A stretch of DNA of 64,000 nt. It comes from Promethearchaeota archaeon Loki_b31 (GTDB taxonomy: Archaea; Asgardarchaeota; Lokiarchaeia; Sigyniarchaeales; SOKP01). Shown here piece after piece: positions 1-64,000 of this stretch (positions are counted from its first letter, which is position 1; each line of letters starts with the position of its first letter). The stretch lies in NCBI GenBank assembly GCA_005222975.1, contig NJBI01000004.1, positions 66,179 to 130,178 of the forward strand. Reading direction: 5' to 3'. The notes under the pieces were generated by a model. It had not been told where the DNA came from. It ran no database searches and saw only the letters and a program-made list of their open reading frames with translations. The position numbers and the translations under genes were made by a program.

Positions 1-2
1 CT

Positions 3-3000
3 GGCTATAATGTACCAGAACAATCAATTCTATTTAATTGGGCAAGATTTAATGTTACTGATCCTGGTTTGATAGAACTTTTCTGCGAATTTGATGATTT
101 TACACCTGGTCTTGATGATGTTGATTTTTGGGCTTATCTTTATTATGGAGAAACTATAGTAGATTCGTATGAAGTAAATACCGACTCTTGGTCTCAAACT
201 CTTTCGTACACAGCAACAAGTAGCTCTCTTGGACTCTATTCTTTCAGATTTTTTATGTTTCTTATAGATAATACTGCTGACGGTTATGTAAGTGATTTCA
301 ATATTAGATTTAGAAGTGAAATGCATTGGCCTTTTAGCCCTAATCTTTTTGGAAGCGGAGATGCATGGAAAGGAGTAGCTCCTTATGCACATTTAGTAGG
401 AGTTAAAGTACTTGATGAACATGGTAGTGGGTGGAGTTCAGATATAATTAATGGAATAAATTGGGTAATAACAAACAAGAATGTTTATAACATTACTACT
501 ATGTCTTTAAGTCTTGGTGGTGGAGCAGGTGATACAGCATTTATTAGTGCCGTAAATAATGCCGTCGAAAATGGAATTGTTACGGTTGTTTCAGCCGGAA
601 ATGATGGTCCAGGAGGAAATTTTATCGGATCTCCTGGAGATGCCGATAACGTAATAACTGTGGCAGCAATGAATATCTATGACGAAACAACTGATTATAG
701 TAGTCAAGGTGGATTATCATATACGGGCAATACTGTTAAACCTGATATAACTGCTCCCGGTGGAAGTCTCTACAATGTGCAGATGTTTTCTACTGATACT
801 AACGATAACGATGCTGAAGGAGGATATCCAACTGATGGATATGCAAATGATATGGACGGTATGCAAGGAACTTCAATGTCTGCTCCGGCTGTTGCAGGAG
901 CCGCAAATTTATTAATTGAAGCTATGGGTGGCCATCAAAGTTGGGGTTATACTGGTACAGAAGCCAAACGAGTAAAAGCATTATTATTAATGTCAGCTAC
1001 CGAAACCTATCCATTATTAAGAGAAACGTATGGTGGCACATACTCTCCGGAGTTAAATCGTGGTGGAAAAGATGTTCATGAAGGGTACGGAAGACTTAAT
1101 GTTGATATAGCAATAGAGGCATATACCCAAGAATTAACTCTAGGTTCCACACAAAGTGCTTGGATCGCAAGTAGTTTTGATAATCCGTTTAGCAAGCATG
1201 GACTCGGTTGTTACATAAACCTTAATGTTGGAGAAAGTTACACTTTTACCTTGGATGTTCCAGTTGGGGCAGATTTCGATTTACATCTATACTCAAATAA
1301 TCCTTCTTCAATAGGGGAACCTATTATGGTCGCTTCAAGTACTTCCAGTGGCTTAGGAACGGACGAAATAATATCTTATACAGCAACAGAAACAGGAAAG
1401 TATTATTTAGTCGCTAAAGCCATTTCTGGCGAAGGAAGCGCAATTATAGAATATCCAATTATGGATCATGAGTTGAGTGTGTCATTAGAAGTTCCAACTA
1501 ATCCAGATATTTATCAGCCTTACATCATAAATGCGACAGTAACTAATACTGGCAGTAACGTTGAAACAAATGTTGATTTGTTTCTATATCTTGATAGTGT
1601 GCTTGTTAATTCAACAACGATTTCAACACTTCCAGTTGGTGCGAGTGATACTATTAATTTTCCATGGATTCCAACTGAATTTAGAACCTATAATTTCACT
1701 GCTTATGCTCCACCTGTACCTGGTGAGCCATTTATTGATAATAATATCGCAACTAAGTTAATAACAATTGACTATCTTGAAAATTATATTATGACGATAG
1801 ATTATGGATATAATTGGATCGAAGCTTCAGGTGGGACAGAACTTTTCTTAAGTGATGATGGTTATGCTACAATAGCATTACCATTTAGTTTTTCATTCTA
1901 TGGTGTAGCTTACTCAACAATTTATTTAGGTGCCAATGGATATCTTAGTTTCACTGATTCAACTCCTAGTGATTATTCTAACGATCCAATTCCTTCAGGA
2001 GATTTAGATCATTATTACTTAATTGCACCATTTTGGGATGATCTATACCCACCCGCTGCTACATCACATGTCTATGTACAATCATTTGGAAGCTATTGGG
2101 TTGCAGAATGGCTAGATATAAATCATTATAATGGAGGTCTAGTTGGATCCTTTGAGGTAATATTAAATGAGACAGGGGAAATTTTCTTCAATTATGACTA
2201 TATAAGCTATACAGGTGGTGGATATACATGCGGGTTAAATTTAGGCGTAGATACAGATTATTATAATTCATATCAAGGCTTAAACGATTTAACTGATGAT
2301 TTTTCAATATTATTTACATATGAGTCATTTGATCATGATTTAAGCGTTTCTTTAGATACTCCTGTGAATCCTAAAATTGGCAATTCCTACATAATCGATG
2401 CAACAGTGACTAATACCGGTTTGAACGATGAATATGATGTTGATTTATTGCTATATCTTGATGACATAATCGTCGAGTCAACCACTATTTCGATCCTTCC
2501 TGTTGATGCCAGTGAAACTATTAATTATATGTGGACTCCAACCGATTTTGGATCTTACAATTTTACTGCCTACGCTCCCCCTGTGACTGATGAGATACAC
2601 ACTGGAAACAATTTCATAACCAAAATAATAACTATTGTTGATAGTCAATTATTCGATGGAATGTTCATCAATTATACTTTCACTATTTTTGATACTGTTT
2701 ACCCTTCAGAGTTTACATACTCCTATGTCTCAGGAAAAATCTTTCATGTTGATTGGCTTATGCCAACCCAACTTCAGTATTGGGACGTTGATGCGCAAAC
2801 AAGAATTATGCAAGGTTCTTCAGGTGGCTTTGCTTTTGGAGATGGATATCATACTCCTATATGGATTTTTACCGATGTATCTTTAGGTGACGAAATTTTA
2901 ATTGCTGCCGATGCTGAAGGTGATCATCTTTTCAGCGTAGCAGGCGAATTAATCTATGATCTACCCGGTTTTGGACCGGTAGATGTGTGGGTGCTAGAAG

Positions 3001-4658
3001 ATTTAGATCTTCCTGGTGGAGTTGCTTGGTATGAAAAAAGTACTGGAATTCTCTTGAATGGCACGTTTTACTTTTCGGGAGGAGCAAGTTGGTATACATT
3101 TGATTTCGTAGATACTAATGTTGAATTTACTTATATTTCCTTTGATCATGAATTAAGCGTTTCTTTAGATACTCCTGTGAATCCTAAAATTGGAAATTCC
3201 TACATAATCGATGCAACAGTGACTAATGACGGTTTGAACGATGAATATGATGTTGATTTATTGCTATATCTTGATGACATAATCGTCGAGTCAACCACTA
3301 TTTCGAGCCTTCCTGTTGGTGCTAGTGAAACTATTAGTTATATGTGGATTCCACCAGATTTTGGATCTTACAATTTTACTGCCTACGCTCCCCCTGTGAC
3401 TGATGAAATACACACTGGAAACAATTTCATAACCAAAATAATACCTATTGTTGATACTAAATTATTCGATGGAATGTATATTGAGCATATTTACACTGAA
3501 TCTAGTTCTGGCCCTTCAATGTTTTCATATTCTTATTACTCAGGTAGTCTATTTATTGAAACTTGGGATATTATGGGATTTTCTATTCCATGGTATGTTG
3601 ATTCTCAGACAAGACTTATGTCAGGTGGGTCAGTTTTTGGTGATGGCACACATACTCCGGCGTGGATTTTTACCGATGTATCTTTAGGTGACGAAATTTT
3701 AATTGCTGCCGATGGTGAAGGCGATCATCTTTTCAGCGTAACAGGCGAATTAATCTATAATCTACCTGATTTTGGACTAATAGACGTATGGGTTTTAGAA
3801 GATTTAGATCTTCCTGGTGGAGTTGCTTGGTATGAAAAAAGTACCGGAATTCTCTTGAATGGAACATTTTACTATTCTGGAGGAACATATTGGTATACAT
3901 TTGATTTCGTAGATACTAATGTAGAATTTATTTATGCGGTCCCACCCGGTCCTTTCGTATTATCATCTAATGCTGAAACTCCCGACGACAATGGTAATTT
4001 TGATCTAAATTGGACTGCGTCTGATGGTGCATTGAATTATTTTGTATATCAATATTCTAGTTATATCACTGAAATCAATGGAAGTTTAACCCTTTTAGGA
4101 GATGGAATAACAGATCTTTCTCTTGCTTTGAGTGGTTATACTGATGGAACCTATTACTTTATCGCTGTCGCACATAACGCCAATGGTGATACTCTTTCCA
4201 ATTGTATTGAAATTGTTGTAGAACTACCACCACCACCACCAGACCTACCACCAGGTGATTTTGAACTATCATCTAATGCGGGAACACCGGATGATAATGG
4301 TGCGTTTGATTTAACGTGGGAAAGTGCAGATGGAGCTCTTACTTACTCTGTGTATAGATATTCAAGCTATATTACGGAAATCAATGGAAGTTTAACCCTT
4401 TTAGGATATGGAATAACAGATCTTTCTCTTGCTTTGAGTGGTTATACTAATGGAACCTATTACTTTATAGTTGTAGCGCACAATGATTATGGTGATACTC
4501 TTTCCAATTGCATCGAAGTTGTTGTGCAAATCCCACCGGAACCGGAGCCAACACCGCCCGTAATTCCTGGATACAACCTCTACTTCATATTTACAGCAAT
4601 AGGTATAGTTTCTGCTATAACAATTAGAAAACGGCGTAAAAAAAGAAGTGAATACTAA
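3..4658 (+). CDS. Large surface-anchored subtilisin-family (S8) serine protease with PPC, CARDB-like and FN3-like modules and a Loki-type C-terminal sorting tail; 5'-truncated by the window
   Basis: Frame is open from nt 3. Motifs: KGVAP, oxyanion SAGNDG, KPDITAPG, catalytic GTSMSAP, DFDLHLY (PPC), repeated INATVTNTG (CARDB). Ends IPGYN + hydrophobic helix + RKRRKKR. Confidence 0.92.
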   Translation, partial: GYNVPEQSILFNWARFNVTDPGLIELFCEFDDFTPGLDDVDFWAYLYYGETIVDSYEVNTDSWSQTLSYTATSSSLGLYSFRFFMFLIDNTADGYVSDFNIRFRSEMHWPFSPNLFGSGDAWKGVAPYAHLVGVKVLDEHGSGWSSDIINGINWVITNKNVYNITTMSLSLGGGAGDTAFISAVNNAVENGIVTVVSAGNDGPGGNFIGSPGDADNVITVAAMNIYDETTDYSSQGGLSYTGNTVKPDITAPGGSLYNVQMFSTDTNDNDAEGGYPTDGYANDMDGMQGTSMSAPAVAGAANLLIEAMGGHQSWGYTGTEAKRVKALLLMSATETYPLLRETYGGTYSPELNRGGKDVHEGYGRLNVDIAIEAYTQELTLGSTQSAWIASSFDNPFSKHGLGCYINLNVGESYTFTLDVPVGADFDLHLYSNNPSSIGEPIMVASSTSSGLGTDEIISYTATETGKYYLVAKAISGEGSAIIEYPIMDHELSVSLEVPTNPDIYQPYIINATVTNTGSNVETNVDLFLYLDSVLVNSTTISTLPVGASDTINFPWIPTEFRTYNFTAYAPPVPGEPFIDNNIATKLITIDYLENYIMTIDYGYNWIEASGGTELFLSDDGYATIALPFSFSFYGVAYSTIYLGANGYLSFTDSTPSDYSNDPIPSGDLDHYYLIAPFWDDLYPPAATSHVYVQSFGSYWVAEWLDINHYNGGLVGSFEVILNETGEIFFNYDYISYTGGGYTCGLNLGVDTDYYNSYQGLNDLTDDFSILFTYESFDHDLSVSLDTPVNPKIGNSYIIDATVTNTGLNDEYDVDLLLYLDDIIVESTTISILPVDASETINYMWTPTDFGSYNFTAYAPPVTDEIHTGNNFITKIITIVDSQLFDGMFINYTFTIFDTVYPSEFTYSYVSGKIFHVDWLMPTQLQYWDVDAQTRIMQGSSGGFAFGDGYHTPIWIFTDVSLGDEILIAADAEGDHLFSVAGELIYDLPGFGPVDVWVLEDLDLPGGVAWYEKSTGILLNGTFYFSGGASWYTFDFVDTNVEFTYISFDHELSVSLDTPVNPKIGNSYIIDATVTNDGLNDEYDVDLLLYLDDIIVESTTISSLPVGASETISYMWIPPDFGSYNFTAYAPPVTDEIHTGNNFITKIIPIVDTKLFDGMYIEHIYTESSSGPSMFSYSYYSGSLFIETWDIMGFSIPWYVDSQTRLMSGGSVFGDGTHTPAWIFTDVSLGDEILIAADGEGDHLFSVTGELIYNLPDFGLIDVWVLEDLDLPGGVAWYEKSTGILLNGTFYYSGGTYWYTFDFVDTNVEFIYAVPPGPFVLSSNAETPDDNGNFDLNWTASDGALNYFVYQYSSYITEINGSLTLLGDGITDLSLALSGYTDGTYYFIAVAHNANGDTLSNCIEIVVELPPPPPDLPPGDFELSSNAGTPDDNGAFDLTWESADGALTYSVYRYSSYITEINGSLTLLGYGITDLSLALSGYTNGTYYFIVVAHNDYGDTLSNCIEVVVQIPPEPEPTPPVIPGYNLYFIFTAIGIVSAITIRKRRKKRSEY
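2328..3929 (+). repeat. Intragenic tandem duplication of an ~800-bp unit (CARDB plus a second domain), copies ~2328-3128 and ~3141-3929
   Basis: Long near-identical DNA blocks, e.g. ttagatactcctgtgaatcctaaaattgg and gatttagatcttcctggtggagttgcttggtatgaaaaaag, occur in both copies. Confidence 0.9.
3941..4517 (+). repeat. Intragenic duplication of an ~306-bp FN3-like module
   Basis: PPGxFxLSSNA..PDDNG.FDL.W occurs twice, with the shared DNA block gaaatcaatggaagtttaacccttttagga. Confidence 0.88.
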
Positions 4659-4894
4659 AAAAATCTTAAATTCTTTTTTTTTTTCTTATTATTATATTGT
4701 TTATTTTCTAATTATGTCAGAAATTTAAAATTAGGACATAAAGATACAACATATCTCTTCGAATAACAAAAAATATTAGAGGAAATTTTATTTTTCATTG
4801 TCGTTGAGTTAAACTGTTAGAATATAAAGAGTAATAATAAATAGAAAGTAAGAGGTAATTAAATATACGTCCTTGGTATTGGCCTATTGAGGGT

Positions 4895-5350
4895 ATGCCC
4901 AAAAAATCCGAGCCGTTTACGTGGATTGTTAAGGAAAAAATGGCAGCAAGTTGGTGGCCTGATCCGCCGGTTTTTGAAAAGTACAAAAAAGAAGGAATCT
5001 CAGTCGTAATCAATTGTTCGGAATTTGATAACAGAAAAAATATCCCTAACGGATTTAAATATTATCATATAAATGTTCCTGATTATGGATTACCAACAGA
5101 AAAGCAAATAGAAGATTTTCTGGTAATTTGTGAGAAACATAGACAAAATAATGAATCAATCGTTGTTCATTGTGTTGCGGGGTGTGGGAGAACCGGGCAA
5201 TTTATTGTAGCATGGGCTGCCAATAATGGATATATACCCGAACATATGGATCCCGTAAGATGGATACGAAAATATAGACCATGCAGTCTTGAGACTAAAG
5301 AACAAATGAATTTTGCGCGGAGAATAGCAAAAAAATATCAAAAAAACTGA
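4895..5350 (+). CDS. Dual-specificity protein phosphatase (Cdc14/KAP-like)
   Basis: HCVAGCGRTG (HCx5R), VPDYGLP acid loop, IRKYRPCSLETKEQ. Confidence 0.9.
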   Translation: MPKKSEPFTWIVKEKMAASWWPDPPVFEKYKKEGISVVINCSEFDNRKNIPNGFKYYHINVPDYGLPTEKQIEDFLVICEKHRQNNESIVVHCVAGCGRTGQFIVAWAANNGYIPEHMDPVRWIRKYRPCSLETKEQMNFARRIAKKYQKN

Positions 5351-5457
5351 TAATGTAAAGTATTTATTAGATTAATTTTATTAGATTAGTAATTTTGTAT
5401 TGAATAAGTTGTCATAAAAATATTTACATCTAAAATTCTTGATTATTTAGGGTTATT

Positions 5458-6612
5458 ATGAATAAGGAAGATTATATTTACATGATATTAGATAATGTGT
5501 TGGTCTATAACATTAATCTTCCTACTGAACTTCAAAGTAACGGATTGAACAGCCATCTTAATAAATTTGACGAGAAAAATCTTGTTATAATTGCGGGCTT
5601 TACCAAAAACTTCTTGGAGCACTTTTTAATAGTTTCAAACGGTAAAACACAGCAAGATGTCGCCGAACTTTTAAAAAAAATGGAAAAAATTTCCTATATG
5701 GTTGGACCAATAGGGAACCTAAGCTATTTAACCAGCGATCAAATCGATCACATACTTACCAAAATAAATTCTCTTAAAATAATTGAAATTAACGAAGAGA
5801 AAATTAGTTTGCTTGCAGACGATCGACTAAGGGAACAATTTGGGGGCACAAGCACTTACAGTACTTCGGAAGCTTTGGAAAACCAACTAGCAAGTGCTGC
5901 TTTTTACTTAATGAATATGGGATACTCTCGAGAGGACATACAAGAAAGATTTAACGAAGTTAGACAAGATCCTACGAAATTAGAAGCTCTTTTTAATCTA
6001 AAACAGAGAGAAATTTATAGCACACCTTCTGAAATCCAACAAGGTTCTTTACCATCTCCACCGAGCCATCAAGAAACACCCATCGATCAAAGTCAAGATT
6101 TGAACGAAACAATTGCGCGTCATATACAATCAATTCACCAAGAGATAACAGAGGAGAGAGCGCAAAAGGTTGAAGTAATCGTTGAGCAAATAAAAGCACA
6201 TGTTAGAGATAACATGAGCGAGCTCCAACAAAAAGTGTTTAGAAAAATGCACCCAGATAGATTAAACCGAGCGTTGAAGACGCTCAAAACAACAAAAAGA
6301 AAATCAAAACGGATGAATTTATATATAGAATGGTATACAGCTAGTTTACTTCTTTCTAAAATAGAGTTAAAAGTAGAGCACTGGCAAGTTTCGTCTACGG
6401 CAGGTCATGGAAGCGCAGGCGTTTATACGGCCGGATTAGATTTTTCTCGATACGATAACATTATCCGTGAATTTTCGGATGGAAAGCTAACTAAAGTTGT
6501 TAATATTGCTAAACGAATTCTGCAAAACCCAACTAAAAAAGCCATTCAAAAGCTTGGTCAAGATCTCATAGCAGAAACGGGATTTGACGAGCATCTATAC
6601 TTTACAGATTAA
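5458..6612 (+). CDS. Hypothetical protein with a possible central UBA-like helical motif
   Basis: 384-aa ORF containing LMNMGYSREDI followed by a P/Q/S-rich linker. Confidence 0.75.
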   Translation: MNKEDYIYMILDNVLVYNINLPTELQSNGLNSHLNKFDEKNLVIIAGFTKNFLEHFLIVSNGKTQQDVAELLKKMEKISYMVGPIGNLSYLTSDQIDHILTKINSLKIIEINEEKISLLADDRLREQFGGTSTYSTSEALENQLASAAFYLMNMGYSREDIQERFNEVRQDPTKLEALFNLKQREIYSTPSEIQQGSLPSPPSHQETPIDQSQDLNETIARHIQSIHQEITEERAQKVEVIVEQIKAHVRDNMSELQQKVFRKMHPDRLNRALKTLKTTKRKSKRMNLYIEWYTASLLLSKIELKVEHWQVSSTAGHGSAGVYTAGLDFSRYDNIIREFSDGKLTKVVNIAKRILQNPTKKAIQKLGQDLIAETGFDEHLYFTD

Positions 6613-6661
6613 ATTTGGAACTTTATTAAAGAACATTTAAAATAAAAATAATAATATTTTT

Positions 6662-8278
6662 TTATTCTTTCTTAAAAACTGATCTACCCCTTATAATCGT
6701 TTCAAGAACGCGAATTTCTTTAATCTCATCTTTAGGAACTTCTAATGGGTTTTTATCTAATATAACAAAATCAGCAAGTTTTCCTACTTCTATGCTCCCC
6801 TTAATGTTTTCCTCAAAGGCAGCGTATGCAGCGTTAATAGTATAGGTTTTTAAAGCCTCTTCCATAATTAAAATCTCTTCTGGAATAAAACCATTTCTAG
6901 TTACTAAAGCATGTAATCCTAAGATAGGGCTAGGATCTTCGATCGGACAATCTGATCCTGAAGCAAGAACGACGCCCGCATCAACAATTGATTTCATTGG
7001 ATAAGTATACTTACATCGTTCTTCGCCGAGCCGTTTTACCAACCAGGTGTATTCTGAATTAATAAAGGGTGGTTGACACGAAGCAATTACGCCATAAGTA
7101 GCCATATCTTTAATAACATCCTTAGTTAGCATAGAGGCGTGCTCAATTCTATGGCGATGGTCGTTCCGAGGAAATTCCGTTAAAAGCTTCTTATATAAAT
7201 CCATGGCTATTCGGTTTCCTTTATCTCCGATTGCGTGAATCCCAATTTGAAAACCATTGTTATGGGCTACAACCATCTTCTCGTAAATTGCTTCCTCCTC
7301 AACAACACAAAATCCACACGCTCCTGGCTCATCTGAAAAGGAGTCGAACATACATGCTGTTTTTGCTCCAAAAGTACCGTCGAGAAATAGTTTTAAAGCA
7401 CCAACTTTAAACTTACTATCTTTCTTTCCACCATCTAAGGGAGGTTTTCTTAATTTGAGCAATTTTTTAGGTTTCTCAGTATTGATTAAAGCGTACCAAT
7501 TTTGTAAAATACTATTTTGGATTGATTTACGTAAGGGTAGTTCCATTGCTCCTGCATCACCAAATTCTCCCGTACTATCGGCACTAAGTATACCGTGGAG
7601 CGATGTCAATCCTTTCTGAGCGAAATTCCTAAAAGCTTTAACAGCCGCTTCTTTTATTTTATCTACACTTGGAAATGACATTTTAGATAAAATGATGTCT
7701 AATGCTTTCTCAGATATGACACCTGTAAGATTTCCATTACTATCTTTTCGTATTTCGCCACCTTCAGGAATTATTGTATGCTCGTCTATTTTTGCTAGCT
7801 TTAACGCTTTGGTGTTTGCGATGCCTATATGTCCGTCATATCTCAACACAAAAACAGGATGATCGGGGCATGCTTCGTCTAAATCTCCCTTATTAGGTAA
7901 CTTTGGAACATCGAATTTTTCCTCGCATAGATTAAATACTATCATAAGCTCATCTTTGTTTCTTTCTTTTGATGCTTTCACTAAATATTCTTTAAGCTCT
8001 TTAATACTTTTCACATCTGATACATCAGGACTTAATAAATAAAAAATATAAATAATCGGATGTAGATGACAATCAATAAATCCTGGAAGCAAAGAGTGAC
8101 CCTTTAAATCAATAAGCGCAGATTCATTCCCTAAGACTTTTTTAACGTCTTCTAAATCACCAACAGATACGATCTTTTCGCCTTCAATTCCTATAGCCTC
8201 GACGAAGGGTTGATTTTCGTTTATAGTTACTATTGACCCTCCAAAATAAATTTTTTTTTCTAAATTTATCATGCTCAT
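6662..8278 (-). CDS. Amidohydrolase family 3 (YtcJ-like) metal-dependent hydrolase
   Basis: LPGFIDCHLH, KLFLDG, HAIGD, RHRIEH, GSDCP, GSIEVGKLADF. Confidence 0.93.
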   Translation of the reverse strand: MSMINLEKKIYFGGSIVTINENQPFVEAIGIEGEKIVSVGDLEDVKKVLGNESALIDLKGHSLLPGFIDCHLHPIIYIFYLLSPDVSDVKSIKELKEYLVKASKERNKDELMIVFNLCEEKFDVPKLPNKGDLDEACPDHPVFVLRYDGHIGIANTKALKLAKIDEHTIIPEGGEIRKDSNGNLTGVISEKALDIILSKMSFPSVDKIKEAAVKAFRNFAQKGLTSLHGILSADSTGEFGDAGAMELPLRKSIQNSILQNWYALINTEKPKKLLKLRKPPLDGGKKDSKFKVGALKLFLDGTFGAKTACMFDSFSDEPGACGFCVVEEEAIYEKMVVAHNNGFQIGIHAIGDKGNRIAMDLYKKLLTEFPRNDHRHRIEHASMLTKDVIKDMATYGVIASCQPPFINSEYTWLVKRLGEERCKYTYPMKSIVDAGVVLASGSDCPIEDPSPILGLHALVTRNGFIPEEILIMEEALKTYTINAAYAAFEENIKGSIEVGKLADFVILDKNPLEVPKDEIKEIRVLETIIRGRSVFKKE

Positions 8279-8451
8279 AAAACCAATATTTGATAATTTT
8301 TATATTATAAGAATTGGTTTAAACAAATTAAAAATTGATTTTTTCCATTGAGTAAGTATTTTATAAGAAAAGTTTAAAAAATTTTGATTAATTCTTAGAT
8401 TTAACTGTAAAAAAATAAATAGCTTCAGTTAATAAGAAAGGCGTATAGAAA

Positions 8452-10809
8452 ATGGTTAAAAAATCCGACTTAAAGAAACTTAATTCGATTATGCAAGAAG
8501 GAAATGAATTCAAAAACCTAAGAAAATACAATAAAGCGGTTGAAAAGTATTTCGAAGCTTTAAGGTTCGTAGAGGAGAAGGTCAAAGAACCAGAAGAACG
8601 CGAAGACGAGACAGCAAACATCAAATCTCAAATTGACCAAATATATTCTGTAGAAATCATCGATATTATTGAAACGGCAAATAATTTCATTAATAACAAC
8701 GATTTCGACAATGCTTATAAAACTTTTGACGAAGTAGGAAGGATCGCTGATAAAATTGTAGACAAGGGCTTGAGAGATTATGAAGTTAATGAAATTAATT
8801 ACATAATAAATAAAACCAAAATTGAAGAGTCCCTCTTCCTAGCCGAAGCAGTAAAAAAGGAAGAGCAATACGATCGAGCTATTAGCATGCTTAGAGACAC
8901 CTTAAATGCCGCCAAAGAGTTTTATATGGAAGATCTCGAAGGTGAACTGATTAAAAAAATTGAAAATTCTATCAATGAAACATATTCCATAAAAGTTAAT
9001 CTGTTAGTTGAAAAAGCAAATAAATTAAAAGCAAACGGAAATCTTGACGCCGCGCTTAAAACATATAGTGAAGGTCTTAAATTGACAGATAATTATTACG
9101 AGTCTCAATTAAAAGATACTGAAATAACCAATTTGATAAGTTTGATCAACCAAATTTATTCGAATAAAGTGAAACCTATTGTACAAAATGGACAAAACTT
9201 AATCGAACAGAACAACTTCGAACAAGCAGCCAAAGAATTCGAAGAAGCATTAAGAATTACTAATGAAATGTACGATTCAGAACAAAAGAAATCGGAAATA
9301 AAACGAATAAATTCTATTGCCTCAGGTGTGCTGAATCCAATTTATTTAGAAAGAATTAAACCTATTTTAGATAAGGGAAAAGAGCTAACTATCAAAGATA
9401 ATTTTGAGGAAAATGTTAGTGTTGTAAACGAAATAGTTGATTTTTATCATAAGGCTTTGGAAATTGCAAATAAGATGGCTGAATCAAGAGAACGAAACGA
9501 TCAGATAACCGAAATAACTAATTTAATTAACAAGACTTGTAAAAAGAGAATTGATTTTATTAAAGAAAAATCGATTCAAAAAATAGGACAACGAGATTAC
9601 GAAAAAGCAATTAACGAGTTATATGCCGCAATTAGTGTCGCAAAGAGAATGGCTATTCCTGAAGAAACAAACGAATTTTTTATAGATTTGAAAAATACTG
9701 TAAATAAGGTCTATCTCGCTCAAATTAAGGAGGTTCTTAAAGAAGGTACAGATAAATTAGCTCTGAAAAATTATAACGAAGCAATAGTAATTTTTAATAG
9801 GGCTCTTGAAATGACGAATAAAATGTACCTAACTCAAGAGATGGAAGAAGAGATTAACAAAATTAAAGGCTTAGTCTATCAAGCAGAATTAAAAGAGTTA
9901 GTAGACCGTGGAGATTTATCTGAAGAAATACAGAAATACGAAAAAGAACTCGAAAAACTTAACAAAAAAATGGATTACGCCAAAACTATCGATGACCCCA
10001 ACCGTAGATTTCAAGAGATGGAACAAATAAAGAAATCTATTGACGAAGTATACCACTCCGAAATCAAGCTACTAGTTGAACAAGGCGTACAGTTAGCAGA
10101 TAGCGAAGCCTTTAAAGAATCCTTTGAAAACTTTGAAAGAGCAATTAAAATTAACGAATCCATCAAAAGTCCAGAATTTAAAAACCTAATTGCCATTAAA
10201 TACGAATACAAGCTTAAATTAATTGAAAAAGCCATATTAGAAATTAAAAGAAAAAGCTATGATATTGCCATCGCAGATTGCAATAAAGCAATAGAACTTG
10301 ATAGTACTTTTATAGACGCTTTCTATTACATCGGTATTGCAAACAACGATAGACACGAGTACAACACTGCCATTGACTATTTTAATAAAGCTATTAATTT
10401 CAACCCTAAACACGCAAAATCATGGAATAATATGGGATTTAGTTACGAAAAATTAAGTCAATTCGATAAAGCAATCGACTCTTATAAAAAAGCGATTGGA
10501 TTTGAACCAATTTACGCATTAGCATACTATAATATGGCAAATTCGTATATACATAAAGAACAGCTTGATTACGCAATTGACGCTTATAAAAAGGCAACGG
10601 AAATCGACCCGGATTACGCGTTCGCTTGGCTTTTTATGGGATATGCTTATTTAGATAAAAATGATTACCATTCAGCGATCCAAAACATAGATAAAGCAAT
10701 CAATATAAATCCCGAAATAGGAAACGAGATTAGCCCTTTTATTGCTGATATTAAAATATCAGTAGAAAAACTTCAAAAAGGCTTATCAGAGAAGTTTGCT
10801 AACAAATAA
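8452..10809 (+). CDS. Tetratricopeptide-repeat protein
   Basis: Canonical C-terminal TPRs (AWLFMGYAY, SWNNMGFSY, AIDSYKKAI) after long degenerate helical repeats. Confidence 0.88.
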   Translation: MVKKSDLKKLNSIMQEGNEFKNLRKYNKAVEKYFEALRFVEEKVKEPEEREDETANIKSQIDQIYSVEIIDIIETANNFINNNDFDNAYKTFDEVGRIADKIVDKGLRDYEVNEINYIINKTKIEESLFLAEAVKKEEQYDRAISMLRDTLNAAKEFYMEDLEGELIKKIENSINETYSIKVNLLVEKANKLKANGNLDAALKTYSEGLKLTDNYYESQLKDTEITNLISLINQIYSNKVKPIVQNGQNLIEQNNFEQAAKEFEEALRITNEMYDSEQKKSEIKRINSIASGVLNPIYLERIKPILDKGKELTIKDNFEENVSVVNEIVDFYHKALEIANKMAESRERNDQITEITNLINKTCKKRIDFIKEKSIQKIGQRDYEKAINELYAAISVAKRMAIPEETNEFFIDLKNTVNKVYLAQIKEVLKEGTDKLALKNYNEAIVIFNRALEMTNKMYLTQEMEEEINKIKGLVYQAELKELVDRGDLSEEIQKYEKELEKLNKKMDYAKTIDDPNRRFQEMEQIKKSIDEVYHSEIKLLVEQGVQLADSEAFKESFENFERAIKINESIKSPEFKNLIAIKYEYKLKLIEKAILEIKRKSYDIAIADCNKAIELDSTFIDAFYYIGIANNDRHEYNTAIDYFNKAINFNPKHAKSWNNMGFSYEKLSQFDKAIDSYKKAIGFEPIYALAYYNMANSYIHKEQLDYAIDAYKKATEIDPDYAFAWLFMGYAYLDKNDYHSAIQNIDKAININPEIGNEISPFIADIKISVEKLQKGLSEKFANK

Positions 10810-10926
10810 ATTTCTTACCTCATATGACTTTAATTTTAATTTGTTGATCTTAATCTAATTCACTTTCATGTTAAATTTTATGAATATTAAAAAAAAAGAC
10901 AAGAAAAATAATACTAAAAATAAGTT

Positions 10927-11334
10927 CTATAAAATATTTGAGGCGTATTGCTCAACTAAATACTCAATTTTACCCGAATCTAATTGTTCTCTCGCAAGCT
11001 CAGGGCACATATGCTCTAAGTGGCACAATAATTCGTTTATTCCTTCTTCAGCTTCTTTAGGATCTATGTTATCTTGATCACTAATAACTATTGAACCCAT
11101 TAGATGTTTAGACCGCTTTAAGATAATAACATTTCCGCTCATTTTTAGCTGGTTAAGTTCTGAATGAAATGATTCTTTTACAAAACTATTAATTGCAGCA
11201 AATAATCCTCCTTGTAAAATATCTTCGTTTGAAGATGATGTTAACGGTATATCTCCTTGATCAAAGATAGTTATAGCTTTTGGACTAATTCTTTTAGTAA
11301 GTGGTTTTCCAGTTAATTTAGAATAAAATTTCAT
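10927..11334 (-). CDS. Longin-like small protein
   Basis: AITIFDQGDIPL...EDILQGGLFAAINSFVKE...LNQLKM resembles the beta-beta-alpha-beta longin pattern. Confidence 0.6.
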   Translation of the reverse strand: MKFYSKLTGKPLTKRISPKAITIFDQGDIPLTSSSNEDILQGGLFAAINSFVKESFHSELNQLKMSGNVIILKRSKHLMGSIVISDQDNIDPKEAEEGINELLCHLEHMCPELAREQLDSGKIEYLVEQYASNIL

Positions 11335-11523
11335 AAATGTTTCAACAATGCTGTATTTTTTTGTATTTTGTAAAGATAAAAAACTTTTGATAACAAAACA
11401 TTTTTAACTCTCTTTTTTAGTAAACAAAATGTAATAGTTTTGCTTTAAAAATAAGGTTTTTTTTCCAAATTTTTGTACTGTTGCCACAAATATTAATTTT
11501 TGTACACAATTCACATTATTTGG

Positions 11524-11551
11524 GCATAACTTTCTAAGCATAACTTTCTAA
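11524..11551. repeat. Perfect 14-bp tandem direct repeat (gcataactttctaa x2), intergenic
   Basis: Read directly at 11524-11537 and 11538-11551. Confidence 0.85.
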
Positions 11552-11559
11552 GATTTCCA

Positions 11560-12825
11560 CTATTTAGACATAGCTTTCAAAAATTTTGGCCACAAGGTTA
11601 ATTTTTGTAGCCCGGGTAGAGCTCCAAATAAGCGCTCTCCGACATATCTATCTCGATCCGTGTCGTAATTCCATAAATCTTGGATAGTATGCGCTTCGTA
11701 CACATATCTTCTAACTGTTTTATTAGTATTTAATAGATTAGTATAAGTTGTCCATAAGGTTTTTGCGGACGAATCTTTACTGTAGAACAGCAATTCGCAG
11801 GCAACTCCATTCCTAAAATAACCATTCAACAAAATTCGAGCAATCTCTTGATCGTATGTTATTAATTCTGATCTTGAAAAGTTTGAATTGTTTTCTAATA
11901 ACGGTTTTATGAGCTTTGCTGCGATATTAGCACTAGCTAAACCACCTAAAAGTCCTTCGTAAAAGAATGCGGTAACCACTCCTGCAGCCTCCCCTAAGAC
12001 AATTACGCGATCTTTAGTCATGGTACTTATTGGATGTTTTGAAATCCCTCCAGTAATAAAATTTCTGTCCCATTTCAATCCATTCATAAAAGGTTGAATT
12101 TTCTTATAGTTTCTTAGAATTCTTTCTAATTTTTCTCTGAGCTGGTCAGGAGATTCTTTATTTCCTAGATATCCTGTCGAAACCCTACCTTTTCCTACGT
12201 TAAAAAAGAAGGGTCCATTAGGGCTTATGTTAGGGTTTAGATGAAACATATATTGAAAGTTAAAATTCTCATCTAGTAGGCTTTCATCAGCGTATGTATT
12301 AGTATATATTCCCATAAAAGAGTCAGGAATTTCAAAACCTAACGATTTCTGTAAATCAAATCCACGAGAACCTGTAGCTAAAATTAAAAGTTTAGTTGTA
12401 TAAGATTCTCCTTTATTGTTAATAACCTCAACATAATCAATGTGTTTTACTACTTTTGCTACTTTTTCATTAAATTGCGTTGTGCCACCTTGATCTTTAA
12501 ACTTATCAATAAGTTTTTTAATGAATATTTCTGTGTGTGAAATCTTTCCTAGCGGCTTGCCAAACTCTTTAGAATTCAAAAGGCCATCATACTTGTCGCT
12601 CTTATAGTTTAATTGGAGAAAAGGTCGTGGAAAAATTGAATCGTCGTTCCAGAACACATCGTCAATAAAAGGTTTATTATGTTCTGCAAATATATTTATT
12701 CTAACAGGTATTTCCCGATCGTAATCTTGTGATTCAATTAGAAGAGTTTTTGCGTACTTTGATGCCTTATACGCTAATGATGCTCCGGAAATCCCAGCTC
12801 CTATAATAATTATATCGTAATTCAT
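11560..12825 (-). CDS. FAD-dependent oxidoreductase, geranylgeranyl-reductase-like
   Basis: DIIIIGAGISG Rossmann motif, LILATG, LGEAAGVVTAFFYEG (variant of GDAAG...GEG). Confidence 0.8.
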   Translation of the reverse strand: MNYDIIIIGAGISGASLAYKASKYAKTLLIESQDYDREIPVRINIFAEHNKPFIDDVFWNDDSIFPRPFLQLNYKSDKYDGLLNSKEFGKPLGKISHTEIFIKKLIDKFKDQGGTTQFNEKVAKVVKHIDYVEVINNKGESYTTKLLILATGSRGFDLQKSLGFEIPDSFMGIYTNTYADESLLDENFNFQYMFHLNPNISPNGPFFFNVGKGRVSTGYLGNKESPDQLREKLERILRNYKKIQPFMNGLKWDRNFITGGISKHPISTMTKDRVIVLGEAAGVVTAFFYEGLLGGLASANIAAKLIKPLLENNSNFSRSELITYDQEIARILLNGYFRNGVACELLFYSKDSSAKTLWTTYTNLLNTNKTVRRYVYEAHTIQDLWNYDTDRDRYVGERLFGALPGLQKLTLWPKFLKAMSK

Positions 12826-12972
12826 TAAATCTTTAAATTATTAATAAAAAAAAAAGATTATTAAATAGAATTTTAATAGAACCTCTTAAATTCACTAGTA
12901 TAAAATACTAACTAAACTTACACTTAGTTGTTTGATGATTTTCTTGAGATTAGGCTCACCAAGGTCAAAAAA

Positions 12973-13725
12973 TTAGAGGATATTTTCGATCGTTTTAATT
13001 AATTTATCTAAATTTAGTTCAGCCATACCGAGAGGGACCGAAGACTCGAATAACACTACGATCAATAATGGATCGAGCTTCCACGGAATATTTATTTTTC
13101 TCGTAAAGATTTTTTGTCCATTGTCTAAGCTAACAAATGTCAATTTGAATTCGTTTGCCACCATATGTCTAATTTCTAATTCTTTTAAAGAGGATAACAA
13201 TATATTATGCGGGAGAGAAGTAAAAATTACTTTTCCATTGATCGTAAATAAAATAGCACCTAATATCTCATTTTCTAACGTTAATCTCTTAATGAAATCG
13301 ATAATTTTTCTATATAAAGGTTGACTACCGATCAATTCATCTTCACCGGTAATAATTGAATCAATTTTAGAGTCGAATTCGGCGCTTTCGATTACTTGGC
13401 AATCTTCAACATCGTTGTTCTCTAAAAATTCTTCAAATACATCAACTATACTAACCAAACGGGAATTAATAAACAATAAACTTGCACTTGAATCCGCTAA
13501 AATAGCATAAATAAATTCTCCTTTCACTTTAAAAGCAATTCTAAATCCGCCCATTTCGAGAATTTCCGGAGTCTGTTTAGAGATAACATTTGCTGAGAAT
13601 GAAAATAACGCTGAAAAAAAGGGTGTAATTAAATTAGGTTCAATATTATCAAAATCGCTCGTGATATTTCTGCTGTAAATACAAGCTCCTGTATTTTTTA
13701 ATATAAAAAGCGAATGGATGTTCAT
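12973..13725 (-). CDS. Longin-like domain fused to a C-terminal roadblock-like domain
   Basis: MNIHSLFILKNTGACIYSR...PNLITPFFSALFSF (longin), and ILGAILFTINGKVIFTSL...VPLGM (roadblock-like). Confidence 0.72.
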   Translation of the reverse strand: MNIHSLFILKNTGACIYSRNITSDFDNIEPNLITPFFSALFSFSANVISKQTPEILEMGGFRIAFKVKGEFIYAILADSSASLLFINSRLVSIVDVFEEFLENNDVEDCQVIESAEFDSKIDSIITGEDELIGSQPLYRKIIDFIKRLTLENEILGAILFTINGKVIFTSLPHNILLSSLKELEIRHMVANEFKLTFVSLDNGQKIFTRKINIPWKLDPLLIVVLFESSVPLGMAELNLDKLIKTIENIL

Positions 13726-14007
13726 CTTTAATTACACCGATATCTATTTATAGAAAAATAGAATAAATTTACTTTTTTAAGTGTTATTAATAGAAGAATA
13801 GTCTGCTAATATTGTTAATCTTTATTAAAAATAAAAAAAAGTTTTAAATATTTTTCGTTTTTTCGTTCTTTTGTTGGGACTTTTTTTTCATAATCGCGAG
13901 CTTTAAATAGAGGACTAAATATTATAAATTAATAAAGTTATGTGATTGTGATGCACTATATCACCACTTTAAACTTGGTAGTAAACAACACAAAAACGGA
14001 AAAGAAA

Positions 14008-14415
14008 ATGTCTGATAATGATTTAGAAAAGATTCGGCTAAAAAAGGCCGAAATGCTGATAAAAGCTCAATCGATGCCAACAGAAATAGTTAAAATTCAT
14101 TCGGCAGAAGAGTTTAATAAATTAACCCAAGATTTCTCTGATAAGGTTATAATAATAGATTTCTGGGCGGTTTGGTGTTCTCCTTGCATGATGTTTGCAC
14201 CAATATTCGAAAAAATTCAAAAGGAGCGCTATCAAGATTTTATCTTTGTTAAAGTAAACGTTGACGAAGTCGGCTCTATAGCCCAAAATTACAGAATTAC
14301 TGGAATTCCTACGACGTTATTTATTAAAGATAATAAGGTAATACATAAAATTGTTGGCGCAGTAAACGAAGATTACATGAACAGAATCCTGGAAAAACTT
14401 AAGTCTTTCGCGTAA
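14008..14415 (+). CDS. trxA: Thioredoxin
   Basis: DFWAVWCSPC and GIPT. The archaeal-type N-terminal helix DLEKIRLKK places the start at ATG 14008. Confidence 0.92.
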   Translation: MSDNDLEKIRLKKAEMLIKAQSMPTEIVKIHSAEEFNKLTQDFSDKVIIIDFWAVWCSPCMMFAPIFEKIQKERYQDFIFVKVNVDEVGSIAQNYRITGIPTTLFIKDNKVIHKIVGAVNEDYMNRILEKLKSFA

Positions 14416-14482
14416 TTTATTTTTTATTTTTTATTTTATTAAATTTTAAATTAAATAACAAAATAATTATTGGTGTTAATCC

Positions 14483-14929
14483 TTGGAAAGTATTTCAGAA
14501 CAATTAAAAGGTATGTTAGAAGAGAAAAAGATTTTTAAAAGTGGAAAATTGTTTAAATGCATATTAGGACTTAACGTTATAGAATCAGTTGTTTTTTCTT
14601 ATTTATTAAAACACAACAACGTGAGTACGATGGAATTAACTGAATTATTTAAAAAAGATCGTAGCTCAATTCAAAGAGCCCTCCAAACTCTAATTGAAGT
14701 TAATGTTATCGAAAGAAAATCAATGTCTTTAAAAGAATTCAGCGAAAAAAAGGATATAGAAGATAAAACTAAACGTGGATACTTATATGTTTACGGAGCA
14801 AAAGATTTAGAAATGGTTAAGGAGCAGACTCGCGATTTACTTGATAAATGGTATGCATCTATGCTAAACTATATCGAAAATTTAGATAGTGTTTTTGACT
14901 GCTACGAAAAACAAGGAGAGCTTTGTTAG
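14483..14929 (+). CDS. Winged-helix transcriptional regulator (TrmB/MarR-like, COG3355 type)
   Basis: FKCILGL...ELTELFKKDRSSIQRALQTL...RGYLYVY. Confidence 0.82.
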   Translation: MESISEQLKGMLEEKKIFKSGKLFKCILGLNVIESVVFSYLLKHNNVSTMELTELFKKDRSSIQRALQTLIEVNVIERKSMSLKEFSEKKDIEDKTKRGYLYVYGAKDLEMVKEQTRDLLDKWYASMLNYIENLDSVFDCYEKQGELC

Positions 14930-15071
14930 GTTTTAATTTGTATATCTATATTTTTAAACTCTTCCTTTGATGTAAGACTAATTAAAATATTGCAATCTAA
15001 TTCTTTGTGAATTATTTTAAGTTTCAATTTCTTTTTTTATCTTTTTATAGAATAAAGTTTAAATCTATAGT

Positions 15072-16391
15072 ATGAACGATATTTCGAAAAAAATGCCATT
15101 ATTGTCAATTATTCTATTTGTTTTAATCATTACGCTAATAAATTCTGTATCGAATATGATTTCGCCGAATTTACTCGTGATTTCAAATTATTTCGGGTTT
15201 GGAGGTGATACTGCACCTATTGGAGTACTTACTTTCTCTTTTATGATTTTTACTGGGATAACGATGTTAATTTTTGGATATTTGGCAGATAAAATCGTTA
15301 GAAAATGGATTGTGTTTTTTGGTTCATTAATATTTTCCATATTTTCGCTTTTTACTATAACTGTTCCAACTGGAACTATTGGTTATTCAGTTTTTTTCTT
15401 CTTAACTATCTTAACAGGAATAGGATATGGCGCATTAATTCCGAGCATTTTTTCGTTAATGGGGGATATGGTCTCGAGTGAGGATCGCTCTAAAGGCTTT
15501 TCGTTTTTCTCGATCGCATCTTTATTTGGAATAGTTTTTGGTAGCGCTTTAGCTACATATGCTGGCAGTACTGATTGGAGATTCCCCTTTCTAGTAATTG
15601 GCATCGTTGGAATTCTAGCATCGTTATTATTTTTGCTTTTTAAAGAACCTTCTCGTTTGGGTAAAGATCACTCCTTTGATATAGACGCTGTCGATTACTC
15701 TTATAGGATAAAACTATCAGATGTAAGGATAATTTTTAAAAAGAAGGCTAACATTTGGTTAGTTGTTAATTTTGTAGATACGATTCCTACCGGCATTATA
15801 CTAACCTTACTTTATGCATATATGGAAGTATATCATGGGATTACCGCGGATGTGACTGTGCTAATTTTCTTAATTATCCTCGTAAATATCATACTTGGGA
15901 CTGTAGTGTTTGGGTATATTGGAGACAAGAAGTTTAAAAAAGGTAATAAAAAAGCGAGGGTTCTTTTAGCGTTATTTGGCAATATTGCACCTATTCCATT
16001 TCTATTCGCCGCATTAATTATTCCGTTTAGCGCTCCTAATTTATTTCCAGGCTTATTAATTTGGATCGTACTATTCAGTATTGGAATGTTTACAAATGGA
16101 GCAGTAAACGGGAACTGGTATGCCACAGTCGTAGACTTAAACCTACCAGAAAACCGTGGAACTGTGTTGGCAACCTCAAATTTTTTTGACATCATTGGAC
16201 GGGCGATTGGTCCTTTAATCGGAACCATTATCGCAGATATATTCGGTTTTGTTATTGGAATGATGATTTCAATTTTCTTTTGGATTTTTATTCCCTTTTT
16301 CTGGATTCCAGTCCTTAAAAATGTCGTAAGAGAAATTGAATCTACAGAGAAAGTATTTGACGAGAGAATAAAATCTCTAACTAATACTTAA
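15072..16391 (+). CDS. MFS transporter
   Basis: About 12 hydrophobic segments, with motif A GYLADKIVRK and PENRG. Confidence 0.92.
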   Translation: MNDISKKMPLLSIILFVLIITLINSVSNMISPNLLVISNYFGFGGDTAPIGVLTFSFMIFTGITMLIFGYLADKIVRKWIVFFGSLIFSIFSLFTITVPTGTIGYSVFFFLTILTGIGYGALIPSIFSLMGDMVSSEDRSKGFSFFSIASLFGIVFGSALATYAGSTDWRFPFLVIGIVGILASLLFLLFKEPSRLGKDHSFDIDAVDYSYRIKLSDVRIIFKKKANIWLVVNFVDTIPTGIILTLLYAYMEVYHGITADVTVLIFLIILVNIILGTVVFGYIGDKKFKKGNKKARVLLALFGNIAPIPFLFAALIIPFSAPNLFPGLLIWIVLFSIGMFTNGAVNGNWYATVVDLNLPENRGTVLATSNFFDIIGRAIGPLIGTIIADIFGFVIGMMISIFFWIFIPFFWIPVLKNVVREIESTEKVFDERIKSLTNT

Positions 16392-16473
16392 AAAATCCTT
16401 TTTTTTATCATTTGTCAAATTGGTTTTTTCATTTAATATTAATTTAAGAAAAAAAAAAGAATTAAAATTTAAA

Positions 16474-16875
16474 TTAAATTAGGATAATATATAGGGTAAT
16501 ACCAAATAGCACAACCAGCAATATAGAAACAATTATAAATAGTATAAAAGCTATAACTGTAACTACTATCGCTCCTAAAAATCCAGTATGGTGCCGTCCG
16601 CTAATGATTAACCACGCAGTAACTAAAACTATGATCCATGCTAACCAACCACCCAGAAACAGAAATGTAAGAGCATAAATAATGGTTAAGATGAACGCCG
16701 TTATAACAATTTGTCCGAATTCTTTGTGTTTCGCTTTACTGAAAAAACTTAAGGCAAGCTTAAGAAATAGTGCCATTATTATAAGAAAGATCAAATAAAA
16801 AATAAGATACCACATTATTCCTTCAAGAGTGCTAAAAGTTTGAGCCCAATCTACGTTGAAAATATCAAATATCAT
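16474..16875 (-). CDS. Small integral membrane protein
   Basis: 133 aa with about four hydrophobic helices. Confidence 0.75.
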   Translation of the reverse strand: MIFDIFNVDWAQTFSTLEGIMWYLIFYLIFLIIMALFLKLALSFFSKAKHKEFGQIVITAFILTIIYALTFLFLGGWLAWIIVLVTAWLIISGRHHTGFLGAIVVTVIAFILFIIVSILLVVLFGITLYIILI

Positions 16876-17180
16876 ATAAAAACCTTGTTTTTAATTTTTA
16901 ATATATTCTTTTTTAAAATTTCATGAATATTTAATTTATTCTTTATTTAATTTAGGTTATAAATTTAATTTGAAAAAAACGTATGAATTAAATTATGAAA
17001 GAATTATATCGGATACGCATGAGTTTTAATAATAAAGAAGGAGTAAAGTTCTGGAACAATTTATAGATTTTTTATCCACTCTTTAAAGAATCTCCTATTT
17101 TGATTGATAAATGAAGATTTTTAAATAACATTCTATATTTCTAGTTTTTATTAGGAGAAAATTTTTTGAATGGATGTATT

Positions 17181-18152
17181 ATGACAAAAGAGAAAAAACA
17201 AAAGGAACAGGTTAATGGTAGTTTTGATTTATCCGATAAGGATGAATATAACCACGATTGGGGAAAGTTTCCTCCATTCCATAACGAGAGTTGGTACTTC
17301 AATTTTATTGATCGCCCAAATAAAGTTTTTTTTATTACTAGATTATCTTACAACATGGATAAAAAAAAGTCTCTGGTTTTAGTTTTGCCGATAATTGATG
17401 GTAAGGTTAGAGTTTATTTTAAAGAAATTCCTCTTGAAAAAATGCCTGCTAATTGGGAAATCGATAAGAAAGTAAAGTATTACTGCATCAAACCAATGAA
17501 GCAATGGAGAATTAAATTCAAAAATAGTCAAGTTGATTTAGATGTTAACCTTGAGGGAAGGTTTCCAGTATTTAATTCAGCTGCGGGTACAGATCCTTTA
17601 GCATTTCTTAAGGAGGACTATACTAAGACAGAGCAAGTATTTGCTCAGATGCATTATGAGCAACCTATGATAGCTACAGGAACTTTGATCCTGAAAAAAA
17701 AGGGGGAAGTAATTGAAACGCGAACCATTAAAGGTTTCGGTCATCGCGATCACAGCTGGGGCATTAGAGAGTGGGGCGGGATTGATTCGTGGAATTGGGT
17801 TGTTGCCCAGTTTGAAGATGAGACAATTAATTTTTACAAAGCTGAAGCCCTTGGTGAAGAAAAACAAGATGGAATAATTTATTCTAAAGGCGCTGATAAT
17901 ATTAGAATTACAAACATAGAAGTGACCACAAAAACGAAAGAAAACGAAAAAACACCTGTTTCATCAACATTTATCATAACGGATGAAAATGGAAAGAAAA
18001 GAACCATAGAATCAAAAACAATATTTTCGCAATATTTACCTCTTCCATCCGAGAAAGGATTAACTGAAGTTTACGAGCAAGTAGCAGTATTCACTTACAA
18101 TGGAAAGGAAGGCGATGGCATTTCGGAGTATTTATCCACAACGCGGGATTAA
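17181..18152 (+). CDS. AttH/CrtC/tocopherol-cyclase-like double beta-barrel protein
   Basis: NESWYFNF, HYEQ, GHRDHSWGIREW, WNW, GDGISEY. Confidence 0.75.
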   Translation: MTKEKKQKEQVNGSFDLSDKDEYNHDWGKFPPFHNESWYFNFIDRPNKVFFITRLSYNMDKKKSLVLVLPIIDGKVRVYFKEIPLEKMPANWEIDKKVKYYCIKPMKQWRIKFKNSQVDLDVNLEGRFPVFNSAAGTDPLAFLKEDYTKTEQVFAQMHYEQPMIATGTLILKKKGEVIETRTIKGFGHRDHSWGIREWGGIDSWNWVVAQFEDETINFYKAEALGEEKQDGIIYSKGADNIRITNIEVTTKTKENEKTPVSSTFIITDENGKKRTIESKTIFSQYLPLPSEKGLTEVYEQVAVFTYNGKEGDGISEYLSTTRD

Positions 18153-18317
18153 CGCTATGAACTGAAGTTTGAACTATTTTTTTTTACTTTTTATTATTAT
18201 TTAATCGGTTATGTTTTTATATCTTTTTATGAATAATCATTCATAAAAAATTAGATCTTATATCACAAAAATTGATCGTATAAAATAAAATATAAATAAT
18301 TTATGTGATGACATTAA

Positions 18318-19685
18318 CTATTCATCTTGTAAAAAATAATAAAATGGGTCTGATCTTGCGACTCTTTTACTTCTAAACATTCGCGTAACAATGGGATGTA
18401 CCCCTTTGTATTTTTCTAAAGCTGTAATGTACAATTTCTCTACTTTTGTTTCAGCTAGGTTAGACTTTATTTTTTTCCCTAATTTATCAATGTAAAACTT
18501 TATTTTATCTTTGTCGATTAAGTCAGTTTTAAGTGGTTTGCCCGATGCATAGTCAAAAGCCCAAGTCCAGTTAAATTTATCTTCTATACCTGCGTATTGG
18601 GCGTACACACCTAAGACGATATTAGCATAAAGGTGACTCCCCAGCATCAATCTTTTAGTAAAGTTCCATTTCGACATATTAAGATATAATTCTTTCGTGG
18701 CACTTTTTGCAAATTTCGACAGTTCCTCTAAAATATTAAGCGAGAGGGGTTTTAATTCACCTAAATAATCAGGATATCTAAGATCTTTGGGGTGCGATAA
18801 TTCTCTCGTCCAAATCCCTATTGATGTTATTTTTGAAGAATAATCGGTTGGATCGGCAAATAAAGTGCCCCAATCGTTAAACTCGATTTTGTTCATATCT
18901 TTTAGCGTCATTCCAAATATCACATTTGAAAACGGTGCAATATTGGTGATTTTATATGGCATATTTCCAGTCATATCTATTCCATACATTACATCTCCAG
19001 TGTATAGTTCTATGAATTCTTTGAATATTAAAGGTTCAGTGTTGTCTTTAAAATAATATGGTCCATGCTCAGATATAGTAAATCTACACTCGGCTTGGGA
19101 AAGGAAACTATAGATGGTTAAATGGGCGATGGTTTGCTTTAAACGCTTTGTTATCTCTTTATTATTATTTATAGGGATCATATTACCTTTTAATTTTTCA
19201 ATATAATCGTCAGAAAGGCATGTAAGTCTTTTATTTTTCAATATTAGAGTCTCGTCATTGAGATAATTGGGACTCAATCTTTTCCAAAAGTCAAGAACGA
19301 ATTTAGTTTCTTTTTTCTTCGTTTCTGGCTCAACAACGATATTAGTTTCGCCACCTTTTTTTTTATTTAGGTTATCGTAAATAACTTGAGCTCGACCATG
19401 CAAATACAACATACATGTAGAATAAAAACCCAAATGATTTAATCCTGGGCCCAAGGATTTCGATCTTCTGGCGAGCTCCTCAGGCGATATCTTACTTGCA
19501 ACTTCTTTTAAGATATTATAAAGATAAGATTGATCGTATAAAACATAACAAGCAACGTGAATGTAATGGTTTACAGGAAACATTTTACTTTCAACCATTC
19601 CACGCTTTAGAAAATTTGCTACAGTAGTCTTAGAAATCAACGCGATTAGTTCATTTGCTTCTTGGTCGCTAATATCACCTAACAT
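18318..19685 (-). CDS. Uncharacterised 455-aa protein, putative substrate-binding subunit of a split PEP-synthase-like enzyme
   Basis: Long ORF directly downstream of, and co-oriented with, the stand-alone phospho-His domain gene. SD GGAG upstream. The function is inferred from context only. Confidence 0.7.
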   Translation of the reverse strand: MLGDISDQEANELIALISKTTVANFLKRGMVESKMFPVNHYIHVACYVLYDQSYLYNILKEVASKISPEELARRSKSLGPGLNHLGFYSTCMLYLHGRAQVIYDNLNKKKGGETNIVVEPETKKKETKFVLDFWKRLSPNYLNDETLILKNKRLTCLSDDYIEKLKGNMIPINNNKEITKRLKQTIAHLTIYSFLSQAECRFTISEHGPYYFKDNTEPLIFKEFIELYTGDVMYGIDMTGNMPYKITNIAPFSNVIFGMTLKDMNKIEFNDWGTLFADPTDYSSKITSIGIWTRELSHPKDLRYPDYLGELKPLSLNILEELSKFAKSATKELYLNMSKWNFTKRLMLGSHLYANIVLGVYAQYAGIEDKFNWTWAFDYASGKPLKTDLIDKDKIKFYIDKLGKKIKSNLAETKVEKLYITALEKYKGVHPIVTRMFRSKRVARSDPFYYFLQDE

Positions 19686-19791
19686 ATAAACAACTCCTTA
19701 CAATTTGATATTTTTAAGATTTTAATTATTTAAACTCATTTTCTAAATATAATATTAGTAAATTTAAATGGAAAATAATTTTATTAATTAC

Positions 19792-20148
19792 TCAAATAAA
19801 TAAATAAATAATCCCCCTGTCTTCACTTTCCGTAATTATTTTTCCCTTTTTCCCCGTCAGTGAGGACAAATCGTCTATTAAAAAGTCTACATTCATTATA
19901 CAAGGTATTTCGAATTCTCTTGAAACTATGGCGAGATGTGAGCCTGCAGAACCGAGTGGACATAATACTCCTGCCAAATCTGATAAAATTGGACCAAGAG
20001 TAGTAGTACCAGAATCTTCGACTATACATATTTTCCCGTTGGCATTATCAAATAAATTTATAACGTCTTCTACAGATTGGATAAACACTAATTCCCCTAT
20101 TGCTTCTGAATTGGACGAACAAGATTCACCTTCCCCAATTTTTTTCAT
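19792..20148 (-). CDS. Stand-alone PEP-utilising enzyme mobile (phospho-histidine swivel) domain
   Basis: GSAGSHLAIVSREFEIPCI matches the GGxTSHAAIVARExGIP signature, with the His retained. Confidence 0.9.
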   Translation of the reverse strand: MKKIGEGESCSSNSEAIGELVFIQSVEDVINLFDNANGKICIVEDSGTTTLGPILSDLAGVLCPLGSAGSHLAIVSREFEIPCIMNVDFLIDDLSSLTGKKGKIITESEDRGIIYLFI

Positions 20149-20350
20149 TTAAATCAACAAAAAATTTTATTTTTAATAATATCAATCTATTATTTTTTAA
20201 ATTTATAGTTATTTATCGTAATTATTTAATTTTTTATTTAACTTCTTAGAAATTTATACATAAATATATATTGTTTTACCTTATCTTTGAAACTAAATAT
20301 TTAAAAATATAGTAAACAAATTATATTATTTACTATTTTAATGAATATCG

Positions 20351-21340
20351 ATGATAGGATCAGAATTCGTTGTATTTTTTCCAGAGGCAAAGCCTGATAC
20401 TGCCTTATTAGGGGGGAAAGGTTCTAATTTAATCAAATTAATTAAGATGAAACTCTCTGCAAAAGTTCCCCCCGGATTTATAATCAATACAAATTGTTTC
20501 AAGAAATTCCTTAAAGAATCGAAATACTACGACCAATTGAGTAATTTATTGGAAAAGACCTTAAATCCAAAAGAAATTTTACACCATTCAGCCAAAATTA
20601 CAAAATTAATATTAGAATCAAAAATTCCTAAAAAAATAGTTGAAAGCATCGAAGGAGCTTTTGATAAATTGGTTAAGGGGAAGGATATAGGCTTATCTTT
20701 TGCCGTAAGATCTTCAGCAACAATCGAGGATTCAAGCAAATTCTCCTTTGCTGGACAAGCAGAGAGCTATTTATATAATCTTACTTTTCATGACTTATTA
20801 CAATCGTTAAAAAATTGCTGGGCATCTTTATTTTCACCTCGTGCAATATTATATATGCTTCATATGAAAAAGTTGGGCGTAAATTTCTCGTTGAAGAATA
20901 TTCATATGGCAGTTATTGTTCAGAAAATGGTTAATTCACAAATATCAGGAGTTTTATTTACATCTAATGTGGTCAATAGCGATTCAAATCAAATGTTGAT
21001 CAATTCCACATGGGGACTTGGTAATACGATTGTTGATAATTTAATTATCCCAGATTCTATTATAATTAAGAAAAATAAATTTGAAGTTTTAAAAAGGATT
21101 ATCGGTAAAAAAAAGAAAAAGTCGATTAAAAACCCTGAAGGCGCACATACTGTTATAGTAGAAACATACCCAAAATTAAGGACAATTTGCTCTTTAAACG
21201 ATAATCAACTGCGCCAACTTCATAATTTAGGATTAAAAATTGAAAAAGAATTTAATTTTCCTCAAGATATTGAATGGGCGATAGAAAACGATGAAATCTT
21301 TATATTACAAAGCCGACCAATCACTACTTTAAAAAAGTGA
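20351..21340 (+). CDS. Stand-alone PEP/pyruvate-binding (PPDK_N) ATP-grasp domain of the PEP-synthase family
   Basis: LGGKGSNL, VPPGF, AVRSSATIED..FSFAGQ, MAVIVQKMV, PQDIEWAI...ILQSRPIT. The ORF ends there, with no swivel or pyruvate domain. Confidence 0.92.
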   Translation: MIGSEFVVFFPEAKPDTALLGGKGSNLIKLIKMKLSAKVPPGFIINTNCFKKFLKESKYYDQLSNLLEKTLNPKEILHHSAKITKLILESKIPKKIVESIEGAFDKLVKGKDIGLSFAVRSSATIEDSSKFSFAGQAESYLYNLTFHDLLQSLKNCWASLFSPRAILYMLHMKKLGVNFSLKNIHMAVIVQKMVNSQISGVLFTSNVVNSDSNQMLINSTWGLGNTIVDNLIIPDSIIIKKNKFEVLKRIIGKKKKKSIKNPEGAHTVIVETYPKLRTICSLNDNQLRQLHNLGLKIEKEFNFPQDIEWAIENDEIFILQSRPITTLKK

Positions 21341-21417
21341 AGAATTAAAATTAACTTTTTCATGTTTAATAATATTAAAAGAAAAAAAGAGATTTATTTA
21401 CATTAAATTTAATTAAA

Positions 21418-22209
21418 TTAAATACCGATATCCCACTTTAGAAAAGAATACGGAATGAATTTTTCTTGTTCTACTTCGGCTACTACGTATCCCTTTTTCA
21501 TAGAGTTATCTCCCTTTAAATACGCAGCTCCTAATACTCTTTCCACCTCTATTTCGCCCCAAGGATCGCTCTCAGATGACCTTAATGTAATTTCTGCGTT
21601 CCCCAGTTTTAATTCCTTAGGTCTTAATGGAACCTCTTCTCTTATTAACCGCGGGTTGTAATCAAAACCCTTACCATCTGGAGAAGGAAAATGCTTAAAA
21701 TTATATGTTACTGACACAATTTCAGAGCCATCACCAATTGTGCCCGTAAAAAGCTCCATAGCATCAGGTGCATTTAATCTACCGTTCAGTTTTGCCTTAA
21801 CTTCGTAATATCGCGTTCCTTGGCGCTCTATCCATCCTTCAACGATTCTCTTTTCACGTTTAAAATAGATATCTGCCATTTTTTTTGGATATCCAAATAC
21901 CTCTCGACCAGCGACTAACGCTTGGTCGTCTGTAACCGGCATTGATAGACAATAACCTCCTTCTACACCGTCAAATTCTGCACTTAGAAAAAGAGCGCCT
22001 TCGTTATATGTCACTCCGAAATTTGTTTTAGGATAATAAGCGACAAACGCGTAGGCAATTGGAGTGTCCGTAGGTTTTAACGGAGGCGGTAGCAACCGTT
22101 TTATTATTTCGGGTTTTGTCTCCCAATACACGACCAGCAGTTCTGCGTCGTAGAAGTCAGCGGTTTCTCTTTTAGTCATAAACCCGCCCGAAGATCTTAA
22201 AAAACTCGT
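21418..22209 (-). CDS. Acetoacetate decarboxylase-like family protein (probable ACG start at 22209; first ATG 22179)
   Basis: LPPPL, YNEGAL, GREVFGYPKK (Schiff-base Lys region). SD GAGGTGA lies 7 nt before ACG. Confidence 0.88.
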   Translation of the reverse strand, partial: TSFLRSSGGFMTKRETADFYDAELLVVYWETKPEIIKRLLPPPLKPTDTPIAYAFVAYYPKTNFGVTYNEGALFLSAEFDGVEGGYCLSMPVTDDQALVAGREVFGYPKKMADIYFKREKRIVEGWIERQGTRYYEVKAKLNGRLNAPDAMELFTGTIGDGSEIVSVTYNFKHFPSPDGKGFDYNPRLIREEVPLRPKELKLGNAEITLRSSESDPWGEIEVERVLGAAYLKGDNSMKKGYVVAEVEQEKFIPYSFLKWDIGI

Positions 22210-22295
22210 TTTATTTTCACCTCAAATTAGATTTTTACTAATATTATTATTAATATTTCAATTTTTAATTTAAAATTACTGGATTGATTATTTAT

Positions 22296-23510
22296 TTATA
22301 ACAATGCTTGATCTATTAGTTCCATTAGATCGACCATCTTAATATTTGAATTTAAAGCGATTATTGCATCTGTTAGATTTCTATAACAAAATGGGCATAT
22401 ACTTATGAGGTAATCTGCGCCAGTCTCCTCAGCTTCCTGAACTCTAGTCTTAGCAATTTCTAATGCTAAATCGGGAAAGCCTTTCTTTACGCCTCCACCA
22501 GCTCCGCAACATTTAGCGTTCTCTTTAATCGTTTTCATCTCGGTTAAATTAGATATTTTTGATAATATCTCTCTTGGTTCTTCGTAAAGCGGTGAAAGGC
22601 CAGAATTTCTTCCTGTATGACAGGGATCGTGATAGGTCGTATTAATTTCTAAATTATTAAGAGTTATATCTTTTTCCTCTAAAAAAGATTTGATATACTC
22701 GATTGTGTGAAACACTCTAATTTCTAAGTCCTCAATAAGGTCAGCGTAATCTACTTTTAAAGTCCTGTAACAACCCGCGCAACTCGTAATTATAGTGTTA
22801 ACGCCACTTTTTTTGAACAACTCGTAGTTTTTCGCAGCCACTGAATTGAATGCTTTCATATCCCCAGTTCTCTTACCTACGCTCCCGCAACATACTTCAT
22901 GTTCTCCAAAAATAGAAAAGTCAACTCCAAGTTTACGAAGTACTTTTGCTGTGTTTATAGCGACTGCTTGAATATCTGGAGTTAGAGCAGCAGTGCACCC
23001 AACAAAATAAAGCACATCCGCTTTTTCAGAATAGGCATTTTTTACCTTAAAATCAAGTTTTTCCCTCCAATTCTTTTTCTCTTTGTTATCTCTCTGATAT
23101 GGATTTAATAATTCAACCATTGCCTGATTCATTGGTATGTGTGCTTCCAGACCACAACCTGCGTCAATTAATTCCGCTCTTAAAGCCTCGTAAATAACTG
23201 TGTTATCCATATCATAGGCACAAGCTTCAGAGCACGCGTTACAAGTTGGACATTGATAAATAACTTCAGCCATATCTTTGCTTAGCTCTAATTTTCCTTG
23301 CCAAAGAGAGCGAATAATTTGCATTTTTCCCCTTCCAAAGAAAGCTTCAAAGCCAGATGTGTGATCTCTTGCCACGCAAACGCCCCATTTTTGCGGATCT
23401 GAAGTATAATCTGTAGCTTCTCGACAATCTCCACAACTTATACATTGTAAAATTGTCGGGCCAATTTTACTTAAATGCTTAAACTTTTCGTTAGGATTTA
23501 TTTCAGTCAT
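22296..23510 (-). CDS. Fe-S oxidoreductase with ferredoxin-type and two CCG domains (GlcF/HdrD-like)
   Basis: CISCGDC, CPTCNACSEAC, YFVGC, EVCCG, SCAGC, YHDPCH, CCGAGGG, CPFC. Confidence 0.92.
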   Translation of the reverse strand: MTEINPNEKFKHLSKIGPTILQCISCGDCREATDYTSDPQKWGVCVARDHTSGFEAFFGRGKMQIIRSLWQGKLELSKDMAEVIYQCPTCNACSEACAYDMDNTVIYEALRAELIDAGCGLEAHIPMNQAMVELLNPYQRDNKEKKNWREKLDFKVKNAYSEKADVLYFVGCTAALTPDIQAVAINTAKVLRKLGVDFSIFGEHEVCCGSVGKRTGDMKAFNSVAAKNYELFKKSGVNTIITSCAGCYRTLKVDYADLIEDLEIRVFHTIEYIKSFLEEKDITLNNLEINTTYHDPCHTGRNSGLSPLYEEPREILSKISNLTEMKTIKENAKCCGAGGGVKKGFPDLALEIAKTRVQEAEETGADYLISICPFCYRNLTDAIIALNSNIKMVDLMELIDQALL

Positions 23511-23521
23511 CTTATTTCCAT

Positions 23522-25057
23522 CTACTCTTCATTTTTAATAATATTTTCTGTTATATCACTATCGTAACTATACATATGAAATTTATTTGGAGACAATAAA
23601 AAATCAGGGTCTACAACCCTTTTCATATCTTTAAAAAATTGTAAAAATTCGGGAGTATAAGCGTTGGCTTCTACTATTGACTGAGAGATTGATTCTCCTA
23701 ACCAATAATGTACACCCCCATACCGAACTTGATACCTTACCTTTTTATGCCATATATCCATAGCGACTTGACGTTGATCATCTACATTTTCGGCATTAAA
23801 ACCACCAGCAAAAATACAATGACCATTAGGTAATAGATGGATTGATCTAGCGAATAATGAAAAACTTTGAGCCGGGAAATTACCTCTATTTTCGTTATCA
23901 AACCCCTCGTTTAACTCTTTCTTATCTGCTATGGACGAAATTAGTATTTTATGACAAGTTGTACAGGATATTTTAGGAGGCGCTAAGGAGATAAATTTGT
24001 TGAAATAGCTATAAGGAAATTTAAAATCAAACTTCCAGTCCTTAGCTAATTTTAGATCTAGATCAATTTCTGTCCATTCAAAAGGTCTTGCAACATTATC
24101 TTTAATCATTATTCTATTTACTTGTTCAATATAGACGTCCAAAATTCGCTCGTCAAACGCTTCAAGTATAAACATAAAAACAGGTCCACTAAGTCTAGCT
24201 CTTTTTGGGGGTCGAATTTTAGCTTGGGAAGCTAAGAGTTGTACTACTACGCGTGGGTTTATATAAAGATCGTGTATTCCGTCTTTAACTTCTTTTTGTA
24301 GTTTATACATTAATTCAAAAACTTTATTATAATCATCTTTTTTAAGAATGTAATTTTTCTGTATCTTATAAGGCGAATTAGGGAATAACCTTAAAGAACA
24401 TTTAGTTTTAATGCCCATAGTTCCTGCATCTCCCATAAATAGCCCCGTAAAATCGGGAGCAACGCCGTACCTACAAAAAGGTTTTGCGTACTTATTAGCT
24501 GCAGCTCCAGTCCAAATTATCGTTCCTTGCGGATTTGGCAATACTACCTCAACACCTAAGCAAATGTTTGGAACTAAACCATATTTAGTGGACCCAAAAC
24601 CAGCGGTGCTGTTAGAAAGACCTCCTCCAATTGTGGCTGAAAATCCACTTCCGGGACCAAGAACACCTGTCGTTAAATCTTTTTTGTATAGTTCTGATAA
24701 TAAAGCCCCCCAGGTTACTCCACATTCTACTTCACAATAGAAATCCTTTTCATTTATTTCAATAATTTTATTCATTCGCGTAAGATCAATAAGGATTCCC
24801 CCTTCAATTGTCGCGCCTCCAACTAAATCGGCCCCTCCTCCTCGCGGTACTATAGGTATTTTATAATTATTAGCAATTTTTACAATATCTGAAACTTCTT
24901 CCGTAGTCTCTGGACGTACTATGATATCAGCCCATCTATCAGGAAAGGCAGGATCAACGTTTCTAGAATAGGCAGCTTTCATGAAATCTTTATCGGAGAT
25001 ATATTCTGTTCCAACCGCTATTTCAATTTCTTTGTATACCTTATCAATTTTGGACAT
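23522..25057 (-). CDS. FAD-linked oxidase, VAO/PCMH family (GlcD/D-lactate dehydrogenase-like), copy B
   Basis: IVRPETTEEV, PRGGGADLVGG, ATIGG, GDAGTMGI, VDPDFLLSP. Confidence 0.9.
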   Translation of the reverse strand: MSKIDKVYKEIEIAVGTEYISDKDFMKAAYSRNVDPAFPDRWADIIVRPETTEEVSDIVKIANNYKIPIVPRGGGADLVGGATIEGGILIDLTRMNKIIEINEKDFYCEVECGVTWGALLSELYKKDLTTGVLGPGSGFSATIGGGLSNSTAGFGSTKYGLVPNICLGVEVVLPNPQGTIIWTGAAANKYAKPFCRYGVAPDFTGLFMGDAGTMGIKTKCSLRLFPNSPYKIQKNYILKKDDYNKVFELMYKLQKEVKDGIHDLYINPRVVVQLLASQAKIRPPKRARLSGPVFMFILEAFDERILDVYIEQVNRIMIKDNVARPFEWTEIDLDLKLAKDWKFDFKFPYSYFNKFISLAPPKISCTTCHKILISSIADKKELNEGFDNENRGNFPAQSFSLFARSIHLLPNGHCIFAGGFNAENVDDQRQVAMDIWHKKVRYQVRYGGVHYWLGESISQSIVEANAYTPEFLQFFKDMKRVVDPDFLLSPNKFHMYSYDSDITENIIKNEE

Positions 25058-25093
25058 GATTCAATATTAACATATAATAGATTTGTAATATAA

Positions 25094-25894
25094 TTAATAC
25101 CAATCCCATTTGAGAAACGAATAGGGTAAAAAATCTCTTTGATCTACCTTAGCAACAACCTCTCCTGGAAGCATAGTATTGTCTGTTTTAAGATATAACG
25201 CGCCTAGTACCTTTACAACCTCAACTTCAGCCCATGGATCGTGCACAGTTGAGTTTAACTTTATTTCAGCTACACCCATTTCCATCGATATTGGACGAAC
25301 CGAAGTTTCCTGCTTAACTAACCACGGATCGTAATCAAAACCCTTTTTATTAGGTGCTGGAAAGTACTTGAAGTTATAATTAATCGTATTTTTCTTTCTT
25401 CCCGGAAGAAGACCCAACTCTTTTATGATACTTGGTGTTTCGCTATCGTTGAATTTACCGGTTAAATTTGCTTTAATTTCAATATTCTTAACTCCAAGAC
25501 GCTCAGACCAAGCTTCAACATATTTATCCTTTCGATGAAAATGTATTTTAGCTATTTTTTTAGGGAATCCAAAAATCTCCCGACCTCCAATCATCGCGCG
25601 ATCGTCGTCAACGGGCATAGCTAAGTAATAATTTCCTTGTAAGCCATTATATTCACATCTTAACGTCAAAGCACCTTCAAGATACGGTAATCCTTGATTG
25701 GTACTAGCGTAATTTGCTATAAATGACATAACTACTGGTCTACTAACAGGCTTTAAAGGAGGTGGTAAAATCTTTTCGACTATCTCAGGTTTAGTCTCCC
25801 ATAAAACGGTTATCATTTCAGCACTTTTAAATTCGGTCGTCCTTAACCTTTCTTTTCTCTCTTCTATCTCTTTTATTGAACGCTTAAAACTAAT
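25094..25894 (-). CDS. Acetoacetate decarboxylase-like family protein, copy A (probable ATT start at 25894; first ATG 25816)
   Basis: LPPPL, YLEGAL, GREIFGFPKK. The N-terminal extension aligns with the paralog. SD AAGGTGA lies 6 nt before ATT. Confidence 0.88.
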   Translation of the reverse strand: MSFKRSIKEIEERKERLRTTEFKSAEMITVLWETKPEIVEKILPPPLKPVSRPVVMSFIANYASTNQGLPYLEGALTLRCEYNGLQGNYYLAMPVDDDRAMIGGREIFGFPKKIAKIHFHRKDKYVEAWSERLGVKNIEIKANLTGKFNDSETPSIIKELGLLPGRKKNTINYNFKYFPAPNKKGFDYDPWLVKQETSVRPISMEMGVAEIKLNSTVHDPWAEVEVVKVLGALYLKTDNTMLPGEVVAKVDQRDFLPYSFLKWDWY

Positions 25895-25895
25895 T

Positions 25896-27434
25896 TTAAA
25901 TCACCTTATTTTCCTCTTTTACAAAATGTTCTGATGGATCGTGATCATAACTGTACATGTGAAACTTTTTAGGACTTAGCAAGTAATTTGGATCTACAGT
26001 TTTTTTCATATCTTTGAAAAATTGAATAAATTCACGCGTATAGGCATTAGCCTCAACAATAGATTGAGAGATTGCTTCTCCAAGCCAATAATGTACGCCT
26101 CCATATCGAACTTGAAGGCGTAGCTTTTTGTGCCACATATTCATGGATTTTTCGCGTTGTTCATCTATGTTATCGGCATTGAATCCGCCTACAACTACAC
26201 AATTACCATTAGGTAAAAGAAATATAACCGTTGCAAATAATGCAATACTTTGTGGTGGAAACTCATCCCGGTAGTTAATATCAAATTGATTGCTTAAATT
26301 TGCTACTTTAGGTAAAGCAGAGATTGGAACTTTATGACAAGTGGTACACGATATTTTCGGTGGGTTTACTGATATAAATTTATTAAAGTAGTGATAAGCA
26401 TATTTTAAATTAAATTCCCAATCTTTGGATAGAGGCTCTTCGGGGTCAATTTCTTGCCATTCGAACGGTCGAGCATCGTCTTTCATAAGATTTTCAATTT
26501 GTTCAAGGTAAACATCTAACACCCGCTCATCTGTAGATTCCACTAATATCGAAAAGACCGGTCCTTTTAATCTCGGTCTTTTGACGGGTTTATTTTCCAC
26601 CATACCTGCCAATAATTGAACTACAATAACAGGAATTACAAGTACATCGTGTAATCCGTCGCGTATTTCTTTCCGTAATTTATACATGAGCTCAGAAACT
26701 TTATTATAATCGTTCTTCTTTAACATATAATATCGTTGCGCTTTAAACGGCGTCTCGGGATGCAATCGTAGGAAAGCTTTAGTCTTAATACCCATAGTTC
26801 CTACATCCCCCATAAATAAACCCGTAAAATCGGGAGCCACTCCATATCTACAAAAAGGCTTTGCGTATTTATTAGCCGCCGCTCCTGTCCTAATTATCGT
26901 TCCTTGTGGATTTGGTAAAACTACTTCGACACCTAAACAAATATCAGGAATAACACCGTATTTTGTGGACCCAAAACCTGCAGTACTATTAGAAAGTCCA
27001 CCTCCGATAGTGGCTGAATAGCCACTCCCAGGACCGAGTACTCCTGTTGTTAAACCTTGTTTTTGTAATTCCGAAAGCAACTCACCCCAGGTGATTCCGC
27101 ATTCTACCTCGCAATAGTAATCGTTTTCATTTATTTCAATAATTCTATTCATTCTCGTTAAGTCTATCAGAATTCCACCTTCGCTTACGGACCCCCCTAC
27201 GAGGTCTGCGCCACCACCTCTGGGGATCATTGGAATTTTGTACTTATTAGCGATTTTCACGATATCAGAGACCTCTTCAGTTGATTCTGGCCTAACTATA
27301 ATATCTGCCCATCTATCTGGAAACGCCGGGTCAACATTTCGAGAATATGCCGCTTTCATAAAGTCTTTGTCTGAAATATAATCGGAACCGATTATTCCTT
27401 CTATTTCCTTATACGCATCCTTTACTTTTGACAT
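25896..27434 (-). CDS. FAD-linked oxidase, VAO/PCMH family (GlcD-like), copy A
   Basis: Close paralog of 23522-25057, sharing DKDFMKAAYSRNVDPAFPDRWADIIVRP. The MSKVK start matches the paralog's MSKID. Confidence 0.9.
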   Translation of the reverse strand: MSKVKDAYKEIEGIIGSDYISDKDFMKAAYSRNVDPAFPDRWADIIVRPESTEEVSDIVKIANKYKIPMIPRGGGADLVGGSVSEGGILIDLTRMNRIIEINENDYYCEVECGITWGELLSELQKQGLTTGVLGPGSGYSATIGGGLSNSTAGFGSTKYGVIPDICLGVEVVLPNPQGTIIRTGAAANKYAKPFCRYGVAPDFTGLFMGDVGTMGIKTKAFLRLHPETPFKAQRYYMLKKNDYNKVSELMYKLRKEIRDGLHDVLVIPVIVVQLLAGMVENKPVKRPRLKGPVFSILVESTDERVLDVYLEQIENLMKDDARPFEWQEIDPEEPLSKDWEFNLKYAYHYFNKFISVNPPKISCTTCHKVPISALPKVANLSNQFDINYRDEFPPQSIALFATVIFLLPNGNCVVVGGFNADNIDEQREKSMNMWHKKLRLQVRYGGVHYWLGEAISQSIVEANAYTREFIQFFKDMKKTVDPNYLLSPKKFHMYSYDHDPSEHFVKEENKVI

Positions 27435-27510
27435 TATAATCATAAATTTGTTTGAAAGTAATAATTATAAGATAGAACTTGTGAATTAATAAAAGTATAT
27501 GAAAAAAAGA

Positions 27511-28296
27511 TTATTTTAATTTCTTGACTCGTTTAGCTATTTTCTTTTTAATATCTTCGTAAGATGGCGGGGGTCCCGTTCTAATCTCCTTCCCGTCAAT
27601 AAAAAGTGCATCAGCGATTCCCCACTCCAAAAAAGTTTCCCTATTGAATGTATCTATTTCTGTAAAAATTACTTTATCTCCAAATTCGGAAGCTGCCCTT
27701 TTTGCTCTTTCAAAAACCATATTTTGAGCAGGGCACCAGCCATTTATAAACGCTGTCACTGATACCTTCCCTGGTATTTCTTTGGGCTTTTTCTTCTGCC
27801 TTATCATTTTAGGCGGAATAGCATCGTTGGAAAAAGGTTTCCATAGTAAAACGCTTATACTCTGCTTATCAACTTTAACATATCCTTGCTTTTTAAACCA
27901 AGAGGCTCTCATAAAGACAGGTATAGAAAGCCCCCATGCTACTAATCCTTTCGCACCCTTACTCCTTACATCTTCTTCAGCAGCTTTTATTAAACGCTTA
28001 CCGATTCCTTTCTTCTGGAAGTTCCCAACGCCCTCTTTGTAGCCGTGCACCCAGATACAATTTATAAAGTATAAATTATCGCCTTCTGCTGTTGAATATT
28101 CAAGAGGAACATATTGTATCATTCCTACTACTTTGTCGTCCTCAGTCACAGCAATTTTAACGCCAAGCCCTTTGTCTTTCATTTTGTTATACCAAAGCTC
28201 CTTGTGATCCCCAGCTTCTTTCATCTCGTCGATCCAATCTTCAAGACACATAAAATAAAGTCCGTTATATTTTTCCTCTAAATCAATTATTTTCGT
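27511..28296 (-). CDS. GNAT-family acetyltransferase with a C-terminal thioredoxin-like (YoaP-like) domain (probable ACG start at 28296)
   Basis: VGMIQY, INCIWV, FQKKGIGKRL (acetyl-CoA motif A), WFKKQGY, GWCP. Confidence 0.85.
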   Translation of the reverse strand, partial: TKIIDLEEKYNGLYFMCLEDWIDEMKEAGDHKELWYNKMKDKGLGVKIAVTEDDKVVGMIQYVPLEYSTAEGDNLYFINCIWVHGYKEGVGNFQKKGIGKRLIKAAEEDVRSKGAKGLVAWGLSIPVFMRASWFKKQGYVKVDKQSISVLLWKPFSNDAIPPKMIRQKKKPKEIPGKVSVTAFINGWCPAQNMVFERAKRAASEFGDKVIFTEIDTFNRETFLEWGIADALFIDGKEIRTGPPPSYEDIKKKIAKRVKKLK

Positions 28297-28393
28297 AAAA
28301 CATCACTCTACTAAGTATTGGATTTACTTAAATAAAACTTAATGAATATAAGTACATCTAACAATAAAAATTTATCATATATTAAATAAATCG

Positions 28394-28744
28394 TTACATC
28401 CACGAAGCTATCTTTGGAGTTTGCGCTAAAATATCGACGAGAACATCATATTCAATACATCTTATTCTTGTGTCAACTGAGTCAGGGTCAATCCCCCGCG
28501 CTAAAAGGTCGGGTGTCATCGCAAATACGGCTATGGGCAGATTTAACAATAAATTTAAAGAAGTGGGCATCACTCCCTTTTTAGGAGTTCCTATAACTCC
28601 GTCGTGGATCAAAACAACAGTGATATTTGCATCTTTAGTCTGTTCCTTTACTATATTATATAAATTATTTATGGATGTACTTTTTCTCGTGCTAAATCCA
28701 AAAAGGTACACCAATTTTTTTATCTTTTCCATCTGTACTACCAT
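28394..28744 (-). CDS. DsrH/TusB-family sulfur relay protein
   Basis: VVLIHDGV, DLLARG, IEYDVLVDIL; third gene of a DsrE-F-H-like triplet. Confidence 0.8.
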   Translation of the reverse strand: MVVQMEKIKKLVYLFGFSTRKSTSINNLYNIVKEQTKDANITVVLIHDGVIGTPKKGVMPTSLNLLLNLPIAVFAMTPDLLARGIDPDSVDTRIRCIEYDVLVDILAQTPKIASWM

Positions 28745-28756
28745 AATCCCACCACC

Positions 28757-29125
28757 CTAATATCTATAAAACACATCTGCTTCTAAAATAAACGCTGAAA
28801 TCTCCTTCCAGCTCGCATTTTTTACATTGTCAAAATCTATCAAATCTGAAGGCTCAATACCGGCTATTTCTAAGGCGGAGTCTAACGCGTAAACCTCGAA
28901 GTCAGATAACTCCATCATTCTAAAGATGTTCAAGGGGGTTTCCATGTTAACTTTCTCAGGATCAAAATTCTTACTTAAAAAATAGACCGAATCGCCAATA
29001 AATACAATCTTACACTCGTCTAGATCCCCCACTGCCATAATTCCAGCAGCCATACGGATTGCTTCGAGAGCAGAATTTTTACCTATTGGAGAATCTTCGC
29101 ATAAAATTACAACAGATTTAACCAT
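28757..29125 (-). CDS. DsrF/TusC-family protein
   Basis: SPIGKNSALEAIRMA, VFIGDSVY. ATG 29125 follows the upstream stop. Confidence 0.8.
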   Translation of the reverse strand: MVKSVVILCEDSPIGKNSALEAIRMAAGIMAVGDLDECKIVFIGDSVYFLSKNFDPEKVNMETPLNIFRMMELSDFEVYALDSALEIAGIEPSDLIDFDNVKNASWKEISAFILEADVFYRY

Positions 29126-29129
29126 TAAT

Positions 29130-29498
29130 TTACACCCCTGGACCAAATACTATAACTCTATCTGATTCTGCCATCCACTCAGACAACCCACCTAATCCCA
29201 CTTGACGCGCTTCTTCAATAAAATCATCGGACTTTAGCCCCGTGAAGTTAACCCAGGTACTACAGGCAGATAGATTTAGGCTATTCTTCTTTATGAAATT
29301 CTCAAGGCGTTCGGGTAGATTTCTCATGTTTGAGCTTATATTTATTTCACGCTTGATGTTATACACGCCACTCCCGTAGAAAAAAATACCTAAAATTTGA
29401 TGCCCTTTCTTTAAGATTGCCTCTCCTAAGTTAAGCATCGTATCTATCGCTTCAAATTTATAAGGTTCCGCGCACACAATAAAAGTAAAAACAACCAT
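29130..29498 (-). CDS. DsrE/TusD-family sulfur relay protein
   Basis: EPY, GHQILGIFFYGSGVY, conserved Cys in ACSTW, GLGGL...SDRVIVF. Confidence 0.85.
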   Translation of the reverse strand: MVVFTFIVCAEPYKFEAIDTMLNLGEAILKKGHQILGIFFYGSGVYNIKREINISSNMRNLPERLENFIKKNSLNLSACSTWVNFTGLKSDDFIEEARQVGLGGLSEWMAESDRVIVFGPGV

Positions 29499-29656
29499 AT
29501 TAGCAATATCACATCTTTTTAATATTTTATTATAATGATATTTTTTTAATTTTATCTCCTATTTTAACTTATCAAGAACTTGTATTAATTTTATGTACTT
29601 TTAAATCAAAAATCATCAATTAAAATATACTATATTGAAAGGGTGCTAATTTCTAT

Positions 29657-30574
29657 ATGGATAAAAAAACAAATAAAAACAAATTTTCAAGTCATATATT
29701 CGAATTTCGCTCAGTAGAAAAAAGAAAATTAGTTTTATCGTTAATGATTACGCTAATAGTAATGTTTTTAGAGATTTTTGGAGGTTTAATTACATTTAGC
29801 ATTGCTTTAATTAGTGATGCAGGCCATATGTTTACTCATGCTTTCGCCCTAGGAATAAGTTTATTAGCAATATTTATAGCAAGAAAGCCACCATGCCATC
29901 ATAAGACTTTTGGTTTGTATCGGGCAGAGGTTTTAGCTGCCTTCATTAACGGATTATTCCTCCTTCCTATTGTGGGCTTAATTATTTATGAAGCTATTAT
30001 GCGGTTTTTATTTCCACAAGAGATTATCGGATTATATATGTTTATAATTGCCTTCGTCGGACTAGGTGTAAATATTACTAGCATTATCATACTTTATGGT
30101 AGCCAAAATGCAAACTTAAATATAAAAAGCGTTTTTTATCACATGATTGCAGATGCTGCATCGTCAATAGGTATAGTCGTAGTCGCAATTATAATCACTT
30201 TTACGAGTTGGAACTTTCTTGACCCTCTGGTAAGTATTGGAATTTCCATAGTTATATTATATTGGGCATGGGGCATTCTTAAAGAATCAACTAGGATTCT
30301 ATTAGAAATGGCGCCTAAAGGATTGGATATAAACATTATTGAAGGAGATTTGAAAAATAATTTCAAAGAAGTCTTAAATTTGCAAAATACACACCTATGG
30401 ACAATTACGCCAAACATACGAGTATTTTCTACTCATGTCTTCTTAAAAAATATTGAAAATAAAGTTGATAAAGAAAACCTTGTCTTTGAAATTAACAAAT
30501 TCTTATTCAAGGATTATAATATCATTGAATCTACGATACAAATTGCTCTCAAAGACGAATTCAAGACTTGTTAA
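29657..30574 (+). CDS. czcD: Cation diffusion facilitator (CzcD/ZitB-like) metal exporter
   Basis: ALISDAGHM, TFGLYRAEVLAAFING, HMIAD, DPLVS, HLWTI. Confidence 0.92.
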   Translation: MDKKTNKNKFSSHIFEFRSVEKRKLVLSLMITLIVMFLEIFGGLITFSIALISDAGHMFTHAFALGISLLAIFIARKPPCHHKTFGLYRAEVLAAFINGLFLLPIVGLIIYEAIMRFLFPQEIIGLYMFIIAFVGLGVNITSIIILYGSQNANLNIKSVFYHMIADAASSIGIVVVAIIITFTSWNFLDPLVSIGISIVILYWAWGILKESTRILLEMAPKGLDINIIEGDLKNNFKEVLNLQNTHLWTITPNIRVFSTHVFLKNIENKVDKENLVFEINKFLFKDYNIIESTIQIALKDEFKTC

Positions 30575-30777
30575 ATTGAGTAATATTATTAGATTAAAAA
30601 TTAATATTGTATATTAATATTTTATAAATCAAATTTCCCCCTATAATTAAAATTTCAAGGGATAACTCTTTTTCTTTTATATTAAATAATACTAACTTTT
30701 TTTTCTATAAATTGCCTTGAAATAATTGAATATTAAAAAAATGAAATATTAAAAGATCTTTAAAAGGTTTAATTAAA

Positions 30778-31644
30778 ATGTCTCTTGTTGATTTACTAGT
30801 ACCAATGTTTTTAGGTTTTAGAGAAGGTTTAGAATCTGTTATCATTATAGTTATTATTTTATCCTATCTTAAAAGTACGGACCAACGAAAATATTATAAA
30901 TACGTGTATATCGGAGCTATTTTTGCCGTAATTTCCTGTATTATTTTTTCTATTGTCTTCTCGTTAATATTGGGAGGATTTACAGGAATATTGGAAAAAT
31001 TATTCGAAGGATATACTTTTGTTATTTCTGGAATATTTATTATAACACTCATTTTATGGATAAGTAAAGAGGGTTCTAAGATGAGAGAAACTCTCGATGA
31101 AAAGGTGGAGCAATCCATAACAACCGGAAAGAGTTTTTCAATCTTAATTTTAACCTATGTAGTTATAATTCGCGAAGGAATTGAATTAGTTTTGCTTTTG
31201 GTAGGTGCTACATCGTTAGGAACCTTAGATCAAGGGAGTATAATTATTGGCTCATCAATAGGTATCGGCATTGCAATCATAATTGGGATCCTTATGTTCT
31301 ATGGTATAAGAACTATAAATTTATCAAAATTTTTTAAAATTACCAATGTTGTTCTTATCTTATTTGCTGCCGGATTGATCACATATGGGATTCACGAATT
31401 CATAGAAGCGGGAGCGCTTAACCCTATTATTGAGGAAGTATGGAATATTAAACATATTTTACCAGAAAGCTTTCCAGACACTAATCCGCTCACTCCAGAA
31501 TGGCTTGAAGTTATTGGGGCTCTATTAAAAGCCTTATTTGGTTACAACGCAAATCCTTCGTTATTGGAAATAATTATATATCCAACCCTTATTACAATTA
31601 TTAGCGTAGTTTCAATCGTAATTTGGAAAAAAAATAGTAAATAA
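30778..31644 (+). CDS. FTR1/EfeU-family iron permease
   Basis: Two REGxE motifs (REGLE, REGIE) and LKALFGY. Confidence 0.93.
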   Translation: MSLVDLLVPMFLGFREGLESVIIIVIILSYLKSTDQRKYYKYVYIGAIFAVISCIIFSIVFSLILGGFTGILEKLFEGYTFVISGIFIITLILWISKEGSKMRETLDEKVEQSITTGKSFSILILTYVVIIREGIELVLLLVGATSLGTLDQGSIIIGSSIGIGIAIIIGILMFYGIRTINLSKFFKITNVVLILFAAGLITYGIHEFIEAGALNPIIEEVWNIKHILPESFPDTNPLTPEWLEVIGALLKALFGYNANPSLLEIIIYPTLITIISVVSIVIWKKNSK

Positions 31645-31716
31645 ATTTTTTTTCTATTTTAAAAAATAACATGACAGGATATCTTCTTTCCATTAAAAAT
31701 TTTAATGAATCACTCT

Positions 31717-32076
31717 TTAGAACCATTGAGTGGCATCAGCTTCTAATGATAAGTCATTTAATGTTGCTGCTCCTACTATTTTAACCCCGGGAATAAGTTC
31801 CACCTTTTCCCATCCTAACATTCTTTTTGAGGCTTCACAAACTAAAATTTCAACTCCCATTTCCAGAGCTTTATCTAACATCTCTTTGACACTGGGAAAT
31901 CCTCCTAGTTTTATTTTTTCGGCCTCTCCCGGTTTTAATATTCGCAGTCCTGTCCCTAAGTAGTAAACTGTTGCTTTAATATCCATTGCTTTAGCGGTCT
32001 GCGCTAAGACTAACGGTGAATATTGTCTTTCTGGATCATCACTCGTTTGAACATATAATATATATTTTTTTTCGAT
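31717..32076 (-). CDS. DsrE/DsrF-like family protein (probable ATC start at 32076; first ATG 31986)
   Basis: The extension supplies YILYVQTSDDPERQYSPLVLAQTAKAMD. Also GVEILVCEAS and VGAATL. SD GAGGTG lies 7 nt upstream. Confidence 0.85.
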   Translation of the reverse strand: MEKKYILYVQTSDDPERQYSPLVLAQTAKAMDIKATVYYLGTGLRILKPGEAEKIKLGGFPSVKEMLDKALEMGVEILVCEASKRMLGWEKVELIPGVKIVGAATLNDLSLEADATQWF

Positions 32077-32266
32077 TTCTATACACCTCTTTATTTTTTT
32101 AATTTAAAATTATTTGGTTATATTAAGTTTTATATTAAAACCTCAAATATACTTATACGTTTATCGTTCTTATCTTTGGTTTTTCTAATAAAATTATTTT
32201 CCTCTTCTTTTTTTCAGTAATAATAGCTCAATTACATATTATACAATTCTTAAACTAATAGAAACT

Positions 32267-33214
32267 TTATATTGAATAATGATCTTGTTCAGGGTGTACT
32301 TTTCGTATAAATGTGGGGTCAAATATGTTTTCTTGCGTAAGTTCCTTTTTAATATAATTAAGATTTTTAAGAGTTTTTACAAATTCCATTGTTGCATTTA
32401 TATAATTTTCTGAAAGGGAAATACAATATTTTGGTGATATTTTTAAAACAGATTCAGCGTAATTTTTGTTAATAATTTCAAAAGTTTTAGATATCTTCTC
32501 TGCTGCTAACGATTGTGAGTTTCTTAGCAGATAAGAAGCCTTTTTATGATGATTAAGAAATTCTATTATTATATCTGGATAGTTTTCAATTAAGTTTTCA
32601 TGAAGAAATATGCCATAACTAGGATTGTTAGCCCATAAATGCTTAGGTTCGACAATTATATGAGAATCTAAGATGGTTGAAGCGAAAACTGCTAATGCTG
32701 GGGTTCCCACACCTGCGTCCAAGATACCTTTTTTCATATTCAAAGCAATAAATTCTGCTTGTCCATAATTTTTTACATCAACATCATTTGATAAATCGTA
32801 CTTTTTCAAAAAATGACTTAAAATAACTTCATGTATAGAACCTTTGCTCGTAACACCAATTAATTTTCCTTTAAATTGAGAAAGAACTTCAGCCATATTA
32901 TTATCTAATTGATTCATATCTTTGTATTCTTTTTTAGCAATAATAATAGTTCCTTCAACATGGCCTCCAGCAACACATTTAATTGGAACACCTTTATCAA
33001 TCCCAATAATTGCAGGAGGTAATCCCATATAACCAATATCTAACTTTTTATTCTTGAAAGCTTCGATCATAGCGGGTCCTGTCCCAAAAAGAATCCAATT
33101 GATATCTATTTTAAGATCATTCTTTAAATCGTCACCTTCCATTAAGATGAAATTAGTATGGTAAGCAGTAGACAAATGTCCGATATTTAATTTATTATTT
33201 CTAATAAAAATCAC
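32267..33214 (-). CDS. SsuA/NMT1/THI5-like periplasmic-binding-fold protein with no signal peptide
   Basis: FGTGPAMIEAF, LDIGYMGLPP, KGSIHEVIL. No hydrophobic N-terminus. Confidence 0.8.
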   Translation of the reverse strand: MIFIRNNKLNIGHLSTAYHTNFILMEGDDLKNDLKIDINWILFGTGPAMIEAFKNKKLDIGYMGLPPAIIGIDKGVPIKCVAGGHVEGTIIIAKKEYKDMNQLDNNMAEVLSQFKGKLIGVTSKGSIHEVILSHFLKKYDLSNDVDVKNYGQAEFIALNMKKGILDAGVGTPALAVFASTILDSHIIVEPKHLWANNPSYGIFLHENLIENYPDIIIEFLNHHKKASYLLRNSQSLAAEKISKTFEIINKNYAESVLKISPKYCISLSENYINATMEFVKTLKNLNYIKKELTQENIFDPTFIRKVHPEQDHYSI

Positions 33215-33351
33215 TAATATTAATTATATAATATTCGCAATAATTGCGATAATATTTAAATTTTATAATCAAAATAAATAATTACCTAAATTTCTAATAT
33301 ATTTATGAATTGAAATATAAAGTGGAAATATAATTTTAAAGGGTTTTTTCA

Positions 33352-33639
33352 ACGATTGATATAAAAATATTCTTTTTATCTTTATTGGCAGACATTACAG
33401 GAATAGAAGAAATTATAATGTCATTTGACGATAACTCAACCATTAAAGATGTATTAAAAAAATTGAACTTAAAATTTGGAAAAGATTTTGAAAATAGTGT
33501 AATGAATACTCCAGATTTATTAAATAAATACATTCTTATAGGGAAAAATGGAAAAGATATTCGTTCTTTTGAAGGTTTGATCACCACTGTTCAAGAGGGA
33601 GATGAAGTTTTCTTATTACCTGCCATAGCTGGAGGATAA
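33352..33639 (+). CDS. MoaD/ThiS/SAMP-type ubiquitin-like sulfur carrier (probable ACG start at 33352)
   Basis: C-terminal GDEVFLLPAIAGG and NGKDI. The beta-1 strand IDIKIFFLS lies upstream of the TTG at 33385. Confidence 0.9.
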   Translation, partial: TIDIKIFFLSLLADITGIEEIIMSFDDNSTIKDVLKKLNLKFGKDFENSVMNTPDLLNKYILIGKNGKDIRSFEGLITTVQEGDEVFLLPAIAGG

Positions 33640-33668
33640 AGAGCTTATTTGTGATATCTTTATTCAAA

Positions 33669-34688
33669 TTATAAAAGAAATGGTTTTAAAGAATCTTGAG
33701 TTGCTTTTTCGACTATTAAATGTTCAGTCAAAGTTTTAGGTTCTTTACCGTATATAATTTTTCCATATGAATTTTTCGCATCCGAATACCTTAATGTCAA
33801 ACTTGCAGCAAAGTTGATTGCTTTCACATCAATTCTCCCTAGAATAAGTGTAGTAGGTCCATGTACTCTAGCTGCCTCCATTACTATGTCATCGGGGCCT
33901 TTTAACTGAAGTAATAAACCATTTTCTAATTTATTTCTTCCAATAATAATCTTAGAATGATTAAACCGAAAATGTCTGCCGTATTTCAATAGTCTTACAT
34001 CGTCCATAGTTAAGATTTTATTAAATTTAAGATAATCTCTCATTCTACTAGCAAATTCTTTTTCTGTAAGAAGGCATCCTCCACAAGCATAATATTCATT
34101 CAATAATCCATGAGATCTCGCGAGTTCAAGTTGTATTTTTCTACTTCGTCCCTTTATCCCTAATAATTTAGATCTATCAATTATTCCTTTTTCTTCTAAA
34201 ATAGTAGGTTTTAATAATAAAGCCGATAAAGGTCTAAGCAATTTTCCCTCAAGTAAAGCCTCCTTTTCAATAGTCTTTAAAGCTTTTAAATTTTGAGACT
34301 TAGGTCTTTGATCTAGTACTTCTCCCGTAAAGATAAAATCAGCATTTATTTTATCAGCAAATTTTTTAGCTTTCTTTAAAATATAAATCCTACAATCGAT
34401 ACATGGGTTCAAATTTTTACCGTAACCGAATTTAGGGTTTCGTATTATTTCTAAATAGTCGTTTTCTTTTTGAAGAAAATAGGTTTTTATTCCTAACTTG
34501 TCGTAATAAAGATTTAAACCGCACTCGGAATTTTTATGGGCTTTATCACATATACAAAATGGAGATTTGAAATTTAAACCAATTACCTCAATATTTTGTA
34601 GTTTTAAAAGTAAACAAGCAATTAAACTATCTAAACCTCCAGAAATTAATCCTAGCCCTAAAGGGGAGCCTTTTTTAAAGTCTTCCAA
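33669..34688 (-). CDS. PP-loop tRNA sulfurtransferase-like protein (ThiI/MnmA-related, no THUMP) with a C-terminal NFACT-R/DUF814-like domain
   Basis: SGGLDS, NPCIDCR, TGEVLDQRPKSQ, GGCLLT, GRHFR...IIGRN. Confidence 0.85.
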   Translation of the reverse strand: MEDFKKGSPLGLGLISGGLDSLIACLLLKLQNIEVIGLNFKSPFCICDKAHKNSECGLNLYYDKLGIKTYFLQKENDYLEIIRNPKFGYGKNLNPCIDCRIYILKKAKKFADKINADFIFTGEVLDQRPKSQNLKALKTIEKEALLEGKLLRPLSALLLKPTILEEKGIIDRSKLLGIKGRSRKIQLELARSHGLLNEYYACGGCLLTEKEFASRMRDYLKFNKILTMDDVRLLKYGRHFRFNHSKIIIGRNKLENGLLLQLKGPDDIVMEAARVHGPTTLILGRIDVKAINFAASLTLRYSDAKNSYGKIIYGKEPKTLTEHLIVEKATQDSLKPFLL

Positions 34689-34715
34689 TTAACTTTTTCA
34701 CCGATTTACCGATTT

Positions 34716-34982
34716 TCATAACTTCTTTAATAATAGTATCCATTCGTATTTTTCTGGATTCATTTCTTTTATTTTAATGACTTCAGCTAAATTTTGTCGC
34801 TTACAACTTACAGGGATATTCTTGAGAGCTGCAGGGAAATCCAAGTGAACTTCTAAAATACTCCCTTCTTCGAGCTTTTCCAGAGTTAGTTTAGTAAGTA
34901 CAAATGTCATTGGGCATACTTCTCCCCGGATATCTAAGTACTCAACATCATTTTTATTTTTTATATTATTCATCGCAGACAT
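34716..34982 (-). CDS. tusA: TusA/SirA-family sulfurtransferase
   Basis: LDIRGEVCPMTFVLTKLTL. Confidence 0.9.
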   Translation of the reverse strand: MSAMNNIKNKNDVEYLDIRGEVCPMTFVLTKLTLEKLEEGSILEVHLDFPAALKNIPVSCKRQNLAEVIKIKEMNPEKYEWILLLKKL

Positions 34983-35775
34983 TTTCCCCCTCGTAATTTA
35001 ATATTTCGACTAAGTCCTTTGCATTGGCGCCACATGCAATACAATTATTATCTCTATGTACTTCGATAAAATCAAAATTGTTCCTTAAAAGATCAACATA
35101 CATAATTTTGTTTGTTAAAAGTTCACCTATACATAAAATACTTTTAATTGCCTCATTAGCCTCTAAACACCCTAAAACGCCAGGCACCAACCCAATTACT
35201 CCTGCTTGAGAACACGACATACTCGGATCGCCTTCAGTTATATCACCGAACACACACCTATAGCAACTTGTTTTATCTTTTGGAACTACTGTCATTATTT
35301 GTCCGTGGAATCTCAAAACGCCTGCAATTGTAAAAGGTGTTTTTAAATTTATACATGTATCATTAATTAGCATTTTAGTTGAGATGTTGTCCGAACCTTC
35401 AATAACATAGTCCGAATCTTTAAGGATATCTTTTGAATTATTGGCTGTAATTCTTTCATTTATAATTTCTATGGTACAATCAGGGTTTAGCAAGTTAAGC
35501 TTTTCCACAGCGCTCTTAGTTTTTTGCTTGTTAATGTCTTTTGTAAAATGAAGAATTTGTCTGTGCAAATTTGATATTTCCACTATATCAAAATCTATTA
35601 TTTGTAAACTTCCAACACCCGCTGCTGCTAAATAGTAGGCGGCAGGAGATCCAAGAGCACCTAAACCAATTAATGAAATCTTTGAATTTAATAATTTCCT
35701 TTGCCCGATTCCTCCAACTTCCTTTAAAACTATTTGACGCGAATATCTTCTAATTTGTTCGTTAGTTAAATCCAT
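34966..35775 (-). CDS. ThiF/MoeB/UbaA E1-like adenylyltransferase
   Basis: RYSRQI, GLGALG, SNLHRQ, CYRC, SCSQAGV, CIAC. Confidence 0.94.
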   Translation of the reverse strand: MDLTNEQIRRYSRQIVLKEVGGIGQRKLLNSKISLIGLGALGSPAAYYLAAAGVGSLQIIDFDIVEISNLHRQILHFTKDINKQKTKSAVEKLNLLNPDCTIEIINERITANNSKDILKDSDYVIEGSDNISTKMLINDTCINLKTPFTIAGVLRFHGQIMTVVPKDKTSCYRCVFGDITEGDPSMSCSQAGVIGLVPGVLGCLEANEAIKSILCIGELLTNKIMYVDLLRNNFDFIEVHRDNNCIACGANAKDLVEILNYEGENVCDE

Positions 35776-35900
35776 TTGTAGTCGTTTTAAATAAAATGTT
35801 TAATAAAGAAAGCTCTTTAGATTATAAAAAAAAAGGTGCAAGTTTTACATTCTTATTTTATATAAGATAAAAAATGAACAGTATCAAGTAAAGTAAAAAC

Positions 35901-36446
35901 TTATGTCCGGATTAAAGTACCAATTTTTCCCCCTATTTTTTGCCTAGAATTACCCGGCACGCCATTAAATATGCCTTCCTCAATCAGGTCGTAAATAGAA
36001 TGCTTTAACGCGATTAAAGGTATTTTTTGAATCTCTTTTAGTTCTATTAACTCGTCTATTGTGATAGATTCTCCAGGTGAAATAATAGATTTAATAAATT
36101 TTTTAATATCAGCTAAATCAGTCGTAAACGTAATAATATCGCGATCGTCTTTTTTCGTTAGAGAAACTTTAGACACGCTTATTTCTGACATTAAAAACCT
36201 AACCTGTTCTTCCAGTAATTTAACTCTTCCTTTTAACTCTGATATTGCGTCTTTACTAGTCTTCCTTGGAATAGATTTTTGTGCTAAATATTTATTTAGG
36301 AGTTGTTCAAGATAGGTTTCTTCAATACCAGCATTTTTTATGGTGGCAATTTTCTCTGGCTTCTTAGTACCTTTTTTAAATTTAATCCCACACTCTTTAG
36401 CTAACCGGTCCAATAGGGAAACGGTCAATTCGTTCAAATTTGCCAT
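35901..36446 (-). CDS. Putative nucleic-acid-binding protein (Rho-N/HeH-like N-terminus, coiled coil, C-terminal wHTH-like)
   Basis: LNELTVSLLDRLAKECGI...KPEKIATI, ELKGRVKLLEEQV, SITIDELI...IYDLIEEG. Confidence 0.55.
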   Translation of the reverse strand: MANLNELTVSLLDRLAKECGIKFKKGTKKPEKIATIKNAGIEETYLEQLLNKYLAQKSIPRKTSKDAISELKGRVKLLEEQVRFLMSEISVSKVSLTKKDDRDIITFTTDLADIKKFIKSIISPGESITIDELIELKEIQKIPLIALKHSIYDLIEEGIFNGVPGNSRQKIGGKIGTLIRT

Positions 36447-36607
36447 TTAAAGTCATCCACGAATATCTTGTTATTTTTCTTTAATCTATGTTAGGAGAAT
36501 TATTACTTAAATAAAACTGTTGCAACAGATTTTAAAAACATCGTTATTAAAAATTAGAAATCTTAAAAAATTAATATTAAAATTAAAAAAAAAAGAAGTA
36601 ATTAAAC

Positions 36608-37429
36608 CTATTCATTCAAAAATTCAAGTATTAACTCGTTTACCTGAGGAGCGTATTCTAAAAATAAGTGATGACCTGCTTTATCAATGACATTTATTCT
36701 ACTATTTGGAAGTTTTTCGTTTAACTCGTCCATTACCAATTTTGGAGACAGTTTATCGTTGGAAGCTGCGATTAACAAAGTTGGGTGAGAAATTTGGGAA
36801 AGCTTGTCCCTTGTATCGTGCGCATCAAGTGCATCCGCTAAAAGCTTATAATCGTGGGGGGTCATTTGATCTTCTGTAGTCTCTTTGATTAAATCCTCTG
36901 CGGACCATAATCCATGAAATTTCTTTTGAGGGTCTGCTTTCATTTCTTTTATAAAAGCCCTATAATGCGTTAATTTAGAATAGTCCCAAAAAGCTTGCTC
37001 TTTATTTTCCTTCCGAAGTTCAAAAAAGTTACTCATACTTCCTTCCATCATATGAATACCTGCTCCTTTATGATTAGTTCCAACTAAAATCAATTTATTG
37101 GCACGCTCTGGGTATTTTAACACAAAATTTTGAGTCACCCAACCACCCATAGATTGACCCATTAGATGAGCCTTTTCTATTTTTAGAAAATCCAATAAAC
37201 CTTTTAAATCCTCAACTAATGTATCCATCGTATAAGGATCTTTAGGGCGTTCTGATTTTCCACTGCTACGGCAATCGTAAGTGATAACCTTAAAATCTTT
37301 TGATAAAGCACCAACTTGAGTCATCCAAACTTCCTTTTTTGCGCCAAAACCATGAAGTAATACAAGAGGGTATCCATCTCCATTAACTTCGTAAAAAAGT
37401 GATGTTCCATTTACATTTGCTAACGACAT
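36608..37429 (-). CDS. Alpha/beta hydrolase
   Basis: LLHGFG, GQSMGG, NDKLSP, AGH. Confidence 0.93.
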   Translation of the reverse strand: MSLANVNGTSLFYEVNGDGYPLVLLHGFGAKKEVWMTQVGALSKDFKVITYDCRSSGKSERPKDPYTMDTLVEDLKGLLDFLKIEKAHLMGQSMGGWVTQNFVLKYPERANKLILVGTNHKGAGIHMMEGSMSNFFELRKENKEQAFWDYSKLTHYRAFIKEMKADPQKKFHGLWSAEDLIKETTEDQMTPHDYKLLADALDAHDTRDKLSQISHPTLLIAASNDKLSPKLVMDELNEKLPNSRINVIDKAGHHLFLEYAPQVNELILEFLNE

Positions 37430-37535
37430 AATATTTATTTAAATCAAATCTCACTTATAACTTTTAAAATTCAGTTGATTTTTAAAAATAAATAATAGCC
37501 TAAAAGACTTAAAAAAATTTAACGAAAAACCCTTA

Positions 37536-37601
37536 ATGGTACAAGAGGATGATTGGGACGCTTTTAACGAGAAGTTTTTTCGGTCGTTTACTGAACTTTA
37601 A
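37536..37601 (+). CDS. Candidate 21-aa small ORF / leader peptide MVQEDDWDAFNEKFFRSFTEL
   Basis: Runs from ATG 37536 to TAA 37599-37601. It is less AT-rich than its flanks and overlaps a palindrome followed by T-runs. Confidence 0.35.
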   Translation: MVQEDDWDAFNEKFFRSFTEL

Positions 37602-37636
37602 GTTCAGTTTATTAATTTTTTTTGTTTCTTTTTTTT
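37590..37636 (+). terminator. Inverted repeat actgaact-tta-agttcagt followed by T-rich tracts (terminator/attenuator-like)
   Basis: Perfect 8-bp arms at 37590-37597 and 37601-37608, then poly-T. Confidence 0.4.
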
Positions 37637-37716
37637 AGCTCAAAAATCGAAGAATTTATTATCTTTTCTTGTTTATTATTAACAGATGTTTCGTAAAGAG
37701 GCATTTTAAAAAAAAA

Positions 37717-37977
37717 ATGGTTTTAAAAGTGGTAAAGGGAACCGTTAAATGGTTTGACTCTAGAAAAGGATTTGGATTTATAACGCGTGAAGATGGTTCG
37801 GGTGATATTTTCGTTCACTTCTCAGCAATCAAAGGAGATGATAACGAATTTAAGATCATCTATGAAGGAGATATCGTAGAATTTGAGATCACAGAGGGGC
37901 AGAAAGGCCCTCAAGCAACTGACTTAACTATTGTCGAAAGAGGACCGCGCGAGGATTATAGATCAAGACGTTATTAA
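37717..37977 (+). CDS. csp: Cold-shock domain protein
   Basis: GTVKWF, KGFGFI (RNP1), DIFVHFSAI (RNP2), KGPQA. Confidence 0.95.
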
Positions 37978-38233
37978 GAATTAATGTAGTAGTTAATTTA
38001 GAACGCGTATCAAAAAAATACATATTAAAGGAAATATCAGAATAATAGAAACGCACAAAATGCTCTTGGGAGAAAATTTTTACTTTTTATTATTGGTTTT
38101 TGAATTTCCCCCTTTTTTTTTATTACATTTTTTTACAATAATTAATCAAATTTGAAATACTCAAATAGAGTTAATGTAAAATCATTTTTATTATATCAAA
38201 TTATATATTGCTAAAATTATATTATAGAACTTG

Positions 38234-39277
38234 ATGGTAAACCTTTTCAAATCCTTTGGTAATTTTACCACTGGGCAGACTTCATACTTGGCTCTCGTTT
38301 CAAAAAAATCCAGAGGTACCATCACGTTAACTGACAAGGAGTTTTCTTTTAAATCCGAAAAAGATAACATAGTATTTCAAATGAGAATACGCGATATTGA
38401 AAATTTTTCTATAAGAAATCGATTAAAACTTCCAACGATCGAATTAATAAGCGTCCAAGGAATCGTTTTTACGTTTTATCCTCATAAAAAAGAAAATAGT
38501 TCGCTTTTTACATCAAAAAAATCAACAGAAGAACTTTTTAGACAACTAACAAGGATTACTTACAAAGAGGAAAGCCCGATTTTGTTTGAAATTAAGGGCG
38601 GATTTATGGCCGACAGCTCCATTGGCGAAAACTCTGCATCTGAAACGCTAAAAGGGATTATTTTTTTAAACGAAGATTATTTATCTTTTAAACCATTTAA
38701 CGAGAAAACGGTGTACCAAATTGCTATATTGAATATTTTAAGAATTATGAAAGAGGATACCAATTTGGGTCCATCTGTAAAGATTCAAACTAATCAAAAC
38801 ATAATTTATTCGTACATAGTACTCAAAAAACAATTGGGCTTGTACGTAAAAGATAAATCAAAAACGGAAAAATTATTTGAAATTATAAACCAAGCGAAGA
38901 TATATAAAACATCAGAGCAAATCCGATTAGAAAAAGAAGACAAGGAACGAATCGAACGGGTCAAATCGATGATGGAAGTCTCAAATCGGTTAAGGTTTGA
39001 TATGATGCGTATTGCGTTAGACATGGACGAAAAGACTTTTACGGAAAAGGTGTTCCAATGGGCAAAACGATTCAAGTTTTTAATAGATGGGGATTATTTG
39101 ATCGTTAATCAAGATACAGTTGAAGATTTCCTCAACGATTTATCTACTGGAGCGGGCGTCTTATTACGTAGGGGGTTAAAAGTTTATTGCCAATTTTGCG
39201 AGAAAAAGATTGATTCCAACGCAAAAATATGTCCATATTGCGGGAAGGAATCTGGGCTAACAACAGGAGAGACTTAA
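38234..39277 (+). CDS. Protein with two GRAM/PH-like domains, a helical domain and a C-terminal zinc ribbon
   Basis: RGTITLTDKEFSFKS and KGIIFLNEDYLSFKP, plus CQFC...CPYCG. Confidence 0.65.
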   Translation: MVNLFKSFGNFTTGQTSYLALVSKKSRGTITLTDKEFSFKSEKDNIVFQMRIRDIENFSIRNRLKLPTIELISVQGIVFTFYPHKKENSSLFTSKKSTEELFRQLTRITYKEESPILFEIKGGFMADSSIGENSASETLKGIIFLNEDYLSFKPFNEKTVYQIAILNILRIMKEDTNLGPSVKIQTNQNIIYSYIVLKKQLGLYVKDKSKTEKLFEIINQAKIYKTSEQIRLEKEDKERIERVKSMMEVSNRLRFDMMRIALDMDEKTFTEKVFQWAKRFKFLIDGDYLIVNQDTVEDFLNDLSTGAGVLLRRGLKVYCQFCEKKIDSNAKICPYCGKESGLTTGET

Positions 39278-39347
39278 AAAATTAAAAAGTGGACTTATTA
39301 GCGGAAAATCAAAGAAAATTGAAAAAAATTTTTTTTTAAGATAGGAG

Positions 39348-40712
39348 TTATTCTCCCCATTGGACTAAGCGTCGTTCTCCTTCTAGCGTTTTAATGTGAG
39401 TAATATCTTGCGATACTTCTAATGTACCGATGTATTTGTCTTGGTCGTCCCTTATGGCAAAATATCGAATGTTTATAAATTTATCGCCGAGTTGTATCCA
39501 AAATTCAGCCACACTCTTTTCCCCGCTTTTAAATTTCGCTACAATATCTTCTACAATATGCATTGATTTTGGGGGGTGGCATTTTTGAACCTTCCTTCCT
39601 ATGACCGCTGGGCTCCTTGGAAATAGACGGTCGTCGGTTGCGGAATAATATTTTACTTCGTCGTTAACATCAACAAACGAGATATCAATAGGTAAATGTT
39701 TTAACATTAGGTTGATTTGCTTTAAAGATAACTTACCCGTATCTAAATCAAGCAAATTTGAAGATTCTAACTTGATCTCAGGGGCATGAACATCACTAGG
39801 CGTTACTGGTTTCCATTTATCTCCAGGGCGTACCCAAACATAACCAATTTCTTCTTCGCCACGTTTAACACGAGCCCAATCTGATTCTTTAAATTTTTCA
39901 AGCGCCATTGGAAATAAAATGTGCTCTTCTTTGTAAATCATCTCATCCACTTTTTCTATGAGCTCTTCGATATTTTCAAGCTTGTTTTCTTTAAAACCTG
40001 CTCGAATCTCGTCGTGAACTGCCCACATTACTTGAGGTGGGCCAGAAATGTCCAAATTCTCTAGTATTGGAAAAAGTTGATTCTCAATGCGAGTATAATG
40101 AATCTCTAATTTTGCTAGTTCTTTTAATAATTCTAATTTATTCTCATCGGCAGCGGATCGTATTTTCTGGATTAAATCCCTTGCTATCTTATTCTCTTCC
40201 ATATAAGTGTGAATTGGGTGTCCTGAAACTGTTTCTGGACTTTCCTTTTCATCCAACATATCTTTGAATAATTCAACGTGTATATCACATAGTTCAGTAA
40301 TTTGATCAGCTTTCAGAATCCCTTCATCAATTAAACTTTGTTCCATCTCACCTATTTCAGACGACGATACATCTACTAAAATCTCTTTAAACCGTTGTTT
40401 AAGGCCCTCGAGCTCCGCTCCCTTGTGCATGTCAATTACGAGTTCTTTTAATTGTTTTCTTCGTTGAGTTTTTAATTCCTGTATCTCTTCTGAAGTTTTA
40501 CCCATCGATTCTTCAATTACTTGGAGAATTTTGCTCAAATCAACGTCAATTAGTTTTGAAACATCCTTTATTGTAGCGCTTTTTCCAATAGTTCTTCTTA
40601 CTATTGGATTTTTAAGTCGCTTAATTTTAGGCGATAGCTTAAGTAATTCGTTATAGACGTGTGGAAACTGTTTAATTAAGGGTAATATCTTAGTTTTTTT
40701 ATTTATATCCAT
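39348..40712 (-). CDS. DUF438 family protein (DUF1858 + DUF438 + hemerythrin-like + PAS)
   Basis: LCDIH, GHPIHTYMEEN, HY...ENQLFP, VMWAVHDEIR, KEEHILFP, IGRKVQKCHPPKS. Confidence 0.9.
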   Translation of the reverse strand: MDINKKTKILPLIKQFPHVYNELLKLSPKIKRLKNPIVRRTIGKSATIKDVSKLIDVDLSKILQVIEESMGKTSEEIQELKTQRRKQLKELVIDMHKGAELEGLKQRFKEILVDVSSSEIGEMEQSLIDEGILKADQITELCDIHVELFKDMLDEKESPETVSGHPIHTYMEENKIARDLIQKIRSAADENKLELLKELAKLEIHYTRIENQLFPILENLDISGPPQVMWAVHDEIRAGFKENKLENIEELIEKVDEMIYKEEHILFPMALEKFKESDWARVKRGEEEIGYVWVRPGDKWKPVTPSDVHAPEIKLESSNLLDLDTGKLSLKQINLMLKHLPIDISFVDVNDEVKYYSATDDRLFPRSPAVIGRKVQKCHPPKSMHIVEDIVAKFKSGEKSVAEFWIQLGDKFINIRYFAIRDDQDKYIGTLEVSQDITHIKTLEGERRLVQWGE

Positions 40713-40842
40713 ATTACTACTACCTTTACAAAAATAATTGCTCTAAGCTATATCAACATAATATATAATTTAATTTTTTATGTGAACTTCTTCATAAAAA
40801 TTGAAAAAAAATAAAAAAATATCAATTTAACTTGAACTCCAA

Positions 40843-41739
40843 TTAACCTAAGATAATTTTATAGAGATCTTTAGCGAATTGTAGTTGAAATTTTAATAAT
40901 TTATTGGAATCCAAGGTTAAAATTCTGAATTTTACAAAGATTTCGTTGCTAAAGTCTAAAACATGAAAGTGTGGTCGAAAACCAAAAATTTCTCCGTATT
41001 TACCGCATAATCTATTAAATTGGTCTATCTTGATACGGAATTCTCCGTACGGAACTCGCATTTTGAAAGTGTAAGAATGTATTATCTTTTTGCGGTCTTC
41101 AGAAAACGAGTTAAAGAAGTTTTTGACGTCGTTCTCTTCTTGTTTTCTAATAACCTCGTTGTAAGCATCAATGTCTAATCGAGCGTTGCCAACATCTTGG
41201 GGAGCTCGAATTTGTCTTTTAAAGTGAAAATATTTCTTTCTTGATTTGGGCTTTATCGTATAGTTTAACACTATTGACGAAACAACATCAGAATTGGAAA
41301 TTTCTACGATAATACGGTCAAACGTCTCAATAACGATTTTTGTAAGCGTAATAGACTTAATTACGCCCTTATGGCCAGAAATTTTAACTACATCCCCAAT
41401 ATCAATAGGATCTATAACCCATAATAATACACCTGCTACAAAATTAGAAAAAATTCCGCTTGTTACGAACGCTAAAGCTGTGCTTAATGCACCCGTTACT
41501 ATTGCAGTAGTTTCAGGAGGGAGTGTTGTGAACGAGGGAAATCCGTTTATTATAAAGTAAAGTAGGGTTAATATCGACGCTATTCTAATTACAAAAATTA
41601 ATTTATTTTGTTTTACTATAGGGATTTTCCCTATTCGACTAAACAAATACGATAAAAACTTGTTAACAATAACCAATGAAATGGCAATGATAAAAACAAA
41701 AACAAACGCTTCAGGATCACTATTAAAGATTGAGTCTAT
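40843..41739 (-). CDS. MscS-family mechanosensitive channel-like protein (probable ATA start at 41739)
   Basis: SNFVAGVLL, PIDIGDVVKI, GVIKSI, ISNS. The extension completes the first TM helix. Confidence 0.82.
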   Translation of the reverse strand: MDSIFNSDPEAFVFVFIIAISLVIVNKFLSYLFSRIGKIPIVKQNKLIFVIRIASILTLLYFIINGFPSFTTLPPETTAIVTGALSTALAFVTSGIFSNFVAGVLLWVIDPIDIGDVVKISGHKGVIKSITLTKIVIETFDRIIVEISNSDVVSSIVLNYTIKPKSRKKYFHFKRQIRAPQDVGNARLDIDAYNEVIRKQEENDVKNFFNSFSEDRKKIIHSYTFKMRVPYGEFRIKIDQFNRLCGKYGEIFGFRPHFHVLDFSNEIFVKFRILTLDSNKLLKFQLQFAKDLYKIILG

Positions 41740-42683
41740 TTTTCATCACCCTCATCTTCTAATTTTAAATCAGCAAGACTTTCTTGGTATTTATCCCAAC
41801 CCTTATAAATTCTATCGGGATATAAAGCAAAGAGAATGTCTCTAAGAAAAGAATCCAAGTAGTTCATAATAATTAATGGGTTCTCTGACTTCACATACAA
41901 TGTAACTCGAACACGTCCAAATCTCGTGGTGTCAACAGCATAATCGGGTTCGATGCCGAATATTGGTTCATAATCGTTAAATACATTCAGTAACAGCTCA
42001 TCGAGTTTTATTGGGTCTAAGGACCCTAAAATTTCTACTTTTTTGATGTATGTAGTTGTTTTTATATTCGCCGATAAGATCTTATTTATCATTTTAATAT
42101 ATTCTTTATAGTACTTACTTTTGTGAAATTCTTCTTTCTTTAACGGTTCGAATATTTTGAACTTATCGTGAGTGAACTTCACTATAGTAGAACCGTAAAC
42201 GTTACTGTTTGGAATTTTAATCTCAACTCCGTCAAATTCCCGTATTTTAGTATAATTTAAATTGATTTCGCTTACAATTCCTTGTATACCATTGGTTTCT
42301 ATCATATCTCCTATTTCAAATTGCCCTGACGATAACAAAAGCGCTCCTGAAGCCATATTATTAATGATATTTTTAAAATTTAACGACACGGCAACGATTA
42401 AAAATGGAACTATGGCGAAAAATAAAGTATCTTCAATAACATACAGTAACCAGAATAAGAAAATGCTCCATATAATTGTTATAGCAATTGAAACAACAGT
42501 TCGATAAGAGCGCTTTTTGAATAAATACGTAGAAAAACTATTCAATAGTTTGCGTATGATGTAAATGATTATATTTATTATAATCAAATTTTTTACAGAT
42601 TGTTCCCAAGGTGGAAGATAAATTACCCATACCACGGTGATAATGAGTATAAAGTAAACGAGAAAGTAGTATTTTTTTTTCAT
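41736..42683 (-). CDS. MscS-family mechanosensitive channel-like protein
   Basis: NNMASG, FEIGDMIE, GIVSEINL..TKIREFDG..IKIPNS. Confidence 0.88.
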   Translation of the reverse strand: MKKKYYFLVYFILIITVVWVIYLPPWEQSVKNLIIINIIIYIIRKLLNSFSTYLFKKRSYRTVVSIAITIIWSIFLFWLLYVIEDTLFFAIVPFLIVAVSLNFKNIINNMASGALLLSSGQFEIGDMIETNGIQGIVSEINLNYTKIREFDGVEIKIPNSNVYGSTIVKFTHDKFKIFEPLKKEEFHKSKYYKEYIKMINKILSANIKTTTYIKKVEILGSLDPIKLDELLLNVFNDYEPIFGIEPDYAVDTTRFGRVRVTLYVKSENPLIIMNYLDSFLRDILFALYPDRIYKGWDKYQESLADLKLEDEGDEK

Positions 42684-42883
42684 AATTTTATATTTTGATG
42701 GCTAATTTATAAAACTGTTGTAAAGCGTCACAAACAAAAATTTAAAGTAATTAGAACCTAAAATAATAGTAAATAAGTTATTAGTTTTTATTATTTTTTT
42801 AATAAACTATTTATGTCAAACTAACCTAAGTTTTATTTAGCAATAAAAGTACATTTCTGTAAAAATGTGAGGTGTGCGAAAAA

Positions 42884-43360
42884 ATGATGCATAATAATAT
42901 GGAAAACTTACCGTCTGATTACGAAAAAGACCTTAGCATATTGGAAAACCAAATTACAGAATTATTTGCTCTTCTGGAAAAAAAAGAAATACAAGTATCT
43001 CAATTAAAAGACGAGAACGCAGAATTAAGTGCTCGGATTCAGAATCTACAAAAACAATTAAATCAACCTCAACAACAAGTAAGTCCGCCTCAGCAACAAG
43101 TAAGTCCGCCTCAGCAACAAGTAAGTCCGCCTCAACATACGAATCAACAAATAGATACAATAAGAGTGCCTAATCAGGATATATCTATAGCAACCTCACC
43201 TAGCACCAGCTATTCTACTCTTAAAAGAAAATGTCCTAAATGCGGAGCTATGGGTTTCGCCATCAAGGAAGTTTATGATAAAACGCGTTTGATTAGCTAC
43301 GTGCCAACAAGAATTTACGCGAAAAAACGAGTCTGCACTAAATGTAGGTATGAGTTTTAA
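42884..43360 (+). CDS. Coiled-coil protein with a PQQQVSP repeat and a C-terminal zinc ribbon
   Basis: Heptad coiled coil, then CPKCG...CTKC. Confidence 0.75.
   Translation: MMHNNMENLPSDYEKDLSILENQITELFALLEKKEIQVSQLKDENAELSARIQNLQKQLNQPQQQVSPPQQQVSPPQQQVSPPQHTNQQIDTIRVPNQDISIATSPSTSYSTLKRKCPKCGAMGFAIKEVYDKTRLISYVPTRIYAKKRVCTKCRYEF
43067..43136 (+). repeat. 21-bp tandem repeat, 3.3 copies (cctcarcaacaagtaagtccg), in frame
   Basis: Read directly; encodes (PQQQVSP)3. Confidence 0.95.
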
Positions 43361-43369
43361 ATCGCACAT

Positions 43370-44086
43370 TTAAATTCGGTTTTTCCACCAATAGGGAACA
43401 TTCATCGAGATAAATCGATCTTTAACAAACAATTTGATTTTATTTTCGGTTAAAGTGAATGCGATTCCACCTAAAAAGGGAACCCATTCCGCGTCAGGAG
43501 GTATTCCAAACCATCCGAATCGTAATGCCATTAAAAAAATATCGTGTGTTATGTGAATGTCGATCCCTCTCTCCTGAGCATTCTTATTTTCTTTCCAAAT
43601 AACATCTGCCGCGTTTCGACAGTATGTCTGAAGTGGATTTATTCGTTCCGGAGAATAAAACCCAACTGCCCAGCGATACAAAAAAGGTAAGTGAGATTCT
43701 TCCTTTACAATATCTACGAAAAATTTTGGAGCAGTTCCCGCGAAAAATAAAGGTGTAATTACCCCCTTTAACACCCCTTTTCCTCCAACATCTTCAAATC
43801 CGATTAAAATATCTTCTGCTGTTTCTTTACAGCGACCTACAGGACTGTGATACAATCTGATTGCTCTCTCTTTAGGTAACTTTTTACCAAAAATCGTAGC
43901 TACATGATGTCCTTGAGGAGTTAACCTTATATCATGTAATTCCTCTAATTCAGAGGGATTTTTTCTATGGGAATGTCGCAGAATTAAAATTATCTTCGAA
44001 TCTACTGGAAATTTATTAAGAGCTTTAATGATATTACGCGCCTGTACGGTCCATTCAGCGCTTTCCCAAATATTTTCTTTATACAT
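43370..44086 (-). CDS. Histidine phosphatase superfamily protein
   Basis: LILRHS, LTPQG, HSPVGRCKETA, ITHD. Confidence 0.87.
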   Translation of the reverse strand: MYKENIWESAEWTVQARNIIKALNKFPVDSKIILILRHSHRKNPSELEELHDIRLTPQGHHVATIFGKKLPKERAIRLYHSPVGRCKETAEDILIGFEDVGGKGVLKGVITPLFFAGTAPKFFVDIVKEESHLPFLYRWAVGFYSPERINPLQTYCRNAADVIWKENKNAQERGIDIHITHDIFLMALRFGWFGIPPDAEWVPFLGGIAFTLTENKIKLFVKDRFISMNVPYWWKNRI

Positions 44087-44181
44087 CTTACATAATTAAA
44101 ATTTATAAAATTAAAAAAGTTATTTTTAGCAAATCCACTTTCTCGAAAAAGTAAACGCTTTTGAACCTCTATAACTTAAAT

Positions 44182-45747
44182 TTAAAATTGTTCTTTTGGT
44201 AAATACATTAAGGAATTGATTAGATCAGATACACATTGAGCTGTGGGGTGTAATTTATTCATATCGATTTTATCTAGTGTATCTTCTGCTGTAAGTAGAT
44301 AATAAGGAGATCTAATCCAATGTATAACTTTTAAATCGCCATGAATAGCAAAATGGCCCGCTTCACCGATCGGAGGCGTTGCAAAGAAATTATCGGGAAC
44401 TAGTATCATATTTTCAATCTTATGTTCTTTAAAAGCTTTAACTGTAAGCGCTACTAAACTTTCGGTTTGTGAAATGAAAACAGCACCTAACGCTAAATTC
44501 TTAGTTAGTTTAAAATTATGCGTTTGAGGGTCTTCTGTGACTTCTCTAGCACATAAATGTTCCAGATTCACATCTACTAGTACATCTTTTAATAAATTGT
44601 TTTTATATTTCCGGGCGAATTTTTCAGCACCTATCCCTCCGTAGAGATGTCCCGCTGATAAACAAAACAATAAAGATCTAGGTCTTTCGCTCTTAGGAAT
44701 TTTTGACCACGCCCTTAATTGAGCTAATACCATAGCAATACCCGTTCCATCTTCGGATGCGCCTTTAAACGCCGAATCGTGATGACTTGAGATCATTATT
44801 GATTCCTCAGAATTTCCTGGTAGAATACCCCATACATTATGAGCTTTAGTCGTTTCGCTATATCCTTCGAGAATTAAGGTTCCATGAGAATCTTTAGCTT
44901 GTGCTAATTCTCTAACTTTTATGCCATCATATTTTCCCACATATAAAGCTGGAATTGGTTTCATAGCGCCATCGTAGGGCCCCCAATGACTATTCACATT
45001 TGAAGGGTAGTCTCTTAAAATGAGAACTAATCCCAAGGCTCCACCATTAAATGCTCGCCAATATACAGAATGTTCTCTAGGTTTTCCTCCCAATGATTGT
45101 GGGGGAAAATTTGATAATGCAAAAGTTAAAACAAGTTCTGTCGTTTCATCGATGATATTAGTAGGATCAGAAACATAATACGGTTCTGCTAGTTTCATTA
45201 ATTTTCCAAAAGGCATGGTTGGAAATTCAATATCGGCAACTACAATTTTACCTTTAACATCTTTATTCTTAAAATCTTTTTTTTGCCCAGTTCCCACGTA
45301 AACTAAAGAAGCTTCTATTCCTTCATTATCGGTAAACCCCGTATTTAACACGTAAAAACAAGGAACCTCAATTTGGTCTCTATCTCCCGATATAATTAAT
45401 TTCCAATTCGTTGCAACCCAATTTACAATATCAATTGGTTCCTTTTTTACTGATTCCAGCCCTAATTCTTTTAATTTACTTTCTAAAAAATTTTCAATTA
45501 TATTCCCCTGTTTTGTTCCTATTCTCCTGTGAGGTTCTTTACAAATAATCTCTAAATCTGTTTTAATAGTTTCTAAGGAAGGAGCTTCAATCTGACATTT
45601 AGGATCACTCCAATTTAATAGGAATTCTCCTACTTGCTTTCTCATCTTTCTCATTTTAGGGATTAATTTCAATAAATTAATTAAAAATTTCTTTTTTGAC
45701 ATGTGAAATTCAGGCGAGGGCTCGAAATCTTGTTCTATTTCTTTCAT
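44182..45747 (-). CDS. PA-domain M28 peptidase-like protein with a degenerate metal site
   Basis: DVKGKIVV (PA), HNVWGILPG, SSHHDS, GASEDGTG. SAGH replaces xGEE. Confidence 0.78.
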   Translation of the reverse strand: MKEIEQDFEPSPEFHMSKKKFLINLLKLIPKMRKMRKQVGEFLLNWSDPKCQIEAPSLETIKTDLEIICKEPHRRIGTKQGNIIENFLESKLKELGLESVKKEPIDIVNWVATNWKLIISGDRDQIEVPCFYVLNTGFTDNEGIEASLVYVGTGQKKDFKNKDVKGKIVVADIEFPTMPFGKLMKLAEPYYVSDPTNIIDETTELVLTFALSNFPPQSLGGKPREHSVYWRAFNGGALGLVLILRDYPSNVNSHWGPYDGAMKPIPALYVGKYDGIKVRELAQAKDSHGTLILEGYSETTKAHNVWGILPGNSEESIMISSHHDSAFKGASEDGTGIAMVLAQLRAWSKIPKSERPRSLLFCLSAGHLYGGIGAEKFARKYKNNLLKDVLVDVNLEHLCAREVTEDPQTHNFKLTKNLALGAVFISQTESLVALTVKAFKEHKIENMILVPDNFFATPPIGEAGHFAIHGDLKVIHWIRSPYYLLTAEDTLDKIDMNKLHPTAQCVSDLINSLMYLPKEQF

Positions 45748-45869
45748 CGTTCAATTAATATTTGATTTTTTAGAAATATATAATTTAGTCATATGAAATT
45801 ATTCTACTTACTAATTTATTAAATTATTAACTAAAACTAAGATTTTTATAAAACAAACAACGCGTTTAA

Positions 45870-47246
45870 TTACTTTTTTTGTTTTAATATTATTTTTGAA
45901 CAATCGATAGCGCTTTGTGCTGCTAATTCAGTTCCAATTCCCCAACCACCTGCGTCTCCGCCAACTACGTATAGCCCTTCTATAGGTAGAGATGTGGCGG
46001 GTCTATTTACTCCTGTCTGATCTACAGTTTGTGATACTCCAATAACGGATGCTTCTTTTCCACCTATTGATTCGATATCTTTTGGCGTCGTGACTTCCAT
46101 CCACATTAAGTTATTTTGGAATTTTGGGAACATTTCTTCAAGAGTTTCCATTGTACTACTTATCCATTTTTCTCTATTTCTTTCAAAATTTTCCCGAGGT
46201 ACTGCCGTTCCCGCGATAATTAGTTGCTTTCCTTTTGGTGCTAGTTCTGGGTCATAATTCGAAGGGATAGGAACGAATAAATCTACTTTGTCAGGGACTT
46301 CTCCTTCCAAAACTGTATTAATTTTTTCCTCAAAATCTAGAGATATTGAATTAATTACTTTAAAATGAGTTATTGGTTTTTTTAATGCTAATTTAAGAGA
46401 AAAAGCGCTCATCGAATACTTAAGTTTGTCAATTTTTTCAAGATATATTTTATCGAAATAGTTTCTACCAACCATATTATTTATAGTTTCTTTTATCCCT
46501 GCATTGCTAATGACCAATTGAGACGAAATAAATTTATTATTATCGAGTTCAACGCCTTGGATTTTTCCATCCTCGATGATAATTTTTTTGGCCGTGACCC
46601 CTGTTTCCACAGTACCCCCAAATTTTTCAATCGCTTTAGCATAAGCAAGAGGTATTGATATACATCCACCTTTAGGATACCCAGTACTCCTATTTTGCAC
46701 AAGTGAAGACAAACATCTCACAAACTCACCAGCAGAAGCCTCATTGTAAGAAACTACAAAATATAAACCGCAGATAATATTGATAAACGAGTGGACAAGT
46801 TTATTATCGGAATATTTTGATAACCATGTTTTAATGCTAAGATTATCAAGTTCTTTTGTATCCTTTATCCGCATTATATCTCTAAGTATTTTTATAAGGC
46901 TGGAAAAATCGGAAGGAGGAATCAATTTTTCAAGTTCTTTAGGAAATTTCCAAAATTTTCCCTGATAATATTGTACCGGCCCTGGATTTCGCGCTAGAAC
47001 CCAATCAACAGCATCCTCCATATTAATCATTTTTAATACTGTTCCAAGGGGACCATTACTCGTTCTTCCAAAGGAATGCACACCTATATCTATTTTAAAA
47101 CCCTCTTTTTCATATGTACTACAACGACCACCAATAAATTGATTTTTCTCTATAAGGAGAGTTTTTAATCCATTAGACGCCAGAATAGCTCCAGAAGCTG
47201 TACCTCCAACTCCACCACCAATTATAACAACATCATATTTTGACAT
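45870..47246 (-). CDS. Phytoene-desaturase-like (COG1233) FAD oxidoreductase
   Basis: IIGGGVGG, EK...IGGR, DIGVH, YPKGG, IEGLYVVG. Confidence 0.87.
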   Translation of the reverse strand: MSKYDVVIIGGGVGGTASGAILASNGLKTLLIEKNQFIGGRCSTYEKEGFKIDIGVHSFGRTSNGPLGTVLKMINMEDAVDWVLARNPGPVQYYQGKFWKFPKELEKLIPPSDFSSLIKILRDIMRIKDTKELDNLSIKTWLSKYSDNKLVHSFINIICGLYFVVSYNEASAGEFVRCLSSLVQNRSTGYPKGGCISIPLAYAKAIEKFGGTVETGVTAKKIIIEDGKIQGVELDNNKFISSQLVISNAGIKETINNMVGRNYFDKIYLEKIDKLKYSMSAFSLKLALKKPITHFKVINSISLDFEEKINTVLEGEVPDKVDLFVPIPSNYDPELAPKGKQLIIAGTAVPRENFERNREKWISSTMETLEEMFPKFQNNLMWMEVTTPKDIESIGGKEASVIGVSQTVDQTGVNRPATSLPIEGLYVVGGDAGGWGIGTELAAQSAIDCSKIILKQKK

Positions 47247-47458
47247 CTTTAATCATCACTCTTATATTTTAATTATATACTTTTTTATCCAATATTACTC
47301 CAAAATAAAACATTTAAACAATTAAATGTTTAGAAATAGATTTTTTTATAAAAAACAACTTTGAATTAGTTCAAAGAAGAGCACAAAAAAGGGAATAATT
47401 AATAACCACATCATGGTTTTCCCGGAAAACTAAATTTAAAAATTTTAAATAAAAAGAG

Positions 47459-48136
47459 TTACAAATAAGGTTGATCTCGAATTTTTTTGCGAGCTCCGAA
47501 TTTTTTTGCTCGGATATTCCAACCTAGATTTCCCATTTTTGTATATAGGGTAATGGGCATGAACTTTTTTCCTACAAGCTCTATGGCTTCTTCTGGAATC
47601 TTTTCTCCTTCGGATAAAGCTTGCGCTGCAATATCAAATCCTTTCGTTACATTTCTCACCATTCCTCCGCGTTCTTCTAAGGATTTACCACCAAATGCTC
47701 CACCCATTCCAAGCGTTAAAGCACCTTTCCACTCAAATCCTACTTCACGAGCAAATATTTTACAAATTGACACCGCAACATTATTATGTTGTGTTTCTGG
47801 AAAACCACAGTTGATTATCACGACAAATCCTTGTTTTTTCGGATTGCTCATTGACTGTTTGTGATCAGAAATGAGTTCTAGCGCTTTAATAACCCCAGCA
47901 GGCAAACAATCAATGTAAAGAGGGAACGCTAAAATTATGAGATCAGCATCTTCCACCTTAAGAAGTAATTTTTTCTGCCCATCTTCTTTTTTAACGAGTT
48001 TATAAAGATATTCCGTATCTATAGATAACCCTAATTCCTCTAACCTTGAAGTTAAAGAATTTCCAAGAGAAACAGAACTGCTTAATGAGCCCTTAGGACT
48101 TCCAACAAGTAATAAAACATTTTCATATTTTTTCAT
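47459..48136 (-). CDS. Flavodoxin-like / NADPH-dependent FMN reductase-family protein
   Basis: VGSPKG, AFPLYIDCLP, NCGFPE. Confidence 0.82.
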   Translation of the reverse strand: MKKYENVLLLVGSPKGSLSSSVSLGNSLTSRLEELGLSIDTEYLYKLVKKEDGQKKLLLKVEDADLIILAFPLYIDCLPAGVIKALELISDHKQSMSNPKKQGFVVIINCGFPETQHNNVAVSICKIFAREVGFEWKGALTLGMGGAFGGKSLEERGGMVRNVTKGFDIAAQALSEGEKIPEEAIELVGKKFMPITLYTKMGNLGWNIRAKKFGARKKIRDQPYL

Positions 48137-48720
48137 AATATCGCCTTTACCTCTCTTAATGCATTATTAAAATTATTAACGAAATCTAGCGAATCTTGAC
48201 CTCTTGTGTATATCATCGCTCGTTGATATGGGCTCCACATATTAATTGAATTGCGAGCAACTAAAGTTTTAAAAACTTCCTCTTTTTCAGCATCAGGATT
48301 ATCTAAAATTCCTATACCTAATAACGATTGTTCCTTTTCGTACCTCTTTTTGTGGTGAACTTCTCCATCAATTTTCGTAAAATAAGGTAAAACTCGAGAG
48401 ATTTGACGATCTAAAGCCTTCTTTAGAATTGACGAGTACCCCCCAAAAACTATAGGAGTTATGTATATTATAAGATCGCTGTGAACCATCTTCCTTACAA
48501 TGGTTTCTTCATAATCTTTAATTACGCATTCACCGGGCGTTTGGACCCAACATCCAAAACAACCAGTACAATACGCAATATTTTTATCTTCAAGAATTAT
48601 TGAAGTCGCATCCCAATTTAACTTTTTAAGTTCTTCCAGCATCATTTCGTGAATCTTCGCCGATTCACTGTCGTCCGTTTTACTTCCAATTAAAATTATC
48701 GCTTTCATTTTAGTTGTCAA
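48133..48720 (-). CDS. Iron-sulfur flavoprotein-like flavodoxin family protein
   Basis: CTGCFGCW..TPGECVIKD, TPIVFGGYS, KKALDR. Its stop overlaps the next start. Confidence 0.85.
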   Translation of the reverse strand: MTTKMKAIILIGSKTDDSESAKIHEMMLEELKKLNWDATSIILEDKNIAYCTGCFGCWVQTPGECVIKDYEETIVRKMVHSDLIIYITPIVFGGYSSILKKALDRQISRVLPYFTKIDGEVHHKKRYEKEQSLLGIGILDNPDAEKEEVFKTLVARNSINMWSPYQRAMIYTRGQDSLDFVNNFNNALREVKAIL

Positions 48721-48891
48721 TAAGATTTATTTTTGATTTATTTTAAATTTTATTTGATAATTGAAATCTATAATTCCTCAATTAAAAAAAAAGAGTAGAC
48801 CAGTATTTATCTATTATTATAAAAAATGTTGTTTCAATTTTACACTAATATCTAAGAACGGTGTGAAAATTTAAAAGAAAATAAAAATCTT

Positions 48892-49347
48892 CTATTTTGA
48901 ATCCTTTCGAAGATATTTAGCTTTTATTAGGTTATCTAATATTCTTCTTAAATAACCTTCAAATTCATCTATTTCTTCTTCGGTTAGCGTTCCGTAAAAC
49001 ACTTCAGTCATTTTTTTTGAAACTTCTATGTATTTTTTTTGAAGATTTTTACTCTTTTCAGACAGTTTGACTTTGATGATTCTTCTATCTTTACCTTTCT
49101 TTCGGTTCAGAAAACCTGCGTTTTCAAGCCTATCTAGCATTGTTGTTAACGTAGATTTAGTTAATTGAGTTTTTAGTGACAGTTCACGAATCGATATATT
49201 ATCATTCTGCCAAAGTGCAAATAATATCCGCCCTTGTCCTGGGTTTAACTCTTTAATTCCATATTCTTTTAACATCTGTTTAAAGATTCTATTTGTGATT
49301 TGGTGTATTTTTGCTATAAGGAATCCACCCTCACGCTGATCTTTCAT
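48892..49347 (-). CDS. MarR-family transcriptional regulator
   Basis: QGRILFALW, KSTLTTMLDRLE, DRR. Confidence 0.92.
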   Translation of the reverse strand: MKDQREGGFLIAKIHQITNRIFKQMLKEYGIKELNPGQGRILFALWQNDNISIRELSLKTQLTKSTLTTMLDRLENAGFLNRKKGKDRRIIKVKLSEKSKNLQKKYIEVSKKMTEVFYGTLTEEEIDEFEGYLRRILDNLIKAKYLRKDSK

Positions 49348-49355
49348 GTTCTCAC

Positions 49356-49826
49356 TCAGAACTCAAAATTTACCTGATTTAATTTATAATAATACTTTGC
49401 GTTTTTTGGTTCCAATCGAAGTAGTGTATAATCTGGATCTTCTACTCCTTCTGGATAATATCGTGTCCACCAATCTAACCAGATTATCTTCTTTAACTCC
49501 ATATCATCAACAATTTCTACTGAACCTCCTAACATAAAACCCTTAAAATCTTCTGCGTCGCAGAAATATACACACATCTTAGGATTTTTGTTTAGATGAG
49601 CAACCTTACTTGAAGAAGTATTAGTTGAAATGTAGATTGTAAATTGGTTTTGTTGATTTTCAAAAAATTCTGAAAATTCAGGGAATTGCTCCTTATTTCT
49701 TAGATTAAACATTGCTCGCGTTATTGGAAAACCATCTGGATCAATTGTTGTTAGAATTACAGCTTTTGATTCTTCCATTAATTTTAATCCCGATTTTTTA
49801 GCTTCTTTCACGTCCATTTTTACCAC
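49356..49826 (-). CDS. Pyridoxamine 5'-phosphate oxidase-like FMN-binding (general stress protein 26) family
   Basis: GFPITRAM, TNTSSSKV, NPK, YYPEGVEDPDY. Confidence 0.87.
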   Translation of the reverse strand: MVKMDVKEAKKSGLKLMEESKAVILTTIDPDGFPITRAMFNLRNKEQFPEFSEFFENQQNQFTIYISTNTSSSKVAHLNKNPKMCVYFCDAEDFKGFMLGGSVEIVDDMELKKIIWLDWWTRYYPEGVEDPDYTLLRLEPKNAKYYYKLNQVNFEF

Positions 49827-49848
49827 TTCTTTTTCCTTTAAATTTTAG

Positions 49849-50187
49849 TTATAACTTTTGTCGAATTTCTTCTAAATTTTGTTTAGCGCTCGGAGATTTT
49901 TCAAGACTATTTTTCAGAATGTCACAAATATAATCTTCACAGTAAGCGCAATTTTCTAATTTTTTCTCTGTGCAACATATTCTAATATCACAGTTTGGAA
50001 CCCAGCTAAAATGTCTTCCTTCTTTACAGCAACCATCGCAATAAATTTCCTCAGGTGTGAATTTCATCGCATCACTTGACCATTCGTCTGCAATCTTTTT
50101 TATTTTTTCTTCGTCATTTTTTTGAGTTGCTAAATATGCTGGACATTCGGCACAATTTATTCCACAAAACGATAATATTTTTCCCAT
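49849..50187 (-). CDS. DUF3795 family Cys-rich protein
   Basis: CGINCAECPAY, CDGC, CDIRICC, NCAYC. Confidence 0.87.
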   Translation of the reverse strand: MGKILSFCGINCAECPAYLATQKNDEEKIKKIADEWSSDAMKFTPEEIYCDGCCKEGRHFSWVPNCDIRICCTEKKLENCAYCEDYICDILKNSLEKSPSAKQNLEEIRQKL

Positions 50188-50380
50188 TACATTCACCTAG
50201 ATATACTTTCAATCTTGTATACTAATTTTAATTATATTGTTTGATATAGTACTATCCTATATCGTATTTAAATATTGTGAAATCCACAAAGTTTGTTACC
50301 AATAGGAGAGAAGGTTAAAACCAAGGTAAAAAGCAGCTTTAAACAGAATATTCTTAAACATTATTTTATTAAACCTTAAT

Positions 50381-50791
50381 ATGCCGAAAAATTTTCCTAT
50401 GAATTTAAAAGGATTCCACCCATTTGGGGATTTAATTGGCTTGAGTTTTACAAAATTCGAGAATGGATACTCTCAATGCACTTTAGATGTTGTTGACAAA
50501 TTGTTAAACCCTCACAAGGTAGTCCATGGTGGTGTGCTATATTCGATGGCAGATACGGGTATGGGTGCTGCGCTTTATTCCAATTTAGATAAAAATGAAC
50601 TTTGCGCAACAATAGAAATTAAAATTATCTACTTTAAAGCTGTTAAATCAGGTGTTCTCATTTGCGATACAAAAGTAATCCATAAAGGTAAAAAAATAGC
50701 TACAATGGAATCAGAAATTATAAATGAAGAACAAATAGTCGCTAAAGCAATAGGAACATTTTCAATATTTAAAATTAAAAATAATCCATAA
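50381..50791 (+). CDS. PaaI-family thioesterase
   Basis: NPHKVVHGG...ADTGMG. Confidence 0.92.
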   Translation: MPKNFPMNLKGFHPFGDLIGLSFTKFENGYSQCTLDVVDKLLNPHKVVHGGVLYSMADTGMGAALYSNLDKNELCATIEIKIIYFKAVKSGVLICDTKVIHKGKKIATMESEIINEEQIVAKAIGTFSIFKIKNNP

Positions 50792-50867
50792 ACACTTAAA
50801 ATTCAAAGAAAAATTCATTTTAGGAAAATATTTTTCAAGATTCAAAAATAATAATGAAATTCTACGC

Positions 50868-51254
50868 CTAGACATTAAACATTCTATATGGTACTCCGAA
50901 AAAAGTATCTCCACCAATTAATTCTTTTATTTTATTCTTTGTATAAATTGTATCGTAATAAATGAAAAGTTCTCCCTTTCCATCACATCTCTCATTTATT
51001 TCAACCCACACATTTCCAGGACTGGTATTTTCAATCTCTTCAATAAGATCCTGATGATCTTCTATAATTTGCCTAACAGTCTCGATATCAGGAAGCTCCT
51101 CACAGGGTAGCCCTGAACTGCCTTTAATTGTCTCAAAAATGCTAAACGCGAGAATAACTATAGGTATACTTACAATACTTACAATAATTACCAGAATTAT
51201 TATTAAAGCATAAAATTTATGCGGTTTTGTTTTTCTTTTCGAGCGTGCAATCAT
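50868..51254 (-). CDS. Membrane-anchored hypothetical protein
   Basis: Basic N-terminus, one TM helix, CEELP...C, FFGVPYRMFNV. Confidence 0.72.
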   Translation of the reverse strand: MIARSKRKTKPHKFYALIIILVIIVSIVSIPIVILAFSIFETIKGSSGLPCEELPDIETVRQIIEDHQDLIEEIENTSPGNVWVEINERCDGKGELFIYYDTIYTKNKIKELIGGDTFFGVPYRMFNV

Positions 51255-51361
51255 CCTTTTCTTTTAGAATAAATGATAAAATAATATTTAAACTTATTTT
51301 ATTCGAAAATTTTACATCCAAATTATTATTGGGCATTCTTGTTTTAAAATATATCTCTAAA

Positions 51362-52294
51362 TTATTCTCGATTAAGAATAGCACCTAAATTCCGAGGATA
51401 AACATTTAAATAGTTAGCTAAGTCGTGCTTTTCAACTTTTTTTCTAGTTTCTTCAGGAAGCTGTTCTACGCTCTTTCCGCTCAAGAGCAATTTTGTCTCT
51501 TCTTCGTTGAATGTGGGTCCTGGTTCTACCCAATTTATGACTTTTTTGTTTGCGGGACATACTTTTTGGCAATGCATGCATCCAACTAAACAGTTGTGCC
51601 AAAAAGGATCGATCCAATCCGGAAAAGGAACATCTGCGGGATGTTCATTGTGAAAAGTCAAACAATATTCGACGCGTAAGAGGAACCGATCGGTAGGGAT
51701 GGCTCCAGTTGGGCAATTTCGAACGCAAGCGGAGCATTCCTTACATAAATCCATCATTTGTAGTTCCTGCCAGTCATCTTGCTCAATAGGGAAGTCCGAA
51801 TAAAATGTTGAAGGTCGATGAAAACTACCCATACCATGTACATAAGTAATATTATTTCTACCGTATTCTGCTAATCCAACACGCACTGCTAGAGTTTTTT
51901 GAGGAACTTGAGCAAATTCTACGTTATAACCCGAAGGTTTTAAAATTTCTGTTAGAAATGCTTTAATTTTTTTTATTATAGCCATACCGTGTAAATAGGT
52001 AGGGGGAACGATCAGAGGAACTTCTTTATTATTCCAATGAAAAATAACTTTGTATTGAGGTTGTGGTACAGTTATAATAAAGAGAGACTTAATCTCGCCG
52101 AATTCCGCTTCTGGTTGAAATTCGAAATAGTCTTTGTACTCTTCGTAGAAATTTGGGTCCAATAACTTTTGTTCGTGAAATTTTTTGATAGCCCTTTGCA
52201 ACTCTGGAATGTGTTTGGCAGAGACAATTTTTCCTTTATAACCCTTAGCTTCTAATTTTTCGTAAAAATCTTGGACTATTTTATTTTTATCCAT
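51362..52294 (-). CDS. Epoxyqueuosine reductase (QueG)-like 4Fe-4S double-cluster protein
   Basis: GLAEYGRNN, GSF, CKECSACVRNCPTGA, GCMHCQKVCP. Confidence 0.82.
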   Translation of the reverse strand: MDKNKIVQDFYEKLEAKGYKGKIVSAKHIPELQRAIKKFHEQKLLDPNFYEEYKDYFEFQPEAEFGEIKSLFIITVPQPQYKVIFHWNNKEVPLIVPPTYLHGMAIIKKIKAFLTEILKPSGYNVEFAQVPQKTLAVRVGLAEYGRNNITYVHGMGSFHRPSTFYSDFPIEQDDWQELQMMDLCKECSACVRNCPTGAIPTDRFLLRVEYCLTFHNEHPADVPFPDWIDPFWHNCLVGCMHCQKVCPANKKVINWVEPGPTFNEEETKLLLSGKSVEQLPEETRKKVEKHDLANYLNVYPRNLGAILNRE

Positions 52295-52381
52295 CTTATC
52301 TATTCTATGTAATATTAATTAAATAGTGCTCGTCACTTAATAGTCTTATTTCATTTTTTAATTTACTTAATCTTATTAGTG

Positions 52382-53542
52382 TTAATCATCTTTTATTGGT
52401 GCAATTGCGGAATTAGCTGCAACTACTTTTTGGAGCATTTTAAACGCGTTGTTAGAAGTTGAAAAGGTTTTTGCATTATATTTTTCAACTAAATCTATGA
52501 GTTCTTCGTCAAATATTCGCACAAATAATTCGATGTCGGGGTAGCGTAAGTTAATTTTAGAAGTTAGATAAAGTGATTCATCAAATTCCGAGTCTTGCTT
52601 CCAACAAATAAATACTTGGGTAACTTCGTCCACGTTTACATGAACGCGTAAATCGCTTAAAAAACAAGCGAATTCGTTAATGATGTGTAATTGGTCGTTT
52701 ACTTTAAACTCGATACCATCGTGTATATCGTCAAAAAGGTAAACATCGCGTTCTGGTTGCAGAGAAATGTGGTAAGCAATTCGATGCGTTAAATTATCGC
52801 GTCCAATTACAATTGCCTTACCTGTTTTGTTTTTGGTCCATTCGCGGATACCATCCATTGCCCATTTTGAAGTGGAAAATGGGATTGCATTTAAAGGCGG
52901 CTGTTTAAGATATTCTCGCACATGGTCTTCAAATACGCGTACAAAAATAGGGCATTCTTCGTTAATTTTGCGGATCTTTTCTGTGCAAATTATTGCTATT
53001 CTAACATCATCCGAATTTATAAAAACTTCCTTAGCCCGCTTTATATTCGTAAATGCAAGGTTAGTTGTCTCAGTAGGGTCACCAACGACTACGGGATAGC
53101 CAGTGTTGATTAAATCTTCGACTAATTCTAGATTATCCTCGATTATACAAAATGATTTCTTATTATCGATGCAAAATTCAATTATCCTCTCAGATATGTG
53201 GTGAAATCCAATGATTACGGTATGGTTACGCTTATGCTTAGCGAGAATTCTACTGGTAATAACAGGATTATATTTTTCTATTAATTCACCCATGATAAAT
53301 CCAAAAACAATCACCTCTAATAAAATCGGCCACACTAAGGCGTAAAAATTAGTGAAATCAACAGCACTTACTATACGGCGTACAGTCAAGGAATATAGGA
53401 TGTATTCCCACAAACTGTGATTGGGCTCAATAATAATGAAAGAAATTAAACCCCCAAACCAAAATAAAAACAGAAAAACAAACTGTAACTAGTATTGCTT
53501 AAGTTTAAGCTCAATTTCAATGAACAAGTTTAGGATACTCAT
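52382..53542 (-). pseudogene. 2-TM + tandem TrkA-N/RCK domain channel-like gene interrupted by an in-frame TAG at codon 18 (pseudogene or readthrough)
   Basis: ATG 53542 is in frame with the 343-aa ORF: MSILNLFIEIELKLKQY*LQFVFLFLFWFGG. Also NHTVIIGF and VVGDPT (RCK). Confidence 0.65.
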
Positions 53543-53650
53543 AAAATAAGATAAAACACTCCAATATAAAAAAGATTTGATCTCGATTTGTTCTCTAATT
53601 ATTATTTTGTTAATATTAAAAAGAAAATAGGTTTTCCTACATTATTCGTT

Positions 53651-54487
53651 TTAGAGCTGCGTCATATCTGTGCTAAGTTCCCACAACCTCTTAGCATAAT
53701 CCTCGTTGTAGGATTCTTCAGAAGATTGTTTTTGTTGCTTTTTTGCGAAATATTTTCCTGTTATCCCTTCTACTTCTTGCGACGATGCTAAATAAATGGA
53801 TGTTTCTGCACCTTTTTCCGGTTTTTTAAAGAAAAGCTTGGCGAATCCTTTGCTAAATGAGGATTGATCTTGACCTAAATTAGTATTAACAACACCAGGA
53901 TGGACAGTATTAACAGTTACACTGGTTCCTTCTAATCTTCTGTTTAATTCAAAAGAAAATAGCATCAATGCTAATTTTGAGATTCCATATATTTTAAATA
54001 AGCGATACTTCCTTTTTTCGCTCTGAAGATCGTCAAAATCCATTTTTGCCATTCTATGCGCTGCAGAACTTACATTTATAATACGACTTGGAGCACTCTT
54101 TTTTAACACATCAAGCAATAAATTCGTCAATAAAAAGGACGCAAGGTAATTCACGGCAAAATTCATTTCAAATCCATCCACGGATATTACTCGCTTCGAG
54201 AGCATAACTCCAGCATTGTTTATTAATATGTGTAATTTTTGATATTTACTCTTAAATTCGGAAACGAATTTGCGTATGGATTCCTGAGAAGATAAATCAC
54301 ATAAAAGCAAATCCACTTTTTTATTACCGGTGAGTTCAATTATCTCTTTTTGCACTTCTTCTCCACGCTCTTTGCTACGACACATCATTACTATTGTAGC
54401 ATTCATCATTGCTAAACCAATAGCTGTAGCTTTACCAATGCCAGAGTTTGCGCCGGTTATTATACAGATCTTTCCTTCCATACTCAT
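53651..54487 (-). CDS. Short-chain dehydrogenase/reductase (retinol dehydrogenase-like)
   Basis: TGANSGIG, NNAG, VSS, YGISK, HPGVV. Confidence 0.95.
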   Translation of the reverse strand: MSMEGKICIITGANSGIGKATAIGLAMMNATIVMMCRSKERGEEVQKEIIELTGNKKVDLLLCDLSSQESIRKFVSEFKSKYQKLHILINNAGVMLSKRVISVDGFEMNFAVNYLASFLLTNLLLDVLKKSAPSRIINVSSAAHRMAKMDFDDLQSEKRKYRLFKIYGISKLALMLFSFELNRRLEGTSVTVNTVHPGVVNTNLGQDQSSFSKGFAKLFFKKPEKGAETSIYLASSQEVEGITGKYFAKKQQKQSSEESYNEDYAKRLWELSTDMTQL

Positions 54488-54776
54488 AATTTACATTATC
54501 AACTCATTCTTAGTGGTTACCTTAATAATTCAATTTTCATTCTAATTACGATTGTATTTTAAAATATATCTAGTTTTTACTTATTTTTTATAAACTATAG
54601 CTGTATTTTAGAGATAATAAAAATTACCTAACATATAATATCGACTGTGTCTCATTCCAAAGAGATCTAGGATCATCTGGTAAAGAAAAAAAAAACTTAT
54701 TGAAGATTCTTTGATTAATAAAAATGTAATTAATCATTAATCTATGAGTTAAATCTTTGTATAAAGGTAATAAATC

Positions 54777-54962
54777 GTGAAATATATTGAAGAACCACCA
54801 AGAAAAACTCCAATTATGGCGGAAACAGATGTTTTAGTATTAGGTGGTGGACCAGCAGGACTTTCTGCTGCGTTAGCTGCTGCAAGAGAAGGCGTTGATA
54901 CCACCCTTGTAGAACGATACGGTTGTTTTGGAGGGGTACGCAATCTATCAGAATTCATATAA
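54777..54962 (+). pseudogene. Truncated N-terminal fragment of an FAD-dependent oxidoreductase
   Basis: DVLVLGGGPAGLSAALAAAREG...VERYGCFGG, then a stop after 61 aa with no continuation. Confidence 0.8.
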
Positions 54963-55055
54963 TTATATTTTTGAATACCGAAACTATATAAAAACTGAGA
55001 ATTACTTAACAATTGTATTTAATAGAATATTTTATCGACAAATTTTTCTAAAGAA

Positions 55056-55913
55056 GTGACAATCTATAAATTCTCAGTCATAACCAGCAACGGATTCCCA
55101 TATTATCAGCTAAAGGTGAAAGACGTTCCAATGGGCATCAAACTATACTTAAGATTTTTTGATTTTTCAAAAGAGGAATTTAAACCTCAATCAGATTTTG
55201 AAATCGCAGATTCTTTTGAGCTAAACGCAGGATTAGTTTCTGCGTTATTTAAATTCGCGCGAGCCATGTCTAAAAACATTCATATTCTTGAATTCAATTC
55301 AGACGAACAAGCGGATATACAAAATAATAAAGACAATTACTCGGGGGATGTACTCGTAACATGCCAAACAGAATCGTATCTATTTCACAAATCAGTTTAC
55401 GCAAAAATTAAGTTAATATACGATGTACTTCTCTCCTATAAAATACCACTTGAATCTGCTATAGAAATCTTGCCCGTTCAAGAAGAAAAAATCTACAACA
55501 TTTTAACTGATTTTGACGCTAGATCCCGCGTAGACGAGCATAAAAACCAATTAAAACGTTTAGTAAGCGATTTCCTTAAAGAAATGAAGAATTATGGTTT
55601 ACGTGAAATTTGTATAACCTCTTTCGATCTTTCACCTATTATGTTATTTAGCAAAAAATACTCGCTCGATGATGTCCACGGGATTTTAAGAAACATAGGA
55701 AACATCCCCGAAATCCCTCTGTTAAACTGGGTGTATCGACAATCTACACACGATGGCGAGGAGATTTGGGTTTACATATATAAATCAGATGTAGGACCCA
55801 CCATTGAAGGCTTATTTGAACCTTACCTTTATCTGCTAATTTGCGATTTTAACTCGTATCTAGGCGAAATCCCTGAAGTTCTGGGAAATAAGCTCAATCG
55901 AATACTCAGTTAG
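55056..55913 (+). CDS. Longin-like plus roadblock-like two-domain protein
   Basis: IYKFSVITSNGFPYY...ELNAGLVSALFKFA and EICITSFDLSPI; similar layout to 12973-13725. Confidence 0.55.
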   Translation: MTIYKFSVITSNGFPYYQLKVKDVPMGIKLYLRFFDFSKEEFKPQSDFEIADSFELNAGLVSALFKFARAMSKNIHILEFNSDEQADIQNNKDNYSGDVLVTCQTESYLFHKSVYAKIKLIYDVLLSYKIPLESAIEILPVQEEKIYNILTDFDARSRVDEHKNQLKRLVSDFLKEMKNYGLREICITSFDLSPIMLFSKKYSLDDVHGILRNIGNIPEIPLLNWVYRQSTHDGEEIWVYIYKSDVGPTIEGLFEPYLYLLICDFNSYLGEIPEVLGNKLNRILS

Positions 55914-56014
55914 CAATTTTATAATCAATTTTTTATATTTTAAGATACTAATTAAGGACTGATTTTTTTAAACAGTTAAATTTATTTTTATACATCCAAT
56001 TAGCTACTTAATAT

Positions 56015-56905
56015 ATGGTGGATTTAATGACTAAAGTAACTATTATTTCAACAAAAGATCGCGTTTACGGTGTAAACAAATCTTTAGAGTTGTTAGGTAT
56101 CAACCCCGTTAATGATAAAAACGTAATTCTTAAACCAAACTTCAATACTGCCGATCCTCCTCCTGCTTCAAGCTCAATGGAAACTGTAAGGCAACTTGTT
56201 TTAAAGTTAAAAGAAATGGGTGCGAAATCGATAACAATTGCGGAACGCGCCGGACCAGCTAAAACTTCAGAAGTTTTTAAGAAAAAAGGCTTATTTGCTT
56301 TAGCAGAAGAACTGAATTTTAAGATAGTTGATTTAACAGATGTAAGCAGTGATGAATATGTCCTTAAAAACCCTGATGGTAATCATTGGAAAGAAGGATT
56401 CCTTTTTGCCAAAATTTACGACGAAGCAGAATGTATTATTGAAACTTGCTGCCTAAAAACTCACATGTACGGTGGACAATTTACCATCTCGCTAAAGAAC
56501 GCAGTAGGATTAGTCAATAAAAAAAACATGTCAGAGTTACACTCCTCAAAGTATCAAAGGGAAATGATAGCGGAGATTAACTGCGTTTATAAACCTGACC
56601 TGATCGTTATGGATGGCGTTATTACATTTGTTGATCGTGGACCTATGGAAGGTACGCGCGTAGAAGCAAATGTATTTGTTTCCAGCACAGATAAAGTAGC
56701 TATTGACGCCGTGGGAGTCGCAATATTACGAATTCTTGGAACAACACCAGAGGTTACAGACGGATCGATTTTTGAACAAGATCAAATTAAAAGAGCCGTT
56801 GAATTAGAATTAGGGATTACATCACCCTTAGATATTGAATTTTTAACTGATTCTGAAGAAAGCGAAAAATTAGTTGCTCAAATAAAAGAGAAATTAGCAC
56901 TGTAA
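56015..56905 (+). CDS. DUF362 family protein
   Basis: ILKPNFN, LKTH, TISLKNAVG, MIAEIN, PDLIVMDG, DKVAIDA. Confidence 0.9.
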   Translation: MVDLMTKVTIISTKDRVYGVNKSLELLGINPVNDKNVILKPNFNTADPPPASSSMETVRQLVLKLKEMGAKSITIAERAGPAKTSEVFKKKGLFALAEELNFKIVDLTDVSSDEYVLKNPDGNHWKEGFLFAKIYDEAECIIETCCLKTHMYGGQFTISLKNAVGLVNKKNMSELHSSKYQREMIAEINCVYKPDLIVMDGVITFVDRGPMEGTRVEANVFVSSTDKVAIDAVGVAILRILGTTPEVTDGSIFEQDQIKRAVELELGITSPLDIEFLTDSEESEKLVAQIKEKLAL

Positions 56906-56943
56906 ATTGGATTTAGCCCGAAAAACAAATAAAAGCCTTATAT

Positions 56944-57804
56944 TTATTTGTTAAGGAGAATCGAAAAATATTTTTTAAAATCTTTTAATTTAACAAAAAA
57001 AGCTGGTACATTTTCCCTATATTTTTTGTATTGTTCCCCAAATCTTCCAATAAGTTCTTTTTCTTCGACCAATTTAAGGTGAATGTTTATTCCCACTAAA
57101 AACATTAAAAAGTAGATAACCGAATAAATGGAGAATCTTAAAAATATGCTTCCAATACTAATTAGCATTAAACCATGGTAGGCTGGGTGGCGTAATATAG
57201 AATAAATCTCGTGATTTTGAAGCGTTGATTCATTTGGATAAAAAACATAGACCAATGCCATATTATCAATGCCAAAGATACGTAACGCTTTAAAAATCAC
57301 AGTTAATCCTAACAATAAAAATATGAAGAACAGAGCTACCCTTATATAAAGAAAGAGAGGCGGAAAATTCAGTAGAAACTCAGATATAGGGGTCCCTAGA
57401 TAAGAGCTAGAAACATCAGTATCTCCGTATCCCGCAATCAAATCAGTTGGGATAAAACTATGGACGATGACAGAAATAACTATTGGAATACCGATCGCTA
57501 CAAATCGAAACGCTTTTTGATATGCTTTTACCCCAAATTTAGAGATGTATTTATCACGAATTTTCCAAAAGCTACGCACTATCATTAAACCAATAATTAA
57601 GACTAACAATGACCCAATAATAGGAGTTAAAGGCGCAATTAACTGTAATATGACTATGTCTGAAAAAATCCGCGGTAAAGAATCCATTATTAATTGGAAC
57701 ACTAGCGAAATTATAAAACAGCTAAAAGCAATTACCTGAAATAGTCGTAGTTTTTTTCCTTGATAATCGGGTAATTTTTCTTTAAGTTTATCTAATCCCT
57801 TCAT
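56944..57804 (-). CDS. Isoprenylcysteine carboxyl methyltransferase / PEMT-family membrane protein
   Basis: IYSILRHPAY and EEKELIGRFGEQYKKY...VP. Confidence 0.85.
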   Translation of the reverse strand: MKGLDKLKEKLPDYQGKKLRLFQVIAFSCFIISLVFQLIMDSLPRIFSDIVILQLIAPLTPIIGSLLVLIIGLMIVRSFWKIRDKYISKFGVKAYQKAFRFVAIGIPIVISVIVHSFIPTDLIAGYGDTDVSSSYLGTPISEFLLNFPPLFLYIRVALFFIFLLLGLTVIFKALRIFGIDNMALVYVFYPNESTLQNHEIYSILRHPAYHGLMLISIGSIFLRFSIYSVIYFLMFLVGINIHLKLVEEKELIGRFGEQYKKYRENVPAFFVKLKDFKKYFSILLNK

Positions 57805-57914
57805 TGTTTATAATAAGATCGATACATCTATAAAAAATTAATCAATAAAGCGTATAAAGGTTGGATAATAATGAATAATATTCAATAAATAATCTTCAAA
57901 TTGATGAATTATAA

Positions 57915-58301
57915 ATGATTGTATTGATAGCAGCTATAATAGCCGTTGTTTTATTTGCTGGGATGAGCGTTTTCCAGTTACTACTTGTACTAGGTCTACC
58001 TTTTGGCCGTCTAGCTTATGGTGGAAAATATGAGAAACTTCCTTCTAAAATGAAAATAATCAGCTTAATAGGTATTGTAATTTTTATATTCACATCATTA
58101 TCAGTATTAGAACGAGCTGAAATAATAATTATCTTCAATAATCTGATGTTTGTTATGGTGGTCGTTTGGATAATTGCTGTTTATTTAACTTTTATTACAA
58201 TTATGAATGCAATTTCAAAAAGCAAATGGGAAAAGCTTATCATGACCCCTATATCGCTAACATTAGCCATATGTTGTTTTATAGTTGTGATAGTAACATA
58301 A
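57915..58301 (+). CDS. Small membrane protein
   Basis: FQLLLVLGLPFGRLAYGG and SKSKWEK; about four TM helices. Confidence 0.78.
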   Translation: MIVLIAAIIAVVLFAGMSVFQLLLVLGLPFGRLAYGGKYEKLPSKMKIISLIGIVIFIFTSLSVLERAEIIIIFNNLMFVMVVVWIIAVYLTFITIMNAISKSKWEKLIMTPISLTLAICCFIVVIVT

Positions 58302-58508
58302 AGATAAAAGAAATTATTGCTATTCTAAAACAGCTCAAAATTTTTTCTAGCCCAATTTTACATTAGGGATTACAATTTATGCGTCTATAAATCTATTAGG
58401 AGACTCCTTCCAAAATATGCATATTGGAAACATAACATTAAAGTTGATGGCGTTAATCTTTTCGACGATCTTGTTAGTAGTGAGTTTATTTATAAAACTA
58501 AAAGTCTC

Positions 58509-59804
58509 TTAACTTAATATTAAAGTATATACCAATGTATATCCCAAAATGATGACAAAATGAAGCGTTGCGAAAAGCGCGCCATTTTTTAGTAAGCGTC
58601 TGTAATCTAAATTCACCACTTTGTATTTTTTTGCCAAATTCAGGGTGAGAAGATCGCATGCAGAACCTTGCGGTAGGAAATTACCTGCCATATTAACACC
58701 GCCTATGAAAGCAATAATAATCGGGTTAGGAAAGAAACCCTCTCCTATGATTGCCGAAAAAATCGGGAGAAGAATGATGGTAACGGGTGTACCCGCAAGA
58801 AATGCGGACAAGAGAGTAGTGACACCCAATGTTATCAACACGGCCAGATAAATGTTATTATTTAACAAACTTACCAAACCTGTGGAGATCAACTCTGAAA
58901 AGCCAAAATATGATAAAGAATTCGAAAGAATGAATAAGATCGCAAATGTAATGATGATTTTCCAATCGATATCGTTCTTAATATCCGAAAACTTAGATTT
59001 CTTAGAGTGAAGAAGAAGAAGTATAGCGGCAGATATGATCGTGACAAGGGCAGGTTCAAATCCTAGGAACATGAACACGAAAGTGGCTAGAATAATGATA
59101 ATTGTCATTAAAAAGTACTTTTTATCCCGAATTACAATTCCCGGGTCGAGCATTGATAATAGTATCTCCTTGTTTTTTTCAGTTGGTTTTTCTTCTTTTT
59201 TTAATATGAACCTATCCATCAAGAAAATGGTGGATATTAACGCGATTAAAAACAAAATACCCATATTGGCAAGATACTCCCCAAAACCCCACCCAAATTC
59301 CTGGCCGATTATCAAGTTTTTTAAGCTCGAGACAGGCGTGAGTATTGCGCCGATGTTTATAGTAATGGTCATCCCCATCATGTATGTACCAGCAGGTATC
59401 TCTAAAATTCGGCATGTCCTGTATATCAAAGGAACCAATATCAACGAGAGAGTTACATCCTCGATAAAGGCAACTATAATACCTGTAAACAGGCAAATCA
59501 TATAAAAAAATAATCGGTTATCCCCTTTCGTGATATGAATCAATTTGATCGCGGTATATTCTAAAACTCGGTTATAAGTTGCAAAATAGATGATTATCTG
59601 CATGGCAAATATGAAGATTAACGTGTTAAACTTGATAAATCCAAGAATTTCTATCTCTTCAACATTACCAAGCGTGGTCATTGAAACTACTGCGATGGCT
59701 CCTACGATTAATGCAATAGGGAAATAATCTATCTTGTTTTGAGAAAAAAAAGCCATCAAAATCGAAAATAAAACCAAAATCAATATGATTGCGGGTAAGT
59801 TCAT
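58509..59804 (-). CDS. ArsB/NhaD/SLC13 (IT superfamily) permease
   Basis: NIGAILTP...NLIIG, IDWKII, NMAGNFLPQGSA; many TM helices. Confidence 0.87.
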   Translation of the reverse strand: MNLPAIILILVLFSILMAFFSQNKIDYFPIALIVGAIAVVSMTTLGNVEEIEILGFIKFNTLIFIFAMQIIIYFATYNRVLEYTAIKLIHITKGDNRLFFYMICLFTGIIVAFIEDVTLSLILVPLIYRTCRILEIPAGTYMMGMTITINIGAILTPVSSLKNLIIGQEFGWGFGEYLANMGILFLIALISTIFLMDRFILKKEEKPTEKNKEILLSMLDPGIVIRDKKYFLMTIIIILATFVFMFLGFEPALVTIISAAILLLLHSKKSKFSDIKNDIDWKIIITFAILFILSNSLSYFGFSELISTGLVSLLNNNIYLAVLITLGVTTLLSAFLAGTPVTIILLPIFSAIIGEGFFPNPIIIAFIGGVNMAGNFLPQGSACDLLTLNLAKKYKVVNLDYRRLLKNGALFATLHFVIILGYTLVYTLILS

Positions 59805-59948
59805 TCAATAAAAAGAAATGGTTTTTAATTTAAAAAATATCACTTTGATTCGGAGATCGGAAAACTTCAAGGATTTTTTCTTTCAATCGTTAATTCTTTT
59901 GATCTCCGTCCATTACTAATTGCTATCCTATTTGATTCCTCGAAGTTA

Positions 59949-60287
59949 TTACAATTCATTTTTTATAGAAATAATCTGTTTTTTCAATTTTGGTAAATCT
60001 GTTTTAATAACTTCCCACGTAAGTTCTAAATCCACCCCGAAGTATTGATGGATTAAAATATCTCTCATTCCTGTAATTTCCTTCCAAGGGATATTTTCAT
60101 GAGTTCCTTTAAAGTCGCTAGGGATATTTGTAATAGCTTCGCCTATGATTTCAATCCTTCTAATTACAGAGTCTTGTAATTGCTTAGATTCTAGAAAATC
60201 TGATTTCTTCTTATCATTAATATACTCTTCAATTAAATTTATAGCAGCTAAAACGTGTTCTAAAAAGATTTTTACATTCTTTCTCAT
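59949..60287 (-). CDS. hepT: HEPN/DUF86 ribonuclease toxin (HepT-like)
   Basis: IIGEA, IPW, RDILIHQY (Rx4HxY). Confidence 0.93.
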   Translation of the reverse strand: MRKNVKIFLEHVLAAINLIEEYINDKKKSDFLESKQLQDSVIRRIEIIGEAITNIPSDFKGTHENIPWKEITGMRDILIHQYFGVDLELTWEVIKTDLPKLKKQIISIKNEL

Positions 60288-60571
60288 AAAATCTCAACTT
60301 CTTCAGCTAAAATTTGGTCTTTTAATAAAGGATGCAGAGAATTATAGGTTAGTACATCTACTTTACACTTTAATGCTTCTTCAAGTTCTATTTTTAACCT
60401 TGCTAAATCTAATAAGCTTTTAGTCCCTTTAAATTCTATTAATATATCTATATCGCTCTCATCAGTCATCTCTTCTCTTACAATAGAGCCAAATAAGGAG
60501 GCTCTTTTAACATCATGCTCTTTTAATATTTCCAAAATGCTTTTTTTATACTTTTCAATTTGAGACAACAT
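60284..60571 (-). CDS. mntA: Minimal nucleotidyltransferase antitoxin (MntA-like)
   Basis: FGSIVR...SDID and KVDV; ATGA overlap with the HEPN gene. Confidence 0.93.
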   Translation of the reverse strand: MLSQIEKYKKSILEILKEHDVKRASLFGSIVREEMTDESDIDILIEFKGTKSLLDLARLKIELEEALKCKVDVLTYNSLHPLLKDQILAEEVEIL

Positions 60572-60751
60572 GTTTGTTTATCAAACTATTCTAAAGTTTA
60601 GTTTATCTTTACTTAGTATTATCTTAACTAAGGTTAAAAAACTTATTTATTACTTTAGCTTCTATATTCAAAACTATCTTGTTTTAATAGAATATATTCT
60701 CTGTAAATGCGTCATAAAAGTTTAATACTATTTAAAACTGCAAAAAATACT

Positions 60752-61858
60752 TCAGTTAGTTCCAGCCAATTTTGGAGTGGGGATAAACACTCTTCTAAGT
60801 GGCGTCCTTTCAAGGCTCCTCGCTTCCTCGGGGCAATGGTGAACGCAGACACCACAACCAACACATTTCTTCTCATCGTCGTGAGCCTTGCCATCTATTA
60901 AAGAAATTGCTTCAATCGGACACTTTTCCACGCAAACTCCGCACCCTATGCATTTATTTTCATCTAATTTGGCTCTATAAGATGTCATAGTGTGAAATGG
61001 CCAGACTCCTCGATAATAACTTTGAAAGATAATGCAACAACATTTACAACAACTACATAAACCCACTTCTTCGTTTTTCGTGTCAAAATCATCATGGAAT
61101 ACCTTGTGAACGAGACCTTCATCTTCTGCTACCTTTATTATCTTCTTTGCATCTTCTTTTGAAACGGGTTTACCATATCCATGCTCGATGAAAAAACGAC
61201 CAAGATTTCCGAAGTGAAAGCATTTAAATCTATCATCTGTCGCCTTGCAAGGGTCGTCTAAGAGAGTTCTTTCAAGCTTACACGGACATTCCGAGAGTGA
61301 GATAACATCATGTTGATCGATTATTTTTGAAGCCTTATAAGAGGGTAATGTAACTTCTTGCGGAACTACGAGCTCTTTTTCAACCGGTACAATCCTGGAA
61401 AACGCCGGTAACTTATCTCTGAATATAGGCAATAACCCTTCGTAATATTTTTGGCTTAACTCAATCGCCTCTTTAACCATTTTTTCAAATACTTGCGCAA
61501 GTTTCTTCTTTTTTTCCATAGTTCCCTTCGTGACAAGAGAATATTCGAAGATATCGGGAATAGGAGCTAATAGACGGTACTCCATGATTTCTGTAGTTCC
61601 AATAGGCGCGTCCATAATGATTCCCTCATCCATCAATGAATTCAACATTTCTGCTAAATCATTATCATTCATACCTGTTTTTTCTTTTAACTCCTCAAAA
61701 GTCAACTTAGGTTTCCTGAAATTCAAAAGAAATCTTGCTTGGTCTTCATTCAAAAGAATTTTTAATAGCTCAATCAATGTATCGTTAGCCTGAAAAAGAG
61801 GATTACCACTACCCCTAACAAGAACTTTGGCCGCTTTATACCAAATTTTTTCCGACAT
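60752..61858 (-). CDS. Fe-S protein with N-terminal wHTH-like region and C-terminal 2x[4Fe-4S] ferredoxin domain
   Basis: CPCK, GLVH, CSCCKCCC, CIGCGVCVEKCP, CVGCGVCVHHCP. Confidence 0.88.
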   Translation of the reverse strand: MSEKIWYKAAKVLVRGSGNPLFQANDTLIELLKILLNEDQARFLLNFRKPKLTFEELKEKTGMNDNDLAEMLNSLMDEGIIMDAPIGTTEIMEYRLLAPIPDIFEYSLVTKGTMEKKKKLAQVFEKMVKEAIELSQKYYEGLLPIFRDKLPAFSRIVPVEKELVVPQEVTLPSYKASKIIDQHDVISLSECPCKLERTLLDDPCKATDDRFKCFHFGNLGRFFIEHGYGKPVSKEDAKKIIKVAEDEGLVHKVFHDDFDTKNEEVGLCSCCKCCCIIFQSYYRGVWPFHTMTSYRAKLDENKCIGCGVCVEKCPIEAISLIDGKAHDDEKKCVGCGVCVHHCPEEARSLERTPLRRVFIPTPKLAGTN

Positions 61859-62418
61859 CTTAAAAAATACCTACGAAACTAATACAATACTTATTTTGAA
61901 TATTTGAATAAATTGTATTAAAAAGATAGAATAACTAAGAAAAATTATTATATAACTTTTTGTTAAATAGCTTGATTTCTTTCGTATTTAATCGACAAGA
62001 AGAGTTTTAAAACAGATTTTTTCATATTTTTTTTTAGTGAATTGCCCCAATATCTTTTGTAACCGAATCCCATATCGACCATTTAAATTTCTGATATAAT
62101 TAGAAAATAATATTGCCACTAACAATAATAAAATAAGGATAAGAAAAAAAAAATTAAATATTGTCGTTTTTTCACCATTTTGTCATTTTCTCCCTTATTT
62201 TAACAAAATTAAATAGTCTTTCTTTTTATTTAAAGATTTTATTTACTGATTCCTTATATTTGTTATCTCTCACTTAATTTGGATCAATTACATATCTTTC
62301 AATAGAAATAATCACTTTAAAGTTTAAATAAGATCGATCATATTAAATTTCAATTATAGAGATTGAATTCAAAAAAATATATTACACTTTTAAATCATTA
62401 AAGGGGTTATTAATCGAT

Positions 62419-63063
62419 ATGACACTCTCTTTTTATTATGATTTTACTATTTATTCAGTTTTAATTTCAGCTCTTTGGATATTTAGAGACATAACATTAG
62501 TTCTTTGGACGCAAACTATGAAGAAAAGGGTAACTAAATCAAAATATATTAACTATCTTCTTATCACGGGAATTATGCTTTTAACTTGGAGTATCCTTTC
62601 TGTTTTTCTCCCTGAAGTCAGAATTTCCAATTATACTGAATCTGAATTCTCTACGTATAATACAATTATATTCCTATATGATTTAATTCCAATTATTCTG
62701 GGAGTTTTTCTTGGAGTAACTTTATCGCTTTACTTTTATCGTATTTATTACCAGCATAATAGGAAAGCTTTTTTAGGACCTGGATTATTCCTTCTTGGAT
62801 ATATAATCTATTTATTTTTTATGATAATTAGTTATTCCATCTTAATATTCGATTCTACACTATTCGATGCAACCTACGAGGCATATTTAATAGGAAATAT
62901 TTTAACCAGTTGTCTTCCGGTTGTAGGGTTTTCTTTCATTTTCTTATATTCTATTTATATTAATAGCGATTTCTTAATCATGTTTTGCGGGTTATTCTTT
63001 GCTTATCTAATGATATCTCTTATTTATAGTATAAATATTACAATATTTTATTTTAATAGGTGA
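62419..63063 (+). CDS. Multi-pass membrane protein
   Basis: 214 aa with about six or seven hydrophobic segments. Confidence 0.7.
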   Translation: MTLSFYYDFTIYSVLISALWIFRDITLVLWTQTMKKRVTKSKYINYLLITGIMLLTWSILSVFLPEVRISNYTESEFSTYNTIIFLYDLIPIILGVFLGVTLSLYFYRIYYQHNRKAFLGPGLFLLGYIIYLFFMIISYSILIFDSTLFDATYEAYLIGNILTSCLPVVGFSFIFLYSIYINSDFLIMFCGLFFAYLMISLIYSINITIFYFNR

Positions 63064-63069
63064 TTTATC

Positions 63070-63633
63070 ATGGAAAATCGAGAAAGAAATAATATATATG
63101 CTATACCATTTATCGGGGGTATTTTATGTATCACTCCACTTTTCATACCTAATTTATTCTTATATATTAGTTATGATCTAATATTTGGGTTGATTTATTT
63201 AATTCCTAGTTTATTGGACACATATTTTGGTATTATAATGATATATTCTGCAATTATGATGAGAACTGGAAAAACAACATGGATTCAAGAAAGAAAGAAT
63301 CTAATGATTTATTCATGGTTAGCAGTTAGTGTTTCTCTAGGTTCGGCTACTTTAACTATGATGGTATCAGGATATTTCCTTATTAGCCCTGTATATGGGT
63401 TTGTAGGGGGTTTAATAACCATTCTGGGAATTTATTTTTATAAACTTATAACTGAGCGTAATTTTCTATCTGGTCCTACTTTAGTCCAAGAGAAAGAAAA
63501 ATTTGAGGCAAGTCCTATGAAAGAACAAGGATTTTATGACAATCCTAAATTATGCACTATTTGTGGATTTAATTTTGGAGAAAAGCCCTATAAATTCTGT
63601 CCAAATTGTGGCAACCTAATAACTTCTGAATAA
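63070..63633 (+). CDS. Membrane protein with a C-terminal zinc ribbon
   Basis: Four TM helices, then CTICG...FCPNCG. SD GGTGA overlaps the upstream stop. Confidence 0.78.
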   Translation: MENRERNNIYAIPFIGGILCITPLFIPNLFLYISYDLIFGLIYLIPSLLDTYFGIIMIYSAIMMRTGKTTWIQERKNLMIYSWLAVSVSLGSATLTMMVSGYFLISPVYGFVGGLITILGIYFYKLITERNFLSGPTLVQEKEKFEASPMKEQGFYDNPKLCTICGFNFGEKPYKFCPNCGNLITSE

Positions 63634-63969
63634 AAAATAATTAAATTGCGTCTTTGCCCTCAATTCGTGTAATTTTTCGAGAGTTGCAAAGGAAATTTAA
63701 AACATTGTACAAATTTTGAGATAACTTCTTTAATTTTAAGAAATCGTTAATGGATATGAGATACTATTGCTACTAGGCAATCTGCCATTGCTGTAATTAT
63801 CGTTAAAAAGAGACTAAATAAATTAAAGTAAAAAAGAAAAAAAATGGCATTAATGCCTTTTAGGTCATTACAAAATTTTTTTTCTTTTACTTATTTTGTA
63901 AAAATTTAGATGGATGTCATTTAAACCTTTGGATCTGTTCCATTCATGTTAATTGAACTATCACTCTTT

Positions 63970-64000
63970 GGGCCGCTAGGCGCCCCAGCTTCCGGGGAAA
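63970..64000. ncRNA. Possible terminus of a structured RNA (SRP-RNA-like 5' end?), truncated by the window
   Basis: Abrupt GC-rich run GGGCCGCTAGGCGCCCCAGCTTCCGGGG with a CCCC/GGGG hairpin in an AT-rich context. Confidence 0.25.

Follow-up and report, generated by a model that had tools for sequence, protein, structure and literature searches.

Four adjacent genes in a 64,000-nucleotide stretch of the genome of Promethearchaeota archaeon Loki_b31 (hereafter the window, meaning the whole stretch of DNA that was analysed) are read here as a four-protein, two-step, ATP-driven dehydratase built from the parts of a dikinase. We favour this reading by a modest margin, and no biochemical or expression data bear on it. 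Three of the proteins, a stand-alone ATP-grasp domain (G), a stand-alone phosphohistidine swivel domain (S) and a 455-aa protein of an unnamed family (X), would form the phosphorylating unit, while the fourth (D) is a homolog of 25-phosphosteroid lyase (25-PSL). What is new is the presence of family X, which has no structural relative that we could find, in what we infer to be the acceptor role and nearly always beside a 25-PSL homolog.

Locus organization and the dikinase domains

The G gene (20351..21340, + strand) encodes a 329-aa protein that matches the Pfam domain PPDK_N (PF01326) with an E-value of 1.5e-84 over profile positions 2–313 of 328, and that carries the motifs GGKG, RSSATIEDSSKFSFAG, and DIEWA...LQSRP. 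Its top NCBIfam matches are PpsA, RPH, and PigC models, aligned over their N-terminal ~330 residues. The S gene (19792..20148, − strand) encodes a 118-aa PEP-utilizers swivel domain (PF00391; E 5.5e-9), which matches the swivel end of PRK08296 models in NCBIfam and contains the motif GSHLAIVSRE, with the catalytic histidine, His71, in the context AGSH. Residues G66, S70, H71, R77, E78, and P82 are invariant across 32 sequences of the S family. A glycine stands two residues ahead of the catalytic histidine, GSH being usual in this family, and the regulatory threonine of the TSH site is absent. Across four Asgard families, 26 fetched loci have a stand-alone G immediately next to S.

A pyruvate-binding TIM barrel (PEP-utilizers_C, PF02896) was not found with Pfam among the neighbouring ORFs scanned (15072–25057), nor in a search of the whole genome, which is 92% complete; the control for the genome-wide search was positive in 14/14 control genomes. 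The source genome encodes only two PPDK_N genes and, because no TIM barrel was found in it, G has no other obvious client.

S and G are divergently transcribed from a 202-bp intergenic region (20149..20350) with a GC content of 11%, compared with 32.5% for the whole window, and several TATA-like hexamers occur in it on both strands. The promoters of S-X and of G likely lie inside this region, although promoter function is inferred. The X gene (18318..19685, − strand) is separated from S by a 106-bp spacer (19686..19791, 13% GC), and the two co-oriented genes probably form one transcript, as judged from their orientation; the S-to-X order is also that of fused or overlapping bacterial forms. 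The D gene (17166..18152, + strand) encodes a 328-aa DUF7065/DUF7064 (Rv3169-related) double beta-barrel protein and converges on X. The genes beside G (21418–28296; ADC/FAD-oxidase/CCG) and the upstream MFS and thioredoxin genes are not considered parts of the module, since neither set recurs at other module loci.

A preliminary description, made from sequence alone, had reported three ORFs, a set of motifs in each, a divergent AT-rich spacer of ~200 bp, the replacement of the TSH threonine by glycine, and the lack of a pyruvate-binding TIM barrel in the window. The ORFs of X, S, and G all proved to be as described, every quoted motif is present, and the remaining observations also held, the last now extended to the genome. 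Its proposal of a three-gene module held only in part, as the fourth gene, D, had been missed.

Protein X and its pairing with the swivel domain

X contains the segments ESKMFPV, SPEEL, LYLHGR, DFWKR, and FLSQAECR..HGPY. It belongs to no Pfam family and has no NCBIfam match at E ≤ 0.01, PRK08296 and PRK06241 included, in agreement with the earlier remark that it carries no assignable motif. The family comprises 178 proteins in 96 clusters at 50% identity and is clearly constrained, with invariant residues across domains of life. The AlphaFold2 model of X has high scores (pLDDT 92.2, pTM 0.92), and searches with it uncovered no relative. Foldseek against the PDB with the whole 455-residue model gave a best E-value of 0.75, and VIA-align of the whole model against 48,161 chains gave no match at Z ≥ 5 (the best was the Cet1 triphosphatase, Z 4.3 over 89 residues); no RPH chain was among the matches of either search. 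A shape search of the ESM Atlas reached TM ≤ 0.26, a protein-atlas feature search gave 0.82, which is the chance level, and phmmer and profile searches against PDB sequences returned nothing relevant. X is thus a confidently predicted protein for which no structural relative was found, with the restriction that the fold searches used only the whole 455-residue model and no separately folded single domains. Homology of X to the central domain of Asgard RPH-like dikinases was considered as a candidate and rejected (hhalign probability 0.3%).

The association of X with S is supported by gene fusions and by structure prediction. S is fused to the N-terminus of X in two proteins (P0183 and P0185), and S and X are fused or overlapping, in that order, at 19 Actinomycetota loci, including Acidimicrobiia, in a search that used the single fused protein P0185 as query. 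Longer fused forms of X (798–2275 aa) were not found by word search. The source genome itself holds a second S|X-D locus on another contig (C34), with a paralogous S|X pair.

The predicted S-X complex scores 0.81, while the best of three controls scores 0.00. In a benchmark, 58 of 80 solved complexes and 2 of 110 mismatched pairs came up to that level, rates that apply only roughly here because the alignments were our own. At least 95% of contacts are common to the runs, with a partner pLDDT of at least 85, and a pass owed to a memorised similar complex is unlikely because X has no solved relative. The predicted interface joins residues 65–71 (including His71) and 74–80 of S to residues 27–36, 198–201, and 274–283 of X, and the invariant X residues R28 and R201 sit within it, opposite the catalytic histidine.

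Several further claims of the preliminary description can be assessed against these data. An S|X association, put forward there for checking by structure modelling, passed its controls and placed His71 at conserved residues of X. A likeness of X to bacterial proteins encoded beside stand-alone swivel domains, which it had also proposed, was borne out by Actinomycetota, Burkholderia, and Bathyarchaeia loci, and the suggested linkage of X homologs to swivel and ATP-grasp genes held in five Asgard families, with the qualification that the ATP-grasp gene is not always adjacent. The central proposal of a dissociated dikinase with X as its substrate-binding module is supported; the role assigned to X nevertheless remains an inference because no biochemistry exists, and a substrate pocket in it is only presumed.

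D and the conserved gene neighbourhood

D is the most constant partner of X. Pfam assigns it DUF7064 (53.1 bits, over the cut-off of 24.7), while DUF7065 (22.8 bits, cut-off 27) and the NCBIfam Rv3169_fam (65.3 bits, cut-off 150) remain below threshold, and we conclude that D represents a related yet distinct subfamily of the Rv3169/DUF7065+DUF7064 family. In the literature searched, no usable paper on DUF7064 was found, and the Rv3169 papers merely list the gene. The AlphaFold2 model of D (pLDDT 87) has as its top Foldseek matches 9g4c, 9fzn, and 9g2i (9g4c_B: E 2.8e-14, probability 1.00, TM 0.71), which are newly solved structures of 25-PSL. The profile built for D (A2) also matches the 9fzn sequence (E 1.1e-9, residues 18–182), and the motif RDxSWGxR is conserved and common to D and 25-PSL. 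D is therefore a 25-PSL homolog by both sequence and fold, with the double beta-barrel of AttH/CrtC-like proteins. The D invariants H163 and E165 have no match in 25-PSL, and the next structural neighbours are the Diels-Alderases Fsa2, Phm7, and CghA, AttH, and kievitone hydratase. Its proposed function as a phosphate-eliminating lyase is inferred by homology; lyase chemistry is not assured because the superfamily includes hydratases and pericyclases.

Module linkage was recovered in 39 of 151 sampled Asgard genomes, spanning five families. By our reading of gene coordinates, each of the 59 full-length X genes in these 39 genomes has a D gene at most ~2 kb away, while S lies within ~6 kb of 46 of the 59 and G within ~7 kb of 31 of the 59; the commonest Asgard layout is D<-X | S->G. 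As an obligate neighbour of X, D hints at the fate of the phosphorylated product. An Fe-S protein (F) is conserved in 17/30 loci, and in one Asgard family (f12) a DSP/PTP-type phosphatase gene follows X-D. In another (f19), which includes a complete one-contig genome, S, X, and D are present and a stand-alone PPDK_N is absent, and in Acidimicrobiia no PPDK_N was found within 8 kb of S-X; the ATP donor step in these groups must therefore act in trans or be different.

As an independent parallel, the same Asgard genomes encode fused RPH-like dikinases of ~910 aa, and a divergent D gene comes after them at 16/16 fetched loci and, by coordinates, in 20 of 21 genomes. Since these fused enzymes also pair with D, X appears to fill the slot of their central substrate-binding domain. 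Beyond the Asgard archaea, Burkholderia ambifaria AMMD groups D | S->X->(PPDK_N+swivel) within a PKS/fatty-acid-type cluster, with S of 246 aa, X of 726 aa, and a PPDK_N-swivel protein of 590 aa, and a Bathyarchaeia operon has the order SHC-like -> S -> X -> cis-prenyltransferase-like. At the high-GC Actinomycetota loci, where ORF clustering was noisy, the genes conserved nearby have housekeeping roles (malate dehydrogenase, Fpg, H+-PPase, SDH, and DedA). A guess that the Burkholderia cluster is afc (AFC-BC11) drew no support from a term search of the AFC-BC11 biosynthesis paper, in which dikinase, phosphoenolpyruvate, kinase, and phosphoryl were all missing. The literature searched held no usable paper on stand-alone PEP-utilizers or PPDK_N proteins.

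Proposed mechanism, alternatives and significance

In the mechanism we propose, G would bind ATP and pyrophosphorylate His71 of free S, which would keep the beta-phosphate as in PpsA, PPDK, RPH, and HpeHI; this step rests on homology and context only. Phosphorylated S would then dock on X, where a putative second active site around the invariant R28, R98, and R201 and the HGPY strand would move the phosphate from S onto a hydroxyl of the small-molecule ligand, yielding AMP, Pi, and a phosphoester. D would eliminate the phosphate and leave a C=C bond, a step inferred from homology to 25-PSL. Overall, an otherwise unreactive alcohol would lose water at the expense of ATP, and a tertiary alcohol, or one hindered in some other way, is the most plausible candidate. 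For the still unidentified substrate, the D superfamily together with some gene contexts suggests an alcohol that is hydrophobic and of isoprenoid or polyketide type.

Dikinases of the PpsA, RPH, and HpeHI types swap their acceptor domain. Two-component systems are exemplified by HpeHI (Rhodococcus), CreHI (Corynebacterium), the phenylphosphate synthase PpsAB (Thauera/Aromatoleum), and AcvAB, and a free ATP-grasp protein is biochemically established for HpeHI, CreHI, and PpsAB (PMC12167813). The present locus resembles all four in having the ATP-grasp domain on a separate polypeptide (329 aa in G), in lacking the TIM barrel and the regulatory threonine ahead of the catalytic histidine, and, by homology, in using a histidine swivel to carry the beta-phosphate to a non-pyruvate acceptor site. 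It differs in that the swivel of the HpeHI type forms the C-terminus of an RPH-like substrate-binding protein of ~70 kDa, whereas here it is free, or N-terminal when fused, and neither NCBIfam nor hhalign (0.3%) links X to the RPH-like domain. HpeHI-type enzymes act on phenols, and a hydrolase takes the phosphate off at a later stage, while the conserved partner here is a lyase homolog. Fused dikinases of the RPH/PRK06241 type share the ATP-grasp and swivel chemistry, but RPH is a single chain running from ATP-grasp through the central domain to the swivel, and no homology of X to this central domain could be detected. PEP synthase and PPDK have PPDK_N and PEP-utilizers domains in common with the locus, as well as, presumably, the phosphohistidine mechanism. 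The locus departs from them in that no PEP-utilizers_C barrel was found in the genome, the TSH threonine is absent, and the parts lie in separate genes. To our knowledge, no non-pyruvate dikinase without an RPH-like acceptor domain has been characterised.

The closest functional parallel is found in Sterolibacterium denitrificans, where a separate kinase, 25-HSK, makes the substrate of 25-PSL (PMC8449060), so that a kinase followed by a phosphate-eliminating lyase achieves the ATP-dependent dehydration of an unreactive alcohol (PMC8449060, PMC11061730). However, 25-HSK is a monomeric, 43-kDa, ADP-forming APH-type "phosphotransferase family" kinase rather than a dikinase and is encoded apart from the lyase, whereas here a three-part dikinase of AMP-forming type adjoins the lyase gene and the hosts are Asgard archaea.

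The alternative that survives best is that G, S, and X do form a dikinase-type activating enzyme and that D uses the phosphorylated, or transiently activated, product for a different carbocation-type or pericyclic reaction, such as cyclisation, hydration, rearrangement, or PigC/RedH-like condensation, in place of simple elimination to an alkene. This is possible: the fold neighbours of D after 25-PSL are Diels-Alderases, AttH, and kievitone hydratase, some D invariants are missing from 25-PSL, the ligations carried out by PigC and RedH rely on ATP-grasp and swivel parts of the same kind (NCBIfam matches), and terpene-cyclase-like and prenyltransferase-like genes flank S-X in Bathyarchaeia. Against it, 25-PSL is the sole solved protein matching D by sequence as well as the top fold match, the two share the conserved RDxSWGxR, and a phosphotransfer system predicts exactly a phosphate-eliminating lyase as its partner.

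A second alternative, which we consider unlikely, holds that S and X work by themselves in phosphoryl exchange or as a phosphorelay, the phosphate coming from a source other than ATP via G; X would then be a phosphomutase, transphosphorylase, phosphatase, or regulatory target, and the adjacency of G would be secondary. It draws on Asgard family f19 and Acidimicrobiia, where S-X(-D) loci have no PPDK_N close by, on the ability of HpeH alone to move phosphate between phosphorylated and unphosphorylated substrates (PMC12167813), and on the DSP/PTP-type phosphatase after X-D in family f12. It is countered by the 26 loci in four Asgard families with stand-alone G beside S, by the PPDK_N gene that follows X in Burkholderia, and by the lack of another obvious client for G in a genome with only two PPDK_N genes. 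That G, S, and X are decayed ppsA/PPDK fragments beside an unrelated 455-aa ORF, an outcome the preliminary description had named as one that would refute it, has in its favour that the best NCBIfam matches of G are PpsA models, and is all but excluded by the intact, separate ORFs conserved in dozens of Asgard genomes belonging to five families, the failure to find PEP-utilizers_C in the genome, and the fusion of X to S elsewhere in a family constrained across domains of life.

A bolder form of the dehydratase reading is offered only tentatively, and its parts stand together: X may define a structurally new class of phospho-acceptor domain in histidine-swivel dikinases, G/S/X/D may act on isoprenoid alcohols as a dehydratase or as a "monophosphate terpene-synthase-like" ionising system, and the pathway may serve the anaerobic remodelling or degradation of Asgard membrane lipids or other isoprenoid lipids. 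Conceivably, the Fe-S protein F processes the alkene further.

If the dehydratase reading is correct, it would explain what Pfam DUF7065/DUF7064 proteins do, along with a family that Pfam does not list, and it would supply new biocatalysts for the dehydration of hindered alcohols. The homologs in Burkholderia ambifaria, which is in culture, open the hypothesis to experimental testing. "Phosphorylate then eliminate" would then be a widespread, modular, O2-free way of removing unreactive hydroxyls, its logic built at least twice from dikinase parts and spread across Asgard archaea, Bathyarchaeia, Actinomycetota, and Burkholderia.

Composition of the locus and its linkage in Asgard genomes

The locus encodes a 455-aa protein of an unnamed family (X; 18318–19685, minus strand) with no match in Pfam or NCBIfam, a stand-alone 118-aa PEP-utilizers His swivel (S; 19792–20148, minus strand; PF00391, E 5.5e-9), and a complete stand-alone PPDK_N ATP-grasp protein of 329 aa (G; 20351–21340, plus strand; PF01326, E 1.5e-84), with 202 bp of 11% GC separating S and G. 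Described from sequence alone as a split PEP-synthase-like dikinase with X as substrate-binding module, these three open reading frames held in coordinates and size; a fourth partner had been overlooked, the DUF7065/DUF7064 gene D (17166–18152, plus strand), modelled as a double beta-barrel (pLDDT 87). The host is an Asgard archaeon (contig C83 of a 3.5 Mb genome, 92% complete), and near homologs of X are named Promethearchaeota, Lokiarchaeota, or Helarchaeota. Adjoining G, duplicated acetoacetate-decarboxylase-family, FAD-binding oxidase, and CCG Fe-S genes (21418–28296) do not recur with the module at other loci and apparently form an unrelated neighbouring cluster.

Searches of 151 Asgard genomes with profiles for X and D and Pfam models for S and G recovered X in 39, spread over five families. 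By our reading of coordinates, D lies within approximately 2 kb of all 59 full-length X genes (59/59), mostly as an X→D operon. The linkage of X to swivel and ATP-grasp genes, a check proposed in the preliminary description, also held, partially for the latter: S lies within approximately 6 kb of 46/59 and G within approximately 7 kb of 31/59, and wherever an X copy has no S nearby, its genome holds another complete set. The most frequent layout among the 30 annotated loci places X→D divergent from S→G, while the window layout (G divergent from S→X, with D convergent) is a variant within its own family that includes a tandem S-X-S-X arrangement (L017).

The genome carries another module (L010:6942–10510, contig C34), in which S (118 aa, minus strand) diverges from the series X (385 aa)→D (309 aa)→F, the last a 284-aa Fe-S protein. 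No ATP-grasp gene is found nearby, so the G of the window may serve both loci. Family f19, including a one-contig genome, lacks a dedicated G: the complete genome G038 encodes X→D→208-aa unassigned ORF→S→X (L012:4654–9478) and no stand-alone PPDK_N anywhere. An extra copy of D, without X, lies 127 kb away in G038.

Several accessory genes were observed. F (~289 aa; 65–89% identity across families) ends in a 2x[4Fe-4S] ferredoxin domain, preceded by 215 residues without an assigned family; it adjoins the module in 17/30 loci (10/10 in f7, 2/2 in f13, and five in f1; e.g., L010:9656–10510, L016:7718–8587, L024:8589–9458) and is missing from the window locus. In family f12, a 152-aa dual-specificity/PTP-type phosphatase directly follows X→D (L014:11411–11869, L002:12994–13314, and three other loci) and could act as a proofreading or dephosphorylating partner. 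Also in f12, S→G is separated from X→D by the gene of a 1145-aa protein comprising eight or more PAS domains (L014:4577–8014).

The X family and its predicted contact with the swivel

Homologs of X comprise 178 proteins in 90% clusters (96 clusters at 50% identity), none of them named, with a core of ~380 residues to which the 455-aa form adds a C-terminal extension. Comparison of 57 diverse members shows full conservation of R201 and Y210 and near-full conservation of R28, G97, R98, G208, P209, P279, and G349; the sequence motifs picked out in the preliminary description therefore held, as a family signature. Although the AlphaFold2 model is confident (pLDDT 92.2, pTM 0.92), whole-chain searches with Foldseek/PDB, VIA-align, and the ESM Atlas returned no structural relative.

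Physical association of S and X is supported by gene fusions and structure prediction. The swivel is fused N-terminally to the X domain in P0183 (575 aa) and P0185 (516 aa), and S→X is fused or overlapping in 19 Actinomycetota loci, chiefly Acidimicrobiia, with D 2–5 kb downstream in 8/19 and no PPDK_N within 8 kb in any of the 19. The predicted X+S complex scored 0.81, 0.79, and 0.81 in three runs, above the best of three controls (0.00) and passing a mark met by 58/80 solved complexes and 2/110 mismatched pairs, rates that are only approximate here because our own alignments were used. The runs share ≥95% of contacts, with partner pLDDT ≥85. The predicted interface sets S residues 65–71 (GSAGSH, including His71) and 74–80 against X residues 27–36, 198–201, and 274–283, stretches that contain R28 and R201. 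This modelling, suggested in the preliminary description, supports S–X binding without proving it. Separately, at the column of S residue 63, eight before the catalytic His, alignment A3 has Cys in 30/32 rows (CxxGxxGSH), including all stand-alone S proteins, where the published swivel motif T/SxxGGxxxH has T/S.

D homology and contexts outside Asgard

The top structural matches of D are three PDB entries of 25-phosphosteroid lyase (25-PSL; E 3e-14, TM 0.71), followed first by Fsa2, Phm7, and CghA, all Diels-Alderases, and further down by AttH and kievitone hydratase. The 25-PSL sequence is also hit by a profile built from 29 D proteins (E 1.1e-9), and both contain the motif RDxSWGxR. In Sterolibacterium, 25-hydroxysteroid kinase (25-HSK) phosphorylates a tertiary alcohol and 25-PSL eliminates the phosphate, the pair constituting an ATP-dependent dehydration (PMC8449060, PMC11061730).

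Outside Asgard, Burkholderia ambifaria encodes D alongside S (246 aa)→X (726 aa)→PPDK_N+swivel (590 aa) within a cluster of PKS, KAS III, ACP, and SDR genes, and a Bathyarchaeia operon reads squalene-hopene-cyclase-like→S→X→cis-prenyltransferase-like. On the bacterial P0156 contig (ENA ERZ23498364), a swivel protein of 229 aa and an X homolog of 728 aa are surrounded by genes for BCCP, biotin carboxylase, an APH kinase, an acyl-CoA synthetase and, twice, an ECH + HMGL/PYC_OADA carboxyltransferase pair, a set resembling the phosphorylate-then-carboxylate Hpe/Acv pathways. These contexts are compatible with hydrophobic isoprenoid, polyketide, or ketone substrates, a possibility only, as none has been identified.

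Proposed mechanism and alternatives

We propose that G would use ATP to pyrophosphorylate His71 of S, that S~P would dock onto X, that X would hand the phosphate to a bound alcohol, and that D would eliminate it to leave an alkene. The analysis establishes the domain identities, the conserved linkage, the fusions, the homology of D, and a complex prediction that passed its controls; all chemical steps and the substrate class are inferred, without biochemical evidence. Among characterised enzymes, the two-component dikinases HpeHI, CreHI, and PpsAB, together with rifampin phosphotransferase (RPH), come nearest; unlike them, the module has a free swivel and a proposed acceptor protein without detectable similarity to the RPH-like domain, and it is coupled to a homolog of a lyase in place of a phosphohydrolase. 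Its nearest pathway logic is that of 25-HSK and 25-PSL, although the kinase type differs.

A G-independent role of S-X remains possible: f19 and Acidimicrobiia lack a dedicated G, so the donor step there must either occur in trans or differ, and since HpeH by itself is able to pass phosphate from one substrate to another (PMC12167813), such a role cannot be excluded. Alternatively, D could catalyse another carbocation-type reaction. Decay of an ordinary ppsA is ruled out, since no PEP-utilizers_C barrel is detectable in the 92% complete genome and orthologs of G and S stand alone and intact in dozens of genomes.

A second gene pair offers an independent parallel. X-bearing Asgard genomes additionally encode dikinases of ~910 aa that resemble RPH/PRK06241 and consist of an ATP-grasp, a central domain of 475 aa, and a swivel. 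A divergent D gene lies only a few bases behind them in 16/16 annotated loci and, by coordinates, in 20/21 genomes. Here the 909-aa fused protein, which with G accounts for the only two PPDK_N genes of the genome, is separated by 18 bp from a 323-aa divergent DUF7065/7064 gene (L011:4379–7108 and 7127–8098, contig C94). X shows no detectable homology to the central domain of these dikinases (hhalign probability 0.3%), although gene context suggests that X occupies its functional place. As inferred from gene linkage, the pairing of a dikinase with a D-type protein has thus arisen in two architectures, one fused and one split.

Follow-up and report, generated by a model that had tools for sequence, protein, structure and literature searches.

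The window analysed here is a stretch of 64,000 nucleotides from the uncultured Promethearchaeota archaeon Loki_b31, and it carries six genes that a first-pass annotation had proposed to begin at ACG, ATT, ATC or ATA behind Shine-Dalgarno (SD)-like motifs (Table 1). All six codons and their motifs are found in the sequence, five on the minus strand and that of the MoaD-like gene on the plus strand. The products all exceed the curated Pfam gathering cut-off of their families, which are ADC (PF06314), GNAT (PF00583), DsrE (PF02635), ThiS (PF02597) and MscS (PF00924). Inspection of the sequence finds no ATG, GTG or TTG between the upstream in-frame stop and the proposed start in any of the six genes. 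This stop lies 4 codons ahead in ADC_B, 2 in ADC_A, 2 in GNAT, 9 in DsrE, 4 in MoaD and 1 in MscS, which bears out the claim that it falls within five codons in five of the six, and in four genes the SD motif supplies this stop through its own TGA (GGTGA or GTGA). The two ADC paralogs do have alike N-termini, xSFLRS and xSFKRS, as had been noticed.

Table 1. Proposed near-cognate start sites in the window, with their SD-like motifs and the first ATG or TTG downstream.
Feature	Position	Strand	Details
ADC_B, acetoacetate decarboxylase family (PF06314)	21418..22209	(-)	proposed start ACG 22209-22207; first ATG 22179, +10 codons
ADC_B SD GAGGTGA	22217..22223	(-)	7 nt ahead of ACG; TGA inside is the in-frame upstream stop
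ADC_A, acetoacetate decarboxylase family	25094..25894	(-)	proposed start ATT 25894-25892; first ATG 25816, +26 codons
ADC_A SD AAGGTGA	25901..25907	(-)	6 nt ahead of ATT
GNAT acetyltransferase	27511..28296	(-)	proposed start ACG 28296-28294; first ATG 28251, +15 codons
GNAT SD-like GAGTGA	28303..28308	(-)	6 nt ahead of ACG; imperfect, without a 5-mer match to GGAGGTGA
DsrE-like protein	31717..32076	(-)	proposed start ATC 32076-32074; first ATG 31986, +30 codons
DsrE SD GAGGTG	32084..32089	(-)	7 nt ahead of ATC
MoaD/ThiS-like ubiquitin-fold protein	33352..33639	(+)	proposed start ACG 33352-33354; first TTG 33385, +11 codons
MoaD weak SD-like AGGGT	33340..33344	(+)	7 nt ahead of ACG
MscS-type mechanosensitive channel	40843..41739	(-)	proposed start ATA 41739-41737; first TTG 41676, +21 codons, within TM1
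MscS SD GGTGA	41746..41750	(-)	6 nt ahead of ATA; in the 3' end of the upstream gene

The SD match reaches at least 5 nt in four of the six genes, and the motifs of GNAT and MoaD are weaker. By k-mer count, AGTG and GTGA, which occur in the GNAT motif, are enriched 4- to 7-fold upstream of starts, and AGGG and GGGT of the MoaD motif 4- to 5-fold. No 16S was found in this metagenome-assembled genome (MAG) when its 3' end was sought to define the anti-SD, and the anti-SD was therefore taken from the enriched upstream k-mers.

In ortholog alignments of all six genes, the very codon in question reads ATG or TTG in some relatives. For ADC_B, four close relatives retain ACG AGT TTT TTA and two others (G014 and G015) read ATG AGT TTT TTA (MSFLRESGGF). 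Five relatives, with identities as low as 76%, share the ATT of ADC_A, and the aligned codon is ATG in 6 others (MSF, MGF or MYSF). Three relatives keep the ACG of GNAT, while G005 has ATG in an identical context (tagagtga TGT TTT ATG AAA ATA) and distant orthologs have ATG or TTG at the aligned position. Most relatives have ATG or TTG at the aligned start of DsrE, with ATA in 6, ATT in 1 and ACG in 1, and ATG, TTG, ATA, ATT, ACG and ATC starts all occur within the genus, at the aligned codon or two codons before it. The ACG of MoaD is retained in two close relatives, with ATG ATT GAT (MIDVKI) in seven orthologs. The ATA of MscS does not change across 13 genomes, the most distant of 43% identity, although the codon after it does; six others have ATG (3) or TTG (3). 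The three ACG starts are common only to very close relatives (90-98% identity), so that the ACG cases form a weaker argument for near-cognate initiation than the ATT, ATA and ATC cases.

The first-pass annotation had further suggested that SD-positioned ACG, ATT, ATC and ATA starts are a habit of the lineage, and this suggestion is supported both by the aligned orthologs and by enrichment over permuted controls. The scan searched for an SD 5-mer at a spacing of 5-8 and considered the part of the open reading frame (ORF) before the first ATG, GTG or TTG, with base-permuted codons as controls. Genome-wide, ATT, ATA, ATC and ACG gave 69/3962 hits against 39/7211 for the permuted codons (3.2-fold, p=1.5e-9); individually the four codons are enriched 3.8-4.1-fold, and in the same scan neither AAG nor AGG shows enrichment behind an SD. 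The spacing peaks at 6-7 nt for near-cognate starts and ATG alike, and the near-cognate share of SD-led starts climbs with the SD, from 12% (4-mer) to 23% (5-mer) and 33% (6-mer). In G032, a complete genome from the same order but a different family, the enrichment is weaker (2.7, p=0.007), and no enrichment (ratio 0.8) appears in a control genome of another class whose aIF1 starts at ATG (G077), a control that comprises 0.8 Mb of sequence and thus has limited power. For ACG taken separately, enrichment is modest (6/133 vs 10/846, p=0.014) and the control genome has a similar trend (2/51 vs 1/311). Raw counts of AGGTGA-N-codon with no ORF context were swamped by intragenic matches and gave no signal. 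As for the extensions of the genome-wide candidates, 49 of 52 score as coding. The coding score was also tried as a discriminator against permuted-control hits, whose extensions score as coding equally, and it was therefore used alone as an absolute score; many of these control hits probably sit beside a real near-cognate start or within coding sequence. We estimate that near-cognate starts may serve some 50-160 genes, about 1.7-5% genome-wide. The earlier figure of one gene in ten holds in the window (6-7 of about 65 ORFs) but not for the genome.

Archaea are believed to rely on aIF1 for accurate start codon selection, as eukaryotes do on eIF1. In this lineage the aIF1 gene itself shows a conserved SD-like motif ahead of ATT, or of ATC in a few species, across all the related species compared (67 of 67), and in the same 67 species no ATG, GTG or TTG is found before the zinc knuckle, which would be missing from a protein begun any later. 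The start codon of aIF1 is ATA in a genus of a neighbouring family and ATG in other classes. In the aIF1 alignment, the positions conserved elsewhere carry no substitution peculiar to the family, except F for L beside the zinc knuckle, and the initiator tRNA (C55, the sole one found) has a canonical GGGCUCAUAACCC anticodon arm, in a tRNA census (12-14 by aragorn, 22 by Rfam) too incomplete to seek an extra initiator-like tRNA. Initiation in this lineage had been described as relaxed and SD-positioned. The second part stands on the orthologs and the enrichment, whereas relaxed fidelity finds no support in a canonical tRNA arm and an aIF1 with no specific change. Archaeal aIF1 is known to reject an AUU model mRNA in vitro (PMC4705826). 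The strictly conserved ATT or ATC start of aIF1 points to initiation that is tuned rather than merely sloppy.

Are the near-cognate codons still in use, or are they relics of a lost ATG, with a truncated protein now made from the next ATG or TTG and the extension an undecayed remnant? We regard such start-codon decay as improbable, and what speaks for it comes mainly from the ACG genes. The ACG of ADC_B, GNAT and MoaD is shared with close relatives only, so a recent loss of the start with initiation downstream could apply at these sites, where divergence among the ACG relatives is too small to measure selection; moreover, the Pfam ThiS match of MoaD begins exactly at the downstream TTG. However, all six genes have conserved, stop-bounded coding sequence upstream of the first ATG, GTG or TTG, and in the near-cognate lineages the extensions of DsrE and ADC_A are open and under purifying selection, with a pN/pS of about 0.1 in DsrE and, against a 76%-identity ortholog that also bears ATT, a pS of 0.77 and a pN of 0.15 (pN/pS about 0.2) in ADC_A. 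In ADC_A the Pfam match extends 7 residues upstream of the first ATG. The strongest domain evidence of the six comes from DsrE, in which positions 2-113 of the Pfam profile map to residues 5-116 of the extended protein, so that the 30 codons ahead of the first ATG belong to the domain. Truncation would cut the first 30 residues of this domain and half of TM1 in MscS, whose ATA and open hydrophobic extension persist across the 13 genomes mentioned above, and it would deprive aIF1 of its zinc knuckle. Neither does decay predict an SD-spacing enrichment at 6-7 nt.

Slightly less probable still is that ribosomes, having terminated on the upstream gene, restart by translational coupling at whatever codon follows. 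The MscS ATA shares bases with the TAG of its upstream gene (ATAG) and the ATT of ADC_A comes 1 nt after a TAA, with both SDs inside the upstream gene; since these two genes abut the upstream stop, termination-reinitiation could contribute there. However, the other four sites are separated from the upstream gene by 86-190 nt or lie at a divergent promoter, aIF1 and DsrE are uncoupled, and the genome-wide candidates were picked by SD geometry rather than by overlap. Editing of the mRNA from C to U would need one change to turn each of the three ACG codons into AUG and leave initiation on the RNA canonical, but it cannot account for ATT, ATA and ATC, which are far commoner genome-wide (63 hits, against 6 for ACG), and the SD geometry of ACG is the same as that of those codons. 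We know of no C-to-U editing of mRNA in archaea, and editing is a quite unlikely explanation. Contigs from RNA runs, from strains 94-95% identical, cover 22207-22209 and 25892-25894, and none of the differences listed (40 of about 1,036) falls at a start codon. That ATG was misread as ACG, ATT, ATC or ATA is hardly credible, even for a MAG of 99 contigs with 6% estimated contamination, because the same codons recur in MAGs that were assembled independently from other species and the stretch is found on metagenome contigs from at least six studies.

We therefore consider it likely, from comparative sequence analysis, that these codons are genuine SD-directed start sites in this Promethearchaeota (Loki-type) family, and that the six genes, together with the genome-wide share estimated above and including aIF1, very probably have ATT, ATA, ATC or ACG as their start. 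In the mechanism we propose, the 30S subunit would be placed by GGAGGTGA-type SD pairing 6-7 nt upstream, and the initiator Met-tRNA (anticodon CAU) would pair with a codon one base off AUG, the mismatch lying at the third position for AUU, AUA and AUC and at the second for ACG. A strong, optimally spaced SD presumably offsets the weaker codon-anticodon pairing, probably at some cost in efficiency. The near-cognate codon would then be the sole start of intact and conserved genes, and over evolutionary time it, ATG and TTG would replace one another at that site. The output of such genes would depend on the level of aIF1; when aIF1 is low, more initiation at its AUU may yield more aIF1, an infC-like negative feedback. 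We speculate, with a good deal of doubt, that the near-cognate-start genes might form a translational regulon set by the concentration of aIF1, which would limit itself through its invariant AUU.

Bacterial SD-led starts at AUU, AUA and AUC are known from E. coli infC and pcnB and from the alternative initiators of NCBI table 11. The starts described here resemble these in their normal SD spacing, a codon one base off AUG and orthologs with ATG, and they resemble infC in that the gene of the fidelity factor itself has a weak codon (AUU of infC in bacteria, ATT of aIF1 here). The AUU start of infC is used for autocontrol by IF3 (PMC4705826), and aIF1 and IF3 are not homologous (PMC7531240). Unlike bacteria, in which such starts are limited to a handful of genes per genome, this lineage appears to use them in about 50-160 genes and in up to one third of the strongest-SD starts, and it uses ACG as well. 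In eukaryotes, eIF1 is autoregulated via a poor start context, and eIF1 and eIF5 police CUG, ACG, GUG and AUU (PMC4705826). Common to both are the e/aIF1 factor family, one-mismatch codons for Met-tRNAi (predicted here) and a weak start on the factor's own gene. However, eukaryotic ribosomes scan, and near-cognate codons there mostly give low-efficiency uORFs or alternative isoforms, whereas here an SD would set the sole start of ordinary genes; furthermore, CUG, the best eukaryotic near-cognate codon, is rare behind an SD here (3/93). Among archaea, near-cognate codons made up some 30% of the putative alternative starts in harringtonine ribosome profiling of Haloferax volcanii, and these mostly alternative sites were left out of account as potential false positives (PMC7261190). 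In contrast, the starts reported here are conserved primary starts of annotated families, identified by comparative genomics and not by footprints. The closest Asgard case is the AtubA tubulin gene of a Heimdallarchaeia MAG with a single 'rare ATT start codon', where, much as here, the deposited protein is without its first beta strand and an upstream ATT at a plausible RBS distance restores the N-terminus; it is a one-gene cloning remark, and genome- or lineage-wide usage is not described there (PMC13394414). In the literature searched we found this single-gene remark only and no systematic description of such starts in Asgard archaea.

The prediction that gene callers truncate these proteins finds support in DsrE, for which the gene call on 23 public contigs is a truncated, 89-aa form; an exact look-up of the truncated, 240-aa ADC_A found no record. 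Searches of Asgard genomes for eukaryote-like proteins rely on gene calls that accept ATG, GTG and TTG alone, so if our reading is true for about 2-5% of genes, N-termini are cut or genes missed. Cultured relatives in the same order make the claim directly testable. A lineage that routinely uses AUU, AUA, AUC and ACG, with AUU on aIF1 itself, would be a natural system in which to study how the stringency of initiation is set, and it could address whether eukaryote-type stringency control predates scanning.

All six of the unusual start codons that the first-pass annotation had placed behind Shine-Dalgarno (SD)-like motifs are present in the sequence as claimed, and Pfam bears out the family names of the six products, two acetoacetate decarboxylase family proteins (ADC_B and ADC_A), a GNAT acetyltransferase, a DsrE-like protein, a MoaD/ThiS-like protein and an MscS channel. 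The source MAG comprises 3.52 Mb in 99 contigs at 31.5% GC. MAGs closely related to it have been submitted under the names Promethearchaeota or Promethearchaeia, which denote Loki-type Asgard archaea. The majority of the genes in the window lie on the minus strand. The frames open so near the proposed starts because in four of the six genes the in-frame upstream stop is the TGA of the SD's own GGTGA or GTGA.

Proposed near-cognate starts (ATT, ATA, ATC or ACG) in the window, with distances in codons to the first canonical start (ATG, GTG or TTG) downstream and to the in-frame stop upstream
Gene	SD, spacing and start	Position	Strand	First canonical start	In-frame stop	Remark
ADC_B	GAGGTGA-7 nt-ACG	22209	-	10	4	
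ADC_A	AAGGTGA-6 nt-ATT	25894	-	26	2	
GNAT	GAGTGA-6 nt-ACG	28296	-	15	2	
DsrE	GAGGTG-7 nt-ATC	32076	-	30	9	
MoaD/ThiS	AGGGT-7 nt-ACG	33352	+	11	4	
MscS	GGTGA-6 nt-ATA	41739	-	21	1	overlaps upstream TAG

A seventh candidate with the same geometry, GAGGT-8 nt-ATA, lies at 4865-4867 (+) and opens an ORF to about 5350, with the first ATG (4895) 10 codons on and an in-frame TAA two codons upstream. At 48139-48137 (-), an ATT with an SD spacing of 7 lies immediately 5' of the ATG at 48136, and either codon is a candidate start. ADC_B, ADC_A and GNAT (22207-28296), all with unusual starts, belong to one conserved gene cluster, with synteny in at least four relatives (genomes and contigs G005 C43, G009 C422, G017 C79 and G021 C158).

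For each protein 40 relatives were searched and the DNA was read at the aligned start. In MscS the ATA is invariant across 13 genomes down to 43% identity, with the next codon freely variable, and six other genomes have ATG or TTG at the aligned codon. ADC_A retains ATT in five relatives with identities as low as 76%, and has ATG (MSF, MGF, MYSF) in six others. The ACG is found in four close relatives for ADC_B (ATG AGT TTT TTA in two more distant ones), in three for GNAT (ATG in a letter-identical context in one relative, ATG or TTG elsewhere) and in two for MoaD (ATG ATT GAT in seven). DsrE, counted at the aligned codon or two codons before, starts within the genus with ATG or TTG in most members, ATA in six, ATT in one, ACG in one and ATC in this genome, and with ATG in other families of the order. 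Alignment of orthologs, which the annotation had called for, thus reveals that every unusual codon occupies exactly the start-codon position of its family.

The codons between the proposed and the first canonical start, here called the extension, also behave as coding sequence. The Pfam DsrE profile (positions 2-113) aligns with residues 5-116 of the extended protein, and therefore the first 30 codons belong to the domain. Among lineages with the unusual codon, the DsrE extension shows proportions of synonymous and nonsynonymous differences (pS and pN) of ~0.6 and ~0.07, and the ADC_A extension, compared with an ATT-bearing ortholog at 76% identity, of 0.77 and 0.15. Both extensions are under purifying selection in these lineages, which argues against a dead remnant with downstream initiation. 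This comparison covers DsrE and ADC_A, the ACG-bearing relatives of the three ACG genes being too close, and for the latter, taken individually, a recent start loss is possible. Translational coupling may contribute at ADC_A and MscS, whose starts adjoin the upstream stop, but the remaining four starts are either separated from the upstream gene by 86-190 nt or situated at a divergent promoter. C-to-U editing could apply to the ACG sites only. Assembly errors are excluded by independent MAGs and metagenomes of several studies that carry the stretch. The contigs of one cold-seep metagenome fuse window position 31633 to 35899 with 16-17 other letters in between; the lack of these 4.3 kb, with DsrE, MoaD and three neighbours, suggests presence/absence variation between strains.

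Initiation at near-cognate codons was also sought genome-wide in 3,000 stop-to-stop ORFs, each 100 codons or longer, which together cover 86% of the genome. Upstream sequences show an SD of the GGAGGTGA type, with G enriched at -14 to -8. In the part of each ORF before the first canonical start, codons were counted when a match of 5 nt or more to GGAGGTGA preceded them at a spacing of 5-8 nt, with each codon's own base permutations as controls.

Near-cognate codons behind an SD in the genome-wide scan
Codon	With SD	Permuted controls	Enrichment
ATT	23/1877	8/2704	4.1-fold
ATA	28/1471	9/1796	3.8-fold
ATC	12/481	12/1865	3.9-fold
ACG	6/133	10/846	3.8-fold
Pooled	69/3962	39/7211	3.2-fold, p=1.5e-9

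In the same scan AAG and AGG were not enriched behind an SD, and CTG was marginal (3/93). The SD spacing of the near-cognates peaks at 6-7 nt, the same as for ATG, and their background-subtracted share of SD-led starts rises from 12% to 23% and 33% at SD matches of 4, 5 and 6 nt, indicating that they favour strong SDs. The earlier estimate of about one gene in ten holds in the window (6-7 of about 65 ORFs) but not genome-wide, where the SD-linked excess is ~50 genes (1.7%) and an SD-independent count of ~160-180 ORFs with coding-like sequence 5' of the first canonical start gives an upper bound of about 5%, since frameshifts and fragments are counted too. Outside the family, 1.6 Mb of G032, a genome of the same order, showed 2.7-fold enrichment (p=0.007), and 0.8 Mb of G077, a genome of another class of the phylum (41% GC) with 91 SD-led canonical starts in the scanned part, showed none (0.8-fold). 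The signal is therefore not made by the method itself, and the near-cognate habit is not phylum-wide.

The single gene for aIF1 (SUI1), the archaeal start-codon proofreading factor, lies outside the window (locus L099; C88:29424-29774, minus strand). Its frame opens after a TGA and holds no ATG, GTG or TTG upstream of the CPxC zinc knuckle; the leader sequence is GGTTGTGA-9 nt-ATT AAA GA. The arrangement recurs in all 18 genomes of the genus and in all 67 species-level MAGs carrying the ortholog; in these 67 the start is ATT, a few having ATC and none ATG. One genus of the neighbouring family has ATA, other members of the order TTG, GTG or ATG, and other classes ATG with one exception, ATA. 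In G047, from another family of the phylum, the aIF1 leader (L243) reads AGGAGG-9 nt-ATA TCT GAG ATA TGT, against ATG TCA GAA ATT TGT in its neighbours; this aIF1 may have a near-cognate start of independent origin outside the order. The strict ATT, with ATG never seen, suggests that a weak start has been selected for. In bacteria, the AUU start of infC lets IF3 synthesis go up when IF3 is scarce, and archaeal aIF1 is reported to reject AUU in vitro (PMC4705826). The fidelity factor's own gene would be under selection for a weak start in both, and by this analogy we infer that a similar feedback may act on aIF1 synthesis. Nothing unusual was found in the anticodon arm of the initiator tRNA, nor any family-specific substitution at conserved positions of the aIF1 alignment. 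The initiator tRNA gene (C55, minus strand, ~index 13163 of the reverse strand) has an apparent insert in or after the T arm. In this 92% complete MAG only 14 (aragorn) or 22 (Rfam) tRNAs are detectable; the tRNA genes are either intron-rich or poorly assembled.

Translation table 11 lists ATT, ATC and ATA as rare initiators, the textbook examples being infC and pcnB. Initiation profiling in Haloferax turned up near-cognate sites, which were discarded (PMC7261190), and one Heimdallarchaeial tubulin gene was noted as needing 'a rare ATT start codon' (PMC13394414); we found no systematic account of such starts in Asgard archaea in the literature searched. As the annotation had foreseen, gene callers shorten these proteins: on 23 public contigs (NCBI, JGI, Logan) DsrE is annotated as the 89-aa form from the internal ATG, which confirms the truncation. 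Its proposal that SD-positioned near-cognate initiation is a habit of the lineage gains support from the aligned orthologs and the genome-wide SD enrichment. These sequence comparisons support SD-dependent near-cognate initiation at unusual frequency in a Loki-type family, its proofreading factor included. The kind is already known; the frequency and the involvement of aIF1 are what set this Loki-type case apart.
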